Sequence record: OQ446694.1
Source of the DNA: Escherichia phage Killian
Length of the DNA: 64,000 nucleotides
Strand: one strand, 5' to 3'
Shown here: piece by piece, positions 1 through 64,000 of the stretch
Position numbering within the stretch: position 1 is the stretch's first letter
Layout: every line of letters begins with the position of its first letter
The notes under the pieces: model-generated
What the model saw: the letters and a program-made list of their open reading frames with translations, nothing else
The model's database searches: none
What the model was told of the DNA's origin: nothing
Position numbers and translations under genes: made by a program

Positions 1-230
1 TCATGATTAAACCAATTATAATCGTACGCCAAATCCATTAGATTATAATATGTAAAAGGCACCGGATTAACATCATTAGTCACAAGCATATAATTAGTAA
101 CTGCTATAATTTCATTGTTTTTAACGAATACAAACCGTGATTGATGTGAATGACCCGGACCCGCGTTTTCACGATTAATGATATAACACTGGGCACCTTT
201 ATATTTGTATGTATCTTTACACTTGTGCAT
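1..230 (-). CDS. hypothetical early protein, C-terminus beyond window edge (T4 61.x-like position)
   Basis: minus-strand ATG at 228-230; frame stays open to the window start. Confidence 0.3.
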   Translation of the reverse strand, partial: MHKCKDTYKYKGAQCYIINRENAGPGHSHQSRFVFVKNNEIIAVTNYMLVTNDVNPVPFTYYNLMDLAYDYNWFNH

Positions 231-241
231 TTGATAGAGCA

Positions 242-535
242 TTATTCACCTACCACTTCAGCGATGATATTTTTATTATTAAAGTTTTTATCGCAATACA
301 GAACATAATTATACTGCATTACACCACCAGACTTAAGTTGTTTTTGCACCTCAGCTTTCATTTCAGGACGATCACGCTCAACGATATTCATAATATCTGC
401 TTCAATTTGAGTTTCAACCTCAGTCTGGTCTGCAGTCATAGACCACTCACACAAATCTTTATCATAACCTGCCATAGCAGGCTGAGCAGCACAAGAAGAT
501 AAAGCAAAAATTGCAGCAAAGATAAATTTTTTCAT
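242..535 (-). CDS. small secreted/lipoprotein-like protein (T4 61.x position)
   Basis: 97 aa ORF; hydrophobic N-terminal signal with LSSC lipobox-like motif. Confidence 0.5.
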   Translation of the reverse strand: MKKFIFAAIFALSSCAAQPAMAGYDKDLCEWSMTADQTEVETQIEADIMNIVERDRPEMKAEVQKQLKSGGVMQYNYVLYCDKNFNNKNIIAEVVGE

Positions 536-593
536 GATAATCTCCTCAGTAGTTTATGTTTATAGTATCTCAATTTCCAATAAAAGTAAACAA

Positions 594-893
594 TTATTTT
601 AAAACTTCTGCATAATCACATGCTACAAACTGTTTCTCTAACTTGACGATTTTACGAAAGTATCTTTTGCATTGACGAATCTGTCGCTTCGTAGGGCGCA
701 CAGCAAACTTAATAAATTCCACTCGACCAAATGGAGGACTTTCTTCTGCTGGAATATCTAATACTAATTCCCACGTATCTGCAATAAGTGCTTTGAATTG
801 AGTATTTTTCCTAACATTATACGGAGTAGGTTTAAATAAAACGATATGCATATTATCCTCGGCAATCCACTTCGCATACTTTCTTGTCATCAA
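594..893 (-). CDS. hypothetical basic protein (T4 61.4-like position, next to dmd)
   Basis: 99 aa ORF; Lys/Arg-rich C-terminal part. Confidence 0.45.
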   Translation of the reverse strand: MMTRKYAKWIAEDNMHIVLFKPTPYNVRKNTQFKALIADTWELVLDIPAEESPPFGRVEFIKFAVRPTKRQIRQCKRYFRKIVKLEKQFVACDYAEVLK

Positions 894-1035
894 TGAAAGC
901 TTTAACTAGTGCTTTATTAACTTCAGCATATTGATTAGTAGCCCAGTGAACGTCATCTTTCATCATTGTGATTTCTTTAGTAAACATGCTTTCATTCTTA
1001 AACCACCCCATAAAAACTACCTTTACCAATTCCAT
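853..1035 (-). CDS. dmd: Dmd antitoxin-like protein (inhibitor of RnlA/LsoA toxins)
   Basis: 60 aa, MELVKVVFMGWFKNE..., matches recalled T4 Dmd in length and sequence; sits immediately downstream of gene 41. Confidence 0.7.
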   Translation of the reverse strand: MELVKVVFMGWFKNESMFTKEITMMKDDVHWATNQYAEVNKALVKAFIDDKKVCEVDCRG

Positions 1036-1093
1036 AACAATCTCCTCATTTAACCAACAAGACTACTATACCATAGTCTTGTCAGCTTGTAAA

Positions 1094-2521
1094 CTAAAAT
1101 TTTAATTCATTTGCCAAAGCATCTAACTGAGCTCGAGCGGATTCGTTTCTTTGATAGCGATTCTGTTCAGCCTGAATCTGCTGTGAACCTGCTACTTCGT
1201 TCACTTCAGTTGGAGTAGAATCTTGTTCAATTTCTACCCATTTCTGATTTCCTTTTTGAACACCCATCAAAAACTTATTCCATTTATTCTTATCACCGTA
1301 TCGTGATTTGATTTGCTTAATGAGTTGTTGTTCAGCAGCTGCTAGCTCCTCGGTTTCAATGACCGCAAGCATAAAATCGGCTGTTGCTGGAAGGCCGGCA
1401 GATTCTGCAATATCGCTCATGTTAACATCAGAAGAGTCCCAAGCTTGTTTACCAACCTGTGCTGCGGTCCAAAGAACAGTTTCGGTTTCAACAGCCAGAG
1501 CACGCAATTCCTCTGCGATAGCTTTAACAGTTGTGTAACTATTTTCTGAATAAACTCTGATGCGGCAAGATTTACAAATACCCAGATAGTCAACAATAAT
1601 GATTGTTGGAACAAAATTCTTCTTGAGCTTCAATTCATTCAAGAGAGACCTGAATGTATTAGCGTCTGCTCCACCAGTAGGATACTGTTTAACGATTAAA
1701 CGTCCAAGAGTAGATTTCTCACGCCATTTTTCCATTTTTCCTTTATACTCAGCGTAAGAAATATGCCCATCATCAATGTCATCAAGAGAAACATCAAGCA
1801 TATTAGCATCAATACGCTTAGCACAGACTTCTTCTGCCATTTCCATGGAAATGTAAAGAACATTATGTCCGAGCTGCAAATAATCTGCTGCCAATGAACA
1901 CAGACCTAATGACTTACCGACGTTAACACCAGCCATTAAAACGTTCAGTGTTCCAGTTTCAGCTCCGCCTTTAGTAATTTTATTTAGAATTTTGAGTTTA
2001 AATGGAACCTTACGAGCTTTATTCATATAAGATAGCCAACGTGCTTCGTAGTCATCCATCCAATCATGACCAACGTAACTATCAAATGAAATTGATAATG
2101 CTTGGCGCATGATGTCAGGAATAGCACCAACATCCGGCATTTTCTTATTTCGTTTTTCCGGAGGAAGCTCAGCATTAGTTTGAATTTCAATTATTTTAGA
2201 TGTGGCGTTAAACATCGCCCTTTGCTGAACATATTTTTCTGTTTCTTTTACTAACCAACTATGGTCTTCTGGCGAATCGGCCAGTTTTGAAATAAGTGTT
2301 TTTACACCAGAATATTCTGTTTCAGTAAATGAACTATTTTCTAATGCAACATTTAACGCATTAATAGATGGAACGCTATGGTATTCATTAACATGAGATT
2401 TAATTAATTTGAATGTATTTTTAGCTGGACCACTTTCAAAATATTCTGAATCCATATATGGCCAAACTTTTGAAAAATAAGCTTGATCAAATATGAGATG
2501 GGAAAGAATAATTTCTACCAC
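1094..2521 (-). CDS. 41: replicative DNA helicase gp41 (DnaB family)
   Basis: 475 aa; Walker A GVNVGKS; same length as T4 gp41 as recalled. Confidence 0.95.
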   Translation of the reverse strand: MVEIILSHLIFDQAYFSKVWPYMDSEYFESGPAKNTFKLIKSHVNEYHSVPSINALNVALENSSFTETEYSGVKTLISKLADSPEDHSWLVKETEKYVQQRAMFNATSKIIEIQTNAELPPEKRNKKMPDVGAIPDIMRQALSISFDSYVGHDWMDDYEARWLSYMNKARKVPFKLKILNKITKGGAETGTLNVLMAGVNVGKSLGLCSLAADYLQLGHNVLYISMEMAEEVCAKRIDANMLDVSLDDIDDGHISYAEYKGKMEKWREKSTLGRLIVKQYPTGGADANTFRSLLNELKLKKNFVPTIIIVDYLGICKSCRIRVYSENSYTTVKAIAEELRALAVETETVLWTAAQVGKQAWDSSDVNMSDIAESAGLPATADFMLAVIETEELAAAEQQLIKQIKSRYGDKNKWNKFLMGVQKGNQKWVEIEQDSTPTEVNEVAGSQQIQAEQNRYQRNESARAQLDALANELKF

Positions 2522-2530
2522 ACTTACTCC

Positions 2531-2893
2531 TTAAAAGAATTTAAATTTTTTCTTTGACCTTTTATTAAATGCATCTTGTAGTTGCATTGTAATACATTTT
2601 TCTACATGAGGAGCTAACTCAGCTTTTCTTTCTTGGTCAAGAACAGCAAAGTCCATTACGACTTTTCCATCAACCCAATCTAATTTTGTCACATACACAA
2701 TGTGTGTAGAACCATCTTCTAGTTTAATGACAATCTCCTGGATAACATTTTCCATGGCAGATTTAATTATCTTAAGAGATTCATTAAAAAGACGTTCTTT
2801 TCTTTCTTCTTCCCCCTCCGAAGAGGGGGATTCATCGATAATTTCTAGATCTAAATCTAAATCATCTTTATTCATTAAATTCTTCCATATCAC
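2531..2893 (-). CDS. 40: gp40 head vertex assembly chaperone
   Basis: 120 aa acidic protein between uvsX and 41, as in T4. Confidence 0.7.
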   Translation of the reverse strand: MIWKNLMNKDDLDLDLEIIDESPSSEGEEERKERLFNESLKIIKSAMENVIQEIVIKLEDGSTHIVYVTKLDWVDGKVVMDFAVLDQERKAELAPHVEKCITMQLQDAFNKRSKKKFKFF

Positions 2894-4049
2894 TTAACTG
2901 ATCTAGGTCAGTTTCTAAATCAGCTGCTGATTTACTTTTACTTTCTGGAGATTTAAATTTTTCAACCTTTGAGTTAATCAATTCATCAACTTCAGCTTCA
3001 ACAATTTCATTACTATCAATAGCACCTAACTGATAAGCACGTTTAATAGCATCTCGGAATGGTTGATGCTTAAATAAAGGACCCCAGAATGTAGTGCAAT
3101 TGGTATCTTTTGCACGCCAAGATTTTTCTTCGCGAATCATCTCGCCAGTTTCTTCGTCAAGAAATTCACGAGCATACCAGCCATTTTTAGGTTTTACCAC
3201 AAATCCTAATTCAAGAGCCATATCTAACAATCCAGAATAAGGATCGATGCCACCGTCAAATTTAACATCAATAAAGAATTTACTTTTTTCTTTAACGGTA
3301 CGAGATTTTTCTACATTTAGAACAAATTGATACCCCTGAAGATCAGAACCATCTTTAATCTGGCGCTTACCGATAATGAATACAGTATCAGCCGAATACA
3401 TTACGCCTGTACCACCTGTCATCACGGTTTTACTAAACATTTCAATTGTTTCAATTGTATGGTTAACCGCAACACACGGAATGTTTTTAATACTAAAATA
3501 AGGAGTAACAATACGGAATAATGACTTCAGTGATTTAGCACGAGTCATATCTGCCACAGATTTTTCATTCAAGGCATCTTCCGTTTCTTTCTTAGAAGCC
3601 ATATTACCAATTGAGTCGATGAATACAATAACTTTTTCACCACGCTCAATAGCTTCAAGCTGATTCACCATATCAATTTTCAGCTGTTCAACTGACTGAA
3701 TTGGTGTATGAATTACTCGTTCCGGGTCAACTCCCATGGATCGCAAATAAGCTGGAGTAATACCAAATTCGCTATCATAGAATAGACATACCGCGTCAGG
3801 ATATTTGTTCAAATACGCCGCAACCATAGTCAAAGACATATTTGATTTAAAGTGTTTAGAAGGACCTGCAAAAATGGTTAAACCAGACTGCATACCACCA
3901 TCAATCGCACCAGAAATAGCGATATTAAGCATTGGGATTTTTGTACGGATTACATCCTTTTCATTAAAGAATTTAGATGTAGTCAGTTCAGCAGTCATTT
4001 TAGAAGTGGAAGCTTTAATCAAACGGGATTTTAAATCTGCAATAGACAT
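2868..4049 (-). CDS. uvsX: UvsX recombinase (RecA/Rad51 family)
   Basis: 393 aa; RecA-like core; T4 position. Confidence 0.95.
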   Translation of the reverse strand: MSIADLKSRLIKASTSKMTAELTTSKFFNEKDVIRTKIPMLNIAISGAIDGGMQSGLTIFAGPSKHFKSNMSLTMVAAYLNKYPDAVCLFYDSEFGITPAYLRSMGVDPERVIHTPIQSVEQLKIDMVNQLEAIERGEKVIVFIDSIGNMASKKETEDALNEKSVADMTRAKSLKSLFRIVTPYFSIKNIPCVAVNHTIETIEMFSKTVMTGGTGVMYSADTVFIIGKRQIKDGSDLQGYQFVLNVEKSRTVKEKSKFFIDVKFDGGIDPYSGLLDMALELGFVVKPKNGWYAREFLDEETGEMIREEKSWRAKDTNCTTFWGPLFKHQPFRDAIKRAYQLGAIDSNEIVEAEVDELINSKVEKFKSPESKSKSAADLETDLDQLSDMEEFNE

Positions 4050-4126
4050 TCATTTTTTCCATAGGCATCATTATATTTTCCTCACTGGTTAAAGATAAAG
4101 TAATTATAACACAATAAATTTAGGCA

Positions 4127-4975
4127 TTAATCAACTGCTATTGGATGAATAGCATTAAACTTATGAAACGCTTCTGATTTTTCTTTGCGCGAAACACACA
4201 TGCGAAGAACCTTTAATGGCTCGTCTTCTTCACCTAATGATTTTCGTTTTTCAATATTAGAAGTTTTCCAACGAGCTTGCTCTGGAAACTCTCTATTGAT
4301 TTGCTCAAGAGCTCTATTATGTTTTGAATTACTACGAATTGAACTACATCCGCCTGGAGCTTGTGCTTTTCCAGATACAACCAGATATTTGAACAAGGCC
4401 AAATGCGGATAACCTTGATTAATTAAATTGAGAAATGCATACATATCTTCGCATAAATCAATTTTTCCATACCCAATTTGTTCTGTCGTAAGTTTTCCAA
4501 GGTCATACCATGTATTCGTGAATCCATATGAATTTTCACGATAATTACCCCAAGATGAAGTAATTTTAAAAATTGGTAAACGAGCATGACCATGATAATA
4601 CCCGCAATCCATGGCATCTTCAACGTATTGAATCAATTCATAGAACTGTTCACGAGTTAATTGATTAATTTTATCTACGCAGCGACGATCATCTTTCTTT
4701 CGCATTGAACTCATACGAATAGTAGTATCATCATCAATCATCCAGATTCGTTGGCCTGCATACATATCAGTAATTGCTTTACGAGTACCAGCAATTCCAT
4801 TAACATCATCAGGAATAGTTATAATTTTGGCTCTAGACCCGTAAGCGTCATAATAAGCTTTTTCTTCGTGTTCACGTACTACAATATGCGGTTCATAATC
4901 AGATGGAAACATATCAAGGGCAGAAACTGCCCCTACGCGTTGATAGCTTGGAATTACGAATTGAATCATTTCCAC
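4127..4975 (-). CDS. putative DNA glycosyltransferase with DxD motif (not T4 beta-gt; possibly T2/T6-type beta-glucosyl-HMC alpha-glucosyltransferase)
   Basis: 282 aa; IWMIDDD DxD motif; occupies the uvsX-42 slot where T4 has beta-gt. Confidence 0.5.
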   Translation of the reverse strand: MEMIQFVIPSYQRVGAVSALDMFPSDYEPHIVVREHEEKAYYDAYGSRAKIITIPDDVNGIAGTRKAITDMYAGQRIWMIDDDTTIRMSSMRKKDDRRCVDKINQLTREQFYELIQYVEDAMDCGYYHGHARLPIFKITSSWGNYRENSYGFTNTWYDLGKLTTEQIGYGKIDLCEDMYAFLNLINQGYPHLALFKYLVVSGKAQAPGGCSSIRSNSKHNRALEQINREFPEQARWKTSNIEKRKSLGEEDEPLKVLRMCVSRKEKSEAFHKFNAIHPIAVD

Positions 4976-5706
4976 TCACCGTTATAATCTTTTTTCGCAA
5001 TATGAGTTTCGCCAGTTTTCCACCAATGGTCAACCAAATAAAAATGACGGGAATACACATGAAGGCTTCCGACATTCCATATAATGGAACCTGCTTTATA
5101 CTGACGAGTTGAATCACCTGCATTCAAATCAGATACTAATTTATCTAGTACGTATTTTTGCCATGCATAATCATTACGGAATCCGAAAACCACGTCATTT
5201 GAACGCATGCTTACTACTGCATTGACTTTCTTATCACGAATCAGGTACTGTACTGTATTAGTACACATGAAATCTGACATACCATCTTTATTGTAGTCAA
5301 ACTGCATGGATGGACGAGTATAAATCATGATACCACGCCGAGAATCAGGATTTTGACCAAGCTCAGCTAAACACATATCATACTGGGCATAGTTATCTTC
5401 TGACCAGATGGCCCAACCATAATTCGAGTTAATTTCGCCTTTAGAAGATGCTACCTGTTGCCAAATCTTTGGTGTTTCACCTGGAATATCTTTAACAAAC
5501 AGACTTTGAGACTTATACCATTCAAGTTCACGTTGAATGTATTCATCATTAAGAGCGCCAAAAATAAACGGTTCATCTGCTACAAATGATGCACCAATAA
5601 TTTCAATAGTTTTAACACCAGTTTTATCAACTACGAAATCTTTTTCCTTTAATGCAAGCCCCAAATGAAGACGGATTTCTTCAACTGTCATAGAGTCACT
5701 AATCAT
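4966..5706 (-). CDS. 42: dCMP hydroxymethylase gp42
   Basis: 246 aa; thymidylate-synthase-like fold; T4 length and position. Confidence 0.95.
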   Translation of the reverse strand: MISDSMTVEEIRLHLGLALKEKDFVVDKTGVKTIEIIGASFVADEPFIFGALNDEYIQRELEWYKSQSLFVKDIPGETPKIWQQVASSKGEINSNYGWAIWSEDNYAQYDMCLAELGQNPDSRRGIMIYTRPSMQFDYNKDGMSDFMCTNTVQYLIRDKKVNAVVSMRSNDVVFGFRNDYAWQKYVLDKLVSDLNAGDSTRQYKAGSIIWNVGSLHVYSRHFYLVDHWWKTGETHIAKKDYNGEWK

Positions 5707-5804
5707 TTAAACCTCAATTGATACATTCATATTTAACTTGTAACAGTAATAAACCCCAACCTATAATAAGTGTCGGAATCATAAGAGGAACTGTTACGCT
5801 ATAG

Positions 5805-5840
5805 TATATACTTATTATAATCATCAAGATTAAAAGCAAT
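5805..5840 (-). promoter_or_regulatory. candidate MotA-dependent middle promoter for gene 42
   Basis: -10 TATAAT with TGCTTTT (MotA-box-like) about 20 nt upstream. Confidence 0.3.
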
Positions 5841-5859
5841 ACTGCTAAAATTTTGCTTT

Positions 5860-6111
5860 TCATTCCTTCTCTCTGATGATAATTACTTGGTTTTGCTGTG
5901 CAGATTTTTTAGTTTCACCCGCAATTGACCAAATAAATGTAATAAACCAACCAATGATTGACCAGTTAAACAGTAAAGATGTGAAAAAGATTCCTACTGT
6001 CGATTTTGACCCACGCATCAAGGCGATGAACCACGGAAGCATGTATATAATAATAGCCAACACGCCTGAAACTAAAACCATAAAAATTGAACCTGCTACT
6101 AAAGTTTCCAT
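5860..6111 (-). CDS. imm: Imm immunity/superinfection exclusion membrane protein
   Basis: 83 aa with two hydrophobic helices; T4 position. Confidence 0.8.
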   Translation of the reverse strand: METLVAGSIFMVLVSGVLAIIIYMLPWFIALMRGSKSTVGIFFTSLLFNWSIIGWFITFIWSIAGETKKSAQQNQVIIIREKE

Positions 6112-6118
6112 GTTTTCC

Positions 6119-6499
6119 TCACTTAGTCAAATTTTTTACGCATGAATTATAAGAATTCACTACATACTCCATTGGAGCATTTTTACCAGTACGCCATTGG
6201 TAATTATTAGCCCAATTAGCCCAAAGTTCGGCGCAGTAGTTTTCAATTTTTTCTTCGCGTGTAATTACATCCGAATTACGATATGCTTGGGCAGATTCAT
6301 CTGGACGAATAGCTTCATCAAAATTCGCCTGCATTTGTTCTACTGTCTGTTTTGGAGCTTCTTTATAACACTTGACGTTAGGATTATAAAATTTGCTTGA
6401 ACAGTTTACAATTTTTCCTACATCAGACTGATTTACTACCGGTCCTTGAGCTACACAGCCAGTAAGACCTAATGCAATAACCAAAATAGCAATTTTCAT
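6119..6499 (-). CDS. lipoprotein (imm.1-like position)
   Basis: 126 aa; signal peptide with LTGC lipobox. Confidence 0.5.
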   Translation of the reverse strand: MKIAILVIALGLTGCVAQGPVVNQSDVGKIVNCSSKFYNPNVKCYKEAPKQTVEQMQANFDEAIRPDESAQAYRNSDVITREEKIENYCAELWANWANNYQWRTGKNAPMEYVVNSYNSCVKNLTK

Positions 6500-6509
6500 A
6501 ATAATTTCC

Positions 6510-6775
6510 TCAAATACAAGTAGTAATTACTCCAGTAGTGCTTACACAGGTATTACCTAATTGAACACCAAGCGTTCCATTAGTATTCATATGAAGATTA
6601 TCATCAATTTTTGTTGATACTTTACCATTCATGTGAATAACAGTATTAGATTCAATCACATTCTGAGTGTCATTTTCAATATCAATAAATGGAACAGCTG
6701 CTAATGCAACTAGAACAACTGCTAATGCAACTAAACACGCTGCTAAACAACCATAAACAATTTTCATTTTATTCT
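6510..6775 (-). CDS. small membrane-anchored protein
   Basis: track ORF 6510..6956 over-extends into gene 43; MKIVYG start at about 6775 has a GGAG Shine-Dalgarno and follows the early promoter. Confidence 0.45.
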
Positions 6776-6794
6776 CCAAATCCGTATCAGTTGA

Positions 6795-6835
6795 TAGTTG
6801 TATAGTACCACGGAAGAACAGGGATGTAAATAGTT
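6795..6835 (-). promoter_or_regulatory. T4-type early promoter cassette (-35 GTTTACA, 17 nt spacer, -10 TACTAT)
   Basis: reverse complement reads GTTTACATCCCTGTTCTTCCGTGGTACTATAC with A-rich upstream region. Confidence 0.6.
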
Positions 6836-6918
6836 TTGTGAAAAAATTTTTAATGAATTTACAGGACCTAGAATCATCTATTTTTCTTAAGTATAGATTT
6901 ATATTACTTGTATGAAAA

Positions 6919-6936
6919 AGGGACCCGGAGGTCCCT
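6919..6936 (-). terminator. stable hairpin downstream of gene 43
   Basis: AGGGACC-CGGA-GGTCCCT inverted repeat. Confidence 0.45.
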
Positions 6937-6948
6937 AGATTTATTCTA

Positions 6949-9645
6949 TCAGCCAAACAGGAAGTCTAACGAAGCTTTTTCTTCATAGTCCATACCCGCC
7001 GATTCACACATGCCCGCAAGCGGTTTAACAAACGATTTTTGGAACAAAGTTGAGTAGTCAATCCAAGACAGTACATCAGAACGAATTTCTTTTGGAAGTT
7101 CTGTGCCTGATGGCCAAGCAATGCACTTGTCACCAAATGGATTTCCTTCACGTAATGGAAGAACCATTACCTTATTTCCATCCAAAATTGGAGCTACACC
7201 TAAACCGCTAACAGCTCGACGATAAGTTAGCACACCACGAATATGGAACGGACATTTAAATCCTGGCCAACCTTTATCATCATATTTCGCTATATCGTTC
7301 GCAGTTTTTACTTCAGCAATAACTTTATAGTCAAGTTGACGATATTCTTTCTCAAAGTTCTTGTAGTATTCTTGGACAGACTCTTCGCCTTCCTGAAGAA
7401 TACGACGAATACTTTCTTCGAGAGCTTCTTGTACTGCTTTTGGTGTTGAACTCTGCTGAGTTTCCATACCCATGATTTTTAGATGTGGTTCAGCAAATCG
7501 CTTATCTTCCATATCATAAACGTTCAGAGCATAACGTTTTTTCGCTTTCCAAAATCCACCAACACCCTTTGAACCAAGCGGAGGACAAGAAATAGCTTCA
7601 CGGTCCATATGCATCAGATGCTCGCGGTTATTCATATAATCACATAACTCACGATATGCAACATCAATCATAGGTTCCATCTTTTTCTTACCAAACTGAT
7701 TCATGAATTCAACTAAATCATTTTGTTCTTTAAAGCGATCAAGACCTACTTTTTCAATTACTTTATCTACACAAACATATACCGAATCAGTATCACCTGC
7801 TGCGATGAAATCTTCACCATTAGTTCCACACACTTTATTTAGATATTCATTAATTTTGCGAGCAATCCACTGAATACCGACTTGACCGAAAATTGTGATA
7901 GCAGTAGCATTTCGCAAATCATAGTAGCGGAAATGAATATTACCAAGAGCACCATAAAGACTGTTAATAAGAATTTTACGGTTCAGCTGATTTGTGTTAG
8001 CAAGTGTAGCAGCTTTTTCACATTCTTCAATCAGACTGTTAAGAACAGATTCGGTGTAATTCGATAATTCGTTTAAGAAATCATCATTGAACTTAACATA
8101 TCGTTCAACTTCCGGTTTAGTTGAACAAGACCCTGCACCTTTCATAATAATCTTTTTAATAGCTTCGGCATTCATTTCTTCAGCGAACATTTTCTTTTTC
8201 CAATCTTTACGCTGGAAAAATACTTTAGCGATTTCCTTTGGAATGATACCTTCTTGATGCTTATCATACATCCATCCATTCGGAGAACAAGAATATTCAT
8301 CACTTGGCTTAGGAGCTGTTCCTGCGATATATTCATGAATTGGATGAACTTTAAATTGCCCGCGAATAGTCTCAGGACTAATGTTAACCTGACGAATAAT
8401 GCTAGGATACAGAGACGTCAAGTCAAAACTCATAATGTATCGACGAGCAATCGGTTTAGGTTCAAACACAAATGCACCTGGAAAACTCTGTTTAACGTGC
8501 GAACCTTGTTGAGGAATAACCTTATGTTCACCTTTCAGTGAGTTAAAAATAATAGCATCCCAAGTTTTAATAGGACTCATTACACCAGAAAAAGGCATTT
8601 TAGCGTAATAAGACATACTTAAAACTAGATCGATAAACCCACGAATTTTATCAATTGCTTGAACTGATTCTACGTCAATGATGTTATAACTAATGTATCG
8701 TTGATGATTAGTCTCACGAAGTTTATTAATAGGACCATCGTACGGCAATTTACCTTTTTTGGTTTCATGTTGAGCAACTGATTCCAAAGAGAACGATGGC
8801 AAATTAGTAAATGCGAATTTCTTGTACAAATCTAAATAATCAAGAATAGATACGCCATCAATAGAATAAATTTCTTTACTACCGTACATATTTTGAATTA
8901 GTTTAGATTTTACTCGACCGATTGGAGAGAAACGTTTCATACTACGTTCACCGAGAACCATTTTAACACGATTCATGATATACGGAACGTCAAATCCCTC
9001 AATATTCCAACCAGTAAAAATAGCAGGTCGTTTCTGTTCCCAGAGATTAATATATTCCATGAGCATATCACGCTCATTATCAAATGGCATATAAATTACT
9101 CGGTCAAGAATTTCTTGAGGAACTTCATCACCACCTTCACAGTCAAGCTTAGCAGCTAACTTTGCGTCCCATTTTGATACTGAACCGTACATTGAATTCA
9201 ACAAATCAAAGACGTAAAAACGATCGTCAATTGAATCATAATGAGTGATAGCATCAATTTCATATTCTGCTTTCATTGGGTCAGGAAATTTATCACCAGT
9301 AACCTCAATGTCACAGTTAGCTACACGAACAAATTTTCGGTCATAAACAATTTCTGAACCATATGTATCACTGATATAAGCGAGTTTAAAATCGTTCATA
9401 CCGAGAGCTTCGAGACCAATGTCTTCCATTCGTTTCATCCAGTCTCGTGCATCTTTCATTGATGGAAATTTTTGAGGAGCACAATTTTTACCATAAATGT
9501 CTTTGTATTTTGACTCTTCCTTACAATGCCTAAACATAGTCGGAAGATATTCTACTTCACGGGTACGTTCCTTTCCATTTTCATCAATATAACGTTCAAC
9601 AATATTATTTCCGACTGTTTCGATAGAGATATAAAATTCTTTCAT
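6949..9645 (-). CDS. 43: DNA polymerase gp43 (family B)
   Basis: 898 aa; exo and pol motifs including YGDTDS; T4 length. Confidence 0.97.
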   Translation of the reverse strand: MKEFYISIETVGNNIVERYIDENGKERTREVEYLPTMFRHCKEESKYKDIYGKNCAPQKFPSMKDARDWMKRMEDIGLEALGMNDFKLAYISDTYGSEIVYDRKFVRVANCDIEVTGDKFPDPMKAEYEIDAITHYDSIDDRFYVFDLLNSMYGSVSKWDAKLAAKLDCEGGDEVPQEILDRVIYMPFDNERDMLMEYINLWEQKRPAIFTGWNIEGFDVPYIMNRVKMVLGERSMKRFSPIGRVKSKLIQNMYGSKEIYSIDGVSILDYLDLYKKFAFTNLPSFSLESVAQHETKKGKLPYDGPINKLRETNHQRYISYNIIDVESVQAIDKIRGFIDLVLSMSYYAKMPFSGVMSPIKTWDAIIFNSLKGEHKVIPQQGSHVKQSFPGAFVFEPKPIARRYIMSFDLTSLYPSIIRQVNISPETIRGQFKVHPIHEYIAGTAPKPSDEYSCSPNGWMYDKHQEGIIPKEIAKVFFQRKDWKKKMFAEEMNAEAIKKIIMKGAGSCSTKPEVERYVKFNDDFLNELSNYTESVLNSLIEECEKAATLANTNQLNRKILINSLYGALGNIHFRYYDLRNATAITIFGQVGIQWIARKINEYLNKVCGTNGEDFIAAGDTDSVYVCVDKVIEKVGLDRFKEQNDLVEFMNQFGKKKMEPMIDVAYRELCDYMNNREHLMHMDREAISCPPLGSKGVGGFWKAKKRYALNVYDMEDKRFAEPHLKIMGMETQQSSTPKAVQEALEESIRRILQEGEESVQEYYKNFEKEYRQLDYKVIAEVKTANDIAKYDDKGWPGFKCPFHIRGVLTYRRAVSGLGVAPILDGNKVMVLPLREGNPFGDKCIAWPSGTELPKEIRSDVLSWIDYSTLFQKSFVKPLAGMCESAGMDYEEKASLDFLFG

Positions 9646-9703
9646 AGATATTCCTTAGTTTATAGCCCGAGTTATTAGGCTCTTGATATATTATACTCCA
9701 AAT

Positions 9704-9721
9704 AAGGGGCCGAAGCCCCTT
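9704..9721 (-). terminator. C(UUCG)G tetraloop hairpin between 43 and regA
   Basis: GGGGC-CGAA-GCCCC on plus, giving UUCG loop in minus-strand RNA. Confidence 0.5.
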
Positions 9722-9723
9722 GC

Positions 9724-10092
9724 TTAATTACCAATCGTATATTTTGGAACGAGTTTCCATTCATGTTTTTGTTTAAAAGAAATAACTCGGAAGTTATTGG
9801 TTAAATCTTTCATAAAAGTTCTTTGACCAGGAACGATTTCAATCAGTCCCCAATCTTCTAACAGCCACGCAATCGAATCACGACGAACTTCATCTTCTTC
9901 TGTCATTTCAACCTGACGGCCATCCATACGAAGCATTTCTTTAAAATGAACGATATAGTATAGTCCTTTTTTCTGAAGAATATGACAGGACTGATACAGA
10001 ACTTTATCTTTATTATTAGCAATTCCCATACGAGTCAAGGTTTCTTTTACTTTCAGAAAATCTTCAGGTTTTTTAAGAGTAATTTCAATCAT
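9724..10092 (-). CDS. regA: RegA translational repressor
   Basis: 122 aa; T4 position between 43 and 62. Confidence 0.9.
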   Translation of the reverse strand: MIEITLKKPEDFLKVKETLTRMGIANNKDKVLYQSCHILQKKGLYYIVHFKEMLRMDGRQVEMTEEDEVRRDSIAWLLEDWGLIEIVPGQRTFMKDLTNNFRVISFKQKHEWKLVPKYTIGN

Positions 10093-10093
10093 T

Positions 10094-10657
10094 TTACCAT
10101 TCCAATGCTAGTTTTTTGAGTTGTTTCTGTTCTTTTACATTCTTAGTCACTTCTTTCAAAAAATCATCCGTGACTAAACCTTTTAGTTCTTTTAATACTA
10201 AAGGAAGTTTTCCATTTTTAGCAAGAATTGATTTATAGTTAATTGCATCATTTGTATTAACTTGATACCGCTTAGCAAGTAACTTAATAATCAATACTTC
10301 AGTAGAATCTTCAACCAGTTTTGCCCATTTACCATATCTTTTACCCCGAGGAACAGCAGCCATCAGATAATTAAAATGGGCTTCATCGCTTAAACCTGAT
10401 CCAATTAAATTCATAGCATATACAGCTGGCATGCACTCAGGAAATTGTGATAATGCATTCTCAACCATGTATTTTGAATAATCTTTTTGAGCAATAGAGC
10501 ATTTAGTTTTATTATTAATAGCTCCAATTATTTCAAAAAATTCATTTTCAGCTTTTTCCTTAAAAGAATCAGCAGCAGATTGGACAGCTGTCCAATCTTT
10601 TGAATACCAAGCAACTTGATGCTCGTTTAATTGAATATCATCTTCAAATAAGCTCAT
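10094..10657 (-). CDS. 62: clamp loader small subunit gp62
   Basis: 187 aa; T4 length and position. Confidence 0.9.
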
Positions 10658-10658
10658 A

Positions 10659-11633
10659 TCACTTCCACTGCATTTCGCATGCTAATTGAATGAAAAGATA
10701 TGCTAAATGTAATTCAGTATTAGCCGCAATTCCGTGATACTGGTTATTTTCACCAACAATTTCATACATACGAATAATACTTTGTGGAGTTACGCGTGTA
10801 TAGATTTCTTCGGCAAGTTTACCTACGAACCACGAATAATCAGCTGCATATTTTGGTGCTAAAGCTCTGAGCTGTTTAACATCTTTATTTTTGAGAGATT
10901 CAAGAACATCATCAATAGCACCACGATCGTTAGTAACCAGTGATAAAATACCAGCATCCAAAACACCTTTAGATGAATAACTATCGAGCTCACCAATAGT
11001 TTTACGAAAATCAGGAAAATTCTTTTTAACCAAAGCTGCTACAACTTTCATATCAGCTATAGCAATTCCTTCATGCTTACAGATTTCAGTCAATCGACGA
11101 ATCATCTGCTTCATCATTTCAATTTTATCTTCATCGGTCGGCTGACCGAACGTAATAACTCGGCAGCGTGACTGAAGCGGTTTAATAATACCATCAATAT
11201 TGTTAGCAGTAATAATAATACTACAGTTTGAACTATAAGCTTCCATAAAGGAACGAAGATGTCGCTGAGACTCTGCTAACCCTGAACGGTCAAATTCATC
11301 AATAACGATTACTTTTTGACGACCATCAAATGAAGCTGCACTAGCAAAATTAGTCAAAGGACCACGAACGAAATCAATTTTACAGTCTGATCCATTCACA
11401 AACATCATATCAGCATTTACATCATGACACAATGCTTTTGCTACAGTTGTTTTACCTGTTCCTGGAGAAGGAGAATGAAGAATAATATGTGGAATTTTAC
11501 CTTTACTTGTAATAGATTTAAAGGTTTCTTTATCAAAGGCGGGAAGAATACATTCATCGATAGTAGATGGACGATATTTCTGTTCAAGAATGTGTTCTTT
11601 TTCATTTACAGTAATCATAATTTCCTCATTCAA
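10659..11633 (-). CDS. 44: clamp loader ATPase gp44 (RFC-like AAA+)
   Basis: 324 aa; Walker [10 protein letters not shown]; arginine finger region. Confidence 0.95.
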
Positions 11634-11649
11634 GTTTTAGTGTAAATTT

Positions 11650-11666
11650 AAGGGCCGAAGCCCTTT
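11650..11666 (-). terminator. C(UUCG)G tetraloop hairpin between 45 and 44
   Basis: AGGGC-CGAA-GCCCT followed by T-rich run. Confidence 0.5.
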
Positions 11667-11667
11667 A

Positions 11668-12354
11668 TTAAAAATCGTGGGTAGAATCAGCTTCAAGAGC
11701 TACTACATAATTCGCGTGTTCACCTTCAAATTTAGCAGCACCTTGTTTACCTTTTGCCCAGAGCAGAAGTTTATAATTTCCTGGTTGCATTTTCATATTT
11801 GCCATATTGATAATGAAATTAAATGTATTTTCACCATCATAATCACCAAGAGTCAAAGAATATTTAACACGGGTCAAAGCAGAATCTTCTACTTTATTAA
11901 AACCGTTAATTACGATTTTACCTTCTTTTACTGTGATAGCAATTGTATCAATCTGCAGACCGCGAGATACACGCAACAGCTGTTGAAGGTCTTCAGCTTT
12001 AATTTCGGTAACAACAGATGCTACCGGGAATGGAATTGGTTTATTAGGAGCAACTACTGTACTCGGATCGGCTGCTGGCCAAAAAATTGTTGAACGAGCA
12101 TCAGCAATTTTAATATTTCCATCTTCTGACTGGGAAATTTCTGCATCGTCATTAACTAGAGACAGAATACCGAGAAAACCGTTCAAATCGTAAATTGCTA
12201 CATCAAAATCAATAGTGTCAGAAATATTTGCTTCCGCATAAGTTGTACCATTAACTGCGCGAGTCATAATAAATTGACCAGATTTAAGCATAATACCAGA
12301 ATTAATAGTAGCGAAATTTTTAAGCAGAGCAGTAGTATCTTTAGACAGTTTCAT
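11668..12354 (-). CDS. 45: sliding clamp gp45
   Basis: 228 aa; T4 length and position. Confidence 0.95.
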   Translation of the reverse strand: MKLSKDTTALLKNFATINSGIMLKSGQFIMTRAVNGTTYAEANISDTIDFDVAIYDLNGFLGILSLVNDDAEISQSEDGNIKIADARSTIFWPAADPSTVVAPNKPIPFPVASVVTEIKAEDLQQLLRVSRGLQIDTIAITVKEGKIVINGFNKVEDSALTRVKYSLTLGDYDGENTFNFIINMANMKMQPGNYKLLLWAKGKQGAAKFEGEHANYVVALEADSTHDF

Positions 12355-12379
12355 GTAATTTCCTTCAATTCAAATGAGA

Positions 12380-12410
12380 TTTAATTTTATAACTAATTTA
12401 ATAAAGCAAT
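12380..12410 (-). promoter_or_regulatory. candidate MotA-dependent middle promoter for gene 45
   Basis: TGCTTTA MotA-box-like element upstream of a TAAAAT -10. Confidence 0.3.
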
Positions 12411-12799
12411 TAACGATTAAAATCGGCAGCAATTGTTTCCGCAACAATTTGAGCAGCAACAATTAGACGTTCATCTGCATTACCGCAATAATCATCTTCA
12501 AGGCGTTCACCACATGAAGTCATAATAAATTTAGCACCAGCATTTAAAGATTCTGTCGTATGTTTGCGCATTAGTTCAATCCATTTATTACTTACTTCAC
12601 GATCGATAGCTTCATAATACGCATGACGAGCAGGTGCAGATTTAATTTTGCTCTGAATAACTTCCATCGCGTTATCAGAAAGAGACAAAACCCATGCTCG
12701 ACGAATTTTATTTTGGTTTTGTGGATTTGATTCAGAACGCACGTGTTTTGGCTGAATATCTTTTACATCAACAGTATAATTCACAGTAATTTTAGTCAT
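12410..12799 (-). CDS. rpbA: RpbA RNA polymerase-binding protein
   Basis: 129 aa; T4 position between 45 and 46. Confidence 0.8.
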
Positions 12800-12808
12800 A
12801 ATACACCT

Positions 12809-12997
12809 TTAGTCATAATAATCAGTAACAGTCCAAGCTTCATTTCTGTTGGACATTATTTTCGTATATTCTGCTTTAAATGCATTCTTAAGCATAGATT
12901 CAGTAACTATATGCTCTTCATTAGAAAAATTATTTCTCAGAATATATCGTTTTATTTCAGGAATAGTTAATAGATGCTGTCCAGTTGAATATTCCAT
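12809..12997 (-). CDS. hypothetical small protein (45.2-like)
   Basis: 62 aa ORF in early operon. Confidence 0.4.
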   Translation of the reverse strand: MEYSTGQHLLTIPEIKRYILRNNFSNEEHIVTESMLKNAFKAEYTKIMSNRNEAWTVTDYYD

Positions 12998-13052
12998 GTT
13001 TTTCCTCCATAGAGATTATACTCTAATAAATTAAAGCATAATCTCTTATAAA

Positions 13053-14735
13053 TTAAACCATTACAGTAAATCGACCAACTTTCTTCATTTGAAGATGCTG
13101 ACCATATGCTTGCGGGTCGTGGTCTCTATGTGAAATAACAAAAACATTAGTATTTTTTAAACTATCTAAAATAGTTGAAATAGCTTTTACACCTTCAACA
13201 TCAGTTGCTGAATCAAAAACTTCATCGAGAATTAGTGTGTTTATTTTAACACCTGAAACTTTTTCAGCAATATCACGCCAAGTAAATAGAAGAGCAATAT
13301 CAATTCGTGCTTTTTCGCCTTGACTGAATGAAGCATAACTAAAATCTTCACGACCACGGGATTTAATTGTCTCATTAAATTCTTCATCTAATGTAAACAC
13401 ATAATCCGCTTCCATTATTTTAAGATAATGGTTAATCTGCTTATTAAATAATGGAATGTACTTTTTAATAATAGCACCTTTAATACCAGAATCTTTGAGC
13501 ATATCAGTCAAAATTCCTCTGTGGTATTTTTCCATTACTAAATTAGTTTTTGTCTTAACAATTTTATCAAGTTCTTCTTGAAGCAGTGCTATTTCATCAG
13601 CATGGTCAATAAACTCGGATGATGCTTTTTCTATAGCCGCTTTAACCTTTTTAGCTTTATCTACCGTCGTGATTAGAGATTGCTTTTTATTGCGAATATC
13701 ATTCGCCAACGTCTGCTGGGTTTTAATATTATCTCGGTATTCATCAACGAGAACTTTTAAATTATCACGATGTGTTGAAAGCTGTTCAAACGAATGCGTG
13801 CATTCAGAAACTTTATCTTTAATTTTAGAAACAACTTTATCACCGGAACTTAATTGTGACAAACAGGTTGGACATAATCCACCTTCGTGATACATATTAA
13901 TGACTTTATTATACGAGTCAATTTTTGATTTAATTAAAAATGCTTCTTGACCGATTTTATTAAATGCATCAGTCGGGTCTTCATCCAAAACAATATTAAC
14001 TAATCTTTCATTAGCTTCTTCTATTTCCGATTTTAACGTTCTAGCTTCTTTCGCCAAATCATCATACATATTCTGCAGACGAGTAAGGTTATCACCAGTT
14101 AATTTTTTCTGACGTTCAACGTTATCATTATATATTTTAATTTGCTGGATAATACTATCTTTTTTAACATCAAGCACTTGGTTTTGTGAATTTAATTCAC
14201 GTATTAGTGCTTTATTAAGCTTATCCATTTCAGCTAATGTTCCTACCTCAAGCAGGTCTTCCACAAGCTTTCTTCGCGCAGGGGTCGACAAACCCATGAA
14301 AGGGGTATACCCTGCTGTACCAAGGACAACAATCTGCTTGAAACTGGCATATGACATTCCGATAAGCTGTTCAAATTCTGCTTGGAAATCTTTACTGCTG
14401 GCAGATTCATTAAGACGTGTACCGTTAACGGTGATTTCGAAAACGTTTGGTTTTTGTCCTCTTTTGATATAGTACTTTTTCTCATCATATTCCATCCACA
14501 ATTCAACTAAAAGTTCTTTCTTATTTGTGCTGTTTATTAATTGACCTTTCTTTACATCACGAAATGGCTTGCCAAAAAGCCCAAATGTGATGGCTTCTAA
14601 CATAGTAGACTTACCACCGCCATTTCGTCCAGTAATAAGAGTTTTTTGAACCTTATCTAGTTGAATGTCAATAGGATTTCCACCTACTGACATTATATTT
14701 TGATACCTAACTCGGTTTAGTTTAAAATTCTTCAC
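13053..14735 (-). CDS. 46: recombination nuclease subunit gp46 (Rad50/SbcC-like ATPase)
   Basis: 560 aa; Walker A GRNGGGKST; coiled coil with CPTC zinc hook; Walker B LILDE. Confidence 0.95.
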   Translation of the reverse strand: MKNFKLNRVRYQNIMSVGGNPIDIQLDKVQKTLITGRNGGGKSTMLEAITFGLFGKPFRDVKKGQLINSTNKKELLVELWMEYDEKKYYIKRGQKPNVFEITVNGTRLNESASSKDFQAEFEQLIGMSYASFKQIVVLGTAGYTPFMGLSTPARRKLVEDLLEVGTLAEMDKLNKALIRELNSQNQVLDVKKDSIIQQIKIYNDNVERQKKLTGDNLTRLQNMYDDLAKEARTLKSEIEEANERLVNIVLDEDPTDAFNKIGQEAFLIKSKIDSYNKVINMYHEGGLCPTCLSQLSSGDKVVSKIKDKVSECTHSFEQLSTHRDNLKVLVDEYRDNIKTQQTLANDIRNKKQSLITTVDKAKKVKAAIEKASSEFIDHADEIALLQEELDKIVKTKTNLVMEKYHRGILTDMLKDSGIKGAIIKKYIPLFNKQINHYLKIMEADYVFTLDEEFNETIKSRGREDFSYASFSQGEKARIDIALLFTWRDIAEKVSGVKINTLILDEVFDSATDVEGVKAISTILDSLKNTNVFVISHRDHDPQAYGQHLQMKKVGRFTVMV

Positions 14736-14995
14736 AAAAGATTCCTTTTAATGTATCTTTTAGACCATTCTATCATATCATCATAATCTAAAAAGTATTC
14801 ATCAAATTCAGCCATGCAAACAACACCTTGTGCTGCTTTTGATGTGATATAAATTATTCCAACATATCTAGAATCTTCTTCGGTGTATTCAATATTTGCT
14901 ATGAATTCATCGTTAATGTCAAATGTCGAAAACTTCACAATATGCATCCTTAATACAAGATACAGCCATATCTTGTAATGATTTAGGTGTGTCAT
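14732..14995 (-). CDS. hypothetical protein (46.1-like)
   Basis: 87 aa ORF. Confidence 0.45.
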   Translation of the reverse strand: MTHLNHYKIWLYLVLRMHIVKFSTFDINDEFIANIEYTEEDSRYVGIIYITSKAAQGVVCMAEFDEYFLDYDDMIEWSKRYIKRNLL

Positions 14996-15182
14996 TATCT
15001 AAAATGTTGAAGTTAAAAGATACAGCCCAGTCAGTGCAGACCGTAACCTTTTTAATACAATTATCTTCAACCTCTAGCGGTTCAAACCAATATTCAATAA
15101 TTTCTTTATGCCCAATATCATCTTTTACTTCGCATTCAAAATGCTGACTCATCATAACATTTTTAAATTCATCAAAAGTCAT
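14919..15182 (-). CDS. hypothetical protein (46.2-like)
   Basis: 87 aa ORF. Confidence 0.45.
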   Translation of the reverse strand: MTFDEFKNVMMSQHFECEVKDDIGHKEIIEYWFEPLEVEDNCIKKVTVCTDWAVSFNFNILDNDTPKSLQDMAVSCIKDAYCEVFDI

Positions 15183-16198
15183 TGTGTTGCCTCTACATAT
15201 AACTGATTTGCATATTGAATAAGTGCTTCGCGGTCAGAATCAGTGATGTCTGGAATTGCATTAATGTATTCTTCCATCAATGTCTGAAGAGATTGAACTT
15301 CAACTTCTTCACTATCATCTGACTCAACAGAGTTATCAATCTTTGACACAACTCGTAATGAATGCACAACTTTTTCTAGTTCAGATTCGAACTTCGTCAG
15401 ATTTTTGTCTACCTCAGTTACTATAACACGTACTGATAGATTTGTAAAATCTTTATAGTCAATTTTTCCCTTAAATGGATATTGAATTCGACGATGCCAG
15501 GTAGTGTTGTTTGGAATAAATTCCATTCGTTCTGTTTCTGTATCAAACATCCAGAACCCACGAGGGTCATTCTCGTCACCTGCAGTTAGTGTCCATGGTG
15601 TCCCAATATATCTGACGTTAGCAGCCTCAGAGATAGTATGGAAGTGACCAGACCACACTTCTTTATAAGTCTTAAGGAAATCAGGTTCAAGACCGTGAGA
15701 TTTCATTCCTTTATAAAAATAAAATCCATTCAGTTCCCAGTGACCAACACAAAAAGAAGCAGATGAAGTTTTGATGTGTTCAAGAATTTCACCAGTATTT
15801 TCTTCACACATCCAAGGAATTAAATCAATCAAACATCCGTCAAAATCTACTGTAGTAGGCTTATCATATACTTTAACATTAGGATATTTAGCCAAAAGCT
15901 CAGTAGAAGCATTTGGATGCATTACATTTTTGTAGTGGAGATCGTGATTTCCTACAATAGTATGTAATGTGATTCCAGCGTCATCAAGCATTTGAACTAT
16001 TTCACGGGCAAACTCCATAGTTTTATGCGTGATCGCTTTTCGTACATCAAAAATATCACCGTATTGAATCCATACAGTAATTCCATTTTTCTTAGAATAT
16101 TCTATCGCTTGCTTAATTCCGTCAAGTTGAATACCGCGAATCCATTCATCATCAGCTTTAACGCCTAAATGCCAATCACCCAAGTTTAGTATTTTCAT
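15179..16198 (-). CDS. 47: recombination nuclease subunit gp47 (Mre11/SbcD-like)
   Basis: 339 aa; phosphoesterase motifs DWHLG, GDIFD, GNHD. Confidence 0.95.
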   Translation of the reverse strand: MKILNLGDWHLGVKADDEWIRGIQLDGIKQAIEYSKKNGITVWIQYGDIFDVRKAITHKTMEFAREIVQMLDDAGITLHTIVGNHDLHYKNVMHPNASTELLAKYPNVKVYDKPTTVDFDGCLIDLIPWMCEENTGEILEHIKTSSASFCVGHWELNGFYFYKGMKSHGLEPDFLKTYKEVWSGHFHTISEAANVRYIGTPWTLTAGDENDPRGFWMFDTETERMEFIPNNTTWHRRIQYPFKGKIDYKDFTNLSVRVIVTEVDKNLTKFESELEKVVHSLRVVSKIDNSVESDDSEEVEVQSLQTLMEEYINAIPDITDSDREALIQYANQLYVEATQ

Positions 16199-16799
16199 GG
16201 TGTCTTTTCCATCCTAATTTAGCTGCTTTTGAAACTAGTTCTTTAATTTTTCCTTTTGTCCATTCAGGACCAGGAGGTTCATGACATAACATTTGCTTAA
16301 CTCCGTTATTATACCATTTTTTACCTTTATTATGTGATGAAGCTTTAAATTTATTTGACCTTCCTTTTACATAACCTTCTGGAATATACGGCAAAAAGGC
16401 AGATTTTCCTGTTAATGGGTCATGTGAATGTATATTTCCTTTACAATTATGAGAACCATATAATGGATGATTTTGTCCTTTAATATCTCTTCCAAATGAA
16501 CCTTTTGGAGCAGCATATGACATATTAAAGAATAATGGATTTTTAACCGCATCATGCAAACGTTGATAATATAGCTCGCATTTAATAGCTTCTTCGCGCG
16601 TATCAAATTCATCTAAAATGCATGAATCAAATAAATGTGGGTTATCTGAAAGTTCTTCATTATAAATTTTCTTATACTTTTTAGATAAAACTGATCCATG
16701 ATATCCGGCTAAATGCCTATCTAAAGATGTAGATCCAATATAAAAAGGAGGAAGTTTATCTCCACTATATATTGTTAAATAAGTTATATATTTTTTCAT
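16176..16799 (-). CDS. freestanding homing endonuclease, GIY-YIG-like with NUMOD-type repeats
   Basis: 207 aa; N-terminal IY...YIG motif; repeated NHPLYG-type motifs; inserted between 47 and a-gt, overlapping the 47 start. Confidence 0.55.
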   Translation of the reverse strand: MKKYITYLTIYSGDKLPPFYIGSTSLDRHLAGYHGSVLSKKYKKIYNEELSDNPHLFDSCILDEFDTREEAIKCELYYQRLHDAVKNPLFFNMSYAAPKGSFGRDIKGQNHPLYGSHNCKGNIHSHDPLTGKSAFLPYIPEGYVKGRSNKFKASSHNKGKKWYNNGVKQMLCHEPPGPEWTKGKIKELVSKAAKLGWKRHHENTKLG

Positions 16800-16802
16800 A
16801 TA

Positions 16803-16936
16803 TCAAGAACCGTCATTGAAATGCAAAATAAAATTATTGAAATAAATCCATCTGGAGTGCTAAAGAACCCAATCCAACACGCTCTAGTAAATAGATAAAA
16901 CGCTAGAAAAAGTATCACATATCCAAGAAATATCAT
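16803..16936 (-). CDS. small hydrophobic peptide
   Basis: 44 aa minus ORF below track threshold, read by hand. Confidence 0.25.
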
Positions 16937-16960
16937 TATATCAAACTCCGTATAAAGCTA

Positions 16961-16977
16961 AAGGGCCGAAGCCCTTT
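16961..16977 (-). terminator. C(UUCG)G tetraloop hairpin upstream of a-gt
   Basis: AGGGC-CGAA-GCCCT. Confidence 0.45.
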
Positions 16978-18178
16978 ATTTTGTAATAATGTCAAACTGT
17001 TCTTTAAAACAGAAGCTTGAATCTTGATGCTGATACAAAAATTCATAAGCTTTTTCGCGTTCACGGTCATAAAGAGTTCGGTCAGATGACAGTTCTTTAA
17101 TACGCTCAAATGTTGATTCCATGTCATTTTCATCAAACCAAACGATACCGCTATCATGAGAAATTAACGGAGTATTATCAACACGGAATTTTAAATTTTC
17201 GCCAGTAGATTTCCAAAATACTGGAATTGTTCCACATGCACCAAGCTCGAGATGAGTATATTCTAAAGAACGTTGTAGATATTTTTTATCCAACTTACTC
17301 AGCTGATAACCAAATCCGGATTTACTCATACGTTCAAGCATTTCGCTATTTACATAACGGTCAAGAATTTGCGTCGGCAAATTAGGAGCAATTTTAATTT
17401 GGTCTACTTGATGAAGACGATAATACTCGTATGGAATTCCTTTTTCTTTAATAGGAATGAACGCTGGAGAACGTTCCAGACCTTCCATAATAGTACTTAG
17501 TCCTGCAGGTTTAAGATGTTTTTCATGAAAATCAAACATCTGATAAAAGCCTTTCCATGTAGTAGTACGACCAATCCAACGGTTGATATTCATGTTAATT
17601 TCAGAAACATCTTTCCAGTAGGTTGATCGAACCTTCGCAATATCCATAGGAGGCTGAAAGTTATATACGGTCGGTGCTTCTTCAATATCATCAAACAGAG
17701 AAACTGTTTCTGGATACCATTCTTTCATTAAAACTTTATTAAAATCGCCATTATCAGAATGACTAAAAATAACATCAGCTCGACGAACAGTTTCTTCTAA
17801 TCCCAAATTTCGGCGTAAAGAAAGAGAAGAATGGTCATGCTGATAAACTACAACACGAACCGAAGGTTTAATATTATCAATAATTTTTTTATAGTTATTA
17901 ATTGTGTCTTCTTCTACTGAAGTAGCAGGAACTGAATTGATAATTAGAATATCACAATCATTTACCAGCTTAAGTGTTTTATCGTATTCTTTTGCCAATA
18001 AAACCGGAATTGAAAATGACTTATAATCATGTGCGCAATTACGAGTAAATGATTTATCTTTAGCATAAACCAAAGTTACTTCATGACCATTTTTAATAAA
18101 CCAATCACGTTGCTCAAGAGAAAATTTAGTTACACCACAACCTTCAAGACCTCGAGCCATAAAAATACATACTTTCAT
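16976..18178 (-). CDS. a-gt: DNA alpha-glucosyltransferase
   Basis: 400 aa, MKVCIFMARGLEGCGVTKF...; T4 length and position. Confidence 0.9.
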   Translation of the reverse strand: MKVCIFMARGLEGCGVTKFSLEQRDWFIKNGHEVTLVYAKDKSFTRNCAHDYKSFSIPVLLAKEYDKTLKLVNDCDILIINSVPATSVEEDTINNYKKIIDNIKPSVRVVVYQHDHSSLSLRRNLGLEETVRRADVIFSHSDNGDFNKVLMKEWYPETVSLFDDIEEAPTVYNFQPPMDIAKVRSTYWKDVSEINMNINRWIGRTTTWKGFYQMFDFHEKHLKPAGLSTIMEGLERSPAFIPIKEKGIPYEYYRLHQVDQIKIAPNLPTQILDRYVNSEMLERMSKSGFGYQLSKLDKKYLQRSLEYTHLELGACGTIPVFWKSTGENLKFRVDNTPLISHDSGIVWFDENDMESTFERIKELSSDRTLYDREREKAYEFLYQHQDSSFCFKEQFDIITK

Positions 18179-18230
18179 TTAATATCCTCATTGTTTTGGT
18201 TTATTTTACCAAAAATTTATAAAGCAATAT

Positions 18231-18246
18231 AGGAGCCGAAGCTCCT
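18231..18246 (-). terminator. UUCG tetraloop hairpin downstream of a-gt
   Basis: AGGAGC-CGAA-GCTCCT. Confidence 0.45.
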
Positions 18247-18418
18247 ATCCGCATAATACGCCATACAGAGGCTCATTAGAGCTTCTAAATTTTATACACT
18301 TATATGTTATAGTTCCTTCTGCTTTAGCTTTATCATGAGACTCTTTAAAACGTCTCATCATTTCTACTTTAGAGGAACGAATTTTATTATAATCTATTTC
18401 AGAAGTCTGGGTGTTCAT
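18245..18418 (-). CDS. hypothetical small protein
   Basis: 58 aa minus ORF read by hand in the gap upstream of a-gt. Confidence 0.3.
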   Translation of the reverse strand: MNTQTSEIDYNKIRSSKVEMMRRFKESHDKAKAEGTITYKCIKFRSSNEPLYGVLCG

Positions 18419-18421
18419 CTT

Positions 18422-18628
18422 TCACAGTTGCCACCATTTTTTGACTTGATAAGAATCAACCCACACTTTCATATTAGGGTCTGCTCTTACAATAGGAGGA
18501 TTAACTTCTTTGATTGAACTATCATGGTATTCTTTTTCAGAAATTTTCACGCAAAGATGACCATTCAAAGATTCAGTAAATCCTGCATTAATTTTAAGAC
18601 GCTTGAATTTTACGTGTGTAAGCATCAA
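18422..18628 (-). CDS. hypothetical small protein
   Basis: 68 aa ORF. Confidence 0.35.
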   Translation of the reverse strand: MMLTHVKFKRLKINAGFTESLNGHLCVKISEKEYHDSSIKEVNPPIVRADPNMKVWVDSYQVKKWWQL

Positions 18629-18911
18629 TCATATCCTCAATCTGCGATCTAGTAGTCTTCCAAAGAATACTAATGAGTTCATCGTTATATGGCTGTTTTA
18701 GAATATCCCGACTTTTCTTGATAGCATATTCGTATTGAGCGAAATTATTGTTTTCAGCTGCAATCTGAGCGTGTTTATAAAGACGGTTCAGTTCGCGTTT
18801 ATTTTTAGACAATAACTTATTTGCTTTTCTTTCTGCTTCAAGACGGTTCTTTTCTTCAATAGAAGAAATAAGCTTTTCCACTTCATCATTAATTTCGGGT
18901 TTATCAGTCAT
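18594..18911 (-). CDS. hypothetical coiled-coil protein
   Basis: 105 aa ORF. Confidence 0.45.
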   Translation of the reverse strand: MTDKPEINDEVEKLISSIEEKNRLEAERKANKLLSKNKRELNRLYKHAQIAAENNNFAQYEYAIKKSRDILKQPYNDELISILWKTTRSQIEDMIDAYTRKIQAS

Positions 18912-18912
18912 A

Positions 18913-19131
18913 TTATTTCTCTAATATAAAATAAAAATCATCATCTGTTAAATGATACCGATAGTTTAATTCTACACCATTAGATTTAAAAGCGGTATCA
19001 TACGGATTTTCTGGATCAATATCAATGTCAAGAGCTAAAACTTCCCTGAGATACATTTTAAGTAAATAGGGAATAGCTTCAACTTCAGGTATTTCTTCCA
19101 AGAATCCGGAGAGGTTAATCGTTAGCCTCAT
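18913..19131 (-). CDS. hypothetical small protein
   Basis: 72 aa ORF. Confidence 0.45.
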
Positions 19132-19678
19132 ATAAAAAATCCAAACTAGGAGAATCGTCTACAACACTTTTCTTTTCAGCCCCTGGTGTTCTATAGGTTG
19201 ATTCTTCGTAATGCGTCATTTTATCGTAGATGTCTTGAATAAAAGTTTCATCTACTAACGCAACCATATCGTCGTCACGACTGTCATAGACATTGTGAAC
19301 GAAGTAACTATATTTCTTTGCAACTTCCTTACGTTCTTTTTTAATACGTTGGACGAATGCATTAAAACAAGCTTGAGTTATATATGCATGTGGGTTTTTA
19401 TATTTCGTTTCATCAAAATTATGAAGTCCCTTAATAGAAGCTTCTATACCATCTGCAATCATTTCTTGTTTCCAAGATTGGGTGTATCCTGAAAAGTTGA
19501 AACGTTTAGATAAGCCTTCTGCAATAAGCATAATGGCTAATCCGATAGTATCATTCTGACGAACTACTTTATTTGGGTCTTTATTATTTGCTAATTCTGT
19601 TTTCCAATCAATAATAGCTTGTAAAAGCTCTTTATTGTTTACGTAATTATATTTAGGCTTAGTTTCTGACATTTTCAC
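19115..19678 (-). CDS. 55: late-transcription sigma factor gp55
   Basis: 187 aa; T4 position. Confidence 0.9.
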
Positions 19679-19750
19679 CTCTTAGCTCAATTCATAGATC
19701 TATTATATCATAATATTTGAAGATCTATCTTAAAGCATAGAGGATATCAG

Positions 19751-20020
19751 TTATCTAAGTAAACAGTATGCTTGGAACACTTTCTCCATCATCTTTTTAA
19801 ATTCATGAATATCTATGTAATGACTAGTTAAATCAGCATGATATAAAAAGTCTAAAAACTTTTCATGTGTGCTAACATATTCGCTTTCATTTAATTCAGA
19901 AACATGGCTTTCCCAATATCCAACACCAGTCTTATTTGGGAAAAATGAAATTTTCATGTATTGGTCAACATAGAAAATTCCATAATTTTCAATAGTAATA
20001 GAAATATTAATAAATTTCAT
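19751..20020 (-). CDS. hypothetical protein
   Basis: 89 aa ORF. Confidence 0.45.
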   Translation of the reverse strand: MKFINISITIENYGIFYVDQYMKISFFPNKTGVGYWESHVSELNESEYVSTHEKFLDFLYHADLTSHYIDIHEFKKMMEKVFQAYCLLR

Positions 20021-20232
20021 GCATTCATCAACTTAGCCGCTTCAAGAGCTGCATCTAGTGAATCAAATTGGTCAACGTATTCAATCAATTCGCCATAATT
20101 GGCGTATAACCACCATTGGCTAAATTCATACTCAAGGATGAATCCATTTCCTTCAATTTGAGTTAAACCAATGCCATTTGTATTTACTTCATATCCGGCA
20201 AGACGCAAATCGTTAATAAGAACTTCGTTCAT
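20017..20232 (-). CDS. hypothetical protein
   Basis: 71 aa acidic ORF. Confidence 0.45.
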   Translation of the reverse strand: MNEVLINDLRLAGYEVNTNGIGLTQIEGNGFILEYEFSQWWLYANYGELIEYVDQFDSLDAALEAAKLMNA

Positions 20233-20234
20233 AA

Positions 20235-20561
20235 TTATGCCTTAGTAATTTTCAGGTCAGCAAATTTTTTCTTGCGTTGATTTTTCATACGACGAATAGT
20301 TTTATCGGAAATTTCATGTTTTTGATAAGCTTTAGATTCTACACCAAAAGCTTTAACATCAAATTCTGACAAAATATATTGAACCAACAATTCACGGACA
20401 GTATTGCGTCCAATTTTCTGATCATTCTGTTTCATCGTCTGATGAAGTTCTTTTTCCCATTTATCCAAAATTTGAGGAGTTACAATATCGCCTTTTTCTA
20501 GCAAAGAAACTACTTTATCATATGCATAAGAATTGATGGCGTTTTTAATTTGAATAGTCAT
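20235..20561 (-). CDS. hypothetical protein
   Basis: 108 aa ORF. Confidence 0.45.
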   Translation of the reverse strand: MTIQIKNAINSYAYDKVVSLLEKGDIVTPQILDKWEKELHQTMKQNDQKIGRNTVRELLVQYILSEFDVKAFGVESKAYQKHEISDKTIRRMKNQRKKKFADLKITKA

Positions 20562-20600
20562 ACATTATCCTCAATTACATTAAAATTTTATTATCCAAAA

Positions 20601-20616
20601 AAGGGCCGAAGCCCTT
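20601..20616 (-). terminator. C(UUCG)G tetraloop hairpin
   Basis: AGGGC-CGAA-GCCCT. Confidence 0.45.
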
Positions 20617-20815
20617 AGCTAAACTGTTTGGCACCCTTCCAGCCTTCGTACATCATTGCGGCTGATATTAATATTGCTCCTGCGCATTTTGAATATTTGT
20701 GATTCCAAAACCAGTTTAGAAAAACTTCGTCATCAATACCTTGAGCTATCATATTTTCAAAGAACTGACGACGAGCTTCAGCAATTCGTTGCGATAATTT
20801 AGATTCAGGATTCAT
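20615..20815 (-). CDS. hypothetical small protein
   Basis: 66 aa ORF following a hairpin. Confidence 0.4.
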   Translation of the reverse strand: MNPESKLSQRIAEARRQFFENMIAQGIDDEVFLNWFWNHKYSKCAGAILISAAMMYEGWKGAKQFS

Positions 20816-20950
20816 TTAAATTTTCCAGTTACCATTTTCATCAATAAATTTAATCCAGTCATTTACTGACCACTTGGTCGTATCGCCTTTTGGAGCAACA
20901 TTTAAAGTGTATAATCCTTGTTTAAAAAGCATGCGTTTGATATTCATATT
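20816..20950 (-). CDS. hypothetical small protein
   Basis: track ORF 20816..21031 trimmed to an internal Met to avoid overlap. Confidence 0.3.
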   Translation of the reverse strand, partial: NMNIKRMLFKQGLYTLNVAPKGDTTKWSVNDWIKFIDENGNWKI

Positions 20951-20954
20951 TTCC

Positions 20955-21248
20955 TCAGCTGTAACGATAGCACTCGTTTGATTTACGCTTAGCAACTCGT
21001 TGAGAAGTATTGTAATCAAAATCATCGTCAATGTAAACTGATTTTTTCAACTTTCTTACTTCACCACGTAATTGGCGATTTAACTCATCTTTAACTTCTG
21101 AATCAATGCCTTTCATTCTACGCCATTTATCAGAGCGAAAAATGTTTTCGACCATATCTTTATGACTTACACCATCAGGAGCTTTACGCTTTCCAAAATA
21201 GTCATAATCACGCACTTTTAAATCTTTACGACGATACGTTTTACCCAT
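20955..21248 (-). CDS. hypothetical basic protein
   Basis: track ORF 20955..21293 trimmed to MGKTYRR start adjacent to upstream stop. Confidence 0.4.
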   Translation of the reverse strand: MGKTYRRKDLKVRDYDYFGKRKAPDGVSHKDMVENIFRSDKWRRMKGIDSEVKDELNRQLRGEVRKLKKSVYIDDDFDYNTSQRVAKRKSNECYRYS

Positions 21249-21423
21249 GGAGTTTAATTTCCTTAGCAACTGAACTAAATACAGCACGATCACAAATCAT
21301 CTGTTTATGTAACTTGAGTATAAGATAATAAACTTCAAAGCCGTTTACATAAGTAACACGAACAACATTACCATTAATAAAATAATACTGTCCCTTTTTA
21401 ATTTCTTTATCAACCACAACCAT
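21241..21423 (-). CDS. hypothetical small protein
   Basis: 60 aa ORF directly downstream of an early promoter. Confidence 0.4.
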   Translation of the reverse strand: MVVVDKEIKKGQYYFINGNVVRVTYVNGFEVYYLILKLHKQMICDRAVFSSVAKEIKLHG

Positions 21424-21449
21424 ATCAATTCCTCAAAGGCAATTCATGT

Positions 21450-21486
21450 GTTAATAATACCACAGTTTGAACTTCTTGTAAACAAC
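21450..21486 (-). promoter_or_regulatory. T4-type early promoter (-35 GTTTACA, -10 TATTAT)
   Basis: sigma70-like hexamers at 17 nt spacing upstream of ORF 21241..21423. Confidence 0.55.
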
Positions 21487-21580
21487 TTTGTGAAAATTAT
21501 TTTAGGGAACGATAAGAAGGGAACGATAGTTAGAATGGTAATATACAGAATGTGAGAAAGAAAGGCCCAGAGGGCCCATC

Positions 21581-21889
21581 TTAGTCTTCTATGATATCTC
21601 TATCATATCCAAGTGAAATGAGAGTTTCTTTGAAGTGTTTAATGTTCTTTTGTCTAGAATCATTGATGAAAATGACTGGATAACGAATGTTAAGAGATGT
21701 GAATCCAGCGCGTTTAGCAAGAGATACAATCAGTGGACGATCATACTCAATCTTACCATTATTTGTAAGAACTTTATAGAAAGTAAAAGGAGCATTGAGC
21801 TCCTTTAGAAGTTTTGTAACTGATTGACATCCAGGACAACGACCTACTTCATCTGGAATTCCATAGACTTCAATCTTGTTTTGTTTCAC
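21581..21889 (-). CDS. nrdH: NrdH-like glutaredoxin
   Basis: 102 aa; CPGC redox motif. Confidence 0.75.
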   Translation of the reverse strand: MKQNKIEVYGIPDEVGRCPGCQSVTKLLKELNAPFTFYKVLTNNGKIEYDRPLIVSLAKRAGFTSLNIRYPVIFINDSRQKNIKHFKETLISLGYDRDIIED

Positions 21890-21891
21890 AA

Positions 21892-22104
21892 CTATTCCTT
21901 ACTAAGAGCAGCATTCAGCTTATTAGTAATTTTATCCAGACGCTCATTGAACTCGCTAGAAGATAGTCCTTTTTCTGGAGAAATTAAGCTAATCACGAAA
22001 AATATAGCAATAAAAGGAATAAGAAAAATAGCACCAACTGCCATAAACAAAAAGAACGTTACAGTTGTAAGAAAATCAGCTAAACCTTTACGAAATTTAT
22101 ACAT
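21892..22104 (-). CDS. small membrane protein
   Basis: 70 aa with one hydrophobic helix. Confidence 0.4.
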   Translation of the reverse strand: MYKFRKGLADFLTTVTFFLFMAVGAIFLIPFIAIFFVISLISPEKGLSSSEFNERLDKITNKLNAALSKE

Positions 22105-22219
22105 ATTTTACCCTTAATTGATTAACCAAGCATTGATAAGCACTAAACTATATTGTGAATAAAATTCTGGACCAAAATGAAAAATCATATCATTTATAGT
22201 GTCCATAATATAATTCAAT

Positions 22220-22690
22220 TTAATCATGTTTCCACACCCCATCGGTATTTGACCAAAGTCGCTGATTATCTGATCCTCGCCACAGCTTTTTGGTCGGAAG
22301 ATTTTTCTCATACTTCCCATCAATAATAACATCAACATATTTAAGCATTTCTAGTTGTTTAATATCCTCAAACTTATATCCTGTCCACAACCAAATGCTT
22401 TTATTTGGATAAAGATTTTTTACTGTTTGAACAATGCAATGAACAACATCTCGGTTATCAGGATAGAGAGGGTCTCCTCCAGTTATAGTTAATCCTTCTA
22501 TATAATCATTATTCAAACATTCAATTAATTGTTCCAGTGTTTCACCAGTGAATGGAACGCCATTTCTAGCATTCCACGTTGATTTATTATAACACCCTTC
22601 GCATTTATGCAAACAACCTGTAACGAAAAGAACGACCCTGCATCCAGGGCCATTCACAAAATCGCAGGGATAAAATCTATCGTAATTCAT
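22220..22690 (-). CDS. nrdG: anaerobic ribonucleotide reductase activating protein NrdG (radical SAM)
   Basis: 156 aa; CxxxCxxC cluster motif CLHKCEGC. Confidence 0.9.
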   Translation of the reverse strand: MNYDRFYPCDFVNGPGCRVVLFVTGCLHKCEGCYNKSTWNARNGVPFTGETLEQLIECLNNDYIEGLTITGGDPLYPDNRDVVHCIVQTVKNLYPNKSIWLWTGYKFEDIKQLEMLKYVDVIIDGKYEKNLPTKKLWRGSDNQRLWSNTDGVWKHD

Positions 22691-24504
22691 TGGTGTTTAA
22701 CCCTATGCATGATTTCTTTATTTTTGCCGAGATTAAATCCGCGTTCATTCGGATTTCCCAAATAACCACAAGTTCTTCTTATTGTGTTCATCTTTTTAGG
22801 ATCAGTTTCTCCACAAATAGAACAAACAAACCCGTTTTCAGTAGGAGTCATTTCATGGGTACTTCCGCATGTAAAACATTTATCTACTGGCATATTAACA
22901 CCAAAATAATCTAAATGTTGTGCAGCATAATCCCATACAGCCTCAAGACCTTTTAGGTTATTTTTCATATCAGGAAGTTCAACATAAGAAATGTGACCAC
23001 CTGTCGCAATGAAATGATATGGGGCTTCGCGAGAAATCTTTTCAAATGGAGTAATATTTTCTTCTACCGAAACGTGGAAACTGTTAGTGTACCAGCCTTT
23101 ATCGGTAACATCTTTTACACTTCCATATTTTTCGGTATCAAGTTTACAGAAGCGATAGCACAGGTTTTCAGCAGGTGTAGAATACAAACTAAAAGCAAAA
23201 CCGGTTCTTTCAGTCCACTGCTTAAGATGAGCATTCATTTTAGTTAAAATTTCTTGTCCAATATCACGACCGACAAGAATATTCAATTCGTGAATACCAA
23301 TGTATCCTAGGGACACTGAACTTCTACCGTTTTTAAATAACTCAATTATATCGTCATCAGGTTTAAGACGAACCCCGAATGCACCTTCTTGATAAAGAAT
23401 AGGAGCAACAGTCGCTTTAACTCCTTTTAAGGAACTAATTCTACACATCAAAGCTTCAAAACACAAATCCATTCGTTCATTGAACAATTCAGCAAATTTC
23501 TGTTCATTGAACTGTGTTCCAATATAAGAATCTAGTGCAATGCGAGGAAGATTCAGTGTTACAACACCAAGATTATTACGTCCATCAAGAATTTCATTAC
23601 CAGTCGAATCTTTCCATACACCCAAGAAACTACGACAACCCATTGGAGAAACAGGAATAGATGAACCGGTGATAGCTTTATTGTTCTTAGCTGAAATAAT
23701 ATCAGGATACATTCTTTTGCTTGCACACTCTAGAGCAAGCTGCTTAATATCATAGTTTGGATCGTCTTTATAAAGATTAACACCTTCTTCAACGAACATA
23801 ACAAGCTTAGGGAAAATAGGAGTTATCCCATCACGACCAAGACCTTTAATACGATTTTTCAGAATTGCTTTCTGAATCATTCGTTCAGTCCAGTCAGTTC
23901 CCGTACCAAATGTAATTGTTACAAAAGGCGTTTGTCCGTTTGAACTAAAGAGAGTATTTACTTCATATTCATAAGCTTGGAATGCATCGTATACGTCTTT
24001 TTCTGTTTTAGACTGGGCGTAATTCAACGCATCAGCGATTTGCCATTTTTCTGCGTCCTCAATATGTTTTGCGTAGGTGCGTTTAACATAAGGAGAAAGG
24101 ACTTTATCTACATTCGCAAAAGTCGTTCCGCCATATTGATGGGAAGCAACCTGCGCAGTAATTTGTGCCATAATTGCAGTAGCAACGCCGATTGATTTAG
24201 GAGTTTCAATCTGCGCATTACCGAGCTTAAATCCATTCTCAAGCATTCCTTTTAAATCGACTAAACAGCAATTAGTAAAAGGCAATGATATACTGTAATC
24301 TAAATCATGAAAATGAATTAATCCAACATTATGTGCATTTACAATATGACTTGGAAGAATACGACAAGCGATATGTTTAGAAACAATACCGGCCATTAAA
24401 TCTCTTTTTGTTGGAAAGACACGAGAATCTTTGTTGGCGTTTTCGGTATTTAATTCTTTATCTTTATTTGAAATAAAATTTAAAACATCTTTCTCTAAAG
24501 ACAT
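22687..24504 (-). CDS. nrdD: anaerobic ribonucleoside-triphosphate reductase NrdD
   Basis: 605 aa uninterrupted; C-terminal glycyl radical motif RRTCGYLG and Zn-ribbon cysteines. Confidence 0.95.
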   Translation of the reverse strand: MSLEKDVLNFISNKDKELNTENANKDSRVFPTKRDLMAGIVSKHIACRILPSHIVNAHNVGLIHFHDLDYSISLPFTNCCLVDLKGMLENGFKLGNAQIETPKSIGVATAIMAQITAQVASHQYGGTTFANVDKVLSPYVKRTYAKHIEDAEKWQIADALNYAQSKTEKDVYDAFQAYEYEVNTLFSSNGQTPFVTITFGTGTDWTERMIQKAILKNRIKGLGRDGITPIFPKLVMFVEEGVNLYKDDPNYDIKQLALECASKRMYPDIISAKNNKAITGSSIPVSPMGCRSFLGVWKDSTGNEILDGRNNLGVVTLNLPRIALDSYIGTQFNEQKFAELFNERMDLCFEALMCRISSLKGVKATVAPILYQEGAFGVRLKPDDDIIELFKNGRSSVSLGYIGIHELNILVGRDIGQEILTKMNAHLKQWTERTGFAFSLYSTPAENLCYRFCKLDTEKYGSVKDVTDKGWYTNSFHVSVEENITPFEKISREAPYHFIATGGHISYVELPDMKNNLKGLEAVWDYAAQHLDYFGVNMPVDKCFTCGSTHEMTPTENGFVCSICGETDPKKMNTIRRTCGYLGNPNERGFNLGKNKEIMHRVKHQ

Positions 24505-25316
24505 AATTCTAATTTATCCTTTTGAAATTCTTCGTCTAAATATGGGTTCCAACCCATTTTAAACCTTTTGATGAAATTATCAATTCTAAATTTCGGTAAG
24601 TTTAAATCCGCAAAAATAGATGATTTACTTTTAAAATCTGGACCTAAATAATCATATAAAATTTCTGCGTATTTTAACCATAATATACAAGTACCAGATT
24701 TAATTGCTCTCGGAGTTTTCCAAGGTTTTACACCATACATCGGATTTCCACTTCCTTTATGCCTGATAGAAGATGAAATTCCAATTTTAATTTTAGCTTC
24801 CTTTGTATGCGAAAATCCACGATGCGGATTTTCTTTCCAGTATTTTTTAGAAGCTTCTGATATTTTCTTTCTGGCTAAATTAGTATGATGCTTTCCATAA
24901 AATCCATGATTTTTGCCTTTATTACGATTTCTTTTAATCATGGTTATTGATTGCTTTTCTCTAGTTTCTTTAGAAGGAGAAATACCATATGTCGTAAATT
25001 TGCCATCAGCATATGCTAAATTAAAATACTCTTTATTCCATACATCTTTTTCTATATTCTTTTGAAATTCAGCTTCAATGCTAGTTATTTGTTCATCTCC
25101 GACTAATTGAAAATATAATATTTCAACTTTCGGCGTTTCTTTCAACAGGGCTTTTTGAAATTCGGAAGATGACGAAGACGAATAATAAAATTTACCATTT
25201 TTATCAATAATATTCGTTCCGTCAAAAGTGCAATTGGTTTTACTTCCAATATAATAATATGGTGGGGTTTTAGCATTAATTCTACTAATAAATGATAGTT
25301 TATATACTACATTCAT
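24495..25316 (-). CDS. freestanding homing endonuclease-like protein (GIY-YIG-like N-terminus, NUMOD-type repeats)
   Basis: 273 aa; YYIGS motif; repeated NHGFYG/NPMYG motifs; between nrdD and 49. Confidence 0.55.
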   Translation of the reverse strand: MNVVYKLSFISRINAKTPPYYYIGSKTNCTFDGTNIIDKNGKFYYSSSSSSEFQKALLKETPKVEILYFQLVGDEQITSIEAEFQKNIEKDVWNKEYFNLAYADGKFTTYGISPSKETREKQSITMIKRNRNKGKNHGFYGKHHTNLARKKISEASKKYWKENPHRGFSHTKEAKIKIGISSSIRHKGSGNPMYGVKPWKTPRAIKSGTCILWLKYAEILYDYLGPDFKSKSSIFADLNLPKFRIDNFIKRFKMGWNPYLDEEFQKDKLELCL

Positions 25317-25786
25317 TTTAAACTCTTTCTAAGCTGCTTCTTAAATGAAGCTATTAATTGTGTTTTAGTGTCAGATTCATTATATTCAAATCCTCTTTGA
25401 AGCATCTCAGCCATCATTTCCTCTTTTCCTAAACGAGAAAATTCCTTTGATTTATCTCCAACGAAGTTAGGGTGAATATTATTTTGGGTGTAATCGGATT
25501 TTAAATAAGTAAGTAAATTTTCTAACCATTCAAGATAATCAACGCCTTGTCCCTTTAAGCCAGAACGATTAAATTTGTGTTTCATTTGACCTTCCGCTGC
25601 ATTGCAAAGATTACAGAGCAATCCACGTACCTTTCCTGCTTTTGGTCCATTTAATTCATGGTCATGGTCGAGGTGATTAGCTTGAACATCAGGATTTAGT
25701 TCTCGTTGGCAAATTAAGCATTTACCGTTTTGTGCATTATAAAATTTTTGTTTTTCTTCTTTGTATAATTTGCCAGTCAATAACAT
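25313..25786 (-). CDS. 49: endonuclease VII gp49 (Holliday junction resolvase)
   Basis: 157 aa; Zn-binding cysteines and HLDHDHELN His-Me finger. Confidence 0.9.
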   Translation of the reverse strand: MLLTGKLYKEEKQKFYNAQNGKCLICQRELNPDVQANHLDHDHELNGPKAGKVRGLLCNLCNAAEGQMKHKFNRSGLKGQGVDYLEWLENLLTYLKSDYTQNNIHPNFVGDKSKEFSRLGKEEMMAEMLQRGFEYNESDTKTQLIASFKKQLRKSLK

Positions 25787-25828
25787 AATTAAACCCTTAC
25801 CTTAAATAGATAAGGGTATTTATTATTT

Positions 25829-26332
25829 TCAAGTATTGTAAAACATTTGATGCAATCGCTTATATTGCCGAATCTTTTGGTCAGAAAAAGAAATTTGAGT
25901 TTCAAGCCATTCAATATATTCTGCTGCAGCTTGCATTAAATTTCCTTCATAACCATCATTATTTTCTTGTGCAGCTAATTTAGCTAATGCATATGAAATA
26001 CGTTCACCTTGAAAAGCGGCTTTAGGTTTATGAAGAGCTTGATCAACTCGTTCTACAACTTCTTCAATTTCGCCATTTTCCGCTGATTCAGTATTCCACA
26101 AGCACCAATACGTAATTGGCTTATCATAGATGTTAATAATCTTTCCATCAGAAAGTTCAATTTCAATAATTCCAGTATCAGGTTCTATATCATCTTCGCA
26201 TTCTTTTGCAAGTTCACGAACTTTAAAGACAGTACCTGCACTAAGTTCCGGCCAGTAATTACACAGCCCTTTATCAGCACGATTAATTCTAAACCACTTA
26301 TCTACTGCAATCATGTCCCATCTCCATATCAA
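25829..26332 (-). CDS. hypothetical protein (pin / 49.x position)
   Basis: 167 aa ORF. Confidence 0.45.
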   Translation of the reverse strand: MIWRWDMIAVDKWFRINRADKGLCNYWPELSAGTVFKVRELAKECEDDIEPDTGIIEIELSDGKIINIYDKPITYWCLWNTESAENGEIEEVVERVDQALHKPKAAFQGERISYALAKLAAQENNDGYEGNLMQAAAEYIEWLETQISFSDQKIRQYKRLHQMFYNT

Positions 26333-26437
26333 TTAAGTCGTTTATCGTCGGTTCATTATATACTGTTTCTTCATCAGTGTAAACCGGTTCTTCCGGCTCT
26401 GGCTCTACTGTTTCCCATCTAGCCGCCCACCAAGGTT

Positions 26438-26758
26438 TTATAGCGTAATCCATTCTCGTACTGTCTGAGTTACTACACGTTCACGGGGCTCGACTAGTTC
26501 AACAGTCGGAACTGCATAATACCAGTCAGAATGATAAGAACCTGAGCGAGATTCATTTACGGAAACATGTACATTGTGTTTTGGACTAAAATAAACACAC
26601 TGACGATATTGGCATTTACCATCTTGCACCCAGTCTTTTATTTCGACAGGTTTAAGATAATCCGAAAAATCGAAATCATAATTTTCTGAAAATGCATCAT
26701 GGTCTTCGATGATTTCACTCAGAACTGCATCAACATCTAATTTATTTTCAATATTCAT
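26438..26758 (-). CDS. hypothetical protein
   Basis: 106 aa ORF. Confidence 0.45.
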   Translation of the reverse strand: MNIENKLDVDAVLSEIIEDHDAFSENYDFDFSDYLKPVEIKDWVQDGKCQYRQCVYFSPKHNVHVSVNESRSGSYHSDWYYAVPTVELVEPRERVVTQTVREWITL

Positions 26759-26768
26759 TTTTCACCAA

Positions 26769-27158
26769 TTAATTTCGCAATTTATTAAGTTCTTCATAAT
26801 CAATCCAGGATTCTAGTCCTGATGGCAAATCAGATTCAATTTCCCAAAGAAGTTCTTCAATTTTCTGAAGACGATCTAATTCTTCAGCAGGAATAGTAAC
26901 CATTGACGGAGTTCTTGATACGCTAATATCGTAAATCATATTTACCCCCAGTTTGACCATACAATCGCCATATTTCCATTTAGAAATAGACTTTTCACCA
27001 TTAGAATAATAAACTTCAAGTTTAGCACGATTATTTTTAATTTGAATAACCTTTGCTGTCATCAAAGTTCCATACCCATAATAAACTGCAACCTCATCAC
27101 CTACATATACCGCGCTTCCGCGGTAGTCATGGATATAATCAGTTCCTTCGAGCATCAT
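26769..27158 (-). CDS. hypothetical protein
   Basis: 129 aa ORF. Confidence 0.45.
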   Translation of the reverse strand: MMLEGTDYIHDYRGSAVYVGDEVAVYYGYGTLMTAKVIQIKNNRAKLEVYYSNGEKSISKWKYGDCMVKLGVNMIYDISVSRTPSMVTIPAEELDRLQKIEELLWEIESDLPSGLESWIDYEELNKLRN

Positions 27159-27418
27159 TTAAAGTATTCCCGCAATTGGTCAAATCCACCAATATGACTT
27201 CCATCAGGAGCAAATACTTGCGGCATTGTCAAACCAATTTGAGTATCACGACCTAGTTTCGTCAGAAGCTCAGCGATTTTCTCATCATCAAAAACACCTT
27301 TTTCCGGCATAATATTGATAAATTCAAACGGTTGTTTCTTAACAGTCAAAAGACGTTTTGCATTATCACAATACACGCATTTATGGATACTGCTATCATA
27401 ACCATATACTTTAAACAT
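27155..27418 (-). CDS. nrdC: glutaredoxin NrdC
   Basis: 87 aa; CVYC active site. Confidence 0.85.
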   Translation of the reverse strand: MFKVYGYDSSIHKCVYCDNAKRLLTVKKQPFEFINIMPEKGVFDDEKIAELLTKLGRDTQIGLTMPQVFAPDGSHIGGFDQLREYFK

Positions 27419-27419
27419 A

Positions 27420-27710
27420 TTATTCCTTAATTCCTAGTACTTGTTTAAAAGTCTCGTCGTAATCAAGACTTTGGCCCGTTTGTTCTTTATGTTTGTATAT
27501 AATATCACTTACTTCTGATAGCATATTTTTATATGAACGGGTTAAAGCAGATTTAAGCACGCTGTATCTATCAGGAAATTTACCATGTTCATTATAATAA
27601 GCTATTGCTAATTCACGGACTGCCTTTTCAGCAGTCTCCATATATTCTTTACGCTTGGTCATTTTCTTCTCGGTTAAATCGGTGTTTGCAATGACGACAT
27701 TTATATTCAA
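27420..27710 (-). CDS. hypothetical protein (start uncertain, possibly internal Met near 27638)
   Basis: 96 aa ORF overlapping the next ORF by 62 nt. Confidence 0.4.
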
Positions 27711-27966
27711 GCTCTGGTTTACGCCAGTTAATCAATTGGACCTGTTCAGTACCACATTTTGGGCAGTTCGGAACATTCTTAGAAGCCCTTTCGCGACGTT
27801 CAACCATAGCCATAATGGCATCCCAAGCTGGAGGTTTAAAATCTAAATCGTCACAACCATGAATCTTTCCACGCATTTCCAGATCGTCTTCTTCACCAGC
27901 CATAATAATTTTAATTAGACTGGAATTACTTGAAGCTGCAATATCTTCTAATAAGCGCTTTTTCAT
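27649..27966 (-). CDS. Zn-ribbon protein
   Basis: 105 aa; CPKC...CRHC four-cysteine ribbon. Confidence 0.5.
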
Positions 27967-28892
27967 TTCAATACCTCAATAGCATTACGTAAACCATTTG
28001 CTTTTGCATTAAGAGCTTTTAACAATTTGGTGTGCTCTTCAATCTGTTTTTCAACTTCAATTAAACGTGTATTAAGATATTCGCGTTCTTCACTCAGGTT
28101 ATCAATCTTTTCTACTTTAGGTTCTTTTACAACTGGCTTATATGTATTAGGGTTCTTCAGTTTAATTAGAATGCGTGAACTGTACAGCATTGAACCATTA
28201 TCTTCGGTTTCGTCATACATTTCAACTACGTCCATCATCTCCACCATCGTGCAGAGTTTATAAGACAACGAACGAATAGTTTTGTTGTGCTTATTAATTT
28301 CTCTAGCTGTCATGGTGCCGAGATTACGTGAGTAATAATAAGGAACCTGGATATTAATTAATACTGATGAACCACCTGGCTTGTGTGTTACTTCATCAGC
28401 AATAACCCAGTCCTTAACATGAACTGTATTTGTACGGTCATCACCTGCAGTAAATAGTTTACGAGCATGCTTAAAAAGCATATTCACTTGGTCATTGAAT
28501 TGACAAGCAAATTTATCAGCAAATTTAGTTTCAGGAATGGTAGATAACCAATCAGCCAAATGGGTCTTTTTAACATCGTTAACAATAGTAAATTCAACCA
28601 AATCAGTTATAGATGTCTCAGATTTAATAAAGCTCGGCTTCATAAAGTTTTTAATGTTATCACGAGCTATCACAGAAGATAGTAATCGGGAACGTTTGAA
28701 CCACTCTAGCAAAGAACCAAGAGAATGTGAATACGCATTTTGTGTATCTTTACAAATATGGTTTTCCCATCCAATATAGTCTAAAAAATCACGAAGAATA
28801 TTATTGATTACTGCTCTGTGTCCTATCTGATAATTACGATGTTTAGTAATAAGACTGTCAAAATAATCAATATAATGTTTACGAGTTTTCAT
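27963..28892 (-). CDS. uncharacterised protein with C-terminal coiled coil (array member A)
   Basis: 309 aa; heptad-rich C-terminus. Confidence 0.5.
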   Translation of the reverse strand: MKTRKHYIDYFDSLITKHRNYQIGHRAVINNILRDFLDYIGWENHICKDTQNAYSHSLGSLLEWFKRSRLLSSVIARDNIKNFMKPSFIKSETSITDLVEFTIVNDVKKTHLADWLSTIPETKFADKFACQFNDQVNMLFKHARKLFTAGDDRTNTVHVKDWVIADEVTHKPGGSSVLINIQVPYYYSRNLGTMTAREINKHNKTIRSLSYKLCTMVEMMDVVEMYDETEDNGSMLYSSRILIKLKNPNTYKPVVKEPKVEKIDNLSEEREYLNTRLIEVEKQIEEHTKLLKALNAKANGLRNAIEVLK

Positions 28893-28944
28893 GTTCTTCT
28901 CACTTAGTTAATGATTTATACTCCGAGCCATCCTTGGCTTTAAA

Positions 28945-29946
28945 TTACTTAATTAACTGTAAAGCTTGTTCAAGACGATCCAGGCGATTAACAGATTCTT
29001 CCCAAATCCTTTTAGCCTGCTCATATTCTTTCTGCGCTTTATTAGAAATTTCTAGAGCTTCTTTATAAGCTTTTTCTAATGCAATAACTTCTGGACGAAT
29101 TTCTACCGATTCAGGTGAATCATCAAGATTATCCATTAGTTCCTCAAGGGTAGTTTCTTCTTTAGGAGTATTCACAATTTCCTCACATTTTTGTTGATAA
29201 ATTTCTTTATCAGTCGGTGAGTACGCGCACTTTACTTCACGAAGACTAACTACAATTTTGTATCCTTCCCAACCGCGCATATTTTTAAAAGGATAAGTAT
29301 AAATATTTTCTACTGTTTCCATACAAAGTAATGCGGTTTCTAATTGACGAGTTATAGTGCTAGCAATTGAGAAAAATTTATTAATATTCTTTTGGTTAGC
29401 GTCTGGTGTAAAAAATTCATAATTCACAAAAATAGCTGCTTTATTTTTATCAAGCTCGTATTCTTTTATGATAATCATATCAGAAGCCCAAGGATGAATT
29501 TGACGATAATCGCCATAGCATAATTTAGAAGCTGATTTTAGAATTTGCTTTTTGAAAAGTCTGAAATTACTAATCCAACGACGAGTAAAAATATTCTCAG
29601 GGTCTTCTTTATTATTAAGATGATAAGAATTAACATCACCGAACCAATTATATCCTACTACATCTTTGGTTCGTTTAATTTCTTTCCCAAAATTACCAAG
29701 AATATCTCGATTAACCAAATATGAAAGAAGACGAGACTCTTTAAAGGTTTTCTTGATAACATCTTTATCTACACGGCTAGAAATTTTACGAATTTCATGA
29801 ATAAATTTAGTAGAAGAAACAATACCTGCATCAACACTATTGAGCCATTGATTGATAATAGAAATAACGCTATTTTGACCAAACATCGGTATAGCTTTAT
29901 CATCAATAACACTATTGAATGATTTGATATATTCGTTACGAGTCAT
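28945..29946 (-). CDS. uncharacterised protein with C-terminal coiled coil (array member B)
   Basis: track ORF 28945..29997 trimmed to MTRNEY start with GAGGAG Shine-Dalgarno. Confidence 0.5.
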   Translation of the reverse strand: MTRNEYIKSFNSVIDDKAIPMFGQNSVISIINQWLNSVDAGIVSSTKFIHEIRKISSRVDKDVIKKTFKESRLLSYLVNRDILGNFGKEIKRTKDVVGYNWFGDVNSYHLNNKEDPENIFTRRWISNFRLFKKQILKSASKLCYGDYRQIHPWASDMIIIKEYELDKNKAAIFVNYEFFTPDANQKNINKFFSIASTITRQLETALLCMETVENIYTYPFKNMRGWEGYKIVVSLREVKCAYSPTDKEIYQQKCEEIVNTPKEETTLEELMDNLDDSPESVEIRPEVIALEKAYKEALEISNKAQKEYEQAKRIWEESVNRLDRLEQALQLIK

Positions 29947-29971
29947 ATTAATCTCCTCAGTAGAAAGTAAG

Positions 29972-30006
29972 AACATTATACCACATCCTTGTGGCAAAGT
30001 AAACTA
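29972..30006 (-). promoter_or_regulatory. T4-type early promoter (-35 GTTTAC, -10 TATAAT)
   Basis: consensus hexamers plus GAGGAG Shine-Dalgarno before the MTRNEY start. Confidence 0.55.
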
Positions 30007-31032
30007 GTTCAGTGCATTTAGTGCATTGTTCAGTTTAGAACGTTGCTTTGTCAGATTTTGAACCCTTGACTGAGCTTGTTCTAACACCTTTTCAGCTTCT
30101 AGCACTTCATTGGTCGCTTTAACGAGTTCATCATCTACTGCCTTAAGAGACTTCTCAATCGCGTCAGCGTGCCATTTTTCTACAGGTTTAAAATTTGAAT
30201 TTTCAGTAGGAAGAAAACTCACTTTATTAAGTTTACATGCATCTATATTGCTTGAGCTATACATCCAAAATTTAGGATCGTTTGATGAGTAATTGGATAA
30301 ATTTAAATTTAAGTTATCTTGCACTTCCTGCTTTTTCTCTTGCGTGACTTCGTCCTTTCTCAAAAAATCGTATTTAAATGAAACGATCATATCAAGTTCA
30401 TACGTTGTTGTATGTTCCCAATTTCGCTCAAAACGAGGTAAAATCTTAGACTGAACAGCGGCAACAACATCCATATACTTAAATGCTTCTGTCAACTGTG
30501 ATTTAAGGCATTCGCAAATTGAAAGAGAATTTTTTGTATTAGGTTTAAAGCTAATTCGTGCAGTTCTATTATTTTCTTTTAATGGTCTTACTTCCATCTG
30601 AAGAGTATAACCATCAAATTTCAGGTTCTTTAAGTTAATGTCAGAACCTTTTAATCGACTAGCCGTCGACAAAATTTGCTTTAATTGTCTACGGAACAGA
30701 GCAATAAATCTCCATTCAATACGATAATGATTTGGATTGAAAAATCCAGATGATAAATCGACCTTACTTTGACCAACGCCTTGAACAAATAGAGGATTTT
30801 TATAATCAATAGTTTTACAGAAATCGGTGAGCTGCTCACGAGCCGTCATTTGTGTAATATACCCTGCTTTACTAAAATTACGCACCCATTCACTGCTATT
30901 CGTATACTTAAAGTGATGAATAACACGATTAACTTTATCAGGGTCTAAATTATTTTCACACAAAAATGTCATAACATCACGAGTATAACTGGCATTACGA
31001 ACCATATCTTCAATTTGAGAACGAGTTTTCAT
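30004..31032 (-). CDS. uncharacterised protein with C-terminal coiled coil (array member C)
   Basis: 342 aa. Confidence 0.5.
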   Translation of the reverse strand: MKTRSQIEDMVRNASYTRDVMTFLCENNLDPDKVNRVIHHFKYTNSSEWVRNFSKAGYITQMTAREQLTDFCKTIDYKNPLFVQGVGQSKVDLSSGFFNPNHYRIEWRFIALFRRQLKQILSTASRLKGSDINLKNLKFDGYTLQMEVRPLKENNRTARISFKPNTKNSLSICECLKSQLTEAFKYMDVVAAVQSKILPRFERNWEHTTTYELDMIVSFKYDFLRKDEVTQEKKQEVQDNLNLNLSNYSSNDPKFWMYSSSNIDACKLNKVSFLPTENSNFKPVEKWHADAIEKSLKAVDDELVKATNEVLEAEKVLEQAQSRVQNLTKQRSKLNNALNALN

Positions 31033-31040
31033 GGTGTTCC

Positions 31041-31967
31041 TTAAGATTTAAGTAAATCAACAATTTTAATTAACTTTTCACGCTCAGATTTAGCTTTACT
31101 ACTCAATCCAGATAGTCTGAAAATTTCATCATCATATTGTTGAATAGAAATATTCAGCTCTTCAATCTGTTTATTAAAATAATCAATTTGTTCAGAATGT
31201 TTTTCGTTACTACGAACTGGTACAGGTTTCGTAGGCAATTTAGTTGAACTGGATTCATCCGGGCGATAAATTAAAATACAACTTGAACCAATAGGGCATT
31301 TTGCACCAGATGAATATTCTAATGTTCCAGCTTCTTTTAAAACTTCAAAAGCTAAACAGAGATGATGCCCCATATTAACATAATCTGTAGAGTGAGCTCT
31401 GATGTAATAATCGTCTCCACGAATACTAAATTTAAAGCATTTAAGGTCTTCTGTATTATTGGTCTTAAAAATCATTTGTTTATCTAGACCTTTAGCTAAT
31501 CGAGCGCCCAATGCTAATAATCGGCGTTGATTTTCCCACAAATCCGCAATCATTTGATCGAATGATAATTTTGGCATCAGTCGACCATAAAGGTCATATC
31601 CTTTATTATAATTACGAAGGATTTCACTCGCGTTAATACGAGACAATGCTCCAATTTTATTAAGGGCTTTCATAATGCGATTAGATAAACTCATTCCAGA
31701 CCCATTTGTTCGCTGCAAATGTTTTTCTAATCCAAATCCAATATCAACTTTAAACTTATCTAAAATTTCTGCATGAACATCTCTGTCAATAACATTCAAA
31801 TCCAAAGTTGGGTTAAATCTATGAAAAAATTTATCTGGCTCTCCACGGCGAAATACAGTCCATTCATTCATCATTTTTTTATTAGCTAAAGATTTAATTA
31901 CTGCATTGACATTATTAATTACTACTGACATATTTTCCTCACTCAATTTCAATTTTACTAAATACAC
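31041..31967 (-). CDS. uncharacterised protein with C-terminal coiled coil (array member D)
   Basis: 308 aa. Confidence 0.5.
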   Translation of the reverse strand: MYLVKLKLSEENMSVVINNVNAVIKSLANKKMMNEWTVFRRGEPDKFFHRFNPTLDLNVIDRDVHAEILDKFKVDIGFGLEKHLQRTNGSGMSLSNRIMKALNKIGALSRINASEILRNYNKGYDLYGRLMPKLSFDQMIADLWENQRRLLALGARLAKGLDKQMIFKTNNTEDLKCFKFSIRGDDYYIRAHSTDYVNMGHHLCLAFEVLKEAGTLEYSSGAKCPIGSSCILIYRPDESSSTKLPTKPVPVRSNEKHSEQIDYFNKQIEELNISIQQYDDEIFRLSGLSSKAKSEREKLIKIVDLLKS

Positions 31968-32346
31968 AGAATATGATTGAACAGACTACATAAGCGCCAC
32001 ACACAGATTGAACTAATACCATCCCAAAGAACCAAACAATATTATCAAACAGTGTCTGTTTTACGTCGAAAGGACGTAAACTTACAGTAATATTATCACC
32101 TTTTTCTATTGAAGAATACATCTCTGGGGAAATATATTCACTAAATCTATAACCGTCTTTAAGTTCATATACGGCAATAAACGATAAACTAGACCCTTTT
32201 CCTTGTGTTCCTGTAATGGTATTAACTACAGTAACATCATAATCTTTATAATGCATATAATCATTAATAGCATAATAACCGTATGCAACTACTACACATA
32301 AACAACATATCAATAAATTCAATCTTTTAATTATCAACCGTTTCAT
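31939..32346 (-). CDS. membrane protein (two predicted TM helices)
   Basis: 135 aa. Confidence 0.45.
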   Translation of the reverse strand: MKRLIIKRLNLLICCLCVVVAYGYYAINDYMHYKDYDVTVVNTITGTQGKGSSLSFIAVYELKDGYRFSEYISPEMYSSIEKGDNITVSLRPFDVKQTLFDNIVWFFGMVLVQSVCGAYVVCSIIFCVFSKIEIE

Positions 32347-32401
32347 AATAATCTCAATTAAAAGGGCTTAGAACCATTATACCATCCTTGGTATAAAGCG
32401 G

Positions 32402-32929
32402 TTATGCGAGTACCGTCTTTAACCGTTCTTCAAACTTCCGAAGAGTATTTTGGCGTTCAGCTCTTTGCTTTTTGTAAGTTTCAATACGCTCTGAAATGAG
32501 AGTGTATCGTTCATTTACTGATTCTTTCATAAAATCAGGAATTTCACGAGAAGCTTTAATCTCATCAAATTTATCAATAACAGCTTGCTCTTCAGCAATT
32601 AAGTTATCATACATTAAAATATCTTTCTTGATGAACTCAATATCTTCTTGAGTTACACGAGATAATTTAGATGCTTTATCCTTTTTGTACTGTTCGTTAG
32701 TATCACGAGACCAGTGTAATGTACGATTTTTATTCGTATTTTTGTAAATTTCTACAATACCAATCTCATCAATAATAACGATCCAATTCCAGCGGGATTT
32801 GTAAATTTGTCCTCCATCAACTGTGATTTCACCTCCGATTGAGATGTCGTTAAAGAACTTGCTTTGTGCTTCAGATTTAAATTTACCATCATTGTAATTT
32901 ACCAGGTTGAAAATATCTTTAGCGTTCAT
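32402..32929 (-). CDS. hypothetical protein
   Basis: 175 aa; starts directly downstream of an early promoter cassette. Confidence 0.5.
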   Translation of the reverse strand: MNAKDIFNLVNYNDGKFKSEAQSKFFNDISIGGEITVDGGQIYKSRWNWIVIIDEIGIVEIYKNTNKNRTLHWSRDTNEQYKKDKASKLSRVTQEDIEFIKKDILMYDNLIAEEQAVIDKFDEIKASREIPDFMKESVNERYTLISERIETYKKQRAERQNTLRKFEERLKTVLA

Positions 32930-32949
32930 TTTCTGTTCCTCCGTAGTTG

Positions 32950-32988
32950 ATAGTTGTATAGTACCACAGAGGAACAGTCTTGTAAACC
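32950..32988 (-). promoter_or_regulatory. T4-type early promoter cassette
   Basis: same GTTTACA...GGTACTATAC architecture as at 6795 and 50042. Confidence 0.55.
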
Positions 32989-32989
32989 A

Positions 32990-33304
32990 CTAAAAGAAAC
33001 TTCTTTCACAATTTTTTCCACTGAACCATGCGCTCACTGCTTTCTTAGTCTCAGGAGCAGTGTTATCCATAAACCATTCAAAGGCAGCCTTTTTATGATT
33101 CTGGAGGGCTTCTCGGGCTTTAATCTGCTCACGGTCTATTAACACTAACATATGAGCCTTTCTTGTCACCATGGGCTTCTTATGATTTTTTGAATACTCC
33201 CAGTCATTTGTCCATCGCATTGTCGTTGCGAATTGAAATACAGCTTCTTTAATCTTAGTTTCGTAAATTTCACGAGCCTTTGAGTATAACATCACTACCT
33301 CCAT
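32990..33304 (-). CDS. hypothetical protein
   Basis: 104 aa ORF. Confidence 0.45.
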   Translation of the reverse strand: MEVVMLYSKAREIYETKIKEAVFQFATTMRWTNDWEYSKNHKKPMVTRKAHMLVLIDREQIKAREALQNHKKAAFEWFMDNTAPETKKAVSAWFSGKNCERSFF

Positions 33305-33393
33305 TCACCAGTTTAATTCTAGTCATCTTTTTAATGGCAGTCCATATAATCTATTTCTGAACTGCCTTTTTGTCATAGAAGTCCTCTTATGAA

Positions 33394-34380
33394 TTATTTC
33401 AGAAGAGTAACCTCAGCAATTTCTTCCCAACCGTTTTTGTCGGTCATAATAAAGTCAGCAAGATAAAGAGCAGTACGCAGTGAAACATTGCGTAAACGAT
33501 TAACATTAACTTTCATCCATGATAATGCTTTATAAGTTTCTTCATCAGAAAGACCGCGCTTTTGCATCATGTCAGTTGAAAGAATAACATCTTCAACCCT
33601 GACCATAATTTCTTCATTAGTATGAACACCCAAATCCAAATAAACTGAGCGGGACACTAATGCTTGTAAGTGTGGAGCAAGTTTAGTACCACGGTCTAAT
33701 TCGCGGTCAATGTCAACGTTTGTGATAAAAACAATCGTTCCTTTAAATTCAAACTCACGCTCAATGCCTTTTTCTTCTAAGTAAGAAGATGCAGTGCTCC
33801 AGCAGACTTTACGGGTTTCTCCGGTGTCCAGAGCGGCTTTTAGAAGATTAAGAATGTCCATATCAGAGAAAACATCCACATCATCAATCAAAAGGACAGA
33901 ATTCTCTTCACGATTATTCCAAAGCTGTTCATAAAGACCAATACCAGAGATTTTACCATTAATGCTTTTATATTCAATGTATCCAATATCATTTGCTTTA
34001 TTTAAAGCTTTATCTAAAGAATACGTTTTACCAATACCTGCTGCGCCAGAGATAATTAATGAACGAATATTTCCATTAATAATACCGTTCGTCATCATTC
34101 CCATAACATTAAATCTTTTATTAATGCGGGTTTTCATATCTTCATATGATTCTTTAACTTCTTCAACTTTTACACCATCATATGAAATATCTGATTTGTA
34201 AACCCAAACACCGCGACGTTTACCGTCAATTTCAACAAAAACTTTACCATCTCCTTGTGCATCTACCGGAGCATTATCTGGGAACCATTCGCCTAAGAGC
34301 TCAAAAGTTCCAGAGATTTCTTTACCGAAGTAGATACCCTTATTGATAGTTACAGTTTTCATTTTATTCTCCAATTTCAC
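33394..34380 (-). CDS. P-loop NTPase (AAA-like ATPase) with N-terminal extension
   Basis: 328 aa; Walker A GAAGIGKT and Walker B VLLIDDVD. Confidence 0.6.
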   Translation of the reverse strand: MKLENKMKTVTINKGIYFGKEISGTFELLGEWFPDNAPVDAQGDGKVFVEIDGKRRGVWVYKSDISYDGVKVEEVKESYEDMKTRINKRFNVMGMMTNGIINGNIRSLIISGAAGIGKTYSLDKALNKANDIGYIEYKSINGKISGIGLYEQLWNNREENSVLLIDDVDVFSDMDILNLLKAALDTGETRKVCWSTASSYLEEKGIEREFEFKGTIVFITNVDIDRELDRGTKLAPHLQALVSRSVYLDLGVHTNEEIMVRVEDVILSTDMMQKRGLSDEETYKALSWMKVNVNRLRNVSLRTALYLADFIMTDKNGWEEIAEVTLLK

Positions 34381-34393
34381 ATTTGTTTTGATA

Positions 34394-34430
34394 GGGTAAT
34401 AGTATCACACTACTACCCTACTGTAAACAA
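34394..34430 (-). promoter_or_regulatory. T4-type early promoter upstream of the ATPase gene
   Basis: GTTTACAG...TACTATTACCCTATCAA family, also seen at 54660, 54958, 55288. Confidence 0.5.
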
Positions 34431-34431
34431 T

Positions 34432-34695
34432 TTATTTTAATGTTCGCCAAATTTTTACTGCTTCGCGACGAGATACTTCTACAGCTCCAAGTTCTACGGC
34501 TTTTTGGCGGCGGCGCGCGTGTAAGTCATAATGTTTAATGCGTTTATCTTGAAACCAAGAGCGTTTCATTCCTATTGCTTCTGCCATTTCATGAAGCTCT
34601 TCAATATCTCCATCAGTGAACATATGACAATTTTTAGTTGGATGACCGCGAAGTTTCCACCCATGATTCATTAAAACATCTACGTAAACTGTCAT
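34432..34695 (-). CDS. hypothetical small protein
   Basis: 87 aa ORF. Confidence 0.45.
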   Translation of the reverse strand: MTVYVDVLMNHGWKLRGHPTKNCHMFTDGDIEELHEMAEAIGMKRSWFQDKRIKHYDLHARRRQKAVELGAVEVSRREAVKIWRTLK

Positions 34696-34841
34696 TGATT
34701 CTGCTCCAAATATGTTTCTATAATTTTCTGAGCGAGATAAACTGCGTTATCTTCAGTTGCATCTTCTAAGAAATTTTCAAAACAAGCTGAAATCTCTTCT
34801 GTGTCAATCAACTTTTTTACTTCAATTAACGTAGTTTTCAT
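34692..34841 (-). CDS. hypothetical small acidic protein
   Basis: track ORF 34692..34886 trimmed: the MVLYNYQL prefix is the translated promoter -10 region; MKTTLIEV start has a Shine-Dalgarno. Confidence 0.4.
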   Translation of the reverse strand: MKTTLIEVKKLIDTEEISACFENFLEDATEDNAVYLAQKIIETYLEQNQ

Positions 34842-34869
34842 TTTATTCCCCCAAATCCACATCAGTTGA

Positions 34870-34908
34870 TAGTTGTATAGTACCATAAAGCTTTATGCTT
34901 GTAAACAA
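34870..34908 (-). promoter_or_regulatory. T4-type early promoter cassette
   Basis: GTTTACA / TACTATAC elements. Confidence 0.55.
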
Positions 34909-34935
34909 CTTTGTGACGTCATTTTAAACAAAAAA

Positions 34936-34953
34936 AGGGAGCCCGAAGGCTCC
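34936..34953 (-). terminator. UUCG-type hairpin downstream of the nucleotidyltransferase-like gene
   Basis: GGGAGCC-CGAA-GGCTCCC. Confidence 0.45.
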
Positions 34954-34956
34954 CTA

Positions 34957-35970
34957 TCATTTATAATAACTTCGGTGGTTTTCAAGATATACCTCTTCAA
35001 CGAACTTGTCCCAGAACTTCATGTCTACCTTATCAGGCATACCGTTCTTAGCTGCCTGGATGGCTAGGACTTCAACCAAATCAACAGTATCTTCAAGAAG
35101 TTCTTGAACTTCTTTAAATGGTAATTCACCGGCTTTAATCAGCTTAATGATAGAGGCTTCGCGCAATGGGAACGCCAAATCACCTGTTTGGTAGATTTCC
35201 ATCAATTGATACCCTGCGCGATAAGCATGACTCAGAGCTTTCCAGTCAATACCTTCATTAGCTTCAGCCTTACGAGCACGTTCACCATATTCCGCATCGA
35301 GCTTATTCAGAGATTGCTTGAGCTCGATTAAAGACAAGGTGGTTTGGTACTTACGTCCAAGAACAGTATAGAACGTTTGAGGACCTGTTTTCTCGTGGTT
35401 ATGGAATACCCATTCACAGAACTCGTTTTCAGGAAGCCGATGTTTAATATCTACAATTTTAGTACGACGTTGTCCTTGTGTTCCATCTTCTCGGTAATCA
35501 ACCCACTGGTCAGGAATTTGATTAACTACTTTCAATACATCACGTAATGCGGCCAAACGAGAACCCTTAACACCATATTTAGAAGCTTGCTTGCGGACAT
35601 ATCCTAAATAGGATTTCATGTTAGTCGTATAAAACCGTGAACGATTGTCTTGAATAAACTTCCATACATCAGGCAAATCAGATTTAACTACTAGTTCAGG
35701 TGGAGTGTGGAGCATATCCAATGCTACAGTTTCACCATCTGCTGCTAATTTAAAGAAATATTTAAGACTGTATAGTTCATGGTCAATATCATCTTTAGTG
35801 TTTTTAGATGATGTGTTGTTAGTGTTTTTACTCATATGCTCTTTAACATTTCCGATAAGAATATCGCGAGCAGGAGGAACAAAGATTTCTTTAAAATCTA
35901 CATCAGATTCTGGAGTAGAAGTTCCATAAAGATGACTACCAAAATAGCTTTTCATTACTGTTTTCATCAT
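34957..35970 (-). CDS. polymerase-beta-superfamily nucleotidyltransferase-like protein
   Basis: 337 aa; N-terminal GSHLYGTSTPESDVDF fits the G[GS]x(9-13)DhDh nucleotidyltransferase signature. Confidence 0.5.
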   Translation of the reverse strand: MMKTVMKSYFGSHLYGTSTPESDVDFKEIFVPPARDILIGNVKEHMSKNTNNTSSKNTKDDIDHELYSLKYFFKLAADGETVALDMLHTPPELVVKSDLPDVWKFIQDNRSRFYTTNMKSYLGYVRKQASKYGVKGSRLAALRDVLKVVNQIPDQWVDYREDGTQGQRRTKIVDIKHRLPENEFCEWVFHNHEKTGPQTFYTVLGRKYQTTLSLIELKQSLNKLDAEYGERARKAEANEGIDWKALSHAYRAGYQLMEIYQTGDLAFPLREASIIKLIKAGELPFKEVQELLEDTVDLVEVLAIQAAKNGMPDKVDMKFWDKFVEEVYLENHRSYYK

Positions 35971-36440
35971 TCAGCCTTATATTCAATAACAGGACATACT
36001 TTAGCTTTACGAGCTTTTAAAAATTCGACGATAATAGATTTCTTGGGTTGAATAGGAGGTAAACCTTTATACGCCCTATCAATATTTTCTACATGTAAAG
36101 CATAATCCTTTTTCCATTTATAATCTTTATATTTTTCATGCAATTGTGCAGGAATAACAAATGAACCGATAATAAGTAAAACAAGCAAAATGGCAAGTAT
36201 AAATGCTGCTGGAATAAGAGTCCATAAACTACCAAAAATAAGCCATTTCTGTATGATTTCTGCACAGATGATAGTTAGACCTGCGAGTATAGTACATCCG
36301 AAAAAAGAAACGAAAAATGTAGGAATAACAATAGACCAAAAATACGCGCATAGTGTCTTAGGCCGTTTCCATTCATCATTAAACATTTTGAATAATTTAT
36401 AGTGCCAAGAGCTTTCATTAATAATCATAATTATAATCAT
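35967..36440 (-). CDS. membrane protein (about four TM helices)
   Basis: 157 aa hydrophobic ORF. Confidence 0.5.
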   Translation of the reverse strand: MIIIMIINESSWHYKLFKMFNDEWKRPKTLCAYFWSIVIPTFFVSFFGCTILAGLTIICAEIIQKWLIFGSLWTLIPAAFILAILLVLLIIGSFVIPAQLHEKYKDYKWKKDYALHVENIDRAYKGLPPIQPKKSIIVEFLKARKAKVCPVIEYKAE

Positions 36441-36958
36441 CCTTTCATTGAAGGTGTAACAGTTGTTAAATACTTAATCATAGCTTCAGCTTCTGATTTT
36501 GATAATGAAATTTCTCCATTGTTTTGACGAATAGAAATAAAATCTGGATGACGGTCACCACCAGCTTTCAAAACACACATATAAGTATCAGTTTCATCTT
36601 CAATATTTGAAATGATTGAAGCAGTTCCACATGAATGCGGTTTTTGATAAATCAATACGGCTTTTCTTCCACCGTTTGACTGTTCATAAACTTTTAACAC
36701 ATCAAACAAATCACTTCTTTTATCAATAGCTAAGATGTTGTTTTCATCTTCAATGTTAAATCCTTCGGATACTTCATAAAGTGTCACCCATAAATCACCT
36801 ATATCGATAGTAGCATTTTCCTTTCCATGACTTTCAAGAGTATGACAAATTTTCTTGATTTCGTCATAACTCATTTTAATAATATCATCTCCTTGAATAA
36901 GGAAGATGTCATTTTTAAATTCAACACGAATTAAACCACTTTCACTTGAAATAAACAT
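36437..36958 (-). CDS. hypothetical protein, tandem paralog 1
   Basis: 173 aa; C-terminus ISLSKSEAEAMIKYLTTVTPSM resembles the neighbouring ORF. Confidence 0.45.
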   Translation of the reverse strand: MFISSESGLIRVEFKNDIFLIQGDDIIKMSYDEIKKICHTLESHGKENATIDIGDLWVTLYEVSEGFNIEDENNILAIDKRSDLFDVLKVYEQSNGGRKAVLIYQKPHSCGTASIISNIEDETDTYMCVLKAGGDRHPDFISIRQNNGEISLSKSEAEAMIKYLTTVTPSMKG

Positions 36959-36964
36959 ATTTCC

Positions 36965-37522
36965 TCACTTTGAAATCATAGTTGGAATGACAGAATCAAG
37001 ATAAGTCTTTAGCGCAATAGCTTCGTCTTTGGTAAATGTGACAATATGTGATCGAAAATCGTCAATTTGACGAATAGTTAAGACATCTCCCTCTTCATAA
37101 CATTTTGATACATTTAAAACAGTTTCATAATTTTGATTACAAGCGTTAGTAATAATAGCATTGCAATTTTTAAACCATTTTAAACTATGTTTTCTTTCAT
37201 TAGAATAATAAAAATATTTAATCTTATCTATAAAACTATCCCAATGGATAACTGATAAACACATTGACTCACTTTTAATATTAAATCCTGGGCATAAAGA
37301 ATAAAAATGAATTTTATGCTCATCATTAATGCTTACAATTTTATCAGTGTAAGGTTTTTCAATTTGGGTTAAATGAATAATTTCGCTAGGCGTAAAATAT
37401 AGCATATCGTCTTCTTGCGTCAAACGATACATATTATTTACTTTTTCTATAGCCAATTCACCAAAAAGTGAACTAACTTCTAGTACTAATCGTTTCATAT
37501 TGATTCTCTTCGACTCACTCAC
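36965..37522 (-). CDS. hypothetical protein, tandem paralog 2
   Basis: 185 aa; C-terminus VTFTKDEAIALKTYLDSVIPTM; start appears to be GTG preceded by AAGGAG. Confidence 0.45.
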   Translation of the reverse strand: MSESKRINMKRLVLEVSSLFGELAIEKVNNMYRLTQEDDMLYFTPSEIIHLTQIEKPYTDKIVSINDEHKIHFYSLCPGFNIKSESMCLSVIHWDSFIDKIKYFYYSNERKHSLKWFKNCNAIITNACNQNYETVLNVSKCYEEGDVLTIRQIDDFRSHIVTFTKDEAIALKTYLDSVIPTMISK

Positions 37523-37654
37523 AATTACATACTCCTTTGAATAATATCAATAATGTTGTTTACCAGATTATAAGTAAACATTGGGTAATTATATTGAATC
37601 ATCACATACACAACAAACAAAACTTTCATTCTCTTCTCCTTGGCAGTTGACAAG

Positions 37655-37690
37655 ATTACTATACCATAACCTTGCCAACTTGTAAACCAT
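37655..37690 (-). promoter_or_regulatory. T4-type early promoter
   Basis: -35 TTTACA and -10 TATAGT at 17 nt spacing. Confidence 0.45.
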
Positions 37691-37852
37691 TAAATGACGT
37701 TTTCAATAAAATTCTGAAGCTTTGTGTGAGCATCAACCATGATTTTCATTTCTTCCTTTGCAAAAGCTGTACCTCTTTCACGAGAAGAATACTCATAGTC
37801 AGAAACTGCATTAGCGTATTCTTCAATTAGCTTCATTAAAAACATCTGCTTT

Positions 37853-38047
37853 TCAGTTTTCATTATTCCACCTAATCATTTCAAGATATTGAACTAACTT
37901 AGCTTTGGATTTATCCAAATCCTTTTTAGCTGCTTCTATACCATCGTATGAATATCCTTCACAATGCTCAACTGCCAATTGGTATGAATCTATTTCAATA
38001 TCACGTGCTAATTTAATGATTTTTTCAAACTGTTCACGTGTTAGCAT
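37853..38047 (-). CDS. hypothetical small protein
   Basis: 64 aa ORF. Confidence 0.4.
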   Translation of the reverse strand: MLTREQFEKIIKLARDIEIDSYQLAVEHCEGYSYDGIEAAKKDLDKSKAKLVQYLEMIRWNNEN

Positions 38048-38049
38048 AC

Positions 38050-38289
38050 TTAAACTCTCGTATTATGATCGATAATTTCATCAAGAAACATATCTAAAGC
38101 TTCTACAGCATTATCAACTTTAGCTTCAAGTTCTTCAGCGCCTTTATTTGCAATGCCTGCCGAAAACCAAGCAAAGTCACTAAGTTCCTCATCTGCTTTG
38201 CGAATTAAAGCTACCAATTCTTTAATTTTATCTGCTTGTTCGATACTAATCATTATTCCACCACATATGAAAGAGAGAATATTGCACAC
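38050..38289 (-). CDS. hypothetical small protein
   Basis: 79 aa ORF. Confidence 0.4.
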
Positions 38290-38441
38290 GCCATATGAGT
38301 TGCAGCTTCATCACACATATCATAACGTTTCTTAAGAAGTTCTACAAGTTCTTCACTTGTAACTTCATCCATGTCGACGAAAAAATCACCATTAATGATG
38401 ACGTAAATATTTCCTTCTTGATTAAGTGCTTCAATTTTCAT
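38253..38441 (-). CDS. hypothetical small acidic protein
   Basis: track ORF trimmed to MKIEAL start downstream of an early promoter. Confidence 0.4.
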
Positions 38442-38464
38442 GATGTTCTCCTCTTTATCCGATG

Positions 38465-38501
38465 GTTGTATAGTATCACAACTCAAATGGAAAGTAAACC
38501 G
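38465..38501 (-). promoter_or_regulatory. T4-type early promoter
   Basis: GTTTAC / TACTATAC elements. Confidence 0.5.
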
Positions 38502-38513
38502 GTAAAATGAAAA

Positions 38514-38532
38514 AAGTCTCCCGAAGGAGACT
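38514..38532 (-). terminator. UUCG-type hairpin
   Basis: AGTCTCC-CGAA-GGAGACT. Confidence 0.45.
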
Positions 38533-38536
38533 AATG

Positions 38537-38923
38537 TTATTCGAGGGAAAGAAGATATTTGCTCTGGTAAAACATTCCAGTAATATCATCTATCGTGCTT
38601 TGAATGGCTGGAGGCATTTCTTTATAAATGCTGTTAGATTGGTCTAGTATGCGATCAATCATTTTAATTGTGTCGGTAGGAAGTTTACTAGCATCTGGAA
38701 TTGAAGGTGTGTATTTTCTACCAGAATACCCCAAATATTGCTCGCCAAATTTATCAATCAAATCTGGCAACTCAGAGAAAATAAAATCGTATGCCTTGTG
38801 TCTAACATAACTTTTAGTTTCAAAATGCGCAGAATGAAAATAAGCTTGTGCAGCCATTAATAAACCTAAGTATTCATCTGCCTTTGAAGGTTTTCCACTT
38901 TGTGAAAAGTCGCTGAATTTCAT
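38537..38923 (-). CDS. hypothetical protein
   Basis: 128 aa ORF preceded by a UUCG-type hairpin. Confidence 0.45.
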
Positions 38924-39213
38924 TCAGTCTCCAATTTAATGTTCATAATTCTAGCGTATGATTGTGCCATCTCCGCGCCTCGTTCTATACATTCAAAATC
39001 GGAAGAGCACGGGTCATTTTTATAGGTCGTTCGCATAAAACTATAGAACTGTTCAGATGATTCTACGCTTTTATTTTCAAAAAGCATATAAACATGTCTA
39101 ATACCAGATTCCATAAATTTATCAAAATGAGGATCGACATTCGCTTCAATCGGTGGAGATAAAGCAAATGCTAATCCTAGCATGGCAAATAATGCCGTTG
39201 CTTTTAAGGCCAT
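38920..39213 (-). CDS. secreted small protein
   Basis: 97 aa; N-terminal signal peptide. Confidence 0.45.
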   Translation of the reverse strand: MALKATALFAMLGLAFALSPPIEANVDPHFDKFMESGIRHVYMLFENKSVESSEQFYSFMRTTYKNDPCSSDFECIERGAEMAQSYARIMNIKLETE

Positions 39214-39225
39214 AAAGGCCTCCTA

Positions 39226-39438
39226 TCATTTTTGTCCTGTATTTACTTTATGCCGATGCACGGCCTTAACTTTATCAAGGTATTTTTCAAAATTTCGCAA
39301 TCTAGTATAGTCTGCCGGAGATTGGTTGAGTGATACTTCTCGACGCAAAGCTGAAATGATATTTCCAACTTCCCTACGAATTTCATCTAATTGAAGAACA
39401 GTAAGATTGCGAAGTTGCTTTTCAGTTAATTGTAGCAT
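39226..39438 (-). CDS. hypothetical small protein
   Basis: 70 aa ORF. Confidence 0.4.
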
Positions 39439-39480
39439 ATATACCCCTTTAGTTAGATAAACCTATTTATAACTTTTGCA

Positions 39481-40062
39481 CTAACCGAGCTTTTTAGTTA
39501 ATTCATTCCAATGTTTTCTGCACAAAGAAACATAAATTTCATCACCAATACAGATTTGATTACCTTCTTTAACTGGTGTTCCATCTTCCATTAATCGAGC
39601 CGTCATAATCGCTTTTTTACCGCAATGACAAACTGCCTTTAGTTCAATAAGTTTATCTGCAATCGCCAAAAGTTCTTTAGAACCTTCAAATAATTTTCCG
39701 GCGAAATCAGTCCTTAGACCATAAGCCATAACAGGAACATTATATGTATCAACAATTCGACTTAATTGATGCACCTGTCCAGTTTTTAAAAACTGGGCTT
39801 CATCTACAAATACACAATGAATATCTTTTTGTGCTTCAGCCCATTTATAGAACTCAAAAATATCCATATCATCCGTAATAATATTCGCTTCCTGCTTAAT
39901 TCCAATACGAGAAACGACTTCACAGACAGAATCGCGAGTATCAATAGCAGGCTTAAGAACTAATACACCCATTCCACGTTCTTTATAATTATGCGCAGCA
40001 GTCAAAAGAGAAGCAGATTTTCCAGCATTCATTGCTGCATAAGTAAAAATTAAACTCGCCAT
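39481..40062 (-). CDS. tk: thymidine kinase
   Basis: 193 aa; P-loop AMNAGKS; C-terminal Zn cysteines; T4 length. Confidence 0.9.
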   Translation of the reverse strand: MASLIFTYAAMNAGKSASLLTAAHNYKERGMGVLVLKPAIDTRDSVCEVVSRIGIKQEANIITDDMDIFEFYKWAEAQKDIHCVFVDEAQFLKTGQVHQLSRIVDTYNVPVMAYGLRTDFAGKLFEGSKELLAIADKLIELKAVCHCGKKAIMTARLMEDGTPVKEGNQICIGDEIYVSLCRKHWNELTKKLG

Positions 40063-40071
40063 ATCACCTTC

Positions 40072-40257
40072 TTAAAGCGTATTCACATAAGCTATTAATT
40101 CGTTTTCTTTCTTATCAAACCGATCAGCAAATTCTTCTTGTTGATCGGGAGATAGCGGGCCGTATTCATCATAAAAGGTGTTTGCTTCTGTATGCTCATC
40201 TAGAAGTTCATGGATAAGCTCAAACAATTTATCTTTTTGTTCTTTACTCAGACTCAT
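40072..40257 (-). CDS. hypothetical small acidic protein (tk.1-like)
   Basis: 61 aa ORF. Confidence 0.45.
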   Translation of the reverse strand: MSLSKEQKDKLFELIHELLDEHTEANTFYDEYGPLSPDQQEEFADRFDKKENELIAYVNTL

Positions 40258-40427
40258 ATATTAATTTCCAGGAGTTTTAAAATAATTCGCTTTTGCTTAA
40301 ATATTTCCATAGTTAAATGACCAGTATCTTTTTGACCGATTCCAATGGCAAAACCTTTATTGACAGCGAGTTCAATTAAATTATCAAGCTCACGTAACAC
40401 TTCATATTGTAACTCAAAACTATTCAT
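40254..40427 (-). CDS. hypothetical small protein
   Basis: 57 aa ORF read by hand; ATGA start/stop overlaps on both sides. Confidence 0.35.
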   Translation of the reverse strand: MNSFELQYEVLRELDNLIELAVNKGFAIGIGQKDTGHLTMEIFKQKRIILKLLEINI

Positions 40428-40636
40428 TTCGGTTTACCTTCTTTAACGAAATCGGGATAAGGATAAAATCCTGAATAAAATCCTTCACCTTTATGATTGA
40501 TGCATCCTTTATTAGAACAATAGCACCAATAATCGAAATCACAAGCCATTTCATCATTACATAAAGCAAAAACAACTGGCCATTCACACTTTTCGCAGTG
40601 GGCATTTTTAAGAATACTTGTTTGGCTCATAACCAT
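40424..40636 (-). CDS. Cys-rich small protein (putative Zn-binding)
   Basis: track ORF 40424..40651 trimmed; CEKCEW...CYCSNKGC cysteines. Confidence 0.4.
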   Translation of the reverse strand: MVMSQTSILKNAHCEKCEWPVVFALCNDEMACDFDYWCYCSNKGCINHKGEGFYSGFYPYPDFVKEGKPK

Positions 40637-40839
40637 GTAACCTTTAAACAATATTCTTCTACGTGTTGTTTACGACCTTTCTTATCAATAAAGTTATATT
40701 CAACGAATGTTCCAATATAGTCTTTATCTACACCATGTGGACTATTAATTGGGCATTTAGTACGGCAAATGCGTTCCCATTGACGAATAATTTCCACTTT
40801 GTTTTTAGGATCAAACGGATGCGGGTAATGTACTTTCAT
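40627..40839 (-). CDS. hypothetical small protein
   Basis: 70 aa ORF. Confidence 0.4.
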   Translation of the reverse strand: MKVHYPHPFDPKNKVEIIRQWERICRTKCPINSPHGVDKDYIGTFVEYNFIDKKGRKQHVEEYCLKVTWL

Positions 40840-41290
40840 AATCCACCACTATTAAATCAATATCAGGAGTAAACATGTCGATTAATTTAGAAACCTTATC
40901 CCAATCGCCGCCAGCAATACCGCAACCTATACGTGGAATGTAAATTACTGGTTTAAACAAAAGGGTTTCTGCCTGTAGATTTAATTCTATCATGCAGTTT
41001 ACTAAAGCACCATAATCAAGATTAGGACCCGGTTCGTATTGTGTATACAGGTTATAGCATATACTAAATCCCGTAGGACTATGTTTAAAAACAATAGACA
41101 TATCGCCTAATTTATCACGAGAACCGTACTCGGTAGTGGTTTTATCTATTTCTAAAATTTTGGGATAGGCTCTTGCTAATTGACCCGCTACGCCAGAGCC
41201 CATTGTGTGGAAGCAATTGCACCCGTGCGCAATAATATTACCTTGAAGAAATAGGGCGACAATATCGCCCTTGATATATTTTACAATCAT
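40811..41290 (-). CDS. macro domain protein (ADP-ribose binding/processing family)
   Basis: 159 aa; GCNCFHTMGSGVAGQ resembles the macro-domain nucleotide-binding signature. Confidence 0.6.
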   Translation of the reverse strand: MIVKYIKGDIVALFLQGNIIAHGCNCFHTMGSGVAGQLARAYPKILEIDKTTTEYGSRDKLGDMSIVFKHSPTGFSICYNLYTQYEPGPNLDYGALVNCMIELNLQAETLLFKPVIYIPRIGCGIAGGDWDKVSKLIDMFTPDIDLIVVDYESTLPASV

Positions 41291-41634
41291 CTAGTACTCA
41301 ATCCTCGATTATAAGAATCTACTAAACGGTCAACCATTGAATGACAAGCGGCTTTATCTTTCTCCTCCGCAACTGAACATTCTAAGGTATTCCACTTTTT
41401 AGCATATCGTTTTAACAATGTATCATTTTTGTATCTGCTTGATTTATCTCTTTCTCCGTCTTTATATGCATATATTAATTTCTGCGCAAATTCAGCTTGG
41501 CATGCTTTATTTTTCCCACAATAATCCGCGGCAGTACGGTTTACATACTCTCTAATTTCAGTATATGATGTATCTGCTAACGCAGAAGCAGAAAATGAAA
41601 TTAATCCTATACATAAAACCAAAATTTTAGTCAT
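41287..41634 (-). CDS. vs: Vs valyl-tRNA synthetase modifier-like protein, with signal peptide
   Basis: 115 aa (T4 Vs length as recalled); position between tk.x and regB. Confidence 0.5.
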   Translation of the reverse strand: MTKILVLCIGLISFSASALADTSYTEIREYVNRTAADYCGKNKACQAEFAQKLIYAYKDGERDKSSRYKNDTLLKRYAKKWNTLECSVAEEKDKAACHSMVDRLVDSYNRGLSTR

Positions 41635-42172
41635 TTACTATTTCCAAAAGTTTATTATTTTTAAGGTAATTAGCCTTTTCTAGGACTTCAGAAGCATATT
41701 TAGAACCTGCTTTAACATTCCATCCCGAATTATAAGAGGATATTGCTTTTCTTATATCGCCCTTATGTATATTTAACCAATAAGAAAGTTCAATGTACGC
41801 CCAGGAAGCTGAATTGGACCGTTTATTCAACATTCTTTTTATTTCAGCATCGGTCATATTATAACCAAGTTCCTTAACTCTCGCTCGCATAGTAGGCAAA
41901 TAATTTTGGAACATTCCATAGGCATGATGCTTTGGTTTAGATTTTAAATTAACTCCGGCAGAGCTTTCTTGCCACAAAATAGCAGCCATTATATGACCTA
42001 ATCCGCTCTTGTGGATATTTTTGTGTGTTTTATATTTTCCATCCTTAGAAAATTGTTCCCCGAATTGATATGCGTAACGCATGTTATCGAGTTGGACATT
42101 ACTGAAAGTATGCTCGGAGCTATGCGCCATCATTGAAATGGCCAATAGACCAGCGAGTAGTGCTTTTCTCAT
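41627..42172 (-). CDS. secreted lytic transglycosylase-like protein (vs.1-like)
   Basis: 181 aa; signal peptide; ILWQESSAG and SYNSG motifs typical of SLT domains. Confidence 0.55.
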   Translation of the reverse strand: MRKALLAGLLAISMMAHSSEHTFSNVQLDNMRYAYQFGEQFSKDGKYKTHKNIHKSGLGHIMAAILWQESSAGVNLKSKPKHHAYGMFQNYLPTMRARVKELGYNMTDAEIKRMLNKRSNSASWAYIELSYWLNIHKGDIRKAISSYNSGWNVKAGSKYASEVLEKANYLKNNKLLEIVND

Positions 42173-42179
42173 GCTTACC

Positions 42180-42641
42180 TCATTGAGTTTTAATTACTGC
42201 TTTAGAAGCCTTTCCTGGTAAACGACGACTGTTAATAATTGCCATCCTACATTGAAGTGACGGGTCTTTGAACTTCGCATTAGGTTTACAAACTGTAAAT
42301 CCAAGCCAAAGATTTCCATCTGTGATTTCTAAACGTCCAGGACGGTATTCAACCCCATCAATAAAATCCTCATCAATGTCAGGCCGCGGAGGCATACTCA
42401 GGAATTCATTAACTTCTAAAACATGGTCTTTTATTTTGTGGAATAATTCAAAAACATATGTCTCATCAATCTCCCGCTGAATTGCACGATCAAGAAGATG
42501 CTGAGAATATTTTAGATGAAACGATGAGACTCCTGCTGCTTTTGATGCCTCACGAATCTCATTGTTAATTTGACGAAACTCCGACTCAAAATGACGACGG
42601 AGTTTATTTCGACGGATAAAAACTTCTGTGTTGATAGTCAT
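42180..42641 (-). CDS. regB: RegB site-specific endoribonuclease
   Basis: 153 aa, MTINTEVFIRRNKLRRHF...; T4 length and position. Confidence 0.7.
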   Translation of the reverse strand: MTINTEVFIRRNKLRRHFESEFRQINNEIREASKAAGVSSFHLKYSQHLLDRAIQREIDETYVFELFHKIKDHVLEVNEFLSMPPRPDIDEDFIDGVEYRPGRLEITDGNLWLGFTVCKPNAKFKDPSLQCRMAIINSRRLPGKASKAVIKTQ

Positions 42642-42666
42642 GTTATTCTCCTCTTAACTGATAGAA

Positions 42667-42700
42667 AAATTATACCACAGTCAAGAGGAAAAGTAAACAG
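42667..42700 (-). promoter_or_regulatory. T4-type early promoter upstream of regB
   Basis: -35 GTTTAC, -10 TATAAT. Confidence 0.5.
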
Positions 42701-42979
42701 TTATTCTTTAAATCTAATCAATTTATTCATAGACTTTGAAACTTCTGCACGAACCTCATGTAAATTTTTGAGTTGCTCAAGACGCTGCGCATAGTAAGCA
42801 ATTTCATCTTCTTCGAGACAGTCCTGTGAATCTTCTTTAAGATAACGCGCATAGTCCTGGAAAGCGTTACGGACTACTTCCTGGAAGTCATCAAGACTTT
42901 GAATTTTCTTAGGAGCAACAGATACACGACGAGGGGCAGTATAATACTCATAACCAAACCCTGCGCTTAATTGAGCCAT
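42701..42979 (-). CDS. hypothetical protein (vs.3 position)
   Basis: track ORF trimmed to [13 protein letters not shown] start. Confidence 0.4.
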
Positions 42980-43245
42980 TAATATTTTTCCTCTGGTTGG
43001 AACACAGCACGACAAGCCCACATACTGGCTTCTTTGAGTTTCGTTTTAGCAATAGTTAACTGATCAAGACTTTCAGCATAATTCTTCGCGAATTCACAGT
43101 CTTCACAATTATCTAGCGCTTCCCAGAATTCATCATATAAAGCATCAAAGATAAGTCCTAAACGAACTTCAGCATCTTTGATAGCATTCACTTTACTGAT
43201 TTTATCGTCAGTATGTGGCTTATAACCTTTAATGTCTTCAATCAT
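42979..43245 (-). CDS. candidate Acb2-like cyclic-oligonucleotide sponge (vs.4 position)
   Basis: 88 aa; second ORF after regB, as T4 vs.4; assignment by position and size only. Confidence 0.4.
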
Positions 43246-43459
43246 ATTTTACTTCCTCACCTGTTCCCAAATCGTATTCAACTAAACGAATAGGTTCATG
43301 AATGCCATATCCTTGAACAGAAATTTCTGTCGTAGGATAAATTCCATTAATATCACCCATGTTCCACGCTTCATTAAATTGCTGTTCGCCTGAATTACTA
43401 AACCACTCGGCGAAAGCATTTAGCACATCTTCAGAACCTTCAATAATTATCTTTGCCAT
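43238..43459 (-). CDS. hypothetical small acidic protein (vs.5 position)
   Basis: 73 aa ORF. Confidence 0.4.
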   Translation of the reverse strand: MAKIIIEGSEDVLNAFAEWFSNSGEQQFNEAWNMGDINGIYPTTEISVQGYGIHEPIRLVEYDLGTGEEVKYD

Positions 43460-43833
43460 TACAAACTCTCAGTAAAGGTACGAGCAATAACGTCGCGTTG
43501 CTGCTCCGGAGTCAGAGAGTTAAAGCGAACTGCGTATCCGGATACACGGATGGTCAGCTGCGGATATTTTTCCGGATGCTTAACTGCATCTTCCAGAGTT
43601 TCGCGACGCAGAACGTTTACGTTCAGGTGTTGACCACCCTCGATTTTAACTGTAGGTTGTGTTTCAATTTCAATTTCACGGGCATGCAAACCATAGAAAA
43701 TTTCTGGGTCTACAAAAGAGTCCTCTTTAAAGGTTTTAGAGACAATAATTCGTGCTTGAATACCATCTTCAAAATAAATAGTACCTTTATGTGTGCCTTC
43801 AAGAATTTGATATGCTTTCATATACCCTCTCAA
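43459..43833 (-). CDS. autonomous glycyl radical cofactor GrcA/YfiD-like protein
   Basis: 124 aa; C-terminal [17 protein letters not shown] glycyl radical motif. Confidence 0.8.
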
Positions 43834-44210
43834 TTAGAAAATAAATTTATCCAAGATTGCTCTTTAATTAAAAATGGCTCAGAATCATATGCCATCAAAC
43901 TTTGGGTGATTAGTCCTTTAAAAGGTCCATCAATAAATTCCATGGTAAAATATGGAATTTTATTCATTAATCTTGCATTAGGAGCAGTGCACAAAACTCT
44001 GCATCCTTTGAATACGCCTTTTTGTAATTTGTATTGCTTAGGATAAAATTCGCTCAAGACGTTGTTATTTGCCAAAATTTCAAAATGATTCACCAACTTA
44101 TTTTTAATAGTTTTTGGTGAAAAATAAAGATATTCGAAAAGCTGTGTGTCTGTCATCATTGCATTCCGATTACGAAAAACTGCGGACGAGTAATACCACC
44201 GATGCAGCAT
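43830..44210 (-). CDS. hypothetical protein (vs.7 position; start uncertain)
   Basis: 126 aa ORF overlapping the next ORF. Confidence 0.4.
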
Positions 44211-44698
44211 TTACTATTGCAACAGTATTGTACAGTTTCAATATGAATATCGTAAATTTTATCCATATCAGGAGATTTAACAGGCTCATCGATTATATAC
44301 AGAATTCGAGAAAGCGTTAAACCTCTGAACTTGCTACCTCTATTACCAACAAAACTACGGACAGAATCAGTAAATAAACGGAATCGAATATCATCGCTAG
44401 AATAACGAGAAAATTCTTTTTTAATGTGGTCCGCAGAAATTTTAGCGTAAGATGAAGTATTAGAAAGAACAATAACTGTTCCACCGTCATACAACCAATT
44501 AGCAGCAAAGTTAGTCACAGCAATTGATTTACCGGATTGACGTCCACCATCTAGTCGAAGTGTGCAGTATTCTTTAAATAAATGTGGCGAATCAGGTACA
44601 TAAAATCCACTATTACAAATTTCTTCTACTCTAGCATCAGAATGGTGTGTAAAAGCATTCATCAGGGATAGATAAGGACCAGTTAAAAATGTTCTCAT
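44156..44698 (-). CDS. hypothetical protein (vs.8 position)
   Basis: track ORF 44156..44746 trimmed to MRTFLTG start. Confidence 0.4.
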   Translation of the reverse strand: MRTFLTGPYLSLMNAFTHHSDARVEEICNSGFYVPDSPHLFKEYCTLRLDGGRQSGKSIAVTNFAANWLYDGGTVIVLSNTSSYAKISADHIKKEFSRYSSDDIRFRLFTDSVRSFVGNRGSKFRGLTLSRILYIIDEPVKSPDMDKIYDIHIETVQYCCNSKCCIGGITRPQFFVIGMQ

Positions 44699-44708
44699 TT
44701 TGTTATCT

Positions 44709-45260
44709 CTAAATTTGGGCCATTCCATGGCGCATGAATTTTCCATTTCTGTATTTACCCATTACCGCACTTGGGCTCGACCTTATTACAGGTTGGCGGG
44801 AATCCCTCATAGAATCATGAGGTCCAGCTTGTTCCCATGTTATTTGAATGTAAATATTTTTGCCGTAGTATTTATACCAGTGTGGCTTCATTAAAATTTT
44901 TTCATCGAGTCGTTGTTGACTCAACTTAATAGCTGATTTGCATGGGTTATAATCATTTTTCCATTCTGCTGGAATATCGCTGATGTCAGGAACTTCAGTA
45001 TCTTTTATACTAAACCCACGTTTTAAGCATTCCATTATAATGTCTGATTGACGCTTTCGCAAAAATTCTAACTTATCGTAAAAGAACGTGACATGACCAG
45101 AACCTAAAATAAACTCGGAAGATATTTTAAAATCTTTAACCCGTTTACCATTTGCCACGTGTTTACGAACTATACCAAAAACACGTGGCAATTCACGGTA
45201 TTCTGCAATTAAATGTTGGTCAGCAAGTTCAGATACTAAAGTCAAATTAATACGAGTCAT
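44709..45260 (-). CDS. denV: endonuclease V DenV (pyrimidine dimer glycosylase), apparently C-terminally extended
   Basis: N-terminal 135 aa [17 protein letters not shown]... matches recalled T4 DenV; frame continues about 45 aa past the expected stop. Confidence 0.85.
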
Positions 45261-45282
45261 TTTATCTCTCCAAGTAACTGTG

Positions 45283-45317
45283 AATATACTATCACAATTC
45301 TAGGAGAAAATAAACTG
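45283..45317 (-). promoter_or_regulatory. early promoter upstream of denV
   Basis: -35 GTTTATT, -10 AGTATA. Confidence 0.4.
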
Positions 45318-45620
45318 TTATTTACCTTTAATTACTTTAGCTGCTTCGATAGCCGCTTGCTGAAGGTCATCCATAGACATACCGAATTTAGAAGCAAAGT
45401 TATCAATTTTCTTTTCGACAGCATTCAAAGGCTTGGCCTGTTTACCTTCATTAGCGCCAGGAAGAGCGAGAATACGCTCTTTGTCAATATAAAGGCTTAC
45501 AAGTTTCTTACGGTCTTTATCGGACAAATCGTGAAATGAATGGGCCTTTTTATTTATAGCGGCTTCTAATTTACCTGCACTCACTCGCGCTTCAGTAATA
45601 AATTCTTGATATGTTTTCAT
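45318..45620 (-). CDS. ipII: internal protein (IPII-like) with capsid-targeting N-terminus
   Basis: 100 aa; MKTYQEFITEA N-terminus matching the IP capsid-targeting/prohead-protease cleavage consensus. Confidence 0.6.
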   Translation of the reverse strand: MKTYQEFITEARVSAGKLEAAINKKAHSFHDLSDKDRKKLVSLYIDKERILALPGANEGKQAKPLNAVEKKIDNFASKFGMSMDDLQQAAIEAAKVIKGK

Positions 45621-45651
45621 ATGTTTCCTTTAAATATTTTAATTAGTAATT

Positions 45652-45690
45652 GTGAATATATTATCGCAGTTTTAGGAGAAAATAAACAAC
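45652..45690 (-). promoter_or_regulatory. early promoter upstream of IPII-like gene
   Basis: -35 GTTTATT and -10-like element, same architecture as at 45283. Confidence 0.4.
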
Positions 45691-45691
45691 T

Positions 45692-46222
<531 letters not shown>

Positions 46223-46678
46223 TTAAAAGAGGTTGTTCATTATTCTGTAAAGTGAAGGACCCATCACATATTGCCACTGAGTACGAGGAATAAGAGCAAA
46301 AGCATCCATCTCTGGAATCATAACGCCATCTTTATTTTCAAAATAAGACTCGCAATGGCAATTTCTAAACATCTCATGCTCTACTGGAATCGTATAATAA
46401 AATAACTGTAAGTCTTTATTACTAGAATATTTAAATACACCTAAGTCTTCTAGAAGGTCTGGATTATAATTGCTAAAGCCAGTCTCTTCTAAGCATTCTC
46501 TTCGTGCTGCATCTAGTGCGCTTAAATCAGAACTTTCTACACGCCCCTTTGGAATATCCCAGCGATGTGCCATCATTCCAGGCTTACGAGAACCAGTAAC
46601 CCGTCCCATGAATAAATCTTTATCTTCTGTCATAAAGATAATACCAGCTGATAGTGTTTTCATTTTAATTTCCTGCAT
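46223..46678 (-). CDS. nudE: Nudix hydrolase NudE
   Basis: 151 aa; Nudix box GRVESSDLSALDAARRECLEETG. Confidence 0.8.
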   Translation of the reverse strand: MQEIKMKTLSAGIIFMTEDKDLFMGRVTGSRKPGMMAHRWDIPKGRVESSDLSALDAARRECLEETGFSNYNPDLLEDLGVFKYSSNKDLQLFYYTIPVEHEMFRNCHCESYFENKDGVMIPEMDAFALIPRTQWQYVMGPSLYRIMNNLF

Positions 46679-47148
46679 TCAGTGATAAAGTTATTTAAAT
46701 TTTGAGTATATTTCTTTTCATCAAAAATCTTTTGTTGTCTGCGCATCCGCCATGGCATTTCAATGAACATGTACCATATTCCTGATAATATTGATGCTGT
46801 AAAAATATTAACAAGTATGGTTAAAAGAATCCAATCTCCTATTCTGTCCATTGGATTTTTTATAAAAAAGTAAAATACGAATGATGACACAGGAAGACTA
46901 ATGATATACCACAGAATCATAATCTTATCTGTGAACCATTCAGCATTCGTTAACTTAGCACGACCATTATGAATACACACGAATTTATCATCTGTTACAG
47001 TAGATGGCTTAACTGCTTGATATCCCATTCTAAACTCCCTAATTAATCGTTTCTTTGTATCTTCAGAACAGCCGCTCCAGTCAACTCTATCAACTGAAAT
47101 GCCATCGTCCCCATCATCTAAATCATACCAGTGAGTTTTTAAAATCAT
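46660..47148 (-). CDS. membrane protein (e.x cluster)
   Basis: 162 aa with hydrophobic helices. Confidence 0.45.
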   Translation of the reverse strand: MILKTHWYDLDDGDDGISVDRVDWSGCSEDTKKRLIREFRMGYQAVKPSTVTDDKFVCIHNGRAKLTNAEWFTDKIMILWYIISLPVSSFVFYFFIKNPMDRIGDWILLTILVNIFTASILSGIWYMFIEMPWRMRRQQKIFDEKKYTQNLNNFITECRKLK

Positions 47149-47519
47149 TTAATTTTCCTACAATCACTCACAAACTCTTCCATTGATTCTTTTTCAATAT
47201 AAGACATATAGCTATTATATTCCTTTAATTGTATTTTGTAATCCTTTTTTCTTTGCCAATTTATTTTAAAATTATCATAATGAAAATATAACATGGTACC
47301 AAAGAATGAAAATAATGAAATTGCTATAGTATAATGAAGTTCACTCCAAACTTCTATTATATCTACTATACCGCTGACGTTACTGCGGATGTTTAAAATA
47401 AAACAGTCAATTAACAATCCAATAAAACTACCCGCAAGAGCTGCAGCCAATGCCACAGCAAAAATTGAAAATGACTCAGAAAAAGAATATTTGACTTTAT
47501 TTAGTTTTGGCTTTTGCAT
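47145..47519 (-). CDS. membrane protein (e.x cluster)
   Basis: 124 aa with hydrophobic helices. Confidence 0.45.
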   Translation of the reverse strand: MQKPKLNKVKYSFSESFSIFAVALAAALAGSFIGLLIDCFILNIRSNVSGIVDIIEVWSELHYTIAISLFSFFGTMLYFHYDNFKINWQRKKDYKIQLKEYNSYMSYIEKESMEEFVSDCRKIK

Positions 47520-47914
47520 CGTGATTCCTTAACAAATTTCATAATTTCATCAAATTCATACATATCTAGCTTAAGCTGGTGTTCCTTTTTAATCTTTTTA
47601 CACTGAGCTTTCCAATCACGTACACGTTTACGATAATGTCTTCCTTGATACCAGTATCCTACCCAATTTACAGGTACTAATAAAAGCGGAACTACCAATG
47701 GAAGAATTAGTGTTGCTCCAAATATTACACCAGATTCAATATCAGTCATAACGTCTATAACCATTCCAGCAATCACCAAAATCACAAATGATACAGCTAC
47801 CACAGGACCTATTAACACATCAGTAGAAATTAGCTGACGCTTTGGTTCATACTTCACGGGTTTACTTGGAAGGTATAGTGATGGCTTTGACATATTCTCT
47901 ACATTCCTTAACAA
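47501..47914 (-). CDS. membrane protein (e.x cluster)
   Basis: 137 aa with hydrophobic helices. Confidence 0.45.
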   Translation of the reverse strand: MLRNVENMSKPSLYLPSKPVKYEPKRQLISTDVLIGPVVAVSFVILVIAGMVIDVMTDIESGVIFGATLILPLVVPLLLVPVNWVGYWYQGRHYRKRVRDWKAQCKKIKKEHQLKLDMYEFDEIMKFVKESRCKSQN

Positions 47915-48476
47915 ATTTTTCTAATAATAAATCGCTTTCAAAATTGGGATTTTCTACGAATTTATCAAAAAGATCATCAACAATAGTTAAGATATTCTTT
48001 TTACTAAGAATACGCTTATTTTCATATTTTGTTTCAGAGTCAACTATAAGAGTAAAGAAATATTTCTTTCCCTGAAATTTTACCGTAGTATCAATATAAA
48101 ATAAATTTGATTTTTGTAAATTACGTTTAAACCATGCATCACTTAAACTATAAACGCCAAGATAATCATAATCGTCGTTTAAATAACAAACCGTCCATTC
48201 AGGAGAAATGAAATCAGTAAATTCAACATCAAAATCACACGTCAATGAATGAATTGATTCAATACTGTTAATGAGTATTCCAGGACGTATTAAAGACTTT
48301 TTACCTCTATAAAATCTTCCAGAAAGACTTTCATCAGTTTCATATGAAGACCCCCAATAGTAATTACGTCCTTCTGCCATGCGTTTAAGAGCATTTAGTA
48401 ATTGGTCTGGAACATCAACCTGTCTTTGGAACTCTTCAAACATTGAATTGAAATCACTTTGCATTTTCATTTTCAT
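47862..48476 (-). CDS. hypothetical protein
   Basis: 204 aa ORF. Confidence 0.45.
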   Translation of the reverse strand: MKMKMQSDFNSMFEEFQRQVDVPDQLLNALKRMAEGRNYYWGSSYETDESLSGRFYRGKKSLIRPGILINSIESIHSLTCDFDVEFTDFISPEWTVCYLNDDYDYLGVYSLSDAWFKRNLQKSNLFYIDTTVKFQGKKYFFTLIVDSETKYENKRILSKKNILTIVDDLFDKFVENPNFESDLLLEKFVKECREYVKAITIPSK

Positions 48477-48495
48477 TCCTATTTACTCCAAGTAT

Positions 48496-48513
48496 AAGGG
48501 GCCGAAGCCCCTT
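48496..48513 (-). terminator. C(UUCG)G tetraloop hairpin
   Basis: AGGGGC-CGAA-GCCCCT. Confidence 0.45.
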
Positions 48514-48517
48514 ATCA

Positions 48518-49111
48518 TTATTTCAGAGAATTAATGTATTCCTGAACATCGGCAGAGGTAGTTTCAACCCCAGAAATATTACCATTAAAGGTTTCAACTC
48601 GAGCAAGGGTATCTTCAATATCAACCTTAGTCAGTGCTGCAATTTCAACTACATCATCGGCAGTACTAATTCCAAGGGCATTTGCCGCACGAGTTTCACG
48701 GATATATTCCAATTTAACTGCAAGCTCTTGACGAGCATCATCTAACTCAACTACTTTCTTGGCGATTTCAATTCGCATTTCAGCATAACCGTCAGCCTTA
48801 GTAGTCAACTGCTCAGCTGTTCGACGATATAGTAAACCGAGTTTAGCATGCATTGTTACATCTTGACCTTCGGAAAGAAGTTTACGAATTTCACGCTCTT
48901 TTGATTCAGCCTGTCGATTCTTTTCGACAATAAGTTCACGAATACGTTTTTCTTCATTAATAGATTTAACAGAAGCAGTTTTTAGATCTTTAATTTTATC
49001 AAGCAGTTTTGCTGCTGCAGCAGTATACTGTTCTTCAACAGATAGATTTTTAGCCATAGCAGAACCAAGTTTAGTGCGAATAAACTCAACAATTTTCTTT
49101 AGTGTGTTCAT
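48518..49111 (-). CDS. coiled-coil protein (weak PspA/IM30-like character)
   Basis: 197 aa, largely helical with charged heptads. Confidence 0.4.
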
Positions 49112-49153
49112 AGTATTTCCTTAAGTTGATTAAAAATAAAATCTGTGAAAGAA

Positions 49154-49684
49154 TTATATCATACTATTTAAGAGATGTAAACTATTTTTAATTTTACAAA
49201 TTCGTTCAGCTTCTTCAACAGCGGCGGCGATAATGCTTTTAGCTATAGGAGTATTAATACTAGTAGCTTTTACACTTAACACGATTTCTTTATCTTTACT
49301 AGGCCAACCCCACGATTTTTCACCATGAGTGCCTTTAATTACAGCAGACACCTCAAGTGAGCATCCATTATCACATGTTTTTACATTAACAACCCAAGGG
49401 TCACTTTTCTCAACCGGTTTATCAATCGGTTTATCCCAGTAAATATTAAGAATACGTGGGACATCAAATTTAGCAGGGCAAATCTTAACCGTAAGACCTT
49501 CGCTTTCTAGCCAATTAATAAGAGGGCGTTCATACATGCGGCGATGTGGGCTTCGGACTCGACAAGCCTTGTGCCCATTGCTTGCGGCTTCACTAAGCTG
49601 TTCTAATACCTGCTTTTGCATTATTGATAAGATACCATCAAAAGATTTTTCGGAAGTTTCATTCAGTTCTGTATAAAGAGACAT
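49154..49684 (-). CDS. hypothetical protein
   Basis: 176 aa ORF. Confidence 0.45.
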   Translation of the reverse strand: MSLYTELNETSEKSFDGILSIMQKQVLEQLSEAASNGHKACRVRSPHRRMYERPLINWLESEGLTVKICPAKFDVPRILNIYWDKPIDKPVEKSDPWVVNVKTCDNGCSLEVSAVIKGTHGEKSWGWPSKDKEIVLSVKATSINTPIAKSIIAAAVEEAERICKIKNSLHLLNSMI

Positions 49685-49707
49685 AACGGTTTCCTCAAGT
49701 TACAGGC

Positions 49708-49741
49708 TCATAATATCTCAATCATGAGCCTGTGTAAACTT
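49708..49741 (-). promoter_or_regulatory. early promoter overlapping a hairpin
   Basis: -35 GTTTACA, -10 ATATTAT; embedded in inverted repeat CAGGCTCAT...ATGAGCCTG. Confidence 0.4.
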
Positions 49742-50003
49742 ATTTCATATTATTAAAATATTCTTCTGCGATTTCGTCGTTATCATGGTAAACTTTAGAA
49801 GACAGTTTAACATAACCTTCAGCAGTGAACATGTTAATCACAACATTTACAGTATACCACTGACCATCTTCATTACCCATTACTGCGTAAGTTTCAAACA
49901 TCGGATGATCAGGACCGATAACTTTAATATCATTCACTGTACGACCGAAATCTTCTGAAACGCATTTCATAAAGAAGTTGAACAGTTCGCCGTAATTATC
50001 CAT
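49740..50003 (-). CDS. hypothetical protein
   Basis: track ORF 49740..50057 trimmed: MVLYNYQL prefix is the promoter -10 region; MDNYGELF is the probable start. Confidence 0.4.
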   Translation of the reverse strand: MDNYGELFNFFMKCVSEDFGRTVNDIKVIGPDHPMFETYAVMGNEDGQWYTVNVVINMFTAEGYVKLSSKVYHDNDEIAEEYFNNMK

Positions 50004-50041
50004 TTCATTCTCCAAGTTGTTTTTCTGTATCAGTAGTTGAT

Positions 50042-50079
50042 AGTTGTATAGTACCATGGAAGAACAGGGATGTAAACAG
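50042..50079 (-). promoter_or_regulatory. T4-type early promoter cassette
   Basis: near-identical to the cassette at 6795 including the spacer. Confidence 0.6.
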
Positions 50080-50215
50080 TTTTGTGAAAAATTTTTTAAA
50101 AAGTTTTAGGGAATTCTAGGGAAGGGAGGGGCAATTAAAGGATAGGATAATATATTATAAAGGGTAGAAACTAAATGATGCTTAGAGAGGTCCAGAAAGG
50201 CCTAGATACCAAAAA

Positions 50216-50234
50216 GCCCTATCATTTAGATAGG
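50216..50234 (-). terminator. rho-independent terminator after IPIII-like gene
   Basis: CCCTATC-ATTTA-GATAGGG followed by a U-run on the minus strand. Confidence 0.5.
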
Positions 50235-50243
50235 GATTTAAAA

Positions 50244-50807
50244 TTATTTATCTAGTTTAGTTATTATAGCTTCTGCGGCAGCTTTTAGCTTAGATGCAGT
50301 GTTAATACGATTTTTAATTTCAGTATACGCATCGCCAAGAACATCAAGGCTATCAGAATAAACACTTACACTATTGCGTTCGCTATTTGAAATAAAACCT
50401 TTAGTTTTACGATCAAAATCGGTGTACACGTCTTGAAGATCACGGGCAGCCTTCTTTGCATCATCCAATGCATCAAGAGCTTTATTCAAAGCATTAACAT
50501 ATTTTTTAGTGTCAAACATATTCTTAGAAATTTTAACAGGTGCACGTTCAGGAGTAGCTAAGGCAGATTTAGGAACCTGAGCGCCAGATGCCAATTTCTT
50601 AGAAATTTTGAAAAACGCTTTATTGAATTTATTTTCTTGACTCATCGTAAAAGAACTATTATCGATGTTATACATTTCAATAGCTTTAGCTTTCCACTTA
50701 AGAAAATCGCCACGGTCTTTTGGGTCTAATTGAAAGAATACTTTAGTAAGATCTGCTTCAGACGGTAATTTTGCTGCTTCGGTCAAAAATTCGGCATAGG
50801 TTTTCAT
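50244..50807 (-). CDS. internal protein-like (IPIII-like) with capsid-targeting N-terminus
   Basis: 187 aa; MKTYAEFLTEA N-terminus. Confidence 0.55.
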   Translation of the reverse strand: MKTYAEFLTEAAKLPSEADLTKVFFQLDPKDRGDFLKWKAKAIEMYNIDNSSFTMSQENKFNKAFFKISKKLASGAQVPKSALATPERAPVKISKNMFDTKKYVNALNKALDALDDAKKAARDLQDVYTDFDRKTKGFISNSERNSVSVYSDSLDVLGDAYTEIKNRINTASKLKAAAEAIITKLDK

Positions 50808-50897
50808 TTAAAATCCTTGAAATAATTTATCGGTTGGTTATTAATTATTTATTACTTTGTTATTATCCGCAACAGCATTCTCTATGTGATTCAAACT

Positions 50898-50925
50898 AAA
50901 AAGCCCCAACCTTTCGGTCGGGGCT
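50898..50925 (-). terminator. rho-independent terminator ending the tRNA/small-RNA transcription unit
   Basis: minus strand GCCCCGACC-GAAA-GGUUGGGGC followed by UUUUU. Confidence 0.6.
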
Positions 50926-51235
50926 AAGCCTTGCGGCAACCTTGTCGGGGTTCCACCTGCTAAGGCAAGTGTTTGTACGAAACGCCGGGATTTGAACCCG
51001 GTTATTAAGCAGTTGACGCTACTCAATATTTTTAAAAGGCCATATCTCGACCATATCCGAACGTTCCGTCAAAAACGCTACTCGGCTTACGGCAAAGATA
51101 TTTCCTCGAATCGATAATTCGGTGCGCCGTTTCTGCTGTGATGTAAGAGGGCATCAACAAATCATAAAGATTTATTAACGCAATTCCTTACCCAGGGAAC
51201 ATCAGTCCGACGACTTACCGGTAGCGACCCGGCTT
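50926..51235 (-). ncRNA. putative stable small RNA(s), analogous to T4 RNA species 1/2
   Basis: ORF-free region between tRNA-Arg and a GAAA-tetraloop terminator; contains tRNA-like T-arm CCGGGTTCAAATCCCGG. Confidence 0.35.
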
Positions 51236-51241
51236 CTTGTC

Positions 51242-51318
<77 letters not shown>

Positions 51319-51321
51319 TAA

Positions 51322-51987
51322 TTAAAATTTCATTTTTCGACCTTTAAACCATCCTTCTGGAATTGGGTCAGTTTTCTTAATACGTTTAGAAACTTTTTCA
51401 TCTAATGAATGAATCCACATCATACCAAATTGGGAATTCTTTTCGCCCTGTTGATGTTTATTTCTGGCGTGAGATTCTTTCATTTTATTAATAGTTTCAG
51501 GAGTATGGGTCTTGCCCAAGAAAGATTTAGTATTTAAAAATTTCTCTCTATACTTAGGATTATCCCAAAGCTGTTTAAACCTTTCTGAACCCATTTTACG
51601 ATATTTTTCTTTAAGGTCTGGGTCGTTCTCAAATCTGGTTTTAAAAGCGGCAGCTCCTTTTAAGGAAGCTTCTTTCTTTTTATCCAAATATTCTTTAGTG
51701 TTTAAATGGTCCCAACCACCTTCACCACCTAATTTCAAATTATAAACATCAGGGCGCTTTAAAAACTCTTCAGTCACAATATTCTTTTCTGACTCAAACA
51801 TAGAGGTTTTATCGTCAAAGAACTCTAATATTTCTTTAGAAAAATTTTCTATACCATACTTATCTTGGGCTCTTTTTAATAATTTACCAGAACCCATATA
51901 TCCATCATCTAAATTTTCGGTAGAATGAGCGCCTATATAGATTTTATTATTAATTTTATTTGTTATTTTATAAATGTAATGGAACAT
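51322..51987 (-). CDS. segB: GIY-YIG homing endonuclease (SegB-like) inside the tRNA island
   Basis: 221 aa; YIYKITN...KIYIGA GIY-YIG motif; lies between tRNA subclusters as T4 segB does. Confidence 0.65.
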   Translation of the reverse strand: MFHYIYKITNKINNKIYIGAHSTENLDDGYMGSGKLLKRAQDKYGIENFSKEILEFFDDKTSMFESEKNIVTEEFLKRPDVYNLKLGGEGGWDHLNTKEYLDKKKEASLKGAAAFKTRFENDPDLKEKYRKMGSERFKQLWDNPKYREKFLNTKSFLGKTHTPETINKMKESHARNKHQQGEKNSQFGMMWIHSLDEKVSKRIKKTDPIPEGWFKGRKMKF

Positions 51988-52028
51988 AAATATCTCCTAT
52001 TTCTAAGAGTATTTATGTTCCCAAAATA

Positions 52029-52100
52029 TGGCCCTGGGTGGAATTGAACCACCATCTGGCGATTATGAGTCGCTTGCTTGAACCTTCCAGCTACAGGGCC
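52029..52100 (-). tRNA. tRNA with CAU anticodon (Ile-lysidine type or Met)
   Basis: hand-folded; acceptor GGCCCTG/CAGGGCC; anticodon loop CTCATAA. Confidence 0.6.
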
Positions 52101-52106
52101 TTGATA

Positions 52107-52179
52107 TGCTGATTGACGGAATCGAACCGCCGACATCCTCATTACAAGTGAGGTGCTCTACCTACTGAGCTAAATCAGC
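52107..52179 (-). tRNA. tRNA-Thr (anticodon UGU)
   Basis: hand-folded; anticodon loop CTTGTAA; T-arm GGCGGTTCGATTCCGTC. Confidence 0.7.
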
Positions 52180-52186
52180 GAAATTA

Positions 52187-52273
52187 CGGAGGCGATAGGA
52201 TTTGAACCTATGAGTCGCCGGAGCGACTGCCGGTTTTCAAGACCGGTGCATTAAACCACTCTGCCACGCCTCC
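52187..52273 (-). tRNA. tRNA-Ser (anticodon UGA)
   Basis: hand-folded; long variable arm; anticodon loop CTTGAAA. Confidence 0.7.
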
Positions 52274-52275
52274 AG

Positions 52276-52349
52276 TCTCCGCGGCAGGATTTGAACCTGC
52301 GACATTCTGCTCCCAAAGCAGACGCTCTACCAAACTGAGCTACACGGAG
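52276..52349 (-). tRNA. tRNA-Pro (anticodon UGG)
   Basis: hand-folded; anticodon loop TTTGGGA; T-arm GCAGGTTCAAATCCTGC. Confidence 0.7.
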
Positions 52350-52361
52350 TAAATTAAATTT

Positions 52362-52433
<72 letters not shown>

Positions 52434-52439
52434 AAACTT

Positions 52440-52526
52440 TGGTACGAGAAGTGGGACTCGAACCCACAAGGAAATCATTCCGCAGCATTTTAAGTGCTGT
52501 GCCTTTACCAATTTGACCATTCTCGC
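52440..52526 (-). tRNA. tRNA-Leu (anticodon UAA)
   Basis: hand-folded; long variable arm; anticodon loop CTTAAAA; CCA encoded. Confidence 0.7.
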
Positions 52527-52532
52527 TCTATA

Positions 52533-53165
52533 TTATTTATTACGTGAAAAAGATTGTTCTATCAATTCTGGACACTTTCGTTCTATCCATTTTCTAGCTT
52601 TTTGTGGGCTTATACCTATTATTTTAGCAGCTTTACTAACCCATCCAAATTTAGAATAATCGATTTTAACTAATTCTTCGTAAATTTCATCAGTTAAAAT
52701 CTTTTCATTAATATTTACCAGTAAATGATATAATTTATTATCATTAGCAATTTTAATGAATCTTTTATAGTTTCCGCCTTTACTTAAACCTAATGAAGTA
52801 ATTGCAGATGATATAGTAGCCGAATTTAATAGTGCGTTTAAAATTTCTTCATCACTAACATTATAACGCTTTTTATTATTTTTAATATTTTTACCAGCAA
52901 AAGTATCAGTTTGCGAATGGCAATTTGGACATAATAATCTTAAATTTGATTTAAGATGATTTTTGTTATTTCCATCAATATGGTCTAATTGCAGAACAAT
53001 ATGCTTATTTTGCCATTTTGAAATTTTACAAATTGCACACTCATATGGAAAAATATTTTCTTTTATTATTTTGTCTTTCAGCTTTCCTGTACTAAAATTT
53101 GGATGTTTTCCTTCAAAAATTTCAGCTAATTTAGTATCCATAATATAATTCCCAATTATTAACAA
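52533..53165 (-). CDS. HNH homing endonuclease
   Basis: 210 aa; CxxC...HIDGNNKNH...CPNCH HNH/Zn motif; abuts tRNA-Leu. Confidence 0.65.
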   Translation of the reverse strand: MLIIGNYIMDTKLAEIFEGKHPNFSTGKLKDKIIKENIFPYECAICKISKWQNKHIVLQLDHIDGNNKNHLKSNLRLLCPNCHSQTDTFAGKNIKNNKKRYNVSDEEILNALLNSATISSAITSLGLSKGGNYKRFIKIANDNKLYHLLVNINEKILTDEIYEELVKIDYSKFGWVSKAAKIIGISPQKARKWIERKCPELIEQSFSRNK

Positions 53166-53240
53166 AGGCTCTCAAGCAAGAACCCTTGATGATAGAGGGT
53201 ATTAATCAGTGCGATATGAGTTAATAATAACAAATAATTC

Positions 53241-53756
53241 TTAAAGCAAATTAAACATTTTAACGGTCGGCAAAACAATTTCTTCTTCTATATAAGAGTA
53301 TTTAACACTCTCAACTACACGCAAAAAATCATAATCATAATACTCAGAAGCATTACCTAAAATATTAATAAGTCCTTCAAGCACCTTATTACTATTCACA
53401 AAGAATAAGTCAAATACACGTTCTTCATCTTCTTCAGATTTATTACCAAGATCAACTTCTATGCGAAAGACCTTTTTAATGAATTCTGGATAAAGCTGGT
53501 CTGAGAACAGTCCTTCAACCAAGTATTCATAAATAAAAAGAGATTGCTCGCTGAACAAACCATTACCGCAATAGCGCTCAATTTTAGTACTAGAATATCT
53601 GCTTTTAAATTTCTTTAAAAGATACTGAAATTGTAAGATTTCATGCTCTTCTACGCCAAACAGTGTTTTAGTTTTATAGTTGTCACCATCATTTTCCCAG
53701 GTAGTGACATCAATTACGTAGCCCTGCGGAATTGTAGTACCTAAACAAATATTCAT
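53241..53756 (-). CDS. hypothetical protein
   Basis: 171 aa ORF. Confidence 0.45.
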   Translation of the reverse strand: MNICLGTTIPQGYVIDVTTWENDGDNYKTKTLFGVEEHEILQFQYLLKKFKSRYSSTKIERYCGNGLFSEQSLFIYEYLVEGLFSDQLYPEFIKKVFRIEVDLGNKSEEDEERVFDLFFVNSNKVLEGLINILGNASEYYDYDFLRVVESVKYSYIEEEIVLPTVKMFNLL

Positions 53757-53759
53757 TTT

Positions 53760-54050
53760 TCACCACGCTGCGTTAATGTAAGTATATTTAATACATTCAA
53801 GACCCAAAGGATTCTTGAAAATATCATATTCAAGAGGACCTTTTTCTGTTTCAATAAAGAAATCAAAATTTACTGTATTAAATTTACGTTCTTCCTTCAC
53901 TAATTTAACTTGAGAAGATGAACGGTCAATGTAAACCCTTTCAACTTCAAAACATGTTAAAATGCCATAATCATCAATCAAAGCTTTAGCCGCGTCTTGA
54001 TCATATTTATATCCATTTTCAATGGATGATACTTTCGCATAAAGAATCAT
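53760..54050 (-). CDS. hypothetical protein
   Basis: 96 aa ORF. Confidence 0.45.
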   Translation of the reverse strand: MILYAKVSSIENGYKYDQDAAKALIDDYGILTCFEVERVYIDRSSSQVKLVKEERKFNTVNFDFFIETEKGPLEYDIFKNPLGLECIKYTYINAAW

Positions 54051-54052
54051 TA

Positions 54053-54451
54053 TCAGCCTTCATCAACAATAGTGTGAGTATTGGCATTTACGATTTGCCA
54101 CCAGTCAAATCGATTAGAACCCATCGGTTTGTTTTCATTTTCTTTGATAATGTCACGGAGTTCATCTTCAGAGAATGCTTTAGCGATTAAATCGGTATAC
54201 CCACCACGGGGATAATAATTATCACCTGCAAACAAAAGGAAATTTACCTTCCCGGAAGCAACATATGCTTCCTTAGGATACTTGTTTCCTGCGTGGTCAA
54301 CCACTTCAATATAACGGTAAGGAATATCGGTTCTTTCAACCCATTGCCATGCCGCCGCAGGGGAATCGAAAGCATCTACACCTAAACGATTATCTTCATC
54401 TTTAGACGGATTATTTTCGTAATCCGCATATACATAATATTCAACGTTCAT
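54053..54451 (-). CDS. hypothetical protein
   Basis: 132 aa ORF. Confidence 0.45.
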   Translation of the reverse strand: MNVEYYVYADYENNPSKDEDNRLGVDAFDSPAAAWQWVERTDIPYRYIEVVDHAGNKYPKEAYVASGKVNFLLFAGDNYYPRGGYTDLIAKAFSEDELRDIIKENENKPMGSNRFDWWQIVNANTHTIVDEG

Positions 54452-54636
54452 TATTCACCTTTAGAAATTTTATCCATAACGATAGCAATTAAACCAATTA
54501 AAAATGCTACTACAAGTGAAAAAACATTTTCTGCCGTAGTCAATAATCCGCATATAAATCCAACAAACATTGAAAAACTGAAAGCGGAAGCAGAAATTGC
54601 AATAGCAACATTTCGAATTAATTCACAACGTTTCAT
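54451..54636 (-). CDS. small membrane protein
   Basis: track ORF 54451..54777 trimmed to MKRCEL start downstream of a promoter. Confidence 0.4.
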   Translation of the reverse strand: MKRCELIRNVAIAISASAFSFSMFVGFICGLLTTAENVFSLVVAFLIGLIAIVMDKISKGE

Positions 54637-54659
54637 TTTATTCTCCTCAGTAGTTGATA

Positions 54660-54697
54660 GGGTAATAGTATCACTACCCCATCTAAAAGTAAACTTA
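54660..54697 (-). promoter_or_regulatory. T4-type early promoter (IP locus family)
   Basis: TTGATAGGGTAATAGTATCAC...GTAAAC cassette. Confidence 0.5.
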
Positions 54698-54928
54698 TTT
54701 TTTACGAAAAATTGATTTATTTTCTGCTGCCCATTTTTCAATAACTGCAACAGGACCAGTAACAACAATTTTATCACCGTAATCTTCTGCGGCGAGTTGA
54801 CCGAAATTATCTAATGCATCACGAAGAACTCCATGAGGCATTTCACCCATTTTATCTTTCTTGCCGGTGTAAATAAACTCAGCTTTTACATCAGAAGATT
54901 CAGCGATAAACTCTTTGAAAGTTTTCAT
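54695..54928 (-). CDS. internal protein-like (ipI-locus family) with capsid-targeting N-terminus
   Basis: MKTFKEFIAES start (second Met of track ORF 54695..54940). Confidence 0.55.
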   Translation of the reverse strand: MKTFKEFIAESSDVKAEFIYTGKKDKMGEMPHGVLRDALDNFGQLAAEDYGDKIVVTGPVAVIEKWAAENKSIFRKK

Positions 54929-54957
54929 TTTGATTTCCATTTGGTTTTGTTTTGATA

Positions 54958-54994
54958 GGGTAATAGTATCACAGCTAAAACCCTATGTAAACAA
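54958..54994 (-). promoter_or_regulatory. T4-type early promoter (IP locus family)
   Basis: cassette repeated before each IP-like gene. Confidence 0.55.
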
Positions 54995-55004
54995 CTTTGT
55001 GAAA

Positions 55005-55262
55005 TTATTTTAAATCTTCTAATCGTTTCTTCATCTTAGAACCATTCTTAGCGATTTCTCCTGCATCAGAGCATAATGCTAAAAGCGCTTTAACTTTAGT
55101 TTGGTCTCCTTTAAAAGATGAAGGATCGACTGCAGCAGCAAGTTCTTTAATACGAGAGAAAAGACGCTCGGCTTCAGCTAAAGCCATTCCAAGCTTTACT
55201 TCCATACCGTGGGAAGATTCAGTGATAGTAGTTTTTGTAGCAAACTCTTTGAAAGTTTTCAT
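55005..55262 (-). CDS. internal protein-like (ipI-locus family) with capsid-targeting N-terminus
   Basis: 85 aa; MKTFKEFATK N-terminus; own early promoter. Confidence 0.55.
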   Translation of the reverse strand: MKTFKEFATKTTITESSHGMEVKLGMALAEAERLFSRIKELAAAVDPSSFKGDQTKVKALLALCSDAGEIAKNGSKMKKRLEDLK

Positions 55263-55287
55263 TTTATTTTCCTAATTAATTTTGATG

Positions 55288-55324
55288 AGGTAATAGTATC
55301 ACTACTAAAACCCCGTGTAAATAA
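55288..55324 (-). promoter_or_regulatory. T4-type early promoter (IP locus family)
   Basis: cassette repeated before each IP-like gene. Confidence 0.55.
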
Positions 55325-55334
55325 CTTTGTGAAA

Positions 55335-56019
<685 letters not shown>

Positions 56020-56020
<1 letters not shown>

Positions 56021-56745
56021 TATAGTACCTTTAGTGTATTTTTAATTTTAGAAAAAAGTTCTTCAAGAGAACCATCGTTTGTAATTACTAAATCGCCATC
56101 ACGAATTGGCAATCCAGCTTCTGTAATATGAGTATCATTGGATTTTTGACCAGGACGAACTACATGAATTACTGTAGCACCCATCGCCCTAGCCGCATCC
56201 ATTTCATGGTCTTGACGAGTATCAGGAACGATATAATAATCATAACCTGAGTTAAATTTATCAAGATAATCTAAAGCAAATAATTTTACCCAATACATGC
56301 GGTCGAAGTTATTAACAATCAAATCCGTACCTAGGGCTTGCATCAGACGACGGACTGACCATTGATCTTCAATATTATTTATAACGTCAGCAATCTTGTT
56401 AAATGCTACGAAAGTAACCGATTCTTTTCCTTCGTCATCAAAAACAAACACGCCTTTAATTGGGCTTTTACTATTAAGATAGCAAAATGCTTGTTCCATA
56501 ATCGTAATTACTTCTAATTTAGTCAGATTTAAATTAGTCTCGCGATCATAGTCAATTCCTTCAAACTCTTTACGAGTTAAACAAGGATAGTCAGTGTTTG
56601 CTGCAAATACGCCCCATGCATAAGCCAATGCATCTTTAATAGGACCAGCAAGTTGATATTTAACTGCAGAATAATTATTCATGATAAAATCTGCAGTAGT
56701 ATCTTTTCCACTACGCTTTACACCACTTAAAAAGATTAGTTTCAT
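56020..56745 (-). CDS. 1: deoxynucleoside monophosphate kinase gp1
   Basis: 241 aa; P-loop GVKRSGKDT; T4 length. Confidence 0.9.
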
Positions 56746-56794
56746 ATGTTTCTCCTCAAATTTAGTTAAGATTATAACATATGAAACTGAAGCA

Positions 56795-57325
56795 TTAAAC
56801 TTCTGCTATAATTTTGCCATCTTTTTCTACTTGAAAATACGTATAAGGAATCGTTGCTGTACATACTAAAGCCGGGTCTGAATCTTCCGTGTAGCTAAAT
56901 TCTACTTCAGACAGGTCAGAAACCCAAGGCTTATAAAAATTTATTGACATCACGATTTCAGTTTTACTATTATCTAAAATGTAAAGCGTAATGTATTCAG
57001 GACCTGTTTTTTGGGCAGTATTTTCACCTGTAAGATAGTTACTAGTTCCTAGCATCCATTCATACATTCCTATCCACGACTTAAGTTCTTCATCAACTAT
57101 AAATCTCACAATGAGTGGGTCGTACTCAAATGTAACACCTGGACGTTGTGCTCGGCCTAGTCCAAACGGCCCAGTCACGGTATCAGTAACAGGTATCCTA
57201 ATTCCTGGAATAGGAACTGACTGAGCATTTAAAGTAAAAGCAGATGTAGTATTACTATGTGGTATTGATACTACAAAGTTAGTTGTATTTGCTTGGTTAA
57301 AAATTTGTTGCAGAGCTTGTGACAT
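56795..57325 (-). CDS. 3: gp3 tail completion / sheath stabiliser
   Basis: track ORF 56795..57406 trimmed to MSQALQQIF start, giving the 176 aa I recall for T4 gp3. Confidence 0.8.
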   Translation of the reverse strand: MSQALQQIFNQANTTNFVVSIPHSNTTSAFTLNAQSVPIPGIRIPVTDTVTGPFGLGRAQRPGVTFEYDPLIVRFIVDEELKSWIGMYEWMLGTSNYLTGENTAQKTGPEYITLYILDNSKTEIVMSINFYKPWVSDLSEVEFSYTEDSDPALVCTATIPYTYFQVEKDGKIIAEV

Positions 57326-57431
57326 ATATTCCTCATAATGCTTTATAAATGTTGGTGGTATAATGGGTTTAAGTCCCTTCCATTCAATTCCAATTAGAAC
57401 AAACAATAGAAAAGAATGGAAGATAATAGAA

Positions 57432-58256
57432 TTAGATATTTGACCAGACTTTGTTTGCAGAGAAACGTTTTCCTTTTGAAACGAACTGCTGAAGTGGCAT
57501 TAATACAACGTTCGCCCAGTCTTTCGGGGCGATTTCAACTAGGCTACCCATAATATTACCAGGTATATATGCCTTAATCATTTGGTCTGCACCCCTAAAT
57601 CCTTTCACTTGACTCCAATCAATTTTTAATTTCGTTTTATTAGTAATAGTAGGTGTATTTGAATATTGCTTTAAAAGCTCTTCTAGAAATTGCTGACGAG
57701 CTTTAGGTGGAATATAGTGCAAGTTCAATCCATACATTAAATTATGTTTACCTAAACCGAGGTAAATTATCAAAGGAAATTTATCCCAATAAGGAAGAGT
57801 TTCTTTGTGTTTAGCATCATAAGCAAAAGCATATATTCGTCCCGGCTGCGGGCGAACAACCTTATGTCCTTTTACTTGCTTAATAGTTTCAGCAAACCAC
57901 TTTCTGGTTTTATTATTAATTGCTGCACCTTCATTACGAATTTTATCACGCAATGTTTGCCTGAATGAATTTATCATAAGCAGTTGTCTTTCTTGCTTAT
58001 TGAGTTTATTCATTGGTTTTGATTCAAGCTTTTGAATCTTTTCAGCTGTTTTAATTCCTGAAGCATATTTTGACATTGCTGAAGTAAACGTAGAGTATTT
58101 GATTCCTCTTTCTTCAGCAAATTGCTTTCCTGTCATTCCTTTTGCTTTGGCCTTTTTGTATTCAAGACCTATCTGAATCCATTTCTTTTCGTTTAATGAT
58201 TGCTTAACCTTTGGAACTTGGGGAGTGCTTTCATTAATTATTTGAAAAATAGCCAT
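57432..58256 (-). CDS. 2: gp2 DNA end protector protein
   Basis: 274 aa; T4 length and position. Confidence 0.85.
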
Positions 58257-58708
58257 TATGCCCCCTTAAAGCCAAGAGCTCGTAATCCATCTTCTGTTAA
58301 AATTCTAAATTTTATTCCACGCTTTTCAGCTAAAGCTTGTGCTGCTTTCCATTTGTCAGTATTAACGGAATATGTATAAATTTCATTCATAAATCTTTTC
58401 TTCGCTGCAGTTGTTAGATGTGCTGGTTTAACTGGTGGTTGTGTTTCTTTTTTAGGTTTTATTTCAATAAAAAATTCTTGTCCAGAAGAATCTTTCATCC
58501 AAATATCCATGAAGTATCTACGTTTTTTCCCTTCTGCATTACAAAAATAAGGAATTACTGCCGTTTCACTACCCCATGCAATAATTTCTGGATTTTTATC
58601 TAACCATTCAAAAAAGAATTTTTCCCAATTTGATCTATACGTAATTTTTTTAGGGTCACCTCTATATTTTGATATATTTTTAGGAACCCATTTTCCAGAA
58701 TATGCCAT
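58256..58708 (-). CDS. 4: gp4 head completion protein
   Basis: 150 aa; T4 length and position. Confidence 0.85.
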
Positions 58709-58719
58709 TGGATTCTCCT

Positions 58720-58727
58720 TATAAATA
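58720..58727 (+). promoter_or_regulatory. late promoter TATAAATA for gene 53
   Basis: exact late consensus about 30 nt upstream of the gene 53 ATG. Confidence 0.7.
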
Positions 58728-58734
58728 GATAATA

Positions 58735-58742
58735 TATTTATA
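58735..58742 (-). promoter_or_regulatory. late promoter TATAAATA for gene 4 (divergent from gene 53)
   Basis: plus strand TATTTATA; about 30 nt upstream of the gene 4 start. Confidence 0.65.
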
Positions 58743-58755
58743 AACAGGAGGGCCC

Positions 58756-59346
58756 ATGCTCTTTACATTTTTTGATCCGATTGAATATGCGGCCAAAACG
58801 GTGAATAAAAACGCGCCGACTATTCCTATGACAGATATTTTTAGAAACTATAAAGACTATTTCAAACGTGCTCTTGCGGGATACCGCTTACGTACTTATT
58901 ATATTAAAGGTTCACCGCGCCCGGAAGAATTAGCAAATGCTATATATGGAAATCCGCAGTTGTATTGGGTTTTATTGATGTGTAATGATAATTATGATCC
59001 GTATTATGGATGGATTACTTCGCAAGAAGCTGCTTATCAAGCATCTATACAAAAATACAAAAACGTAGGTGGAGACCAAATAGTATATCATGTGAATGAG
59101 AACGGTGAAAAATTTTATAATTTAATATCATACGATGATAATCCATATGTTTGGTATGACAAAGGCGATAAAGCTAGAAAATATCCTCAATATGAAGGAG
59201 CACTTGCTGCGGTCGATACGTATGAAGCTGCTGTTCTTGAAAATGAAAAACTTCGTCAAATAAAAATAATAGCAAAATCAGACATCAATTCATTTATGAA
59301 CGACCTTATACGTATAATGGAGAAATCTTATGGAAATGATAAGTAA
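58756..59346 (+). CDS. 53: gp53 baseplate wedge protein
   Basis: 196 aa; first plus-strand late gene; T4 length. Confidence 0.9.
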   Translation: MLFTFFDPIEYAAKTVNKNAPTIPMTDIFRNYKDYFKRALAGYRLRTYYIKGSPRPEELANAIYGNPQLYWVLLMCNDNYDPYYGWITSQEAAYQASIQKYKNVGGDQIVYHVNENGEKFYNLISYDDNPYVWYDKGDKARKYPQYEGALAAVDTYEAAVLENEKLRQIKIIAKSDINSFMNDLIRIMEKSYGNDK

Positions 59347-61057
59347 TAACCTTAATTGGTTTGTTGGTGTTGTTGAAGATAGAATGGACCCATTAAAATT
59401 AGGTCGTGTTCGTGTTCGTGTGGTTGGTCTGCATCCACCTCAAAGAGCACAAGGCGATGTAATGGGTATTCCAACTGATAAATTACCGTGGATGTCAGTT
59501 ATTCAACCTATAACTTCTGCAGCAATGTCTGGAATTGGAGGCTCCGTTACTGGTCCGGTAGAAGGAACTAGAGTCTATGGTCATTTTTTAGACAAATGGA
59601 AAACTAACGGAATTGTCCTTGGCACGTATGGTGGAATAGTTCGCGAAAAACCTAATAGACTTGAAGGATTTTCTGATCCGACTGGACAGTATCCTAGACG
59701 TCTAGGAAATGATACTAACGTATTAAACCAAGGCGGAGAAGTAGGATATGATTCGTCTTCTAATATTATCCAAGATAGCAATCTAGACACTGCGATAAAT
59801 CCTGATGATAGACCACTATCAGAGATTCCAACTGATGATAATCCAAATATGTCAATGGCTGAAATGCTTCGCCGCGATGAAGGATTAAGACTAAAAGTTT
59901 ATTGGGATACTGAAGGATATCCGACAATTGGTATTGGTCATCTTATCATGAAGCAGCCAGTTCGTGATATGACCCAAATTAATAAAGTTTTATCAAAACA
60001 AGTTGGTCGTGAAATTACCGGAAATCCAGGTTCTATTACAATGGAAGAAGCGGTAACTTTATTTGAACGTGATTTGGCTGATATGCAACGTGACATTAAA
60101 TCACATTCTAAAGTTGGCCCAGTTTGGCAAGCAGTTAATCGTTCTCGTCAAATGGCATTAGAAAATATGGCATTTCAGATGGGCGTTGGCGGTGTAGCTA
60201 AATTTAACACAATGTTAACTGCTATGTTAGCCGGAGATTGGGAAAAGGCATATAAAGCTGGTCGTGATTCATTGTGGTATCAACAAACAAAAGGCCGTGC
60301 ATCTCGTGTTACCATGATTATTCTTACAGGTAATTTGGAATCATACGGTATTGAAGTGAAAACACCGTCTAGGTCTTTGTCAGCAATGGCTGCTACTGTA
60401 GCAAAGTCTTCTGATCCAGCTGATCCTCCTATTCCGAATGATTCGAGAATTTTATTTAAAGAACCTGTTTCTTCATATAAAGGTGAATATCCGTATGTTC
60501 ACACGATGGAAACTGAAAGCGGTCATATTCAGGAATTTGATGATACCCCTGGGCAAGAACGATACAGATTAATTCATCCGACTGGAACATATGAGGAAGT
60601 ATCACCCTCAGGAAGAAGAACAAGAAAAACTGTTGATAATTTGTATGATATAACAAATGCTGATGGTAATTTTTTGGTAGCCGGTGATAAAAAGACTAAC
60701 GTCGGTGGGTCAGAAATTTATTACAACATGGATAATCGTCTCCACCAAATAGATGGAAGCAATACAATATTTGTACGTGGCGATGAAACTAAGACGGTTG
60801 AAGGTAATGGAACTATCTTAGTCAAAGGTAATGTTACTATTGTAGTTGAAGGTAATGCTGACATTACAGTTAAAGGAGATGCTACCACTTTAGTTGAAGG
60901 AAACCAGACTAATACAGTAAATGGAAATCTTTCTTGGAAAGTTGCTGGGACAGTTGATTGGGACGTTGGTGGTGATTGGACGGAAAAAATGGCATCTATG
61001 AGCTCTATTTCATCTGGTCAATACACAATTGATGGATCGAGGATTGACATTGGCTAA
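59330..61057 (+). CDS. 5: gp5 baseplate hub with lysozyme domain (cell-puncturing device)
   Basis: 575 aa; central lysozyme domain similar to gene e product; C-terminal VxGxxxxx beta-helix repeats. Confidence 0.95.
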   Translation: MEMISNNLNWFVGVVEDRMDPLKLGRVRVRVVGLHPPQRAQGDVMGIPTDKLPWMSVIQPITSAAMSGIGGSVTGPVEGTRVYGHFLDKWKTNGIVLGTYGGIVREKPNRLEGFSDPTGQYPRRLGNDTNVLNQGGEVGYDSSSNIIQDSNLDTAINPDDRPLSEIPTDDNPNMSMAEMLRRDEGLRLKVYWDTEGYPTIGIGHLIMKQPVRDMTQINKVLSKQVGREITGNPGSITMEEAVTLFERDLADMQRDIKSHSKVGPVWQAVNRSRQMALENMAFQMGVGGVAKFNTMLTAMLAGDWEKAYKAGRDSLWYQQTKGRASRVTMIILTGNLESYGIEVKTPSRSLSAMAATVAKSSDPADPPIPNDSRILFKEPVSSYKGEYPYVHTMETESGHIQEFDDTPGQERYRLIHPTGTYEEVSPSGRRTRKTVDNLYDITNADGNFLVAGDKKTNVGGSEIYYNMDNRLHQIDGSNTIFVRGDETKTVEGNGTILVKGNVTIVVEGNADITVKGDATTLVEGNQTNTVNGNLSWKVAGTVDWDVGGDWTEKMASMSSISSGQYTIDGSRIDIG

Positions 61058-61067
61058 TATACTTCCA

Positions 61068-61586
61068 ATGAGCGCTGATTTAGGAGAATCCATGGAAGGT
61101 TCTTCTATCGACGTCACCTTTACCGCTCAATTAGAAACAGGTGAAACGTTAGTATCTATAAATATAACTAGTTACGAAGAAACTCCTGGAGTTTTAGTAG
61201 AAGAAAATCGTTTATATGGAACGTATGAATCTGTATTTGGATTTGGAAATGATGCGTTGAAATATCGTTTAGATAATGAATTTAAAACTGCTGCTTCATG
61301 GGAAGACCTTCCAACTGATTCTAATACCCAATTGTATTTATGGAAAGCTCCTCAGAACCTCCAGAAGACATTCACTTACGAAGTAACATTAATATATGAC
61401 TACCAAGAACAAAGTGAATCTGGAGGTTCTGGTAGTAATTCTAGGTCATCTTCTGATACCACTGAACCAACTGATCCTCCAGCTCCAATAAGAAAAACTC
61501 TTGTTAAAAATTACACAAAAACTATAGTTGGAAATTGGAGTCGTTGGGCTAATAAATTGAGAAGCTACGTGTATGAGAGGCAATAA
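61068..61586 (+). CDS. hypothetical protein (5.1-like)
   Basis: track ORF 61029..61586 trimmed to first Met after the gp5 stop. Confidence 0.45.
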
Positions 61587-61880
61587 ATGTCAGGATTAAG
61601 CTATGATAAGTGTGTTACTGCTGGCCATGAAGCATGGCCTCCAACAGTTGTGAATGCTACACAAAGTAAAGTATTCACTGGAGGAATTGCTGTTCTCGTA
61701 GCAGGCGATCCAATTACAGAACATACAGAAATTAAAAAGCCATATGAAACACATGGCGGAGTGACACAACCTAGAACTTCTAAGGTATATGTCACTGGAA
61801 AGAAAGCTGTTCAAATGGCTGATCCAATATCATGCGGTGATACTGTGGCTCAGGCATCATCTAAAGTATTCATTAAATAG
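61587..61880 (+). CDS. 5.4: gp5.4 PAAR-repeat spike tip protein
   Basis: 97 aa; T4 length and position. Confidence 0.8.
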
Positions 61881-61888
61881 GATTTAAA

Positions 61889-63871
61889 ATGGCAAATACC
61901 CCTGTAAATTATCAATTAACAAGAACAGCAAATGCTATTCCCGAGATATTCGTCGGGGGTACATTTGCTGAAATAAAACAAAACCTCATTGAATGGCTTA
62001 ATGGCCAAAATGAATTTTTGGATTATGATTTTGAAGGCTCAAGATTAAACGTTCTGTGTGACCTTTTGGCTTATAATACATTGTACATTCAGCAGTTTGG
62101 TAATGCTGCCTTGTATGAAAGCTTTATGCGTACTGCTAATTTACGTAGTTCAGTAGTTCAAGCTGCACAAGATAATGGATATTTACCTACTTCAAAATCA
62201 GCTGCTCAAACTGAAATTATGCTAACTTGTACAGACGCATTGAATAGAAATTATATTACTATTCCTCGTGGTACTCGCTTTTTAGCATATGCAAAGGATA
62301 CTTCCGTTAATCCTTACAACTTTGTATCTACCGAAGATGTTATTGCTATTCGTGATAAAAATAACCAATATTTTCCACGTTTAAAATTGGCCCAGGGACG
62401 TATAGTAAGAACTGAAATCATTTATGATAAATTAACACCTATTATCATTTATGACAAAAATATAGATAGAAACCAAGTTAAACTATACGTTGATGGAGCA
62501 GAATGGATTAACTGGACAAGAAAGTCAATGGTTCATGCTGGTTCTACATCAACAATTTACTACATGCGTGAAACTATTGATGGAAATACTGAGTTTTATT
62601 TTGGTGAAGGCGAGATTTCTGTTAATGCGGCAGAAGGAGCATTGACTGCTAATTATATTGGAGGTCTTAAACCTACCCAGAACTCTACGATTGTTATTGA
62701 GTACATCAGTACTAACGGTGCAGATGCGAATGGCGCAGTCGGATTTTCATATGCAGATACATTAACAAATATAACTGTCATCAACATTAATGAAAATCCA
62801 AACGATGACCCAGATTTTGTTGGGGCAGATGGCGGCGGTGATCCAGAAGATATTGAACGTATTCGTGAATTGGGTACTATTAAACGCGAGACCCAGCAAC
62901 GCTGCGTAACTGCGACTGACTATGATACATTCGTTTCAGAGAGATTTGGTTCTATTATTCAAGCAGTTCAGACTTTCACTGATTCTACTAAACCTGGTTA
63001 TGCATTTATTGCCGCTAAACCTAAATCAGGACTATATTTAACTACTGTACAGCGCGAAGATATTAAAAATTATCTCAAAGACTATAATTTAGCTCCTATT
63101 ACGCCATCAATTATTTCTCCTAATTACCTTTTTATTAAGACTAATTTAAAAGTCACATATGCTTTAAATAAGCTGCAAGAATCCGAACAGTGGCTCGAAG
63201 GTCAAATAATTGATAAAATTGATCGTTATTATACCGAAGATGTAGAAATTTTTAACTCATCTTTCGCTAAATCTAAGATGTTGACATATGTAGATGATGC
63301 AGATCATTCTATCATTGGCTCATCAGCGACAATTCAAATTGTTCGTGAAGTACAAAACTTCTATAAAACGCCTGAAGCAGGTATTAAATACAATAATCAA
63401 ATAAAAGATCGTTCTATGGAATCTAATACGTTTTCATTTAATTCTGGACGAAAGGTTGTAAATCCTGATACTGGTTTAGAAGAAGATGTATTATATGACG
63501 TTCGCATAGTATCAACAGACCGAAATTCTAAAGGAATTGGTAAAGTTATTATTGGTCCATTTGCTTCTGGCGATGTTACAGAAAATAAAAACATTCGTCC
63601 ATATACAGGAAACGATTTTAACAAATTAGCAAATTCTGATGGACGCGACAAATACTATGTTATCGGTGAAATAAATTATCCAGCTGATGTGATTTATTGG
63701 AATATCGCTAAAATTAATTTAACATCTGAAAAATTTGAAGTTCAGACCATTGAATTATATTCTGACCCAACCGATGATGTTATCTTTACTCGCGATGGTT
63801 CACTGATTGTATTTGAAAATGACTTACGTCCACAATACTTAACTATCGATTTGGAGCCTATATCACAATGA
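61889..63871 (+). CDS. 6: gp6 baseplate wedge protein
   Basis: 660 aa; T4 length and position. Confidence 0.9.
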   Translation: MANTPVNYQLTRTANAIPEIFVGGTFAEIKQNLIEWLNGQNEFLDYDFEGSRLNVLCDLLAYNTLYIQQFGNAALYESFMRTANLRSSVVQAAQDNGYLPTSKSAAQTEIMLTCTDALNRNYITIPRGTRFLAYAKDTSVNPYNFVSTEDVIAIRDKNNQYFPRLKLAQGRIVRTEIIYDKLTPIIIYDKNIDRNQVKLYVDGAEWINWTRKSMVHAGSTSTIYYMRETIDGNTEFYFGEGEISVNAAEGALTANYIGGLKPTQNSTIVIEYISTNGADANGAVGFSYADTLTNITVININENPNDDPDFVGADGGGDPEDIERIRELGTIKRETQQRCVTATDYDTFVSERFGSIIQAVQTFTDSTKPGYAFIAAKPKSGLYLTTVQREDIKNYLKDYNLAPITPSIISPNYLFIKTNLKVTYALNKLQESEQWLEGQIIDKIDRYYTEDVEIFNSSFAKSKMLTYVDDADHSIIGSSATIQIVREVQNFYKTPEAGIKYNNQIKDRSMESNTFSFNSGRKVVNPDTGLEEDVLYDVRIVSTDRNSKGIGKVIIGPFASGDVTENKNIRPYTGNDFNKLANSDGRDKYYVIGEINYPADVIYWNIAKINLTSEKFEVQTIELYSDPTDDVIFTRDGSLIVFENDLRPQYLTIDLEPISQ

Positions 63872-64000
63872 CAGTAAAAGCACCTTCAGTCACTAGTCTC
63901 AGAATTTCCAAGTTATCCGCAAATCAGGTGCAAGTACGCTGGGATGACGTTGGTGCTAATTTCTACTATTTTGTAGAAATCGCTGAGACAAAGACAGACT
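63868..64000 (+). CDS. 7: gp7 baseplate wedge protein, N-terminal fragment
   Basis: ATG overlaps gp6 stop (ATGA); frame open to window end. Confidence 0.7.
   Translation, partial: MTVKAPSVTSLRISKLSANQVQVRWDDVGANFYYFVEIAETKTD

Follow-up and report, generated by a model that had tools for sequence, protein, structure and literature searches.

A predicted T4-type dmd-tifA-sp-adfA block downstream of helicase gene 41

Bases 1-1100 of the 64-kb window (the whole stretch of DNA that was analysed) very probably carry, on the minus strand, the orthologue of the phage T4 block dmd (61.5)-tifA (61.4)-sp (61.3)-adfA (61.2), in a Tequatrovirus coliphage. All four genes have published functions in T4, and the block is already known; nothing in it is new. 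Every activity given below for its four proteins is one that we infer by orthology, carried over from T4 or RB69. The coordinates of the features are collected in Table 1.

The list of minus-strand open reading frames for bases 1-4049 contains proteins of 393 aa (2868-4049), 120 aa (2531-2893), 475 aa (1094-2521), 60 aa (853-1035), 99 aa (594-893, with a TTG start) and 97 aa (242-535). Manual reading and translation revealed one more minus-strand frame, open from 230 or 242, that exits the window at its left edge. When bases 1-1100 were searched by megablast against 50,697 phage records, 502 records matched, all of them from T4-like phages that infect Escherichia, Shigella, Yersinia and their relatives; the top match was Escherichia phage UGKSEcP1, at 99.8% DNA identity. 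Both UGKSEcP1 and T4 (NC_000866) are annotated over this stretch as uvsX-40-41-dmd-61.4-sp-61.2-61.1-61. The order in the window, uvsX-40-41-dmd-61.4-sp-61.2, is identical to that of T4, with dmd as the first gene downstream of helicase gene 41, followed by 61.4; the T4 counterpart of the block lies between gene 41 and primase gene 61. The sequence-only reading had placed the open reading frames downstream of dmd at the T4 61.4, 61.3 and 61.2 positions, and the gene order bears this out exactly. At the larger scale, the full window is collinear with positions 19.5-83 kb of T4 at 84-98% identity, with thirteen segments replaced or inserted. This collinearity, together with the T4-like matches, therefore indicates that the window comes from a Tequatrovirus.

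The block proteins are 96-98% identical to their T4 counterparts. Alignment to the T4 61.x proteins, which the sequence-only reading had proposed as a check, gave 83/85 identical residues for 61.4, 94/97 for sp and 73/76 for the N-terminus of 61.2, and the 60-aa frame that it had matched to Dmd is identical to T4 Dmd at 58/60 positions. Analysis of the changed codons revealed synonymous to non-synonymous differences from T4 of 2:2 in dmd, 11:2 in tifA, 8:3 in sp and 13:3 in adfA. The mostly synonymous change in tifA, sp and adfA is a hallmark of coding sequence under purifying selection; with just four changed codons, dmd offers little evidence on selection in either direction. The exact Dmd, TifA and Spackle sequences are already present in public collections. 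No match was found in NCBIfam for any of the four proteins; these phage families are absent from NCBIfam.

We also compared the block with its counterpart in RB69. The layout in the window is of the T4 type and not of the RB69 type. RB69 carries dmd, 61.4, sp and 61.2 in the same order, but it has two extra open reading frames between gene 41 and dmd, which the window lacks, and it has imm.1 and imm between 61.4 and sp. RB69 further differs in its TifA, a 70-aa protein with H41, and in its AdfA, which has R164, the non-neutralising allele.

Table 1. Features of the block, its spacers and the predicted Spackle target
Feature	Coordinates	Strand	Description and basis
Spacer between gene 41 and dmd	1036..1093	-	Early-promoter-like site, overlapping hairpin, dmd ribosome-binding site
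dmd (T4 gene 61.5), 60 aa	853..1035	-	Pfam PF17587 and T4 identity; RnlA/LsoA antitoxin by orthology
tifA (T4 gene 61.4), 85 aa	594..851	-	DUF7279 and T4 identity; basic, RNA-binding ToxN inhibitor by orthology
Spacer between tifA and sp	536..593	-	T4-early-promoter-like site (read from sequence), sp ribosome-binding site
sp (T4 gene 61.3), Spackle, 97-aa precursor	242..535	-	PF25676, T4 identity and PDB matches
adfA (T4 gene 61.2), first 80 of about 208 codons (76 from ATG 230)	1..242	-	PF23813 and T4 identity
Gene 5 (baseplate hub / tail lysozyme), Spackle target	59330..61057	+	567/575 identical to T4 gp5

Candidate expression signals in the two spacers

The spacer between gene 41 and dmd is one base different from that of T4. 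A consensus scan identified a promoter-like site here, consisting of TTTACA at 1093-1088, a 17-nt spacer and TATAGT at 1070-1065, with 10/12 matches and an extended TG; with the G directly before TTTACA, the site also contains the T4-early motif GTTTAC. In T4, transcription of the dmd-61.4 locus comes from an early promoter that lies upstream of dmd (PMC9391042). The site fits this published promoter and would drive dmd-tifA. It overlaps a hairpin at 1052-1087 (15 bp, -18.9 kcal/mol, z = -3.7); RNA that reads through from gene 41 is the only transcript in which this hairpin could form. This hairpin was considered as an intrinsic terminator and rejected, as it has no T-run, and a terminator scan of bases 1-1300 found none. 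An Rfam scan of the same bases at E ≤ 1 returned nothing; neither spacer contains a known RNA element.

The spacer between tifA and sp contains GTTTAC at 591-586 and, 17 nt after TTTACT, TACTAT at 567-562. With 8/12 matches the site fell below the threshold of the consensus scan; T4 has both hexamers unchanged, although an indel of 2 nt follows closely downstream. Based on the GTTTAC motif and this conservation, we infer a candidate promoter upstream of sp. The site agrees with a remark by Srikant et al. (PMC9391042) on a 'promoter downstream of tifA'.

Dmd, a predicted antitoxin against RnlA and LsoA

The identification of the 60-aa protein as Dmd was upheld by family and structure matches. 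The protein aligned over residues 1-60 with positions 1-60 of Pfam PF17587 (9.2e-45, 151.3 bits against a cut-off of 27), and it matched phrog_2102 (1.6e-38) and the PDB entry 5hy3_B, 'Antitoxin Dmd' (4e-36). The gene resembles T4 dmd in its length, its position after gene 41, its promoter-like site and its ribosome-binding site, with GAGGAG upstream of the ATG. It differs from T4 by the changes Q30H and T34N; positions 30 and 34 are variable in RB69 too. The exact protein sequence is public in phages UGKSEcP1 and EC121. T4 Dmd is a direct inhibitor of the HEPN RNase toxins RnlA and LsoA, and without Dmd the late mRNAs of T4 are degraded (PMC8266594); the structure of the LsoA-Dmd complex is available (PDB 5HY3).

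TifA, a predicted inhibitor of ToxN

Analysis of the 61.4 protein revealed matches to Pfam DUF7279, the gp61.4/TifA family (2.3e-20, 72.7 bits against a cut-off of 24.5), and to phrog_2375 (3.7e-38). The protein shares a 90% cluster with T4 AAD42511 and is basic in composition. It is like T4 TifA in its 85 aa, in the translational coupling of its gene to dmd and in the retention of P53, T54, K55, R56 and R59, the residues of the Pro-Thr cap and the basic helix. Its two differences from T4, T77A and I83V, are both located in the C-terminal tail, a part that is absent from RB69 TifA. Residue 41 is F, as in T4, where this is a weak allele; F41 was the commonest allele in the sampled relatives.

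The 85-aa T4 TifA neutralises ToxN, and this activity is abolished when its ATG is removed (PMC9391042). TifA binds RNA via a Pro-Thr-capped basic C-terminal helix, and ToxN ends up locked in an inactive ribonucleoprotein. Activity is lost in the variants P53A/T54A and K55A/R56A/R59A, F41S and F41H are much stronger inhibitors, and TifA homologues are specific for particular ToxN proteins (PMC10853763). Single-copy wild-type T4 tifA cannot overcome plasmid-borne toxIN. T4 evades this type III system by tandem amplification of a dmd-tifA unit; with TifA F41, it is held back by toxIN until the tifA copy number has risen about tenfold (PMC9391042). In the window tifA is present as a single copy, without amplification.

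Spackle and its predicted gp5 target

The 97-aa protein matched Pfam PF25676, T4_Spackle, with residues 1-96 on profile positions 1-96 (2.8e-45, 153.3 bits against a cut-off of 27), as well as phrog_1586 (8.4e-47) and the PDB entries 6x6o (1e-60) and 7cn6 (1e-46). Three residues differ from T4. Two of the changes, T8A and A13S, fall within the signal peptide; the third, K53E, affects the mature protein, and E53 is the commoner allele in relatives. The remaining features are those of T4 Spackle (PDB 6X6O, 6XC0, 7CN6, 7CN7). These are the length of 97 aa, an N-terminus that reads MKKFIFAAIFALSSCAAQPAMA|GYDKDLC... with the AMA|G site intact, the pair C29 and C81, and the gp5-contact residues S32, M33, T34, A35, Q37 and N76.

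We also examined the cognate gp5 encoded in the window, using the residues that PMC7677548 and PMC7650644 list as contacts of Spackle or as sites of suppressors. All of these, namely R181, R182, R187, K189, R312, K321, G322 and R326, are unchanged, and the basic patch of gp5 (the lysozyme-domain horseshoe) is thus like that of T4. T4 Spackle has a 22-residue signal peptide, with cleavage after residue 22 determined by N-terminal sequencing, and a soluble 75-aa species is released from the periplasm (PMC7650644). These 75 residues make up a helical protein of the periplasm in which C29 and C81 are joined by a disulfide (PMC7677548, PMC7650644). [quoted passage not shown]

The 5' part of adfA

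The 76-aa AdfA fragment matched Pfam PF23813, 'Anti-DarT factor A', over profile positions 5-83 of 211 (1.8e-41, 142.3 bits against a cut-off of 27). The edge frame at 1-230 had previously been read as truncated and in the 61.2 position, and both points hold; its start may be at 242 instead of 230. The ATG at 242 (MLYQMHK) has AGGTGA upstream, overlaps the sp stop as TAATG, and corresponds to the T4 annotation; the alternative ATG at 230 (MHK) corresponds to the start of the RB69 protein. Two of the three differences from T4 lie at L62 and D66, where the window has P and Y, the residues of RB69 and UGKSEcP1. The gene is like T4 adfA in its N-terminal 76 residues and in the overlap of its start with the sp stop, but the window carries only its first 38%, and the deciding H/R164 position lies beyond the left edge. 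In the full AdfA of UGKSEcP1, the position of RB69 R164 is occupied by H, as in T4.

AdfA, the product of 61.2, is described as an anti-DarT factor and inhibitor of DarT1 (LeRoux 2022, as cited in PMC9391042 and PMC11257639). RB69 AdfA binds DarT1 only with H, not R, at residue 164, and T4 naturally has H. Ectopic expression of T4 AdfA restored the growth of RB69 on DarTG1 cells. Loss of adfA left T4 without a phenotype on DarTG1, and the additional loss of adfN (gene 30.3) did not change this; it was therefore proposed that T4-type AdfA may target another DarT homologue (PMC11257639). The claim that the T4 neighbourhood has been reported to encode further toxin-antitoxin inhibitors is thus matched by the literature, with TifA acting against ToxN and AdfA against DarT1, and Srikant et al. 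explicitly called the region a possible 'anti-TA island' (PMC9391042).

Alternative readings of the block

Two gene products had been described differently in the sequence-only reading. The first was 61.4, taken as a basic 99-aa protein; its basic character was confirmed, its length and start were not. Translation from TTG 893 would give a 99-aa protein whose coding sequence shares 41 nt with the 3' end of dmd, and the frame is indeed open that far, with some automatic public gene calls giving 93-98 aa (P0003, P0013, P0015). This start is nevertheless extremely improbable. The ATG at 851 lies one nt after the dmd stop with GAGGA four nt upstream, whereas TTG 893 has no Shine-Dalgarno sequence; the family profiles, including the PHROG match of the 99-aa frame, begin at residue 15, and the alignment with RB69 TifA begins at the ATG. 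The T4 and UGKSEcP1 annotations of 61.4 both have an ATG start and 85 aa, and the functional form tested was the 85-aa protein, inactive without its ATG (PMC9391042). The Shine-Dalgarno sequence, the profiles, the annotation and the published protein thus ruled out the frame at 594-893 as a mechanical over-extension of 61.4, with a start 42 nt too far upstream, and the 85-aa TifA is retained here. The second was the 97-aa protein, described as lipoprotein-like and listed among the anti-defence candidates. The resemblance exists, as LSSC at residues 12-15 fits the lipobox pattern [LVI][ASTVI][GAS]C, and the gene is flanked by two anti-TA genes. That the protein is a lipoprotein and anti-defence candidate rather than soluble periplasmic Spackle is, however, very unlikely. 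The lipobox-like pattern is most likely not used, because T4 Spackle, 97% identical, loses its first 22 residues and occurs as a soluble periplasmic protein (PMC7650644), and the cleavage site is intact in the window protein. The published structures with gp5 lysozyme and the inhibition data (PMC7677548) also argue against the lipoprotein reading, and in RB69 sp adjoins imm and imm.1, the other superinfection-exclusion genes. Judged by its identity to T4, the product of 242-535 is Spackle, a superinfection-exclusion factor, and the anti-defence claim for 61.3 is withdrawn.

A further alternative accepts the four genes as T4 orthologues but holds that, in the hosts that this phage meets in nature, its TifA and AdfA alleles have targets different from the tested E. 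coli ToxN and DarT1, or have no action at all. As far as the laboratory systems are concerned, 'anti-TA island' would then be no more than a name. We consider this possible, if on balance unlikely. It would accommodate the restriction of F41-allele T4 by toxIN short of an about tenfold tifA amplification (PMC9391042), the much stronger F41S and F41H variants and the ToxN specificity of TifA homologues (PMC10853763), and the T4 ΔadfA mutant without a phenotype on DarTG1, for which another DarT homologue was proposed as the target (PMC11257639). Against it, over-expressed T4 TifA fully rescues from ToxN (PMC9391042) and neutralises four ToxN homologues (PMC10853763), and ectopic T4 AdfA restores RB69 on DarTG1 cells (PMC11257639); the mostly synonymous divergence of tifA and adfA from T4 shows that both products are under selection for some function. 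The T4-type block, with TifA and AdfA as predicted inhibitors of ToxN and DarT1, remains the reading that we follow. A more speculative and rather doubtful extension is that T4-type AdfA and F41-type TifA are tuned to other toxins (for example a different DarT homologue or a natural-host member of the ToxN family), and that their constant linkage with sp and gp61.1 reflects a wider module for protection in the 'first minutes of infection', one or more of whose activities would still await assignment. The pointers to such tuning or to such a module come from the literature already; the window itself adds none. The product gp61.1, which is capsid-targeting-sequence-like, is encoded just outside the window.

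Predicted action during infection

Right after infection, the early promoter upstream of dmd would yield a dmd-tifA message. Dmd would bind the HEPN RNase toxins RnlA and LsoA, blocking them after the decay of their labile antitoxins RnlB and LsoB. TifA would bind RNA with its basic C-terminal helix (P53, T54, K55, R56, R59) and lock ToxN into an inactive ribonucleoprotein; as a single-copy F41 protein, like that of wild-type T4, it would be expected to protect only in part against toxIN of E. coli. AdfA is predicted to bind the DNA ADP-ribosyltransferase DarT1. Spackle would be exported, with removal of the 22-residue signal peptide. When further T-even phages superinfect the cell, periplasmic Spackle would bind their gp5 lysozyme at its basic patch. 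Cell-wall penetration by Spackle-bound gp5 would then be blocked, resulting in superinfection exclusion and not in counter-defence.

With respect to host range, the alleles in the window suggest resistance to RnlAB and LsoAB, and the F41 allele of TifA suggests a T4-like sensitivity to strong toxIN expression. Superinfecting T-even phages may be excluded via Spackle and Imm.

The main value of the region lies in annotation, where 61.4 has already been identified as TifA (anti-ToxN) and 61.2 as AdfA (anti-DarT) in published work. In most public T4-like genomes, UGKSEcP1 included, the products of both genes still carry the label 'hypothetical protein', and in one public genome 61.4 is annotated as 'DNA polymerase'.

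Counter-defence candidates outside the dmd block

A further counter-defence candidate may lie elsewhere in the window, where T4 gene 49.3 is supplanted by a 129-aa ORF. Profile searches of this ORF revealed a DUF7205 match at the N-terminus (1e-10) and, at 8e-39, a match of the C-terminal 56 aa to phrog_3402, a family annotated as 'antitoxin from a toxin-antitoxin system'. Its match to the T7 gp5.9 RecBCD inhibitor (0.0026) was below the cut-off. The window also carries an orthologue of nrdC.5, the accessory gene through which T4 is reported to overcome the defence gene dsr1 in ECOR17 (PMC9391042).

Internal-protein leaders and gp61.1

The gene adjoining adfA encodes gp61.1, annotated in T4 as a 54-aa 'hypothetical' protein. 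Both T4 gp61.1 and its orthologue in the close relative UGKSEcP1 begin with MKTF/YKEFIKE, the N-terminal pattern shown by the capsid-targeting sequence of the internal proteins IPI (MKTFKEF), IPII and IPIII (MKTYQEFIAE). This resemblance suggests that gp61.1 is a packaged or injected peptide; no link between gp61.1 and the capsid-targeting sequence was found in the literature searched. Reading the ORFs for the MKT[FY]xEF leader identified it in four ORFs of the window. The T4 ipI product is an anti-GmrSD internal protein, and in Killian the ipI locus is supplanted by two differing ORFs with the leader, one of 77 aa and one of 85 aa. Another ORF with the leader, 187 aa long, was located in the e.8-rnaC region.

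Features of the Killian window and the neighbouring gp61.1 gene (L001 and L002, UGKSEcP1 and T4 coordinates)
Feature	Position	Strand	Remarks
129-aa ORF	26769-27158	-	DUF7205 (N-terminus), phrog_3402 (C-terminus)
nrdC.5 orthologue	30007-31032	-	322/342 identity to T4
T4 gp61.1	L002 2967-3131	-	just past window's left edge
UGKSEcP1 gp61.1 orthologue	L001 2450-2614	-	just past window's left edge
MKT[FY]xEF leader ORF	45318-45620	-
MKT[FY]xEF leader ORF	50244-50807	-
MKT[FY]xEF leader ORF	54695-54928	-
MKT[FY]xEF leader ORF	55005-55262	-
beta-Glucosyl-HMC-alpha-glucosyltransferase	4127-4969	-	280 aa; phrog_842, 1e-88
HNH/homing endonuclease ORF	16176-16799	-
HNH/homing endonuclease ORF	24495-25316	-
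HNH/homing endonuclease ORF	52533-53141	-

Other differences from T4 and annotation of orthologues

Between uvsX and gene 42, the segA and beta-glucosyltransferase genes of T4 are swapped for a single 280-aa beta-glucosyl-HMC-alpha-glucosyltransferase gene, and because of this replacement DNA glucosylation in Killian is predicted to be of the T2/T6 type rather than the T4 type. The homing endonuclease set also differed from that of T4: segA, mobB, mobC, I-TevII, mobD and segC were missing or replaced. Killian has HNH or homing endonuclease ORFs downstream of gene 47 in map order and within the nrdD and tRNA regions.

Folding revealed a stable hairpin upstream of dmd (1052-1087, minus strand; -18.9 kcal/mol, z = -3.7) that overlaps an early-promoter-like site. 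It is kept in T4 with one base change, which converts a G-C pair to G-U. The hairpin has no T-run and is therefore not a classical terminator.

In nearly all public records the orthologues of TifA and AdfA are labelled 'hypothetical protein'. The TifA orthologue of Shigella phage KNP5 is labelled 'DNA polymerase', and two AdfA matches are labelled 'putative major capsid protein'. Fragments of T4-phage proteins also occur under Enterococcus faecalis accessions, where they are probably contamination.

Follow-up and report, generated by a model that had tools for sequence, protein, structure and literature searches.

A gene between uvsX and gene 42 of Escherichia phage Killian very probably encodes the T2/T6-type β-glucosyl-HMC-α-glucosyltransferase

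The interval between uvsX and gene 42

The main features of the locus are collected in Table 1. In the window, that is, the whole 64-kb stretch of the ~168-kb genome of phage Killian analyzed here, a single minus-strand reading frame, referred to below as βα-gt, separates uvsX from gene 42. If started at GTG, the mechanical reading frame runs from 4127 to 4975 and encodes 282 aa. An earlier sequence-only reading had placed a glycosyltransferase of that length between the two genes; its position stands, but the length does not, the likely start being the ATG at 4969, two codons inside the GTG, which gives a protein of 280 aa. The resulting 843-nt coding sequence agrees with the one annotated at the same place in PP01, T2, and phage Some. 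Its ATG shares the tetranucleotide ATGA (4966-4969) with the TGA stop of gene 42, an overlap that makes co-transcription and translational coupling of the two genes probable. The α-glucosyltransferase gene α-gt, named in the same reading, is indeed present farther along the window.

Table 1. Positions of the genes, motifs, and other features discussed in the text (window coordinates; fractions are counts among 152 aligned relatives)
Feature	Position	Strand	Remarks
uvsX, downstream neighbor of βα-gt	2868..4049	-	PF21134/PF00154
Segment without nucleotide homology to T4	4038..4983		blastn: homology stops at 4037, resumes at 4984
βα-gt CDS (very probable beta-glucosyl-HMC-alpha-glucosyltransferase; ggt, TAGT)	4127..4969	-	280 aa; stop codon 4127-4129
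GGCSSIR codons G206-R212	4334..4354	-	G206 150/152, G207 152/152, C208 133/152, R212 148/152
"ED" motif codons E174-D175	4445..4450	-	D175 152/152, E174 120/152
DxD motif codons D79-D80-D81	4727..4735	-	D79 150/152, D80 152/152, D81 146/152
Arg11 codon, N-terminal IPSYQR motif	4937..4939	-	R in 151/152; T2 has His
Gene 42, dCMP hydroxymethylase, upstream neighbor	4966..5706	-	PF00303; stop overlaps βα-gt start codon
α-gt, α-glucosyltransferase	16976..18178	-	400 aa; PF11440 full-length E = 5.7e-236; PHROG 2888 E = 4.9e-222

Scans around βα-gt yielded promoter-like and terminator-like sites at chance level (12 versus 10.6 expected and 1 versus 1.1 expected, respectively). The one terminator-like hairpin (4915-4935, minus strand; 9 pairs and then a T-rich tail) falls within the 5' coding end of the gene and is probably meaningless, as the count of such sites is at chance expectation.

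The sequence-only reading had contrasted this arrangement with that of T4, where the 351-aa β-glucosyltransferase β-gt was said to lie between uvsX and gene 42. The gene is there, but the T4 interval holds segA as well. Nucleotide homology to T4 spans uvsX and picks up again in the last codons of gene 42, and the 946 bp between these points stand in for the 1941-bp segA and β-gt segment of T4 (T4 record 23556-25496). The segA gene, encoding a GIY-YIG homing endonuclease, lies in T4 between uvsX and β-gt (T4 record 23570-24235, facing window positions 4038-4126); in its place the window has a 77-bp spacer, and so do T2, T6, PP01, and Some.

The window protein is unlike T4 β-gt, as had been suspected. 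The two showed no similarity in BLASTP (best E = 3.3), the protein has no match to the T4 β-gt family PF09198, and a tblastn search of the window with T4 β-gt as the query gave nothing at E <=10, so that the absence of β-gt holds for these 64 kb; β-gt is absent in relatives of the phage too (PMC13390438). The two enzymes occupy equivalent genome positions and, according to the literature cited here, T4 β-gt also takes UDP-glucose as the donor and places a β-linked glucose onto modified phage DNA. However, T4 β-gt has the GT-B fold, whereas the window protein belongs to the GT-A type (PMC13216743 and the structural comparison below), and the acceptor is bare hmC for T4 β-gt but α-glucosyl-hmC for βα-gt. 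As far as sequence comparison goes, βα-gt is an analogue of T4 β-gt that arose by cassette replacement, and no homologue of it.

Relation to the T2/T6 enzyme, fold, and conserved motifs

The gene is very probably the T2/T6-type β-glucosyl-HMC-α-glucosyltransferase, alternatively named βα-gt, ggt, or TAGT, which adds a second glucose to phage DNA already carrying one and which we take to be EC 2.4.1.28. Alignment with the T2/T6 enzyme, suggested in the sequence-only reading, shows 275/280 residues identical to T2 and 273/280 to T6, in both cases for the protein at the syntenic position, and the protein matches PHROG 842, which bears the name beta-glucosyl-HMC-alpha-glucosyltransferase (E = 1e-88). 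The T2 and T6 enzymes also share with it the uvsX/gene 42 position, the length of 280 aa, the DDD motif, and the partner α-gt. The window protein differs from that of T2 by 5 substitutions, including Arg11 where T2 has His, and from that of the T6 record AP018814 by 6 substitutions and one residue.

A megablast search with the gene matched 479 phage records, nearly all of them T4-like phages of Escherichia, Shigella, Yersinia, Salmonella, or Citrobacter, and the product name beta-glucosyl-HMC-alpha-glucosyltransferase is given in many of them. Coverage of the query by a single match is >=80% in 474/479 records, and likewise 474/479 have a best match with 90-99% identity. Thus, what had been presented as a departure from T4 is the usual occupant of the site. 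It is the pair of T4, α-GT plus β-GT, that is rare (6/753 genomes), α-GT or β-GT together with TAGT being the common state (PMC13216743). The combination of α-gt and βα-gt is common in Tequatrovirus, so the non-T4 arrangement is the norm and T4 the exception. βα-gt of Killian stands in its standard place in the T-even branch, where the enzyme is experimentally characterized; its identification is routine annotation of something already known.

A close relative is phage Some, whose orthologue is 98% identical to the βα-gt of the window and which is 96.7% identical to the window over the first 20 kb. Comparison with the orthologues of T2, T6, and Some gives 35-37 synonymous and 5-6 non-synonymous codon differences; by this ratio βα-gt is under purifying selection and is no chance reading frame. 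The same ratio bears on the alternative that the gene is an inactive remnant contributing nothing, as do the intact reading frame, the presence of all invariant residues, and the retention of the gene in 479 records. What could be said for a remnant is that both public T6 records carry a lesion, a lost Asp in one and an amber codon in the other, which points to tolerance of the loss of the gene in laboratory stocks. The βα-gt of the window is free of both lesions, and we consider the remnant extremely improbable; a pseudogene was rejected given the intact frame and the purifying selection.

As regards the lesions themselves, an in-frame loss has removed one of the three Asp codons of DDD from T6 record AP018814 (4135-4974 of the extracted locus) and from NC_054907, its copy in RefSeq. 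Among the matches listed in a tblastn census of this Asp-loss form, only these two are identical at 100%, and three records reach at least 99%. In T6 record MH550421 (4138-4980 of the extracted locus) an amber codon stands at Gln10 and the gene is annotated from Met20. Each lesion appears to be confined to the T6 stock concerned. The Asp-loss sequence of AP018814 is the one that served as the T6 TAGT reference in PMC13216743.

The protein belongs to Pfam family PF20691 (TET-associated glycosyltransferase, TAGT), which it matches with 38.8 bits against a gathering cut-off of 27.5 bits, residues 3-207 aligning to profile positions 2-205 of 205. When 1.84 billion cluster representatives were searched with a profile, 2266 relatives (representatives of 50%-identity clusters) were recovered at E <=0.001, of which 152 were aligned; the median identity of the latter to the window protein is 24%. 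The family is large and diverse, many members being found in other contexts and probably acting on other acceptors, and the window protein represents its T-even branch.

A sequence search of the PDB found no related solved structure, the best hits (E ~0.8-2) being His-tag or low-complexity artefacts. An AlphaFold2 model built with 11 sequences (mean pLDDT 77, pTM 0.80, with two low-confidence loops at 131-148 and 202-210) has the GT-A, or nucleotide-diphospho-sugar transferase, fold. The GT-A assignment made in the sequence-only reading is thus borne out by the model and by structural comparison, in which the matches are WrtF (9omh, 12.4), AvpGT (9jma, 12.4), TarS (5tze, 11.4), BcsA (4p00, 11.2), and SpsA (1h7l, 10.3). 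These GT2-type inverting GT-A enzymes are only 7-17% identical to the window protein, and they act on lipid, polysaccharide, or protein, whereas the acceptor of βα-gt is a sugar on DNA. Membership in GT2 (Glycos_transf_2) by sequence was rejected, as none of the GT2 models of Pfam gave a match at E <=1; the likeness is structural only. In agreement with this, the T6 TAGT has been modeled as a GT-A fold, sister to GT2 (PMC13216743).

None of the nearly invariant residues of the PF20691 family is missing from the window protein. The window residues kept in >=93% of the 152 aligned relatives are R11, D79-D81, D175, G206, G207, and R212 (Table 1), together with I6 (148/152), P7 (143/152), R63 (142/152), and G186 (98% of aligned sequences). 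The DxD motif on which the sequence-only reading had been based, IWMIDDD, occupies residues 75-81, and D79-D81 come after strand 74-78 of the model. The three aspartates are kept in 99%, 100%, and 96% of the 152 relatives, which makes the motif a family signature and no chance string.

Roles of individual residues can be proposed by analogy with GT-A and GT2 enzymes. By comparison with other GT-A enzymes, the binding site for the metal and for the diphosphate of UDP would be formed by the aspartates 79-81. Arg11 in the N-terminal IPSYQR loop would contact the nucleotide and, jointly with the DDD motif, hold the metal-UDP-glucose. E174/D175 are candidates for the base that would catalyze an inverting GT-A reaction. 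Finally, the GGCSSIR loop, overlapped by the low-confidence stretch 202-210 (pLDDT <50), may serve as a mobile lid.

Proposed pathway and predicted sugar pattern

Identity, orthology, fold, and motif conservation of βα-gt come from the analyses given here, and its activity is ascribed by analogy with the orthologues and from the literature. In the proposed pathway, gene 42 would make hm-dCMP, and hmC would enter the DNA during replication. The product of α-gt would then put an α-linked glucose on hmC, creating the acceptor for βα-gt. The latter would take glucose from host UDP-glucose and join it β-1,6 to the first glucose, the product, as judged from the orthologues, being gentiobiosyl-hmC. 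An inverting mechanism is proposed because glucose is α-linked in UDP-Glc and would be β-linked in the product.

The T2/T6 TAGT (PF20691) adds glucose to α-glucosylated hmC, producing gentiobiosyl-hmC (PMC13216743, NAR 2026). Deletion of ba-gt in T6 leaves only α-glucosyl-hmC and raises sensitivity to the Brig1 glycosylase (PMC11078745, Nature 2024), and the result was repeated with T6 Δg-gt (2026 preprint 10.64898/2026.02.25.707755). Since α-glucosyl-hmC is kept in the deletion mutant, the T6 enzyme acts second. This argues against the alternative that the enzyme is a primary glycosyltransferase acting directly on hmC, or that the sugar transferred is not glucose. Such activities are conceivable in the wider family, since its many distant members in phages lacking both α-GT and β-GT (288/753 genomes; PMC13216743) suggest that other acceptors are probably used there. 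For Killian we regard them as highly improbable: apart from the T6 deletion phenotype (PMC11078745; 10.64898/2026.02.25.707755), a change of specificity is unlikely at 98% identity to the T6 βα-gt, and only gentiobiose is present in relatives that possess both α-gt and βα-gt (PMC13390438).

With the glucose-adding second step as the preferred reading, gentiobiosyl-hmC is predicted, by analogy, to predominate in the DNA of Killian, accompanied by some unglucosylated hmC but by no β-monoglucosyl-hmC, which is the pattern of T6 and Some. A gentiobiosyl modification had been given as an example in the sequence-only reading, and this suggestion is supported. By LC-MS, the DNA of Some contains ~1/3 hmC and ~2/3 α-gentiobiosyl-hmC, with no β-glucosyl form (PMC13390438, AEM 2026), and the Durham Tequatroviruses measured in this way carry α-GT and TAGT without β-GT (PMC13390438). 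A mostly gentiobiosyl ratio like that of T6 and Some is likely for Killian, since every family-invariant residue is intact in it, unlike in T2.

The extent of diglucosylation is poorly readable from sequence, as the T2 and T6 enzymes are ~97% identical to each other, yet gentiobiosyl-hmC amounts to ~5% in T2 and 72% in T6 (PMC13390438; 10.64898/2026.02.25.707755). The same enzyme could show in Killian the low output of T2, leaving mainly α-monoglucosyl-hmC and a few percent of gentiobiosyl-hmC. The T2 gene, with its ~5% product, is 98% identical to that of the window, and some Tequatroviruses with the gene give intermediate ratios, for instance, 1:2:2 in the Durham phages EL, BGP, and Geo (PMC13390438). 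Nevertheless, a low level seems rather unlikely, since the window lacks the private R11H of T2 at a residue kept in 151/152 relatives, no other invariant residue is altered in it, and gentiobiosyl-hmC makes up about two thirds in the close relative Some (PMC13390438).

The His11 of T2, where the window and 151/152 family representatives have Arg, was followed through public sequences. A tblastn census with the N-terminal 30 residues of the T2 protein gave 681 matching records, 8 of them at 100%, namely seven T2 records from several laboratories (AP018813, 4283-5125 of the extracted locus; LC348380, 3295-4137 of the extracted locus; and five others) and SV76, with a record as long as that of T2. 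Among the matches listed, the next-best all differ from the T2 N-terminus at one position. An exact-pattern scan of IMG/VR found the His11 allele 0 times and the Arg allele 5 times, numbers too small to be used alone.

It is possible, if somewhat doubtful, that the βα-gt allele sets the ratio of mono- to diglucosylated hmC in T-even phages and that the low level in T2 comes from its private R11H substitution. R11H may then be a hypomorphic allele explaining the old difference between T2 and T6, an explanation that we did not find in the cited papers. If this is true, the window carries a fully competent allele and Killian should be T6-like.

Host defence and other reading frames of the window

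Which host defences are effective against a T-even phage is determined by the sugars on its hmC. Resistance to both the Brig1 glycosylase and the BapA glucosidase is conferred by gentiobiosyl-hmC but not by α-monoglucosyl-hmC (PMC11078745; 10.64898/2026.02.25.707755), BapA being unable to trim gentiobiose (10.64898/2026.02.25.707755). GmrSD-type enzymes still cut gentiobiosyl DNA (PMC13216743). With α-gt and βα-gt present and no β-gt within the window, the host range against such defence systems is predictable, and making this prediction for Killian from the two genes is routine annotation, no discovery.

Two further minus-strand reading frames were noted in the window. A 78-aa frame at 6510-6746, between imm.1 and the DNA polymerase gene 43, matches PHROG 4189 (E = 8.7e-27); a similar small frame is found at this site in PP01, T2, and Some, and none in the T4 and T6 annotations. 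The other, of 207 aa, is at 16176-16799, with gene 47 and α-gt as its neighbors and a 23-nt overlap with the start of gene 47. Its matches are to families of homing endonucleases (PHROG 10820, E = 7.6e-94; PHROG 314, E = 7.7e-18), with a weak Pfam GIY-YIG match below threshold, and it occurs also in phage Some, where it is annotated as hypothetical. It probably encodes a mobile endonuclease of the seg type.

Follow-up and report, generated by a model that had tools for sequence, protein, structure and literature searches.

Near-identical promoter repeats in Escherichia phage Killian (OQ446694.1) mark sites of gene gain and loss, a feature already described for T4-type phages and therefore not new. 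We consider it very probable that these repeats are T4-like early promoters that, together with their leaders, serve as portable homology for gene shuffling. The 64,000-nt stretch analyzed (the window) derives from a Tequatrovirus; it is 98% identical to EcNP1/Nami and 95 to 98% identical to many Tequatrovirus genomes, and its colinearity with T4 extends from ~20 to 83 kb. The repeats form two families (Table 1), with 0 to 1 mismatches per copy in family A (chance expectation of 0.00 in 100 shuffles) and 0 to 2 in family B (chance expectation of 0.01). All eight copies lie on the minus (early-gene) strand, on which family B reads GTGATACTATTACCCTATCAA. Every copy carries (G/A)TTTAC 18 nt upstream of a TACTAT hexamer, the same spacing as in the conventional reading of TTTACA, 17 nt, and TACTAT; the first -35 base is A instead of G at copies 6831 and 55322 (copies are named by this base). 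A first-pass annotation of the sequence had proposed all eight loci, at coordinates 6 to 8 nt too high.

Table 1. Coordinates of the repeat families, cassettes, further promoters, and terminators in the window
Feature	Position	Strand	Parts	Downstream gene; T4 counterpart
Family A motif, GGTACTATACAACTATCAACT followed by G or A	6788-6809, 32944-32965, 34863-34884, 50034-50055	minus		
Family B motif, TTGATAGGGTAATAGTATCAC on the plus strand	34388-34408, 54654-54674, 54952-54972, 55282-55302	minus		
Cassette 6831 (A)	6765..6860	minus	UP ~6856-6832; -35 ATTTAC 6831-6826; -10 TACTAT 6807-6802; SD GGAG 6777-6774; ATG 6767-6765	85-aa membrane-type ORFan (6510-6767), absent from T4; T4 27080, upstream of imm.1
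Cassette 32987 (A)	32927..33015	minus	-35 32987-32982; -10 32963-32958; ATG 32929-32927	nrdC.8 orthologue; T4 53943
Cassette 34906 (A)	34839..34929	minus	-35 34906-34901; -10 34882-34877; real ATG 34841-34839	49-aa ORFan (34692-34841); T4 55384, which drives nrdC.10 instead
Cassette 50077 (A)	50001..50125	minus	-35 50077-50072; -10 50053-50048; ATG 50003-50001	e.8 orthologue (49740-50003); T4 70696
Cassette 34428 (B)	34360..34460	minus	-35 34428-34423; -10 34404-34399; ATG 34362-34360	nrdC.10 orthologue (33394-34362)
Cassette 54694 (B)	54634..54725	minus	-35 54694-54689; -10 54670-54665	trna.4 orthologue (54451-54636); T4 73572
Cassette 54992 (B)	54926..55025	minus	-35 54992-54987; -10 54968-54963	internal-protein gene (54695-54928), phrog_8111 internal virion protein
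Cassette 55322 (B)	55260..55355	minus	-35 ATTTAC 55322-55317; -10 55298-55293	second internal-protein gene (55005-55262), phrog_3499 internal head protein; T4 73939
Promoter pair	49153..49739	minus	-35 at 49739 and 49182	exactly brackets 176-aa gene (49154-49684)
Promoter pair	45286..45687	minus	-35 GTTTAT at 45315 and 45687	ipII and e
Other class members, extent taken as -35 G to 29 nt downstream	562..42698	minus	-35 G at 591, 1094, 21483, 30004, 37687, 38499, 42698	regB (42698); T4 orthologues for all
Terminator after gene 43, upstream of cassette 6831	6915..6935	minus	GGGACC-TCCG-GGTCCC, then T run	
Terminator after nrdC.11	34930..34955	minus	AGGGAGC-CTTCGG-GCTCCCT, then T7	

For T4 early promoters, the review by Hinton (2010, PMC2988021) and the comparison of T4-like phages by Nolan et al. 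(2006, PMC1524935) describe the elements UP/-35/TGn/-10, additional consensus regions, and a GTTTAC that occupies -36 to -31. Judged by sequence, the repeats match this definition, and both families are assigned to a set of ~19 putative T4-type early promoters. The unit consists, in minus-strand order, of an A/T-rich UP element, -35 GTTTAC(A), a spacer of 17 nt with TGn at its end, -10 TA(C/T)TAT, a conserved discriminator/start region (ACAACT-ATCAAC or TACCCT-ATCAA), a short leader with GGAG, and the ATG with which a small early gene begins. In the column consensus of the members, the UP tract, TGTG, and start region are visible, and two clearly distinct box types lie directly downstream of -10. 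The pattern GTTTAC-N18-TANNAT has 15 matches in the window, all on the minus strand, versus 0.28 expected; each of the 19 credible members has a T4 orthologue at the corresponding position, on which the predicted start sites and timing rest. The T4 counterparts of the cassettes are identical or nearly identical promoters of the same architecture, strand, and position (Table 1), often with identity over 50 to 90 nt; spacer patches differ, and there is no difference in kind. Two window promoters drive genes other than those in T4 because small genes, namely, orf85 (6510-6767) and orf49 with a DUF4031 gene (34432-34841), are inserted behind them. The genes behind the cassettes are small and of unknown function, consistent with the earlier statement that the repeats adjoin uncharacterized genes.

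In-frame ATGs at 34886 and 50057 create false MVLYNYQL starts; the artifact, previously attributed to several ORFs, is real but confined to two (34692-34886 and 49740-50057), and the other two family A copies have GTG in place of ATG and read into TGA. For the two affected ORFs, the annotations of EcNP1 and JB75 give the real starts, 34841 and 50003; EcNP1 gp053 and JB75_0172 use the short start of the 49-aa ORFan. An extra in-frame ATG at 54940 similarly adds a spurious MEIK to the product of 54695-54928, which has the capsid-targeting start MKTFKEFIAE.

The first-pass annotation had named its own refuting outcome, namely, copies no more alike than independent sigma-70 promoters once the hexamers are masked; the test was run and did not refute the reading. 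With the -35, TGn, and -10 masked, identity was 0.39 within the family versus 0.27 for random pairs, and 7 specific pairs lay above the 99.9th percentile (0.589) of a column shuffle that preserves the promoter consensus. The highest masked values were those of 6831/50077 (0.89) and 54992/55322 (0.84). The former pair, whose near-identical spacer had been spotted from the start (near 6795 and 50042), shares 17/18 spacer positions and is 92% identical over 72 nt (6789-6860); the latter shares 14/18 spacer positions, and the region of cassette 55322 is 89% identical to 54950-55020.

Most units bear an accompanying stem-loop or terminator. A stem-loop overlaps -10 in all four family B copies and one family A copy (z-scores of -1.8 to -6.4 at these 5/8 copies). 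The nrdC.8 cassette has a 15-bp stem-loop (32977-32933; minimum free energy [MFE], -25.5 kcal/mol; z, -6.4; 0/200 shuffles fold as well), whose 5′ arm is the promoter spacer and whose 3′ arm covers the SD GGAGG, and in cassette 34428, upstream of nrdC.10, the -10 hexamer lies within the 3′ arm (MFE, -19.6; z, -4.0). Further hairpins were found at cassettes 54694 (-16.4 kcal/mol; z, -1.8) and 54992 (z, -3.0) and at promoter 49739 (-23.4 kcal/mol), and strong ones span -10 at promoters 1094, 37687, and 42698. About half of all units have a stem-loop, with the spacer as the 5′ arm and the -10/start region, or the SD in two cases, as the 3′ arm. No significant internal stem-loop was found in the other three family A copies (z of +0.36 at 6831, -0.48 at 50077, and +0.98 at the third). 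Two of the family A copies, 6831 and 34906, lie directly behind UUCG-loop terminators, one following gene 43 (ORF end, 6949) and the other, with 8 pairs of which 6 are G-C, also given as a terminator in the JB75 annotation; none is obvious upstream of copy 50077. Complementarity between a spacer and its own downstream region exceeds that of non-cognate combinations both in the window (-11.2 versus -7.9 kcal/mol; permutation P < 5e-5) and among 119 distinct promoters from 38 genomes (-9.26 versus -6.70; P < 5e-5), a larger set in which the pairing showed no strand asymmetry; the stem-loop may act either as RNA or as DNA.

Translation of T4 e, soc, and I-TevI depends on the origin of the transcript: a hairpin hides the SD in read-through RNA, and transcription from a promoter within that hairpin exposes it, the known cases using late promoters. 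At nrdC.8 (32977-32933) and regB (42698) in the window, a strong hairpin likewise has its 5′ arm upstream of the predicted start and its 3′ arm over the SD, but the embedded promoter is early; by analogy, these may be comparable arrangements, and we treat the likeness as a resemblance only.

When the window is compared with T4 and with IMG/VR relatives, the junctions of insertions, deletions, and replacements occur inside the cassettes. Relative to T4, 11 of 40 indel junction ends lie within cassettes, which make up 4.7% of the region, against 1.9 expected under a uniform null (6-fold; binomial P of 2e-6), an enrichment that is overstated because viable indels must end near gene boundaries. 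Both ends lie within cassettes in 5/20 indels, still above expectation because a promoter of this kind stands at only ~17% of gene starts. Both junctions (49128 and 49682) of the 176-aa gene that takes the place of T4 e.7 are inside cassettes, the left junction of the ipI replacement (54674) is in cassette 54694, and T4 ipIII is missing where promoters 45315 and 45687 are 88% alike over 43 nt (junction overlap, 90 bp). A 260-bp insertion at 6499-6760 has its right junction at the ATG of cassette 6831, with an overlap of only 8 bp at ATGAAAAT, and looks like a microhomology event rather than a cassette-to-cassette exchange.

Comparison of gene content among related phages supports the modularity proposed at the outset. 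nrdC.10 is 99 to 100% identical in the window and in three relatives (L003, L004, and L006) yet stands behind three different promoter cores, and its homology with these relatives and T4 stops at GGAGAATAAAATG, exactly the SD. One upstream flank occurs with two different cores, and one core occurs with two different flanks; the break falls at GTTTAC (-35). The nrdC.11-nrdC.10 gap, measurable in 34 of 37 relatives, spans 102 to 2274 bp and holds up to 5 promoter-motif matches, with at least one in most. The family A 21-mer precedes at least 8 different genes, and the -35-to-SD module of nrdC.8 precedes, in identical form, an unrelated gene in relative L076. The promoter downstream of gene 43 has an e.8-like or nrdC.8-like spacer half, depending on the phage and independently of the gene that follows.

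The cassettes match the model of promoter-early stem-loop cassettes (PeSLs) published for RB49/phi1 (Arbiol et al. 2010, PMC2839356) and for the T-even pair PST/T4 and nt-1/KVP40 (Comeau et al. 2014, PMC4122927). Both combine an AT-rich tract, an early promoter, a stem-loop, an SD, and an ATG; in both, the stem-loop often overlaps -10 or sits between the boxes, with G-T pairs, the elements cluster in hyperplastic regions ahead of ORFans, and indel/replacement junctions fall inside the element, either close to the AT-rich region or in the part from -10 to ATG. The window cassettes conform to the T-even consensus TTTACW-N17-TAYWAT, and the same nrdC region was shown for PST, where "~47K/50K/51K in PST" maps to nrdC.4-nrdC.10 (PMC4122927). 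RB49-type PeSLs have a canonical TTGACA and G/C-rich stems shown to terminate, whereas the window has -35 GTTTAC, weaker, AT-rich stems, and three of eight copies without an internal stem. Because the -35 and stems differ, the window cassettes are analogues, not homologues, in the wording of Arbiol et al. (PMC2839356). The original reading of the repeats as PeSL-like is supported by the promoter definition, the T4 positions, the stem-loops or terminators of most units, and the junctions, with a small correction for the three family A copies that lack a stem-loop in the promoter. According to PMC2839356 and PMC4122927, Repoila et al. (1994) had noted the same phenomenon at the polymorphic internal-protein (IP) loci of T-even phages. 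Window positions 54634-55355 hold two unrelated IP genes, each with a near-identical early promoter and an MKTFKEF start, at the position of the single ipI of T4, a gene pair that differs from T4; here, the promoter and the targeting sequence both contain junctions.

Much of the family-wide likeness (UP element, TGn, and start region) is expected from selection for strong promoters without recombination. The copies could thus have been independently selected as maximally strong sigma-70 promoters with efficient leaders, being regulatory signals only, with genes swapped by other routes, e.g., homing endonucleases or illegitimate recombination. The consensus indeed comprises exactly the functional elements (UP tract, GTTTAC, TGn, -10, and ATC start), which it shares with other strong phage promoters (PMC2988021), and 13/20 indels relative to T4 have no junction end in any cassette, at least 9 of which are gains or losses of a homing-endonuclease gene or intron (segA, mobB, mobC, I-TevII, mobD, and segC are absent, and three endonuclease-like ORFs are present). 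We nevertheless judge this explanation unlikely, given near-identical spacers that have no known sequence requirement, seven pairs that beat a consensus-preserving null, junctions with sharp breaks at the SD and -35 in sequences that are identical elsewhere, unrelated genes behind one identical module, and the 6-fold excess of junction ends.

Spacer identity and mosaic junctions would also go unexplained if recurrence reflected co-regulation, with the boxes 3′ of -10 and the stem-loops as operators that choose the early promoters responding to ADP-ribosylated polymerase or shut them off after a few minutes. Alt stimulates only some T4 early promoters, for sequence reasons that are unknown, and shut-off is not fully understood (PMC2988021; PMC3014915), which leaves room for such a role, as do the two distinct box types; the box is largely discriminator plus first transcribed bases, however, and neither a candidate binding protein nor an experimental link was found, making this very unlikely. 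It is harder still to credit that the cassettes are ends of a dedicated mobile element or targets of a sequence-specific recombinase or endonuclease binding the stem-loop or the conserved ACAACTATCAAC / TACCCTATCAA box. A stem-loop-recognizing helper protein was raised as a possibility by Arbiol et al. (PMC2839356), and the conserved box is longer than a start site strictly requires, but variable segments lack terminal inverted repeats and target duplications, junction positions vary (SD, ATG, -35, and -10 region), there is no common binding sequence because stem sequences differ between copies, and no integrase-like or transposase-like gene was present among the inserted ORFs scanned.

As portable early promoters, the cassettes would be fired by host sigma-70 RNA polymerase immediately after infection, as their sequence and T4 orthology suggest, and the stem-loop or terminator may shield the unit from upstream transcription, an effect demonstrated experimentally only for RB49-type PeSLs. 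The same 40 to 95 nt occur many times in a single orientation, and T4-type recombination needs <50 bp of homology, so that the units would serve as portable homology. An unequal exchange between two units would delete, insert, or replace the intervening genes, and the product would keep a working promoter-SD-ATG joint. The same exchanges would homogenize promoter pairs and therefore yield the near-identical spacers of 6831/50077 and 54992/55322.

The repeated cassettes reported by the first-pass annotation were confirmed. Family A (GGTACTATACAACTATCAACT[G/A]) has four minus-strand copies, with none expected by chance, and the second family reported, family B, also has four copies, with 0.01 expected (see table). 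The loci had been placed correctly, at coordinates 6 to 8 nt too high. Read on the minus strand, family B becomes GTGATACTATTACCCTATCAA, and the two families are therefore the same type of object on the same strand. Individual copies are named here by the minus-strand position at which the −35 box starts. The distance from [G/A]TTTAC to TACTAT is 18 nt in all eight copies, two of which have ATTTAC in place of GTTTAC. A repeat finder grouped these sites independently, pairing 6789-6860 with 50035-50106 (92% identity) and 54950-55020 with 55280-55350 (89% identity).

The cassettes belong to the class of T4 early promoters. A generic σ70 scan (TTGACA/TATAAT) of 30 to 50 kb was uninformative (96 sites versus 80.9 expected); because such a scan does not discriminate in AT-rich DNA, the T4-specific pattern was used instead. 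Scanning for GTTTAC (at most one mismatch), 17 to 19 nt, and TAnnAT yielded approximately 19 credible intergenic sites, all on the minus strand and each with a downstream GGAG and ATG. A −35 GTTTAC(A/T) with TAnnAT 17 nt after TTTACA was present in the eight copies and 11 other sites. The strict form, GTTTAC-N18-TANNAT, matched 15 times, always on the minus strand, versus 0.28 expected, and none of 100 shuffles reached 15. The column consensus is ...Aaaa.attt.a.AaA.tt GTTTAC ... TGTGa TAcTAT, and the aligned class includes an A/T tract matching the UP element, TGTG preceding the −10, and a conserved ...CTATCAA... around the predicted start. The alignment of the eight copies displays AAAATnATTTCACAAA, with a TGn-extended −10 and, around −40 to −60, an A/T-rich UP element. 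T4 early promoters have been described as UP/−35/TGn/−10 promoters with additional consensus regions (PMC2988021), in which GTTTAC occupies −36 to −31 (PMC1524935). All eight copies have GGAG or GGAA 5 to 9 nt upstream of an ATG, so that each element closes on its 3′ side with a Shine-Dalgarno (SD) sequence and start codon.

The cassettes precede prereplicative genes, share their orientation, and occupy promoter positions orthologous to those of T4. The same scan of T4 found matching promoters from 20109 through 73939 that are often base-for-base identical, and this orthology suggests that the cassettes fire as promoters. A third promoter sub-family, whose −10 is TATAGT and whose 13-bp stem closes on that hexamer, is found downstream of gene 41 (1057-1094) and in the mobD.2 region (37650-37687); the two copies are 87% alike across 38 nt, and each has a conserved counterpart in T4 (at 20612 and 57990, respectively).

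The −10 region also affects gene calling. TGG-TACTAT with the preceding A reads ATGGTACTATACAACTATCAACT, which is in frame with the true start in two cases. The false MVLYNYQL N terminus described in the first-pass annotation is real, although it concerns only two ORFs (34692-34886 and 49740-50057) rather than several. The true starts, 34841 and 50003, each follow GGGG/GGAG and are so annotated in EcNP1 and JB75. The remaining two family A copies have a GTG followed by a TGA ahead of the gene, and a spurious MEIK likewise precedes the internal-protein gene at 54928. Under longest-ORF gene calling, an in-frame ATG or GTG of TGG-TACTAT produces spurious MVLYNYQL extensions.

Likeness among the cassettes is partly due to the known functional consensus, on which an explanation by functional convergence alone would draw. 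After removal of the −35, TGn, and −10, 56 columns were kept (25 upstream, 15 in the spacer, and 16 downstream), over which the 19 promoters had a mean pairwise identity of 0.39, versus 0.27 for random window pairs. Under a column-shuffle null, which preserves the consensus of each column and breaks the pairings, the 99.9th percentile was 0.589, and seven pairs exceeded it (see table). The similarity proposed in the first-pass annotation therefore outlasted the masking of the hexamers, as did the nearly identical spacer reported for the copies at 6795 and 50042 (pair 50077/6831). By this sequence comparison, certain cassette pairs have sequence in common beyond functional need, and functional convergence alone is the less well supported explanation.

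The window is colinear with T4 (AF158101) over approximately 19.5 to 83.2 kb, with 84 to 98% identity by blastn, and the colinearity is broken by approximately 20 insertions, deletions, or replacements. Almost every gene up to about 58.7 kb is on the minus strand, a stretch that corresponds to the prereplicative arm of T4, from gene 41 through the nrdC, tk, vs, and e clusters and the tRNAs to 57A/1/3/2/4. With 30000 to 38000 as the query, megablast returned 784 phage records, nearly all from Escherichia or Shigella T4-like phages; the closest, EcNP1 and vB_EcoM_Nami, were 98% identical across the entire query, and phage UGKSEcP2 was 100% identical to a 561-nt piece of the window. Like promoter-early stem-loop cassettes (PeSLs), the window cassettes are concentrated in hyperplastic regions before small genes. 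The genes downstream of them have no Pfam match or only a DUF and are of "unknown function" in PHROG, with the exception of two internal-protein genes.

In total, 11 of the 40 junction ends relative to T4 fell inside cassettes, which make up 4.7% of the region, against 1.9 expected (binomial P of 2e-6, under a uniform null that is generous). Both ends lay in cassettes in 5 of 20 events, the junction placement expected of PeSLs (see table). The 13 remaining events had no junction end in a cassette, and at least nine of these are gains or losses of homing endonucleases or introns. The homing-endonuclease set of the window is unlike that of T4: the window lacks segA, mobB, mobC, the I-TevII intron, mobD, and segC but has three extra endonuclease-like ORFs at other sites. 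At the ipI locus, the window encodes two internal proteins with MKTFKEF capsid-targeting starts, and the cassette copies there correspond to the polymorphism of Repoila et al. (1994), as cited in PMC2839356 and PMC4122927.

Cassette and window features, in window coordinates unless marked T4
Feature	Position	Remark
Family A copies	6788, 32944, 34863, 50034	minus strand; −35 starts 6831, 32987, 34906, 50077
Family B copies	34388, 54654, 54952, 55282	minus strand; −35 starts 34428, 54694, 54992, 55322
T4 orthologous promoters (T4 scan)	T4 27080, 53943, 55384, 70696	imm.1, nrdC.8, nrdC.10, e.8
T4 orthologous promoters (T4 scan), continued	T4 73572, 73939	trna.4, ipI; others also found
Pair above null	50077/6831	masked identity 0.89 (spacer 0.93)
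Pair above null	55322/54992	masked identity 0.84
Pair above null	50077/32987	masked identity 0.64
Pair above null	34906/6831	masked identity 0.64
Pair above null	50077/34906	masked identity 0.62
Pair above null	45687/45315	masked identity 0.62
Pair above null	54992/34428	masked identity 0.61
Event with both ends in cassettes: 458-bp insertion (orf49 and DUF4031 gene)	nrdC.11-nrdC.10	21-bp SD-ATG overlap in common
Event with both ends in cassettes: T4 e.7 replaced by 176-aa gene	49154-49684	exact bracketing by promoters 49739 and 49182
Event with both ends in cassettes: ipIII loss		90-bp overlap
Events with both ends in cassettes, two	ipI locus	
T4 endonuclease/intron segments absent	T4 23.6-24.2, 37.9-38.7, 42.9-43.5, 44.8-45.9, 56.4-57.2, 80.2-80.8 kb	
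Extra endonuclease-like ORFs	16176-16799, 24495-25316, 52533-53165	weak GIY-YIG, NUMOD3, weak HNH
129-aa ORF replacing T4 49.3	26769-27158	DUF7205; sub-threshold match to T7 gp5.9 RecBCD-inhibitor family (0.0026)
y05I-like putative transcription factor	36437-36958	PF24449, PF24448; one of two ORFs replacing mobD
187-aa ORF of unknown function	50244-50807	between e.8 promoter and small-RNA region
UUCG hairpins	9701-9727, 11646-11672, 16957-16983, 20597-20623, 48493-48519, 38515-38532	

Gene turnover at the cassettes was also followed in 37 relatives from IMG/VR. Where the nrdC.11-nrdC.10 gap was measurable, in 34 relatives, its length was 102 to 2274 bp, with at most five promoter-pattern matches per gap and at least one in nearly all. 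The nrdC.10 gene is 99 to 100% identical in the window, L003, L004, and L006, yet it is preceded by three different promoter cores, and identity breaks sharply at GGAGAATAAAATG, i.e., at the SD. In the window and L005, core B adjoins the end of the DUF4031 gene; in L022, L025, and L026, a different core takes its place, and in L021 and L023 this second core adjoins another upstream gene. These combinations place a break at GTTTAC. An exact search with the family A 21-mer matched 22 times across a handful of T4-like genomes, upstream of at least eight different genes, and an identical −35-to-SD module precedes nrdC.8 and one unrelated gene. At the promoter downstream of gene 43, one spacer half resembles that of e.8 in some phages and that of nrdC.8 in others, independently of whether orf85, an 85-aa ORFan gene (6510-6767), is present behind it. 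These spacer alleles explain why 6831 and 50077 are nearly identical here and less alike in T4. Both the junction positions and the sequence features of the cassettes are direct observations.

Of 524 matching phage records, 317 contain orf85 itself; T4, PST, T2, and RB33 lack it. The edges of the orf85 insertion (6499-6512 and 6760-6767) carry the same 8 bases, ATGAAAAT, which start both orf85 and imm.1, and the orf85 stop codon and the imm.1 ATG are only 10 nt apart; the junction has the appearance of start-codon microhomology rather than of a two-promoter exchange. A 260-bp insertion within the 3′ end of the 55.1 orthologue (19745-20006), which lacks a promoter cassette, creates an 89-aa DUF7200 ORF (19751-20020) and gives 55.1 a new C terminus. 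At 4127-4975, T4 segA and the beta-glucosyltransferase gene are replaced by a 282-aa ORF matching the Pfam family TAGT (TET-associated glycosyltransferase; 1.3e-9), and hydroxymethylcytosine decoration in the window phage is probably different from that in T4. The minus-strand tRNA cluster (51245-52526) has seven tRNA genes by Rfam, versus eight annotated in T4, and its interruptions are unlike those of T4, with insertions at 52529-53146 and 53260-53785.

Many promoters contain an inverted repeat in which the left arm is the spacer and the right arm lies just past, or includes, the −10 hexamer. Cognate arms were more complementary than noncognate arms both in the window (−11.2 versus −7.9 kcal/mol; permutation p < 5e-5) and among 119 distinct promoters from 38 genomes (−9.26 versus −6.70 kcal/mol; p < 5e-5); in the latter set, 27% of cognate and 5% of noncognate pairs reached −12 kcal/mol or lower. 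An internal hairpin, the stem-loop of the PeSL description, was found in five of the eight copies (z of −1.8 to −6.4). All four family B copies fold (z of −4.0, −1.8, −3.0, and −2.2), and the sole family A copy that does so is 32987 (−25.5 kcal/mol; z of −6.4), with the 3′ arm over the SD. Internal folding was not detected in 6831, 50077, or 34906 (z of +0.36, −0.48, and +0.98, respectively). UUCG-loop terminators, which end gene 43 and nrdC.11, are located 40 to 80 nt upstream of 6831 and 34906; copy 50077 has neither an internal hairpin nor an upstream terminator. The internal stems have no T run directly after them, and classical intrinsic termination at these stems is therefore doubtful.

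Short G/C hairpins with a UUCG loop (GGGGC-UUCG-GCCCC) occur on the minus strand after genes (see table) and look like the classic T4 intercistronic CUUCGG terminator/stabilizer hairpins. In more distant T4-like relatives (L031, L034, and L035, at approximately 9900-10000, and L032 and L036), the nrdC.10-orthologue promoter contains a G/C-rich hairpin that carries the −35 hexamer as its loop and leads into a T run, e.g., GCCCAGGCA-GTTTACAT-TGCCTGGGC-TTTT; this element is a superimposed terminator and promoter.

Within the window, folds totaled −261 kcal/mol on the sense strand versus −187 kcal/mol on the antisense strand, and G-U-tolerant stems were much longer than Watson-Crick stems. The proposal that the stems act in sense RNA was dropped because the asymmetry was gone in the 119 promoters (−9.26 versus −9.06, with 63/119 favoring sense). 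A candidate compensatory change in the nrdC.8 stem between the T4 type and the window type was also rejected, as the differences, judged by eye, merely fray the stem end. Inverted repeats spanning the −10 are not a novelty, since the stem positions were already reported by Arbiol 2010 (PMC2839356): PeSLs fall into five subclasses by stem position, the commonest between the boxes or over the −10, with G-T pairs, and stem-loops overlapping the −35 are listed as well. Rfam matched only the seven tRNAs and nothing at the cassettes, and a literature search gave no relevant papers on the mapping of T4 transcript ends or on early-promoter hairpins.

It is conceivable, although we consider it improbable, that the stem-loop in a subset of cassettes senses transcript origin, most clearly at nrdC.8 (32977-32933) and regB (42698). 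The 5′ arm would be the promoter spacer, and the 3′ arm would be the leader or SD. Read-through RNA that began farther upstream would form the stem, hiding the ribosome-binding site or causing a stall, and RNA from the embedded early promoter, without the 5′ arm, would be translated. In the nrdC.8 (32933-32977) and regB (42640-42698) promoters, the 3′ arm lies over the SD and the 5′ arm is upstream of the predicted start, with stem-loop energies of −25.5 and −22.4 kcal/mol, respectively; the ribosome-binding site there should be masked in read-through RNA but not in promoter-proximal RNA. The same transcript-origin logic is known from the late expression of T4 e, soc, and I-TevI, and such sensing, if true, would extend it to early promoters. 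Each shuffled gene would then be expressed solely from its own promoter and solely during the early-promoter period, and the joint travel of promoter and stem-loop would be accounted for.

The best-supported reading has three parts, in which an insulated strong early promoter doubles as a short homology for shuffling. The unit is a strong early promoter and leader, which the host σ70 polymerase would use at the onset of infection; an internal stem, or a terminator ahead of the unit, would shield it in part from transcription arriving from upstream. With so many copies in one orientation, the highly active recombination machinery of T4 would have short homologies to work on. Exchange between copies would remove, add, or swap the small genes that lie between them, restoring a functional promoter-SD-ATG joint, and may occasionally homogenize promoter pairs. 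Attenuation and recombination are proposed here by analogy with the RB49/phi1 experiments (PMC2839356). Two other explanations, that the repeats are a dedicated mobile element or recombinase site and that they are operator boxes for a regulator, are less well supported than an insulated promoter with recombining homology.

The cassette interpretation of the first-pass annotation is supported, as is the fit to the PeSL concept in its extension to the T-even phages PST and T4, for which the consensus is TTTACW-N17-TAYWAT (PMC4122927). Comeau et al. figured PeSLs near PST indels at approximately 43, 47, 50, and 51 kb (PMC4122927). In the PST record these positions are 49/pin and the nrdC.4-nrdC.10 genes, which is the same region as 25 to 35 kb of the window. 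A further PeSL feature is the formation of mini-circles via exchange between neighboring elements (PMC2839356). PeSLs of the RB49/phi1 type have TTGACA-N17-TATAAT and polyG/polyC stems, whereas the window cassettes have a GTTTAC −35 and AT-rich stems; the two are therefore not sequence homologues, and Arbiol et al. consider the T-even elements analogues, not homologues (PMC2839356). The finding is correct and already known, with nothing beyond published descriptions; because both the principle and this genomic region have been published, its value is confirmatory. The window adds clean examples, namely, the exact two-cassette bracketing at 49154-49684, three cores before one identical gene, and one module before unrelated genes. 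The cassettes would explain the turnover of T4-like accessory genes, including internal proteins and anti-defense or host-takeover ORFans, with regulation kept intact, which is relevant to host-range evolution and to therapeutic phage engineering.

Follow-up and report, generated by a model that had tools for sequence, protein, structure and literature searches.

T-even phages serve as the model for studying intronless homing and marker exclusion, and to our knowledge targets have been established for just a few Seg and Mob enzymes. T4 SegG is encoded between genes 32 and 59. According to the T4 review's summary of Liu et al. (2003), the enzyme cleaves T2 gene 32 and, through co-conversion that starts from a distant cut, brings about marker exclusion (PMC2988022). 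SegF, SegE and other T4 Seg proteins are associated with the term 'intronless homing' (Belle et al. 2002; PMC2988022). The review reports cuts hundreds of bp away for freestanding endonucleases; seg and mob genes are described as promoter-less cassettes with 11–24 bp overlaps with the upstream ORF and with co-conversion, and nrdD and nrdG serve as targets for several endonucleases of the seg and mob groups (PMC2988022).

We analyzed a stretch of 64,000 nucleotides from Escherichia phage Killian (OQ446694.1), referred to as the window. Its source is of the T2/T6-like Tequatrovirus type. Two ORFs which an earlier note had read as freestanding homing endonuclease genes were found where it had placed them. 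They and the other features discussed below are:

15179–16198, minus strand: gene 47, subunit of an Mre11/SbcD-like recombination nuclease; lies downstream of ORF1, whose target gene it presumably is
16176–16799, minus strand: ORF1, 207 aa, probable freestanding Seg-type GIY-YIG homing endonuclease gene
16181–16191, minus strand: gene 47 nt 8–18, inside the ORF1/gene 47 overlap, with ORF1-linked changes
16796–16936, minus strand: homologue of T4 gene 47.1, 46 aa; upstream neighbour of ORF1 (from window and T4 sequences and T4 annotation)
16976–18178: a-gt, one small gene (47.1) beyond ORF1
22687–24504, minus strand: nrdD, large subunit of the anaerobic ribonucleotide reductase; lies downstream of ORF2, whose target gene it presumably is
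24280–24504, minus strand: diverged nrdD block, the first 225 nt of nrdD, which always accompanies ORF2
24495–25316, minus strand: ORF2, 273 aa, probable freestanding SegG-like GIY-YIG homing endonuclease gene
25313–25786, minus strand: gene 49, endonuclease VII; upstream neighbour of ORF2
51322–51987, minus strand: SegB orthologue in the tRNA cluster, with a Pfam GIY-YIG match above cut-off; third freestanding endonuclease gene
52533–53165, minus strand: HNH endonuclease ORF adjoining tRNA-Leu, likely ATG at 53141; fourth freestanding endonuclease gene

The short overlaps with conserved neighbours that had been claimed amount to 23 nt for ORF1 and gene 47 and to 10 nt for ORF2 and nrdD. At its other end, the ORF1 ATG overlaps the stop codon of the 47.1 homologue as ATGA (ATATGA), while in the T4 sequence this stop overlaps the gene 47 ATG instead. 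As ORF1 overlaps both gene 47 and the 47.1 homologue, it was placed between these two genes; of the earlier position between 47 and a-gt, the contact with 47 holds, but the upstream neighbour is 47.1 and not a-gt. ORF2 overlaps gene 49 by 4 nt, the stop codon of gene 49 overlapping the ORF2 ATG (AAATGA); in T4, this stop has the same kind of overlap with the ATG of nrdD. Gene 47 and nrdD are uninterrupted ORFs, and both endonuclease genes lie between genes. An Rfam search of positions 15000–26500 revealed neither a group I intron nor any other family, and nrdD in the window has no intron. No late-promoter consensus was found near either ORF, and sigma-70-like matches occurred at chance level. 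Judged by sequence, both ORFs appear to be cassettes that lack a promoter and sit within transcription units already present.

GIY-YIG-like N-termini had been proposed for both proteins, and this assignment is borne out by predicted fold and by conserved residues. ORF1 consists of a nuclease domain (approx. aa 1–100), a truncated NUMOD3-like motif (GQNHPLYGSHN), two beta-hairpin modules of the type PxG(W/Y)xKG and a C-terminal helix. Its predicted structure matches GIY-YIG nucleases only, with the catalytic domain of I-TevI as best match. Y7, Y20, G22, E75 and N92 are invariant in the ORF1 family (homologues up to E=1e-137), and R28 is Arg or Lys in most homologues. ORF2 comprises a nuclease domain (approx. 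aa 1–105), two NUMOD3 motifs and a C-terminal helical region that is also found in a few homologues. Again the predicted fold is that of GIY-YIG enzymes and the I-TevI catalytic domain the best structural match; Y5, Y22, G24, E81 and N99 are kept in at least 90% of the family (homologues up to E=1e-180), and K26 is conserved. The repeated NUMOD-type motifs ascribed to both proteins were confirmed for ORF2, where Pfam detected two NUMOD3 stretches (E=6e-7, best at aa 130–153), but not for ORF1, which had no NUMOD match in Pfam. Many ORF1 homologues carry NUMOD3, and the ORF1 family profile matched the I-TevI DNA-binding domain (1i3j) only weakly (E=0.073).

The alignment of catalytic residues suggested in the earlier note, performed with T4 SegA–G, I-TevI and I-TevII, showed the GIY Tyr, the YIG Tyr and Gly, the Glu and the Asn columns to be shared by ORF1, ORF2, the T4 Seg proteins and both intron enzymes. 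In the same alignment, the catalytic R27 of I-TevI has no aligned Arg in ORF1, ORF2, T4 SegA–G or I-TevII. Several of the T4 SegA–G proteins are active, so that the missing Arg is weak evidence against activity of ORF1 and ORF2. I-TevI (PDB 1ln0) differs in being intron-encoded, and the helix segment containing R27 is replaced in ORF1, ORF2 and the T4 Seg proteins. Pfam PF01541 matched ORF1 below the curated cut-off (E=8e-4, 20.1 bits versus 22.6) and did not match ORF2. These low scores reflect the sensitivity limit of the PF01541 model for Seg-type sequences; the SegB orthologue clears the cut-off only narrowly (26.6 bits). Our literature search found no paper on either protein.

RefSeq records of the ORF1 family are labelled HNH endonuclease, and phrog_10820, which carries the same description, matches ORF1 at E=7.6e-94. 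The chance that ORF1 is an HNH enzyme is nevertheless negligible: it has neither an HNH (beta-beta-alpha-metal) motif nor a Pfam HNH match, its modelled fold fits no other nuclease class than GIY-YIG, and the GIY...YIG...E...N pattern is invariant across the family. The label is an annotation error spread between records, and the family is GIY-YIG.

SegG is among the described systems closest to ORF2. The first 126 aa of ORF2 are 40% identical to SegG (E 9e-26), including MNxVY...PPYYYIGSK...Y.SS...E...YFNL. Like segG, ORF2 is freestanding, co-oriented with its neighbours, without an obvious promoter of its own and linked to a presumably co-converted stretch of a neighbouring conserved gene. 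In contrast, its C-terminal DNA-binding half is unrelated, it occupies the 49/nrdD instead of the 32/59 junction, its ATG replaces that of nrdD, and its target is a predicted one. I-TevII (nrdD intron), MobC and SegH (nrdG/nrdD junction) are likewise associated with nrdD; ORF2, however, lies at the nrdD 5′ end beside gene 49, a site absent from the review list (PMC2988022). Neither mobC nor the I-TevII intron is present in the window. ORF1 shares the plan of the T4 Seg proteins, a GIY-YIG domain with a 'GY.GS' motif followed by a DNA-binding region (putative in ORF1), as well as overlaps of similar size with neighbouring ORFs and a sporadic distribution among T-even phages. Among the T4 proteins, SegG (E 2e-5) and SegE (E 4e-4) match it best, but it is only about 27% identical to any T4 Seg protein and lacks a Pfam NUMOD motif. 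The recognition region predicted for ORF1 includes the insertion point, a feature of intron-encoded enzymes, whereas the cuts which the review reports for freestanding enzymes are hundreds of bp away.

Comparison of the flanking junctions across T4-like phages revealed the presence/absence polymorphism expected by the earlier note at both loci. In database searches, ORF1 DNA was found in 68 phage records versus 473 with an uninterrupted 47.1/47 junction, and ORF2 DNA in 49 versus 638 with an uninterrupted 49/nrdD junction. T4 lacks both genes, T6 lacks ORF2, and the BASEL phage Bas43 carries both. All four combinations of presence and absence occur among 14 aligned genomes, in which the flanking haplotypes are mosaic. 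All sampled carriers share identical junctions, and so do all sampled empty alleles. Orthologues of ORF1 in other genera (59–81% identity) immediately precede gene 47 and overlap its start, also where a-gt and 47.1 are absent, and share the junction register ..AT GAA AAT, read H/N-E-N. The gene 47 N-terminus MKIL.xGDxH and the ATGAAAAT start are kept in nearly all T4-like loci fetched. None of the sampled copies of either ORF is disrupted, and both genes evolve under purifying selection (pN/pS 0.06 for ORF1, 0.14 for ORF2). The synonymous diversity of ORF1 is close to that of its flanks (pS 0.09 versus 0.10), so that ORF1 may have arrived long ago rather than recently.

The insertions are discrete and measure 601 bp (ORF1) and 812 bp (ORF2). 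In both cases, the endonuclease ATG takes the exact position of the gene 47 or nrdD ATG in endonuclease-free relatives, and the displaced gene starts at a new ATG within the 3′ end of the endonuclease ORF. The sequence linked to the two genes differs markedly. Comparing 6 carriers with 8 empty alleles, we found only four synonymous changes, perfectly linked to ORF1, in codons 3–6 of gene 47 (nt 9, 10, 15 and 18), and exclusion mapping left nt 8–18 as the only interval in which every empty allele differs from every carrier. The nrdD block linked to ORF2 is strongly diverged: 81 of 225 positions show perfect linkage to ORF2, and no more than 47 of 75 amino acids match the T4-type allele. It is an outlier compared to all sampled NrdD N-termini and occurs database-wide at an identity of at least 95% in 49 records, the same count as ORF2 itself. 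Here, every empty allele differs from every carrier only at nt 5–225. As no other places set every empty allele apart from every carrier, the targets are expected within these linked stretches. Gene 47 nt 8–18 of empty alleles (ATGAAAATTTTAAATTTAGGTGATTGG) is thus the predicted core of the ORF1 recognition region, and the first 225 nt of T4-type nrdD are predicted to hold the ORF2 target. The proposal that the cleavage sites are in the corresponding loci of relatives fits these data as a prediction. The boundary of the nrdD block at nt 225/226 is sharp, which could reflect a crossover at the conserved stretch nt 226–270 rather than the cut position.

A remnant of the ORF2 locus was found in Mosigvirus OLB35, whose record is flagged UNVERIFIED. 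It contains a Tequatrovirus-type tract made up of the gene 49 end (approx. 110 nt), seven codons of ORF2 and the nrdD block, while the remainder of ORF2 is deleted in frame. The sequence of this tract and its in-frame deletion indicate a transfer between genera followed by loss of ORF2.

We consider it highly probable that ORF1 and ORF2 each represent a T4 Seg-type, freestanding ('intronless') homing endonuclease gene, with an N-terminal GIY-YIG domain and a C-terminal DNA-binding region, and that they act in the following way. Coupled to translation of the upstream gene, the endonuclease would be produced in low amounts. When a carrier and a relative lacking the gene infect the same cell, the enzyme would bind and cut the intact allele, and phage double-strand-break repair would copy the endonuclease gene and the DNA up to the cut from the carrier genome. 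The carrier would be immune to its own endonuclease because its site would be split by the insertion and recoded. The ORF1 site would have to overlap the 47.1/47 junction and gene 47 nt 8–18, within the MKILxxGDxH-coding stretch. That of ORF2 would have to fall between nt 1 and nt 225 of the T4-type nrdD allele, and the diverged block that accompanies ORF2 would be the immune version of the site. Population traces, namely the ORF2-linked nrdD block and the imported OLB35 tract, fit one-way gene conversion with co-conversion.

Two other explanations were weighed against homing. The genes might be domesticated or defunct, their GIY-YIG domains no longer cutting, and be kept as DNA-binding regulators or because removal destroys the start of gene 47 or nrdD. 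The lack of an evident R27 counterpart, the weak (ORF1) or absent (ORF2) Pfam GIY-YIG match and the equal synonymous diversity of ORF1 and its flanks are in line with such a fate, and as the start codons of 47 and nrdD are inside the endonuclease ORFs, simple deletion would be harmful. We regard it as improbable, however: the full-length proteins are under purifying selection, the catalytic Tyr, Glu and Asn are (nearly) conserved across distant homologues, active T4 SegG displays the same motif pattern, and OLB35 demonstrates in-frame removal of ORF2 without loss of nrdD. A sporadic distribution with identical insertion boundaries in all carriers argues in the same direction.

It is very improbable that the pattern goes back to ancestral genes which repeated deletions removed and ordinary homologous recombination reshuffled, without endonuclease-driven homing. 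With the exception of OLB35, all 473 and 638 empty sites found by search are T4-like uninterrupted junctions, and separate deletion events would not each time re-create the identical ATGA overlap. The difference of the ORF2-linked nrdD block from every sampled NrdD lineage suggests import, not ancestry, and the nuclease fold predicted for both proteins appears to be kept under selection. T-even genomes are highly mosaic, OLB35 provides one known deletion derivative of ORF2, and ORF1 occupies the same site in several genera, all of which speaks for such a history.

The four freestanding endonuclease genes that had been counted in the 64 kb were all found, ORF1 and ORF2 being joined by two in or beside the tRNA genes. 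The SegB orthologue is 83% identical to T4 SegB and flanked by tRNA-Arg and tRNA-Met(CAT). The fourth ORF has a clear CxxC...HxDH...CPNCH motif; it matched Pfam HNH below cut-off (E=0.0057) and the NCBIfam IscB HNH region with E=4e-6. No further endonuclease gene was found among the other window-specific ORFs.

ORF1 and ORF2 are ordinary for T-even phages, as a specialist would expect in a Tequatrovirus, and establish no new principle. They add two insertion sites, 47.1/47 and 49/nrdD, to those listed in the T4 review (PMC2988022). The predicted target regions are narrowed to an 11-nt core at the start of gene 47 and a 225-nt stretch of nrdD, and the database label of the ORF1 family is corrected from HNH endonuclease to GIY-YIG. 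Natural carrier and empty phages exist, Bas43 being among the carriers. Beyond homing as such, we tentatively suggest that ORF2 and the nrdD block, as a recoded and cut-resistant 5′ end, form a two-part mobile cassette, that the ORF1 site overlaps its own insertion point, and that capture of the start codon couples translation, a combination that we think possible but would not favour. If it were true, ORF1 would be a freestanding Seg-type enzyme behaving like intron-encoded ones, and translation of gene 47 and nrdD would depend on that of the endonucleases as a consequence of start-codon capture. Each homing event of ORF2 would replace 28 of the first 75 NrdD residues, and loss of the endonuclease could leave the first ORF2 codons as a new NrdD N-terminus, as in OLB35. 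An endonuclease would then directly drive protein-level change in a conserved enzyme and leave behind readable 'ghosts'.

The window, part of the genome of a T-even phage, keeps the T4 gene order over the stretch from ~19.5 kb to 83 kb of T4. Its closest phage record is Escherichia phage Lutter (97% identity), and an 11.7-kb region is matched by 1117 phage records. Compared with T4, segA, b-gt, mobB, mobC, the nrdD intron with I-TevII, mobD and segC are absent. Window-specific segments occur at several places, among them ORF1 and ORF2, two putative Seg-type GIY-YIG homing endonuclease genes at the starts of gene 47 and nrdD, respectively. The relevant features are:

16176-16799, minus strand: ORF1, 207 aa
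16796-16936: 47.1 homologue, its stop overlapped by the ORF1 ATG
24495-25316, minus strand: ORF2, 273 aa
51322-51987: SegB orthologue in the tRNA cluster, 83% identical to T4 SegB
52533-53165: HNH ORF in the tRNA cluster

Both ORFs exist as the earlier note had described them and overlap neighbouring conserved genes: the shared stretch is 23 nt between ORF1 and gene 47, 10 nt between ORF2 and nrdD, and 4 nt between ORF2 and gene 49. The proposed location of ORF1 between 47 and a-gt was correct on the gene 47 side only. Since the ORF1 ATG overlaps the 47.1 stop, the other neighbour is 47.1, and a-gt lies one small gene further upstream. Inspection of the other window-specific ORFs yielded no further endonuclease gene, so that the count of four freestanding endonuclease genes (ORF1, ORF2, the SegB orthologue and the HNH ORF) is right. 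The HNH ORF directly adjoins tRNA-Leu at the place of T4 tRNA-Gln (tRNA cluster 51242-52526). ARAGORN detected seven tRNAs in the cluster compared with eight in T4, and tRNA-Gln was not found up to position 54500. At 4127-4975, T4 segA and b-gt give way to a glycosyltransferase of 282 aa (Pfam TAGT, E=1e-9). This is probably the T2/T6-type beta-alpha-glucosyltransferase, in keeping with the presence of a-gt in the window. A 129-aa ORF with a DUF7205 domain (26769-27158) replaces T4 gene 49.3 and matches the T7 gp5.9 RecBCD-inhibitor family only weakly and over a short stretch (E=0.0026, below cut-off).

Pfam gave a sub-threshold GIY-YIG match for ORF1 (E=8e-4) and no GIY-YIG match for ORF2, in which two NUMOD3 stretches were detected (E=6e-7). 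Of the repeated NUMOD-type motifs ascribed to both proteins, Pfam recovered those of ORF2 but none in ORF1. The GIY-YIG-like N-termini were confirmed for both by a predicted GIY-YIG fold and by conserved residues aligned with the T4 Seg proteins, I-TevI and I-TevII. AlphaFold models built from the homologue alignments A1 (ORF1) and A2 (ORF2) had good confidence over the N-terminal ~100 residues; for each, the I-TevI catalytic domain was the top structural match, followed by UvrC, Eco29kI, T4 EndoII and a restriction enzyme of GIY-YIG type. Y7, Y20, I21, G22, E75 and N92 are invariant in the ORF1 family, and Y5, Y22, G24, E81 and N99 are kept in at least 90% of the ORF2 sequences. The conserved GIY-YIG columns of both families are common to T4 SegA-G, I-TevII and I-TevI. 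A check for missing catalytic residues, as the earlier note had proposed, found the GIY-YIG Tyr, Gly, Glu and Asn present on alignment in both families. For the catalytic arginine of I-TevI (R27), the alignment shows no obvious equivalent in ORF1, ORF2 or the T4 Seg proteins, five of which are listed as active in a T4 review (PMC2988022).

Over its first 126 residues ORF2 is 40% identical to T4 SegG (E 9e-26), and the T4 proteins best matching ORF1 are SegG (E 2e-5) and SegE (E 4e-4). Direct sequence searches of the PDB with either ORF gave nothing useful; the ORF1 family profile retrieved only the I-TevI DNA-binding domain, as a weak match (E=0.073). In NCBIfam, ORF1 fell into no named family, and ORF2 matched 'group I intron endonuclease' only below threshold. 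In PHROGs both ORFs fall into homing endonuclease families, and that of ORF1 (phrog_10820) is labelled 'HNH endonuclease'. This label is wrong: ORF1 has no HNH motif, no Pfam HNH match and a GIY-YIG predicted structure. The same label stands on many RefSeq records of the ORF1 family and is an annotation error spread between records. All sampled copies are intact (6/6 for ORF1, 7/7 for ORF2) and under strong purifying selection (pN/pS 0.06 and 0.14, respectively).

Both insertions capture a start codon. In T4, the 47.1 stop overlaps the ATG of gene 47 (GATATATGAAAATTTTAAATTTAGGTGATTGG). In carriers, the alleles containing an endonuclease gene, this position is occupied by the ORF1 ATG (GATATATGAAAAAATATA...), gene 47 restarts 601 bp later (...CACCATGAAAATACTAAACTTGGGTGATTGG), and ATGAAAA is repeated at both bounds of the insert. 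Codons 3-6 of gene 47 exhibit four synonymous changes (nt 9, 10, 15 and 18) in perfect linkage with ORF1 among six carriers and eight empty alleles, that is, uninterrupted junctions; deeper in gene 47 the same alleles contain no ORF1-linked polymorphism. Likewise, the nrdD ATG of T4 is overlapped by the gene 49 stop (AAAATGACA...), and in carriers the ORF2 ATG sits where the nrdD ATG was, with nrdD restarting 812 bp later.

The ORF2 insertion is accompanied by a diverged nrdD block. Within nrdD nt 1-225, 81 of the 225 positions are perfectly linked to ORF2 (seven carriers, seven empty alleles), and none past nt 225 or in gene 49 is linked in this sample. Carrier and empty alleles are 53-83% identical before nt 226 and 93-100% identical from there, and 28 of the first 75 NrdD residues differ between allele types. 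At an identity of at least 95% the block occurs in 49 records, the same number as ORF2 itself; all other records reach at most 90%. Its protein is 53-63% identical to every other sampled NrdD N-terminus, whereas the T4-type block encodes a protein sharing 72-99% identity with most NrdD N-termini from other genera. We infer that the nrdD block is foreign or fast-evolved because it is far from all sampled NrdD sequences, unlike the T4-type block. A diversity comparison of nrdD past nt 225 was unusable, as some genomes have an intron there. Four T4-like phages from IMG/VR (L010, L011, L018 and L022) were compared with nrdD of the window (22687-24504). The first 75 aa of the T4-type NrdD are conserved to 95-99% in them and the whole protein shows 93-95% identity, while their gp47 is only 72-76% identical to that of the window; conservation of NrdD next to diverged gp47 suggests that the nrdD region was itself exchanged between genera.

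Presence/absence polymorphism, by which the earlier note had proposed to judge the two genes, was evident at both junctions. ORF1 DNA was found in 68 phage records versus 473 with an uninterrupted 47.1/47 junction, counted as matches to a synthetic 'empty' junction query, and ORF2 DNA in 49 versus 638 with an uninterrupted 49/nrdD junction. Close relatives were compared from GenBank phage records, as IMG/VR gave only six. All four combinations were seen among 14 aligned genomes:

ORF1 and ORF2 present: window, Bas43, Lutter
ORF1 only: BP32, vB_SsoM_113, phiC600P9
ORF2 only: G10400, FJ1, two IMG/VR genomes
neither: T4, three IMG/VR genomes

The flanks are a mosaic of haplotypes without correlation to endonuclease presence. 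Salmonella, Klebsiella, Serratia and other T4-like phages also have full-length orthologues of ORF1, at 59-81% identity, with the match overlapping the gene 47 homologue. Two IMG/VR loci, L020 and L030, lack a-gt and 47.1, and here the orthologue lies directly against gene 47 or overlaps it. The junction register is the same across these genera, gene 47 ATGAAAAT being read as ..H/N-E-N at the endonuclease end. Full-length ORF2 was found only in the 49 records, at an identity of at least 90%; orthologues of intermediate identity were not found, and the next relatives are SegG itself. A 'decayed' ORF1 in phages KNP1 and KNP5 (64% coverage) was withdrawn because the gap consists of assembly Ns; in Shigella phage KNP5 (L069) the apparent internal deletion is a run of N at 667-765. 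The BASEL phage Bas43 (TadeuszReichstein, L060) has a third endonuclease gene of 279 aa between nrdG and nrdD (8582-9421). It may be SegH-type and sits at the T4 mobC position, where the window has nothing.

Neither a recoded gene 47 start nor an nrdD block without the endonuclease was found in IMG/VR (exact pattern), and the phage collection contains no recoded gene 47 start without ORF1. It does contain one ORF2-free allele that keeps the nrdD block, in Escherichia phage OLB35 (L068, MH992122; Mosigvirus, record flagged UNVERIFIED), where gene 49 is followed directly by nrdD. Here, nrdD starts with seven codons from the beginning of ORF2 (MNVVYKL), fused in frame to the ORF2-linked block (L068 1601-1840; compare window 24280-25316), with 87-100% identity to the window over nt 31-240. 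In OLB35 gene 49, identity to the window is 96-97% over the final ~110 nt and 65-83% over the rest. The seven codons come from the endonuclease, because in the SegG-type nuclease domain MNxVYK is the first beta-strand. On the simplest reading, the cassette would have entered a Mosigvirus, and an in-frame deletion would later have removed the endonuclease but not the resistant nrdD block; OLB35 looks like a remnant of a cross-genus homing event.

A carrier genome must avoid cutting itself, and T-even DNA modification is identical in carrier and empty allele types. The recognition sequence should therefore include a difference between every empty and every carrier allele. Candidate sites were mapped by exclusion as empty-allele positions outside any 30-mer shared exactly with a carrier. 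For ORF1, the eight empty alleles all share a single such interval, gene 47 nt 8-18; the predicted site should lie on the gene 47 start, in the stretch encoding the conserved N-terminus MKILxxGDxH. The freestanding enzymes in the review (PMC2988022) have sites further from the insertion point than this. A more distant ORF1 cut site was considered at the a-gt 3' end (window 17143-17168, -369 to -344 from the ORF1 ATG), where a six-substitution 26-bp haplotype is present in 5/6 carriers and 0/8 empty alleles. It was rejected: Bas43 combines ORF1 with a haplotype of the empty type, and phages without a-gt can have an ORF1 orthologue. Because of Bas43, the haplotype is probably a product of hitch-hiking and not a target site. 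For ORF2, the 30-mer exclusion left nrdD nt 5-225 as the only common interval. Insertion and predicted cut may be as much as ~225 bp apart, in line with the cutting at a distance that is usual for Seg enzymes. The sharp nrdD boundary fits a cut at around nt 200-225, and could equally arise because the conserved nt 226-270 offer the first homology that can be used.

No late promoter (TATAAATA) was found near ORF1 or ORF2, and scans for sigma-70-like promoters and terminators remained at chance level, except for the known a-gt terminator hairpin. Rfam matched no family in window 15000-26500, which rules out an intron setting. Among the start-codon regions only that of ORF2 folded better than shuffles (z = -3.08). 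A 12-bp A/U-rich hairpin is predicted here, involving the start codon and codons 2-10 (81-nt region, window 25287-25367, minus strand). A regulatory hairpin is not claimed, as a natural variant in Lutter (ATGAAC) breaks a pair.

GenBank names ORF1 and ORF2 'hypothetical protein', 'homing endonuclease', 'HNH endonuclease' and once 'SegG homing endonuclease', and a literature search found no paper characterising either. The family-defining features testable in silico were all found, except a Pfam GIY-YIG match above threshold, an obvious equivalent of I-TevI R27 and, for ORF1, NUMOD motifs. By analogy, ORF1 and ORF2 would work like T4 SegF and SegG. The places of insertion, the capture of start codons, the nrdD block linked to ORF2 and the ORF2 remnant in OLB35 add useful detail without amounting to a new principle.
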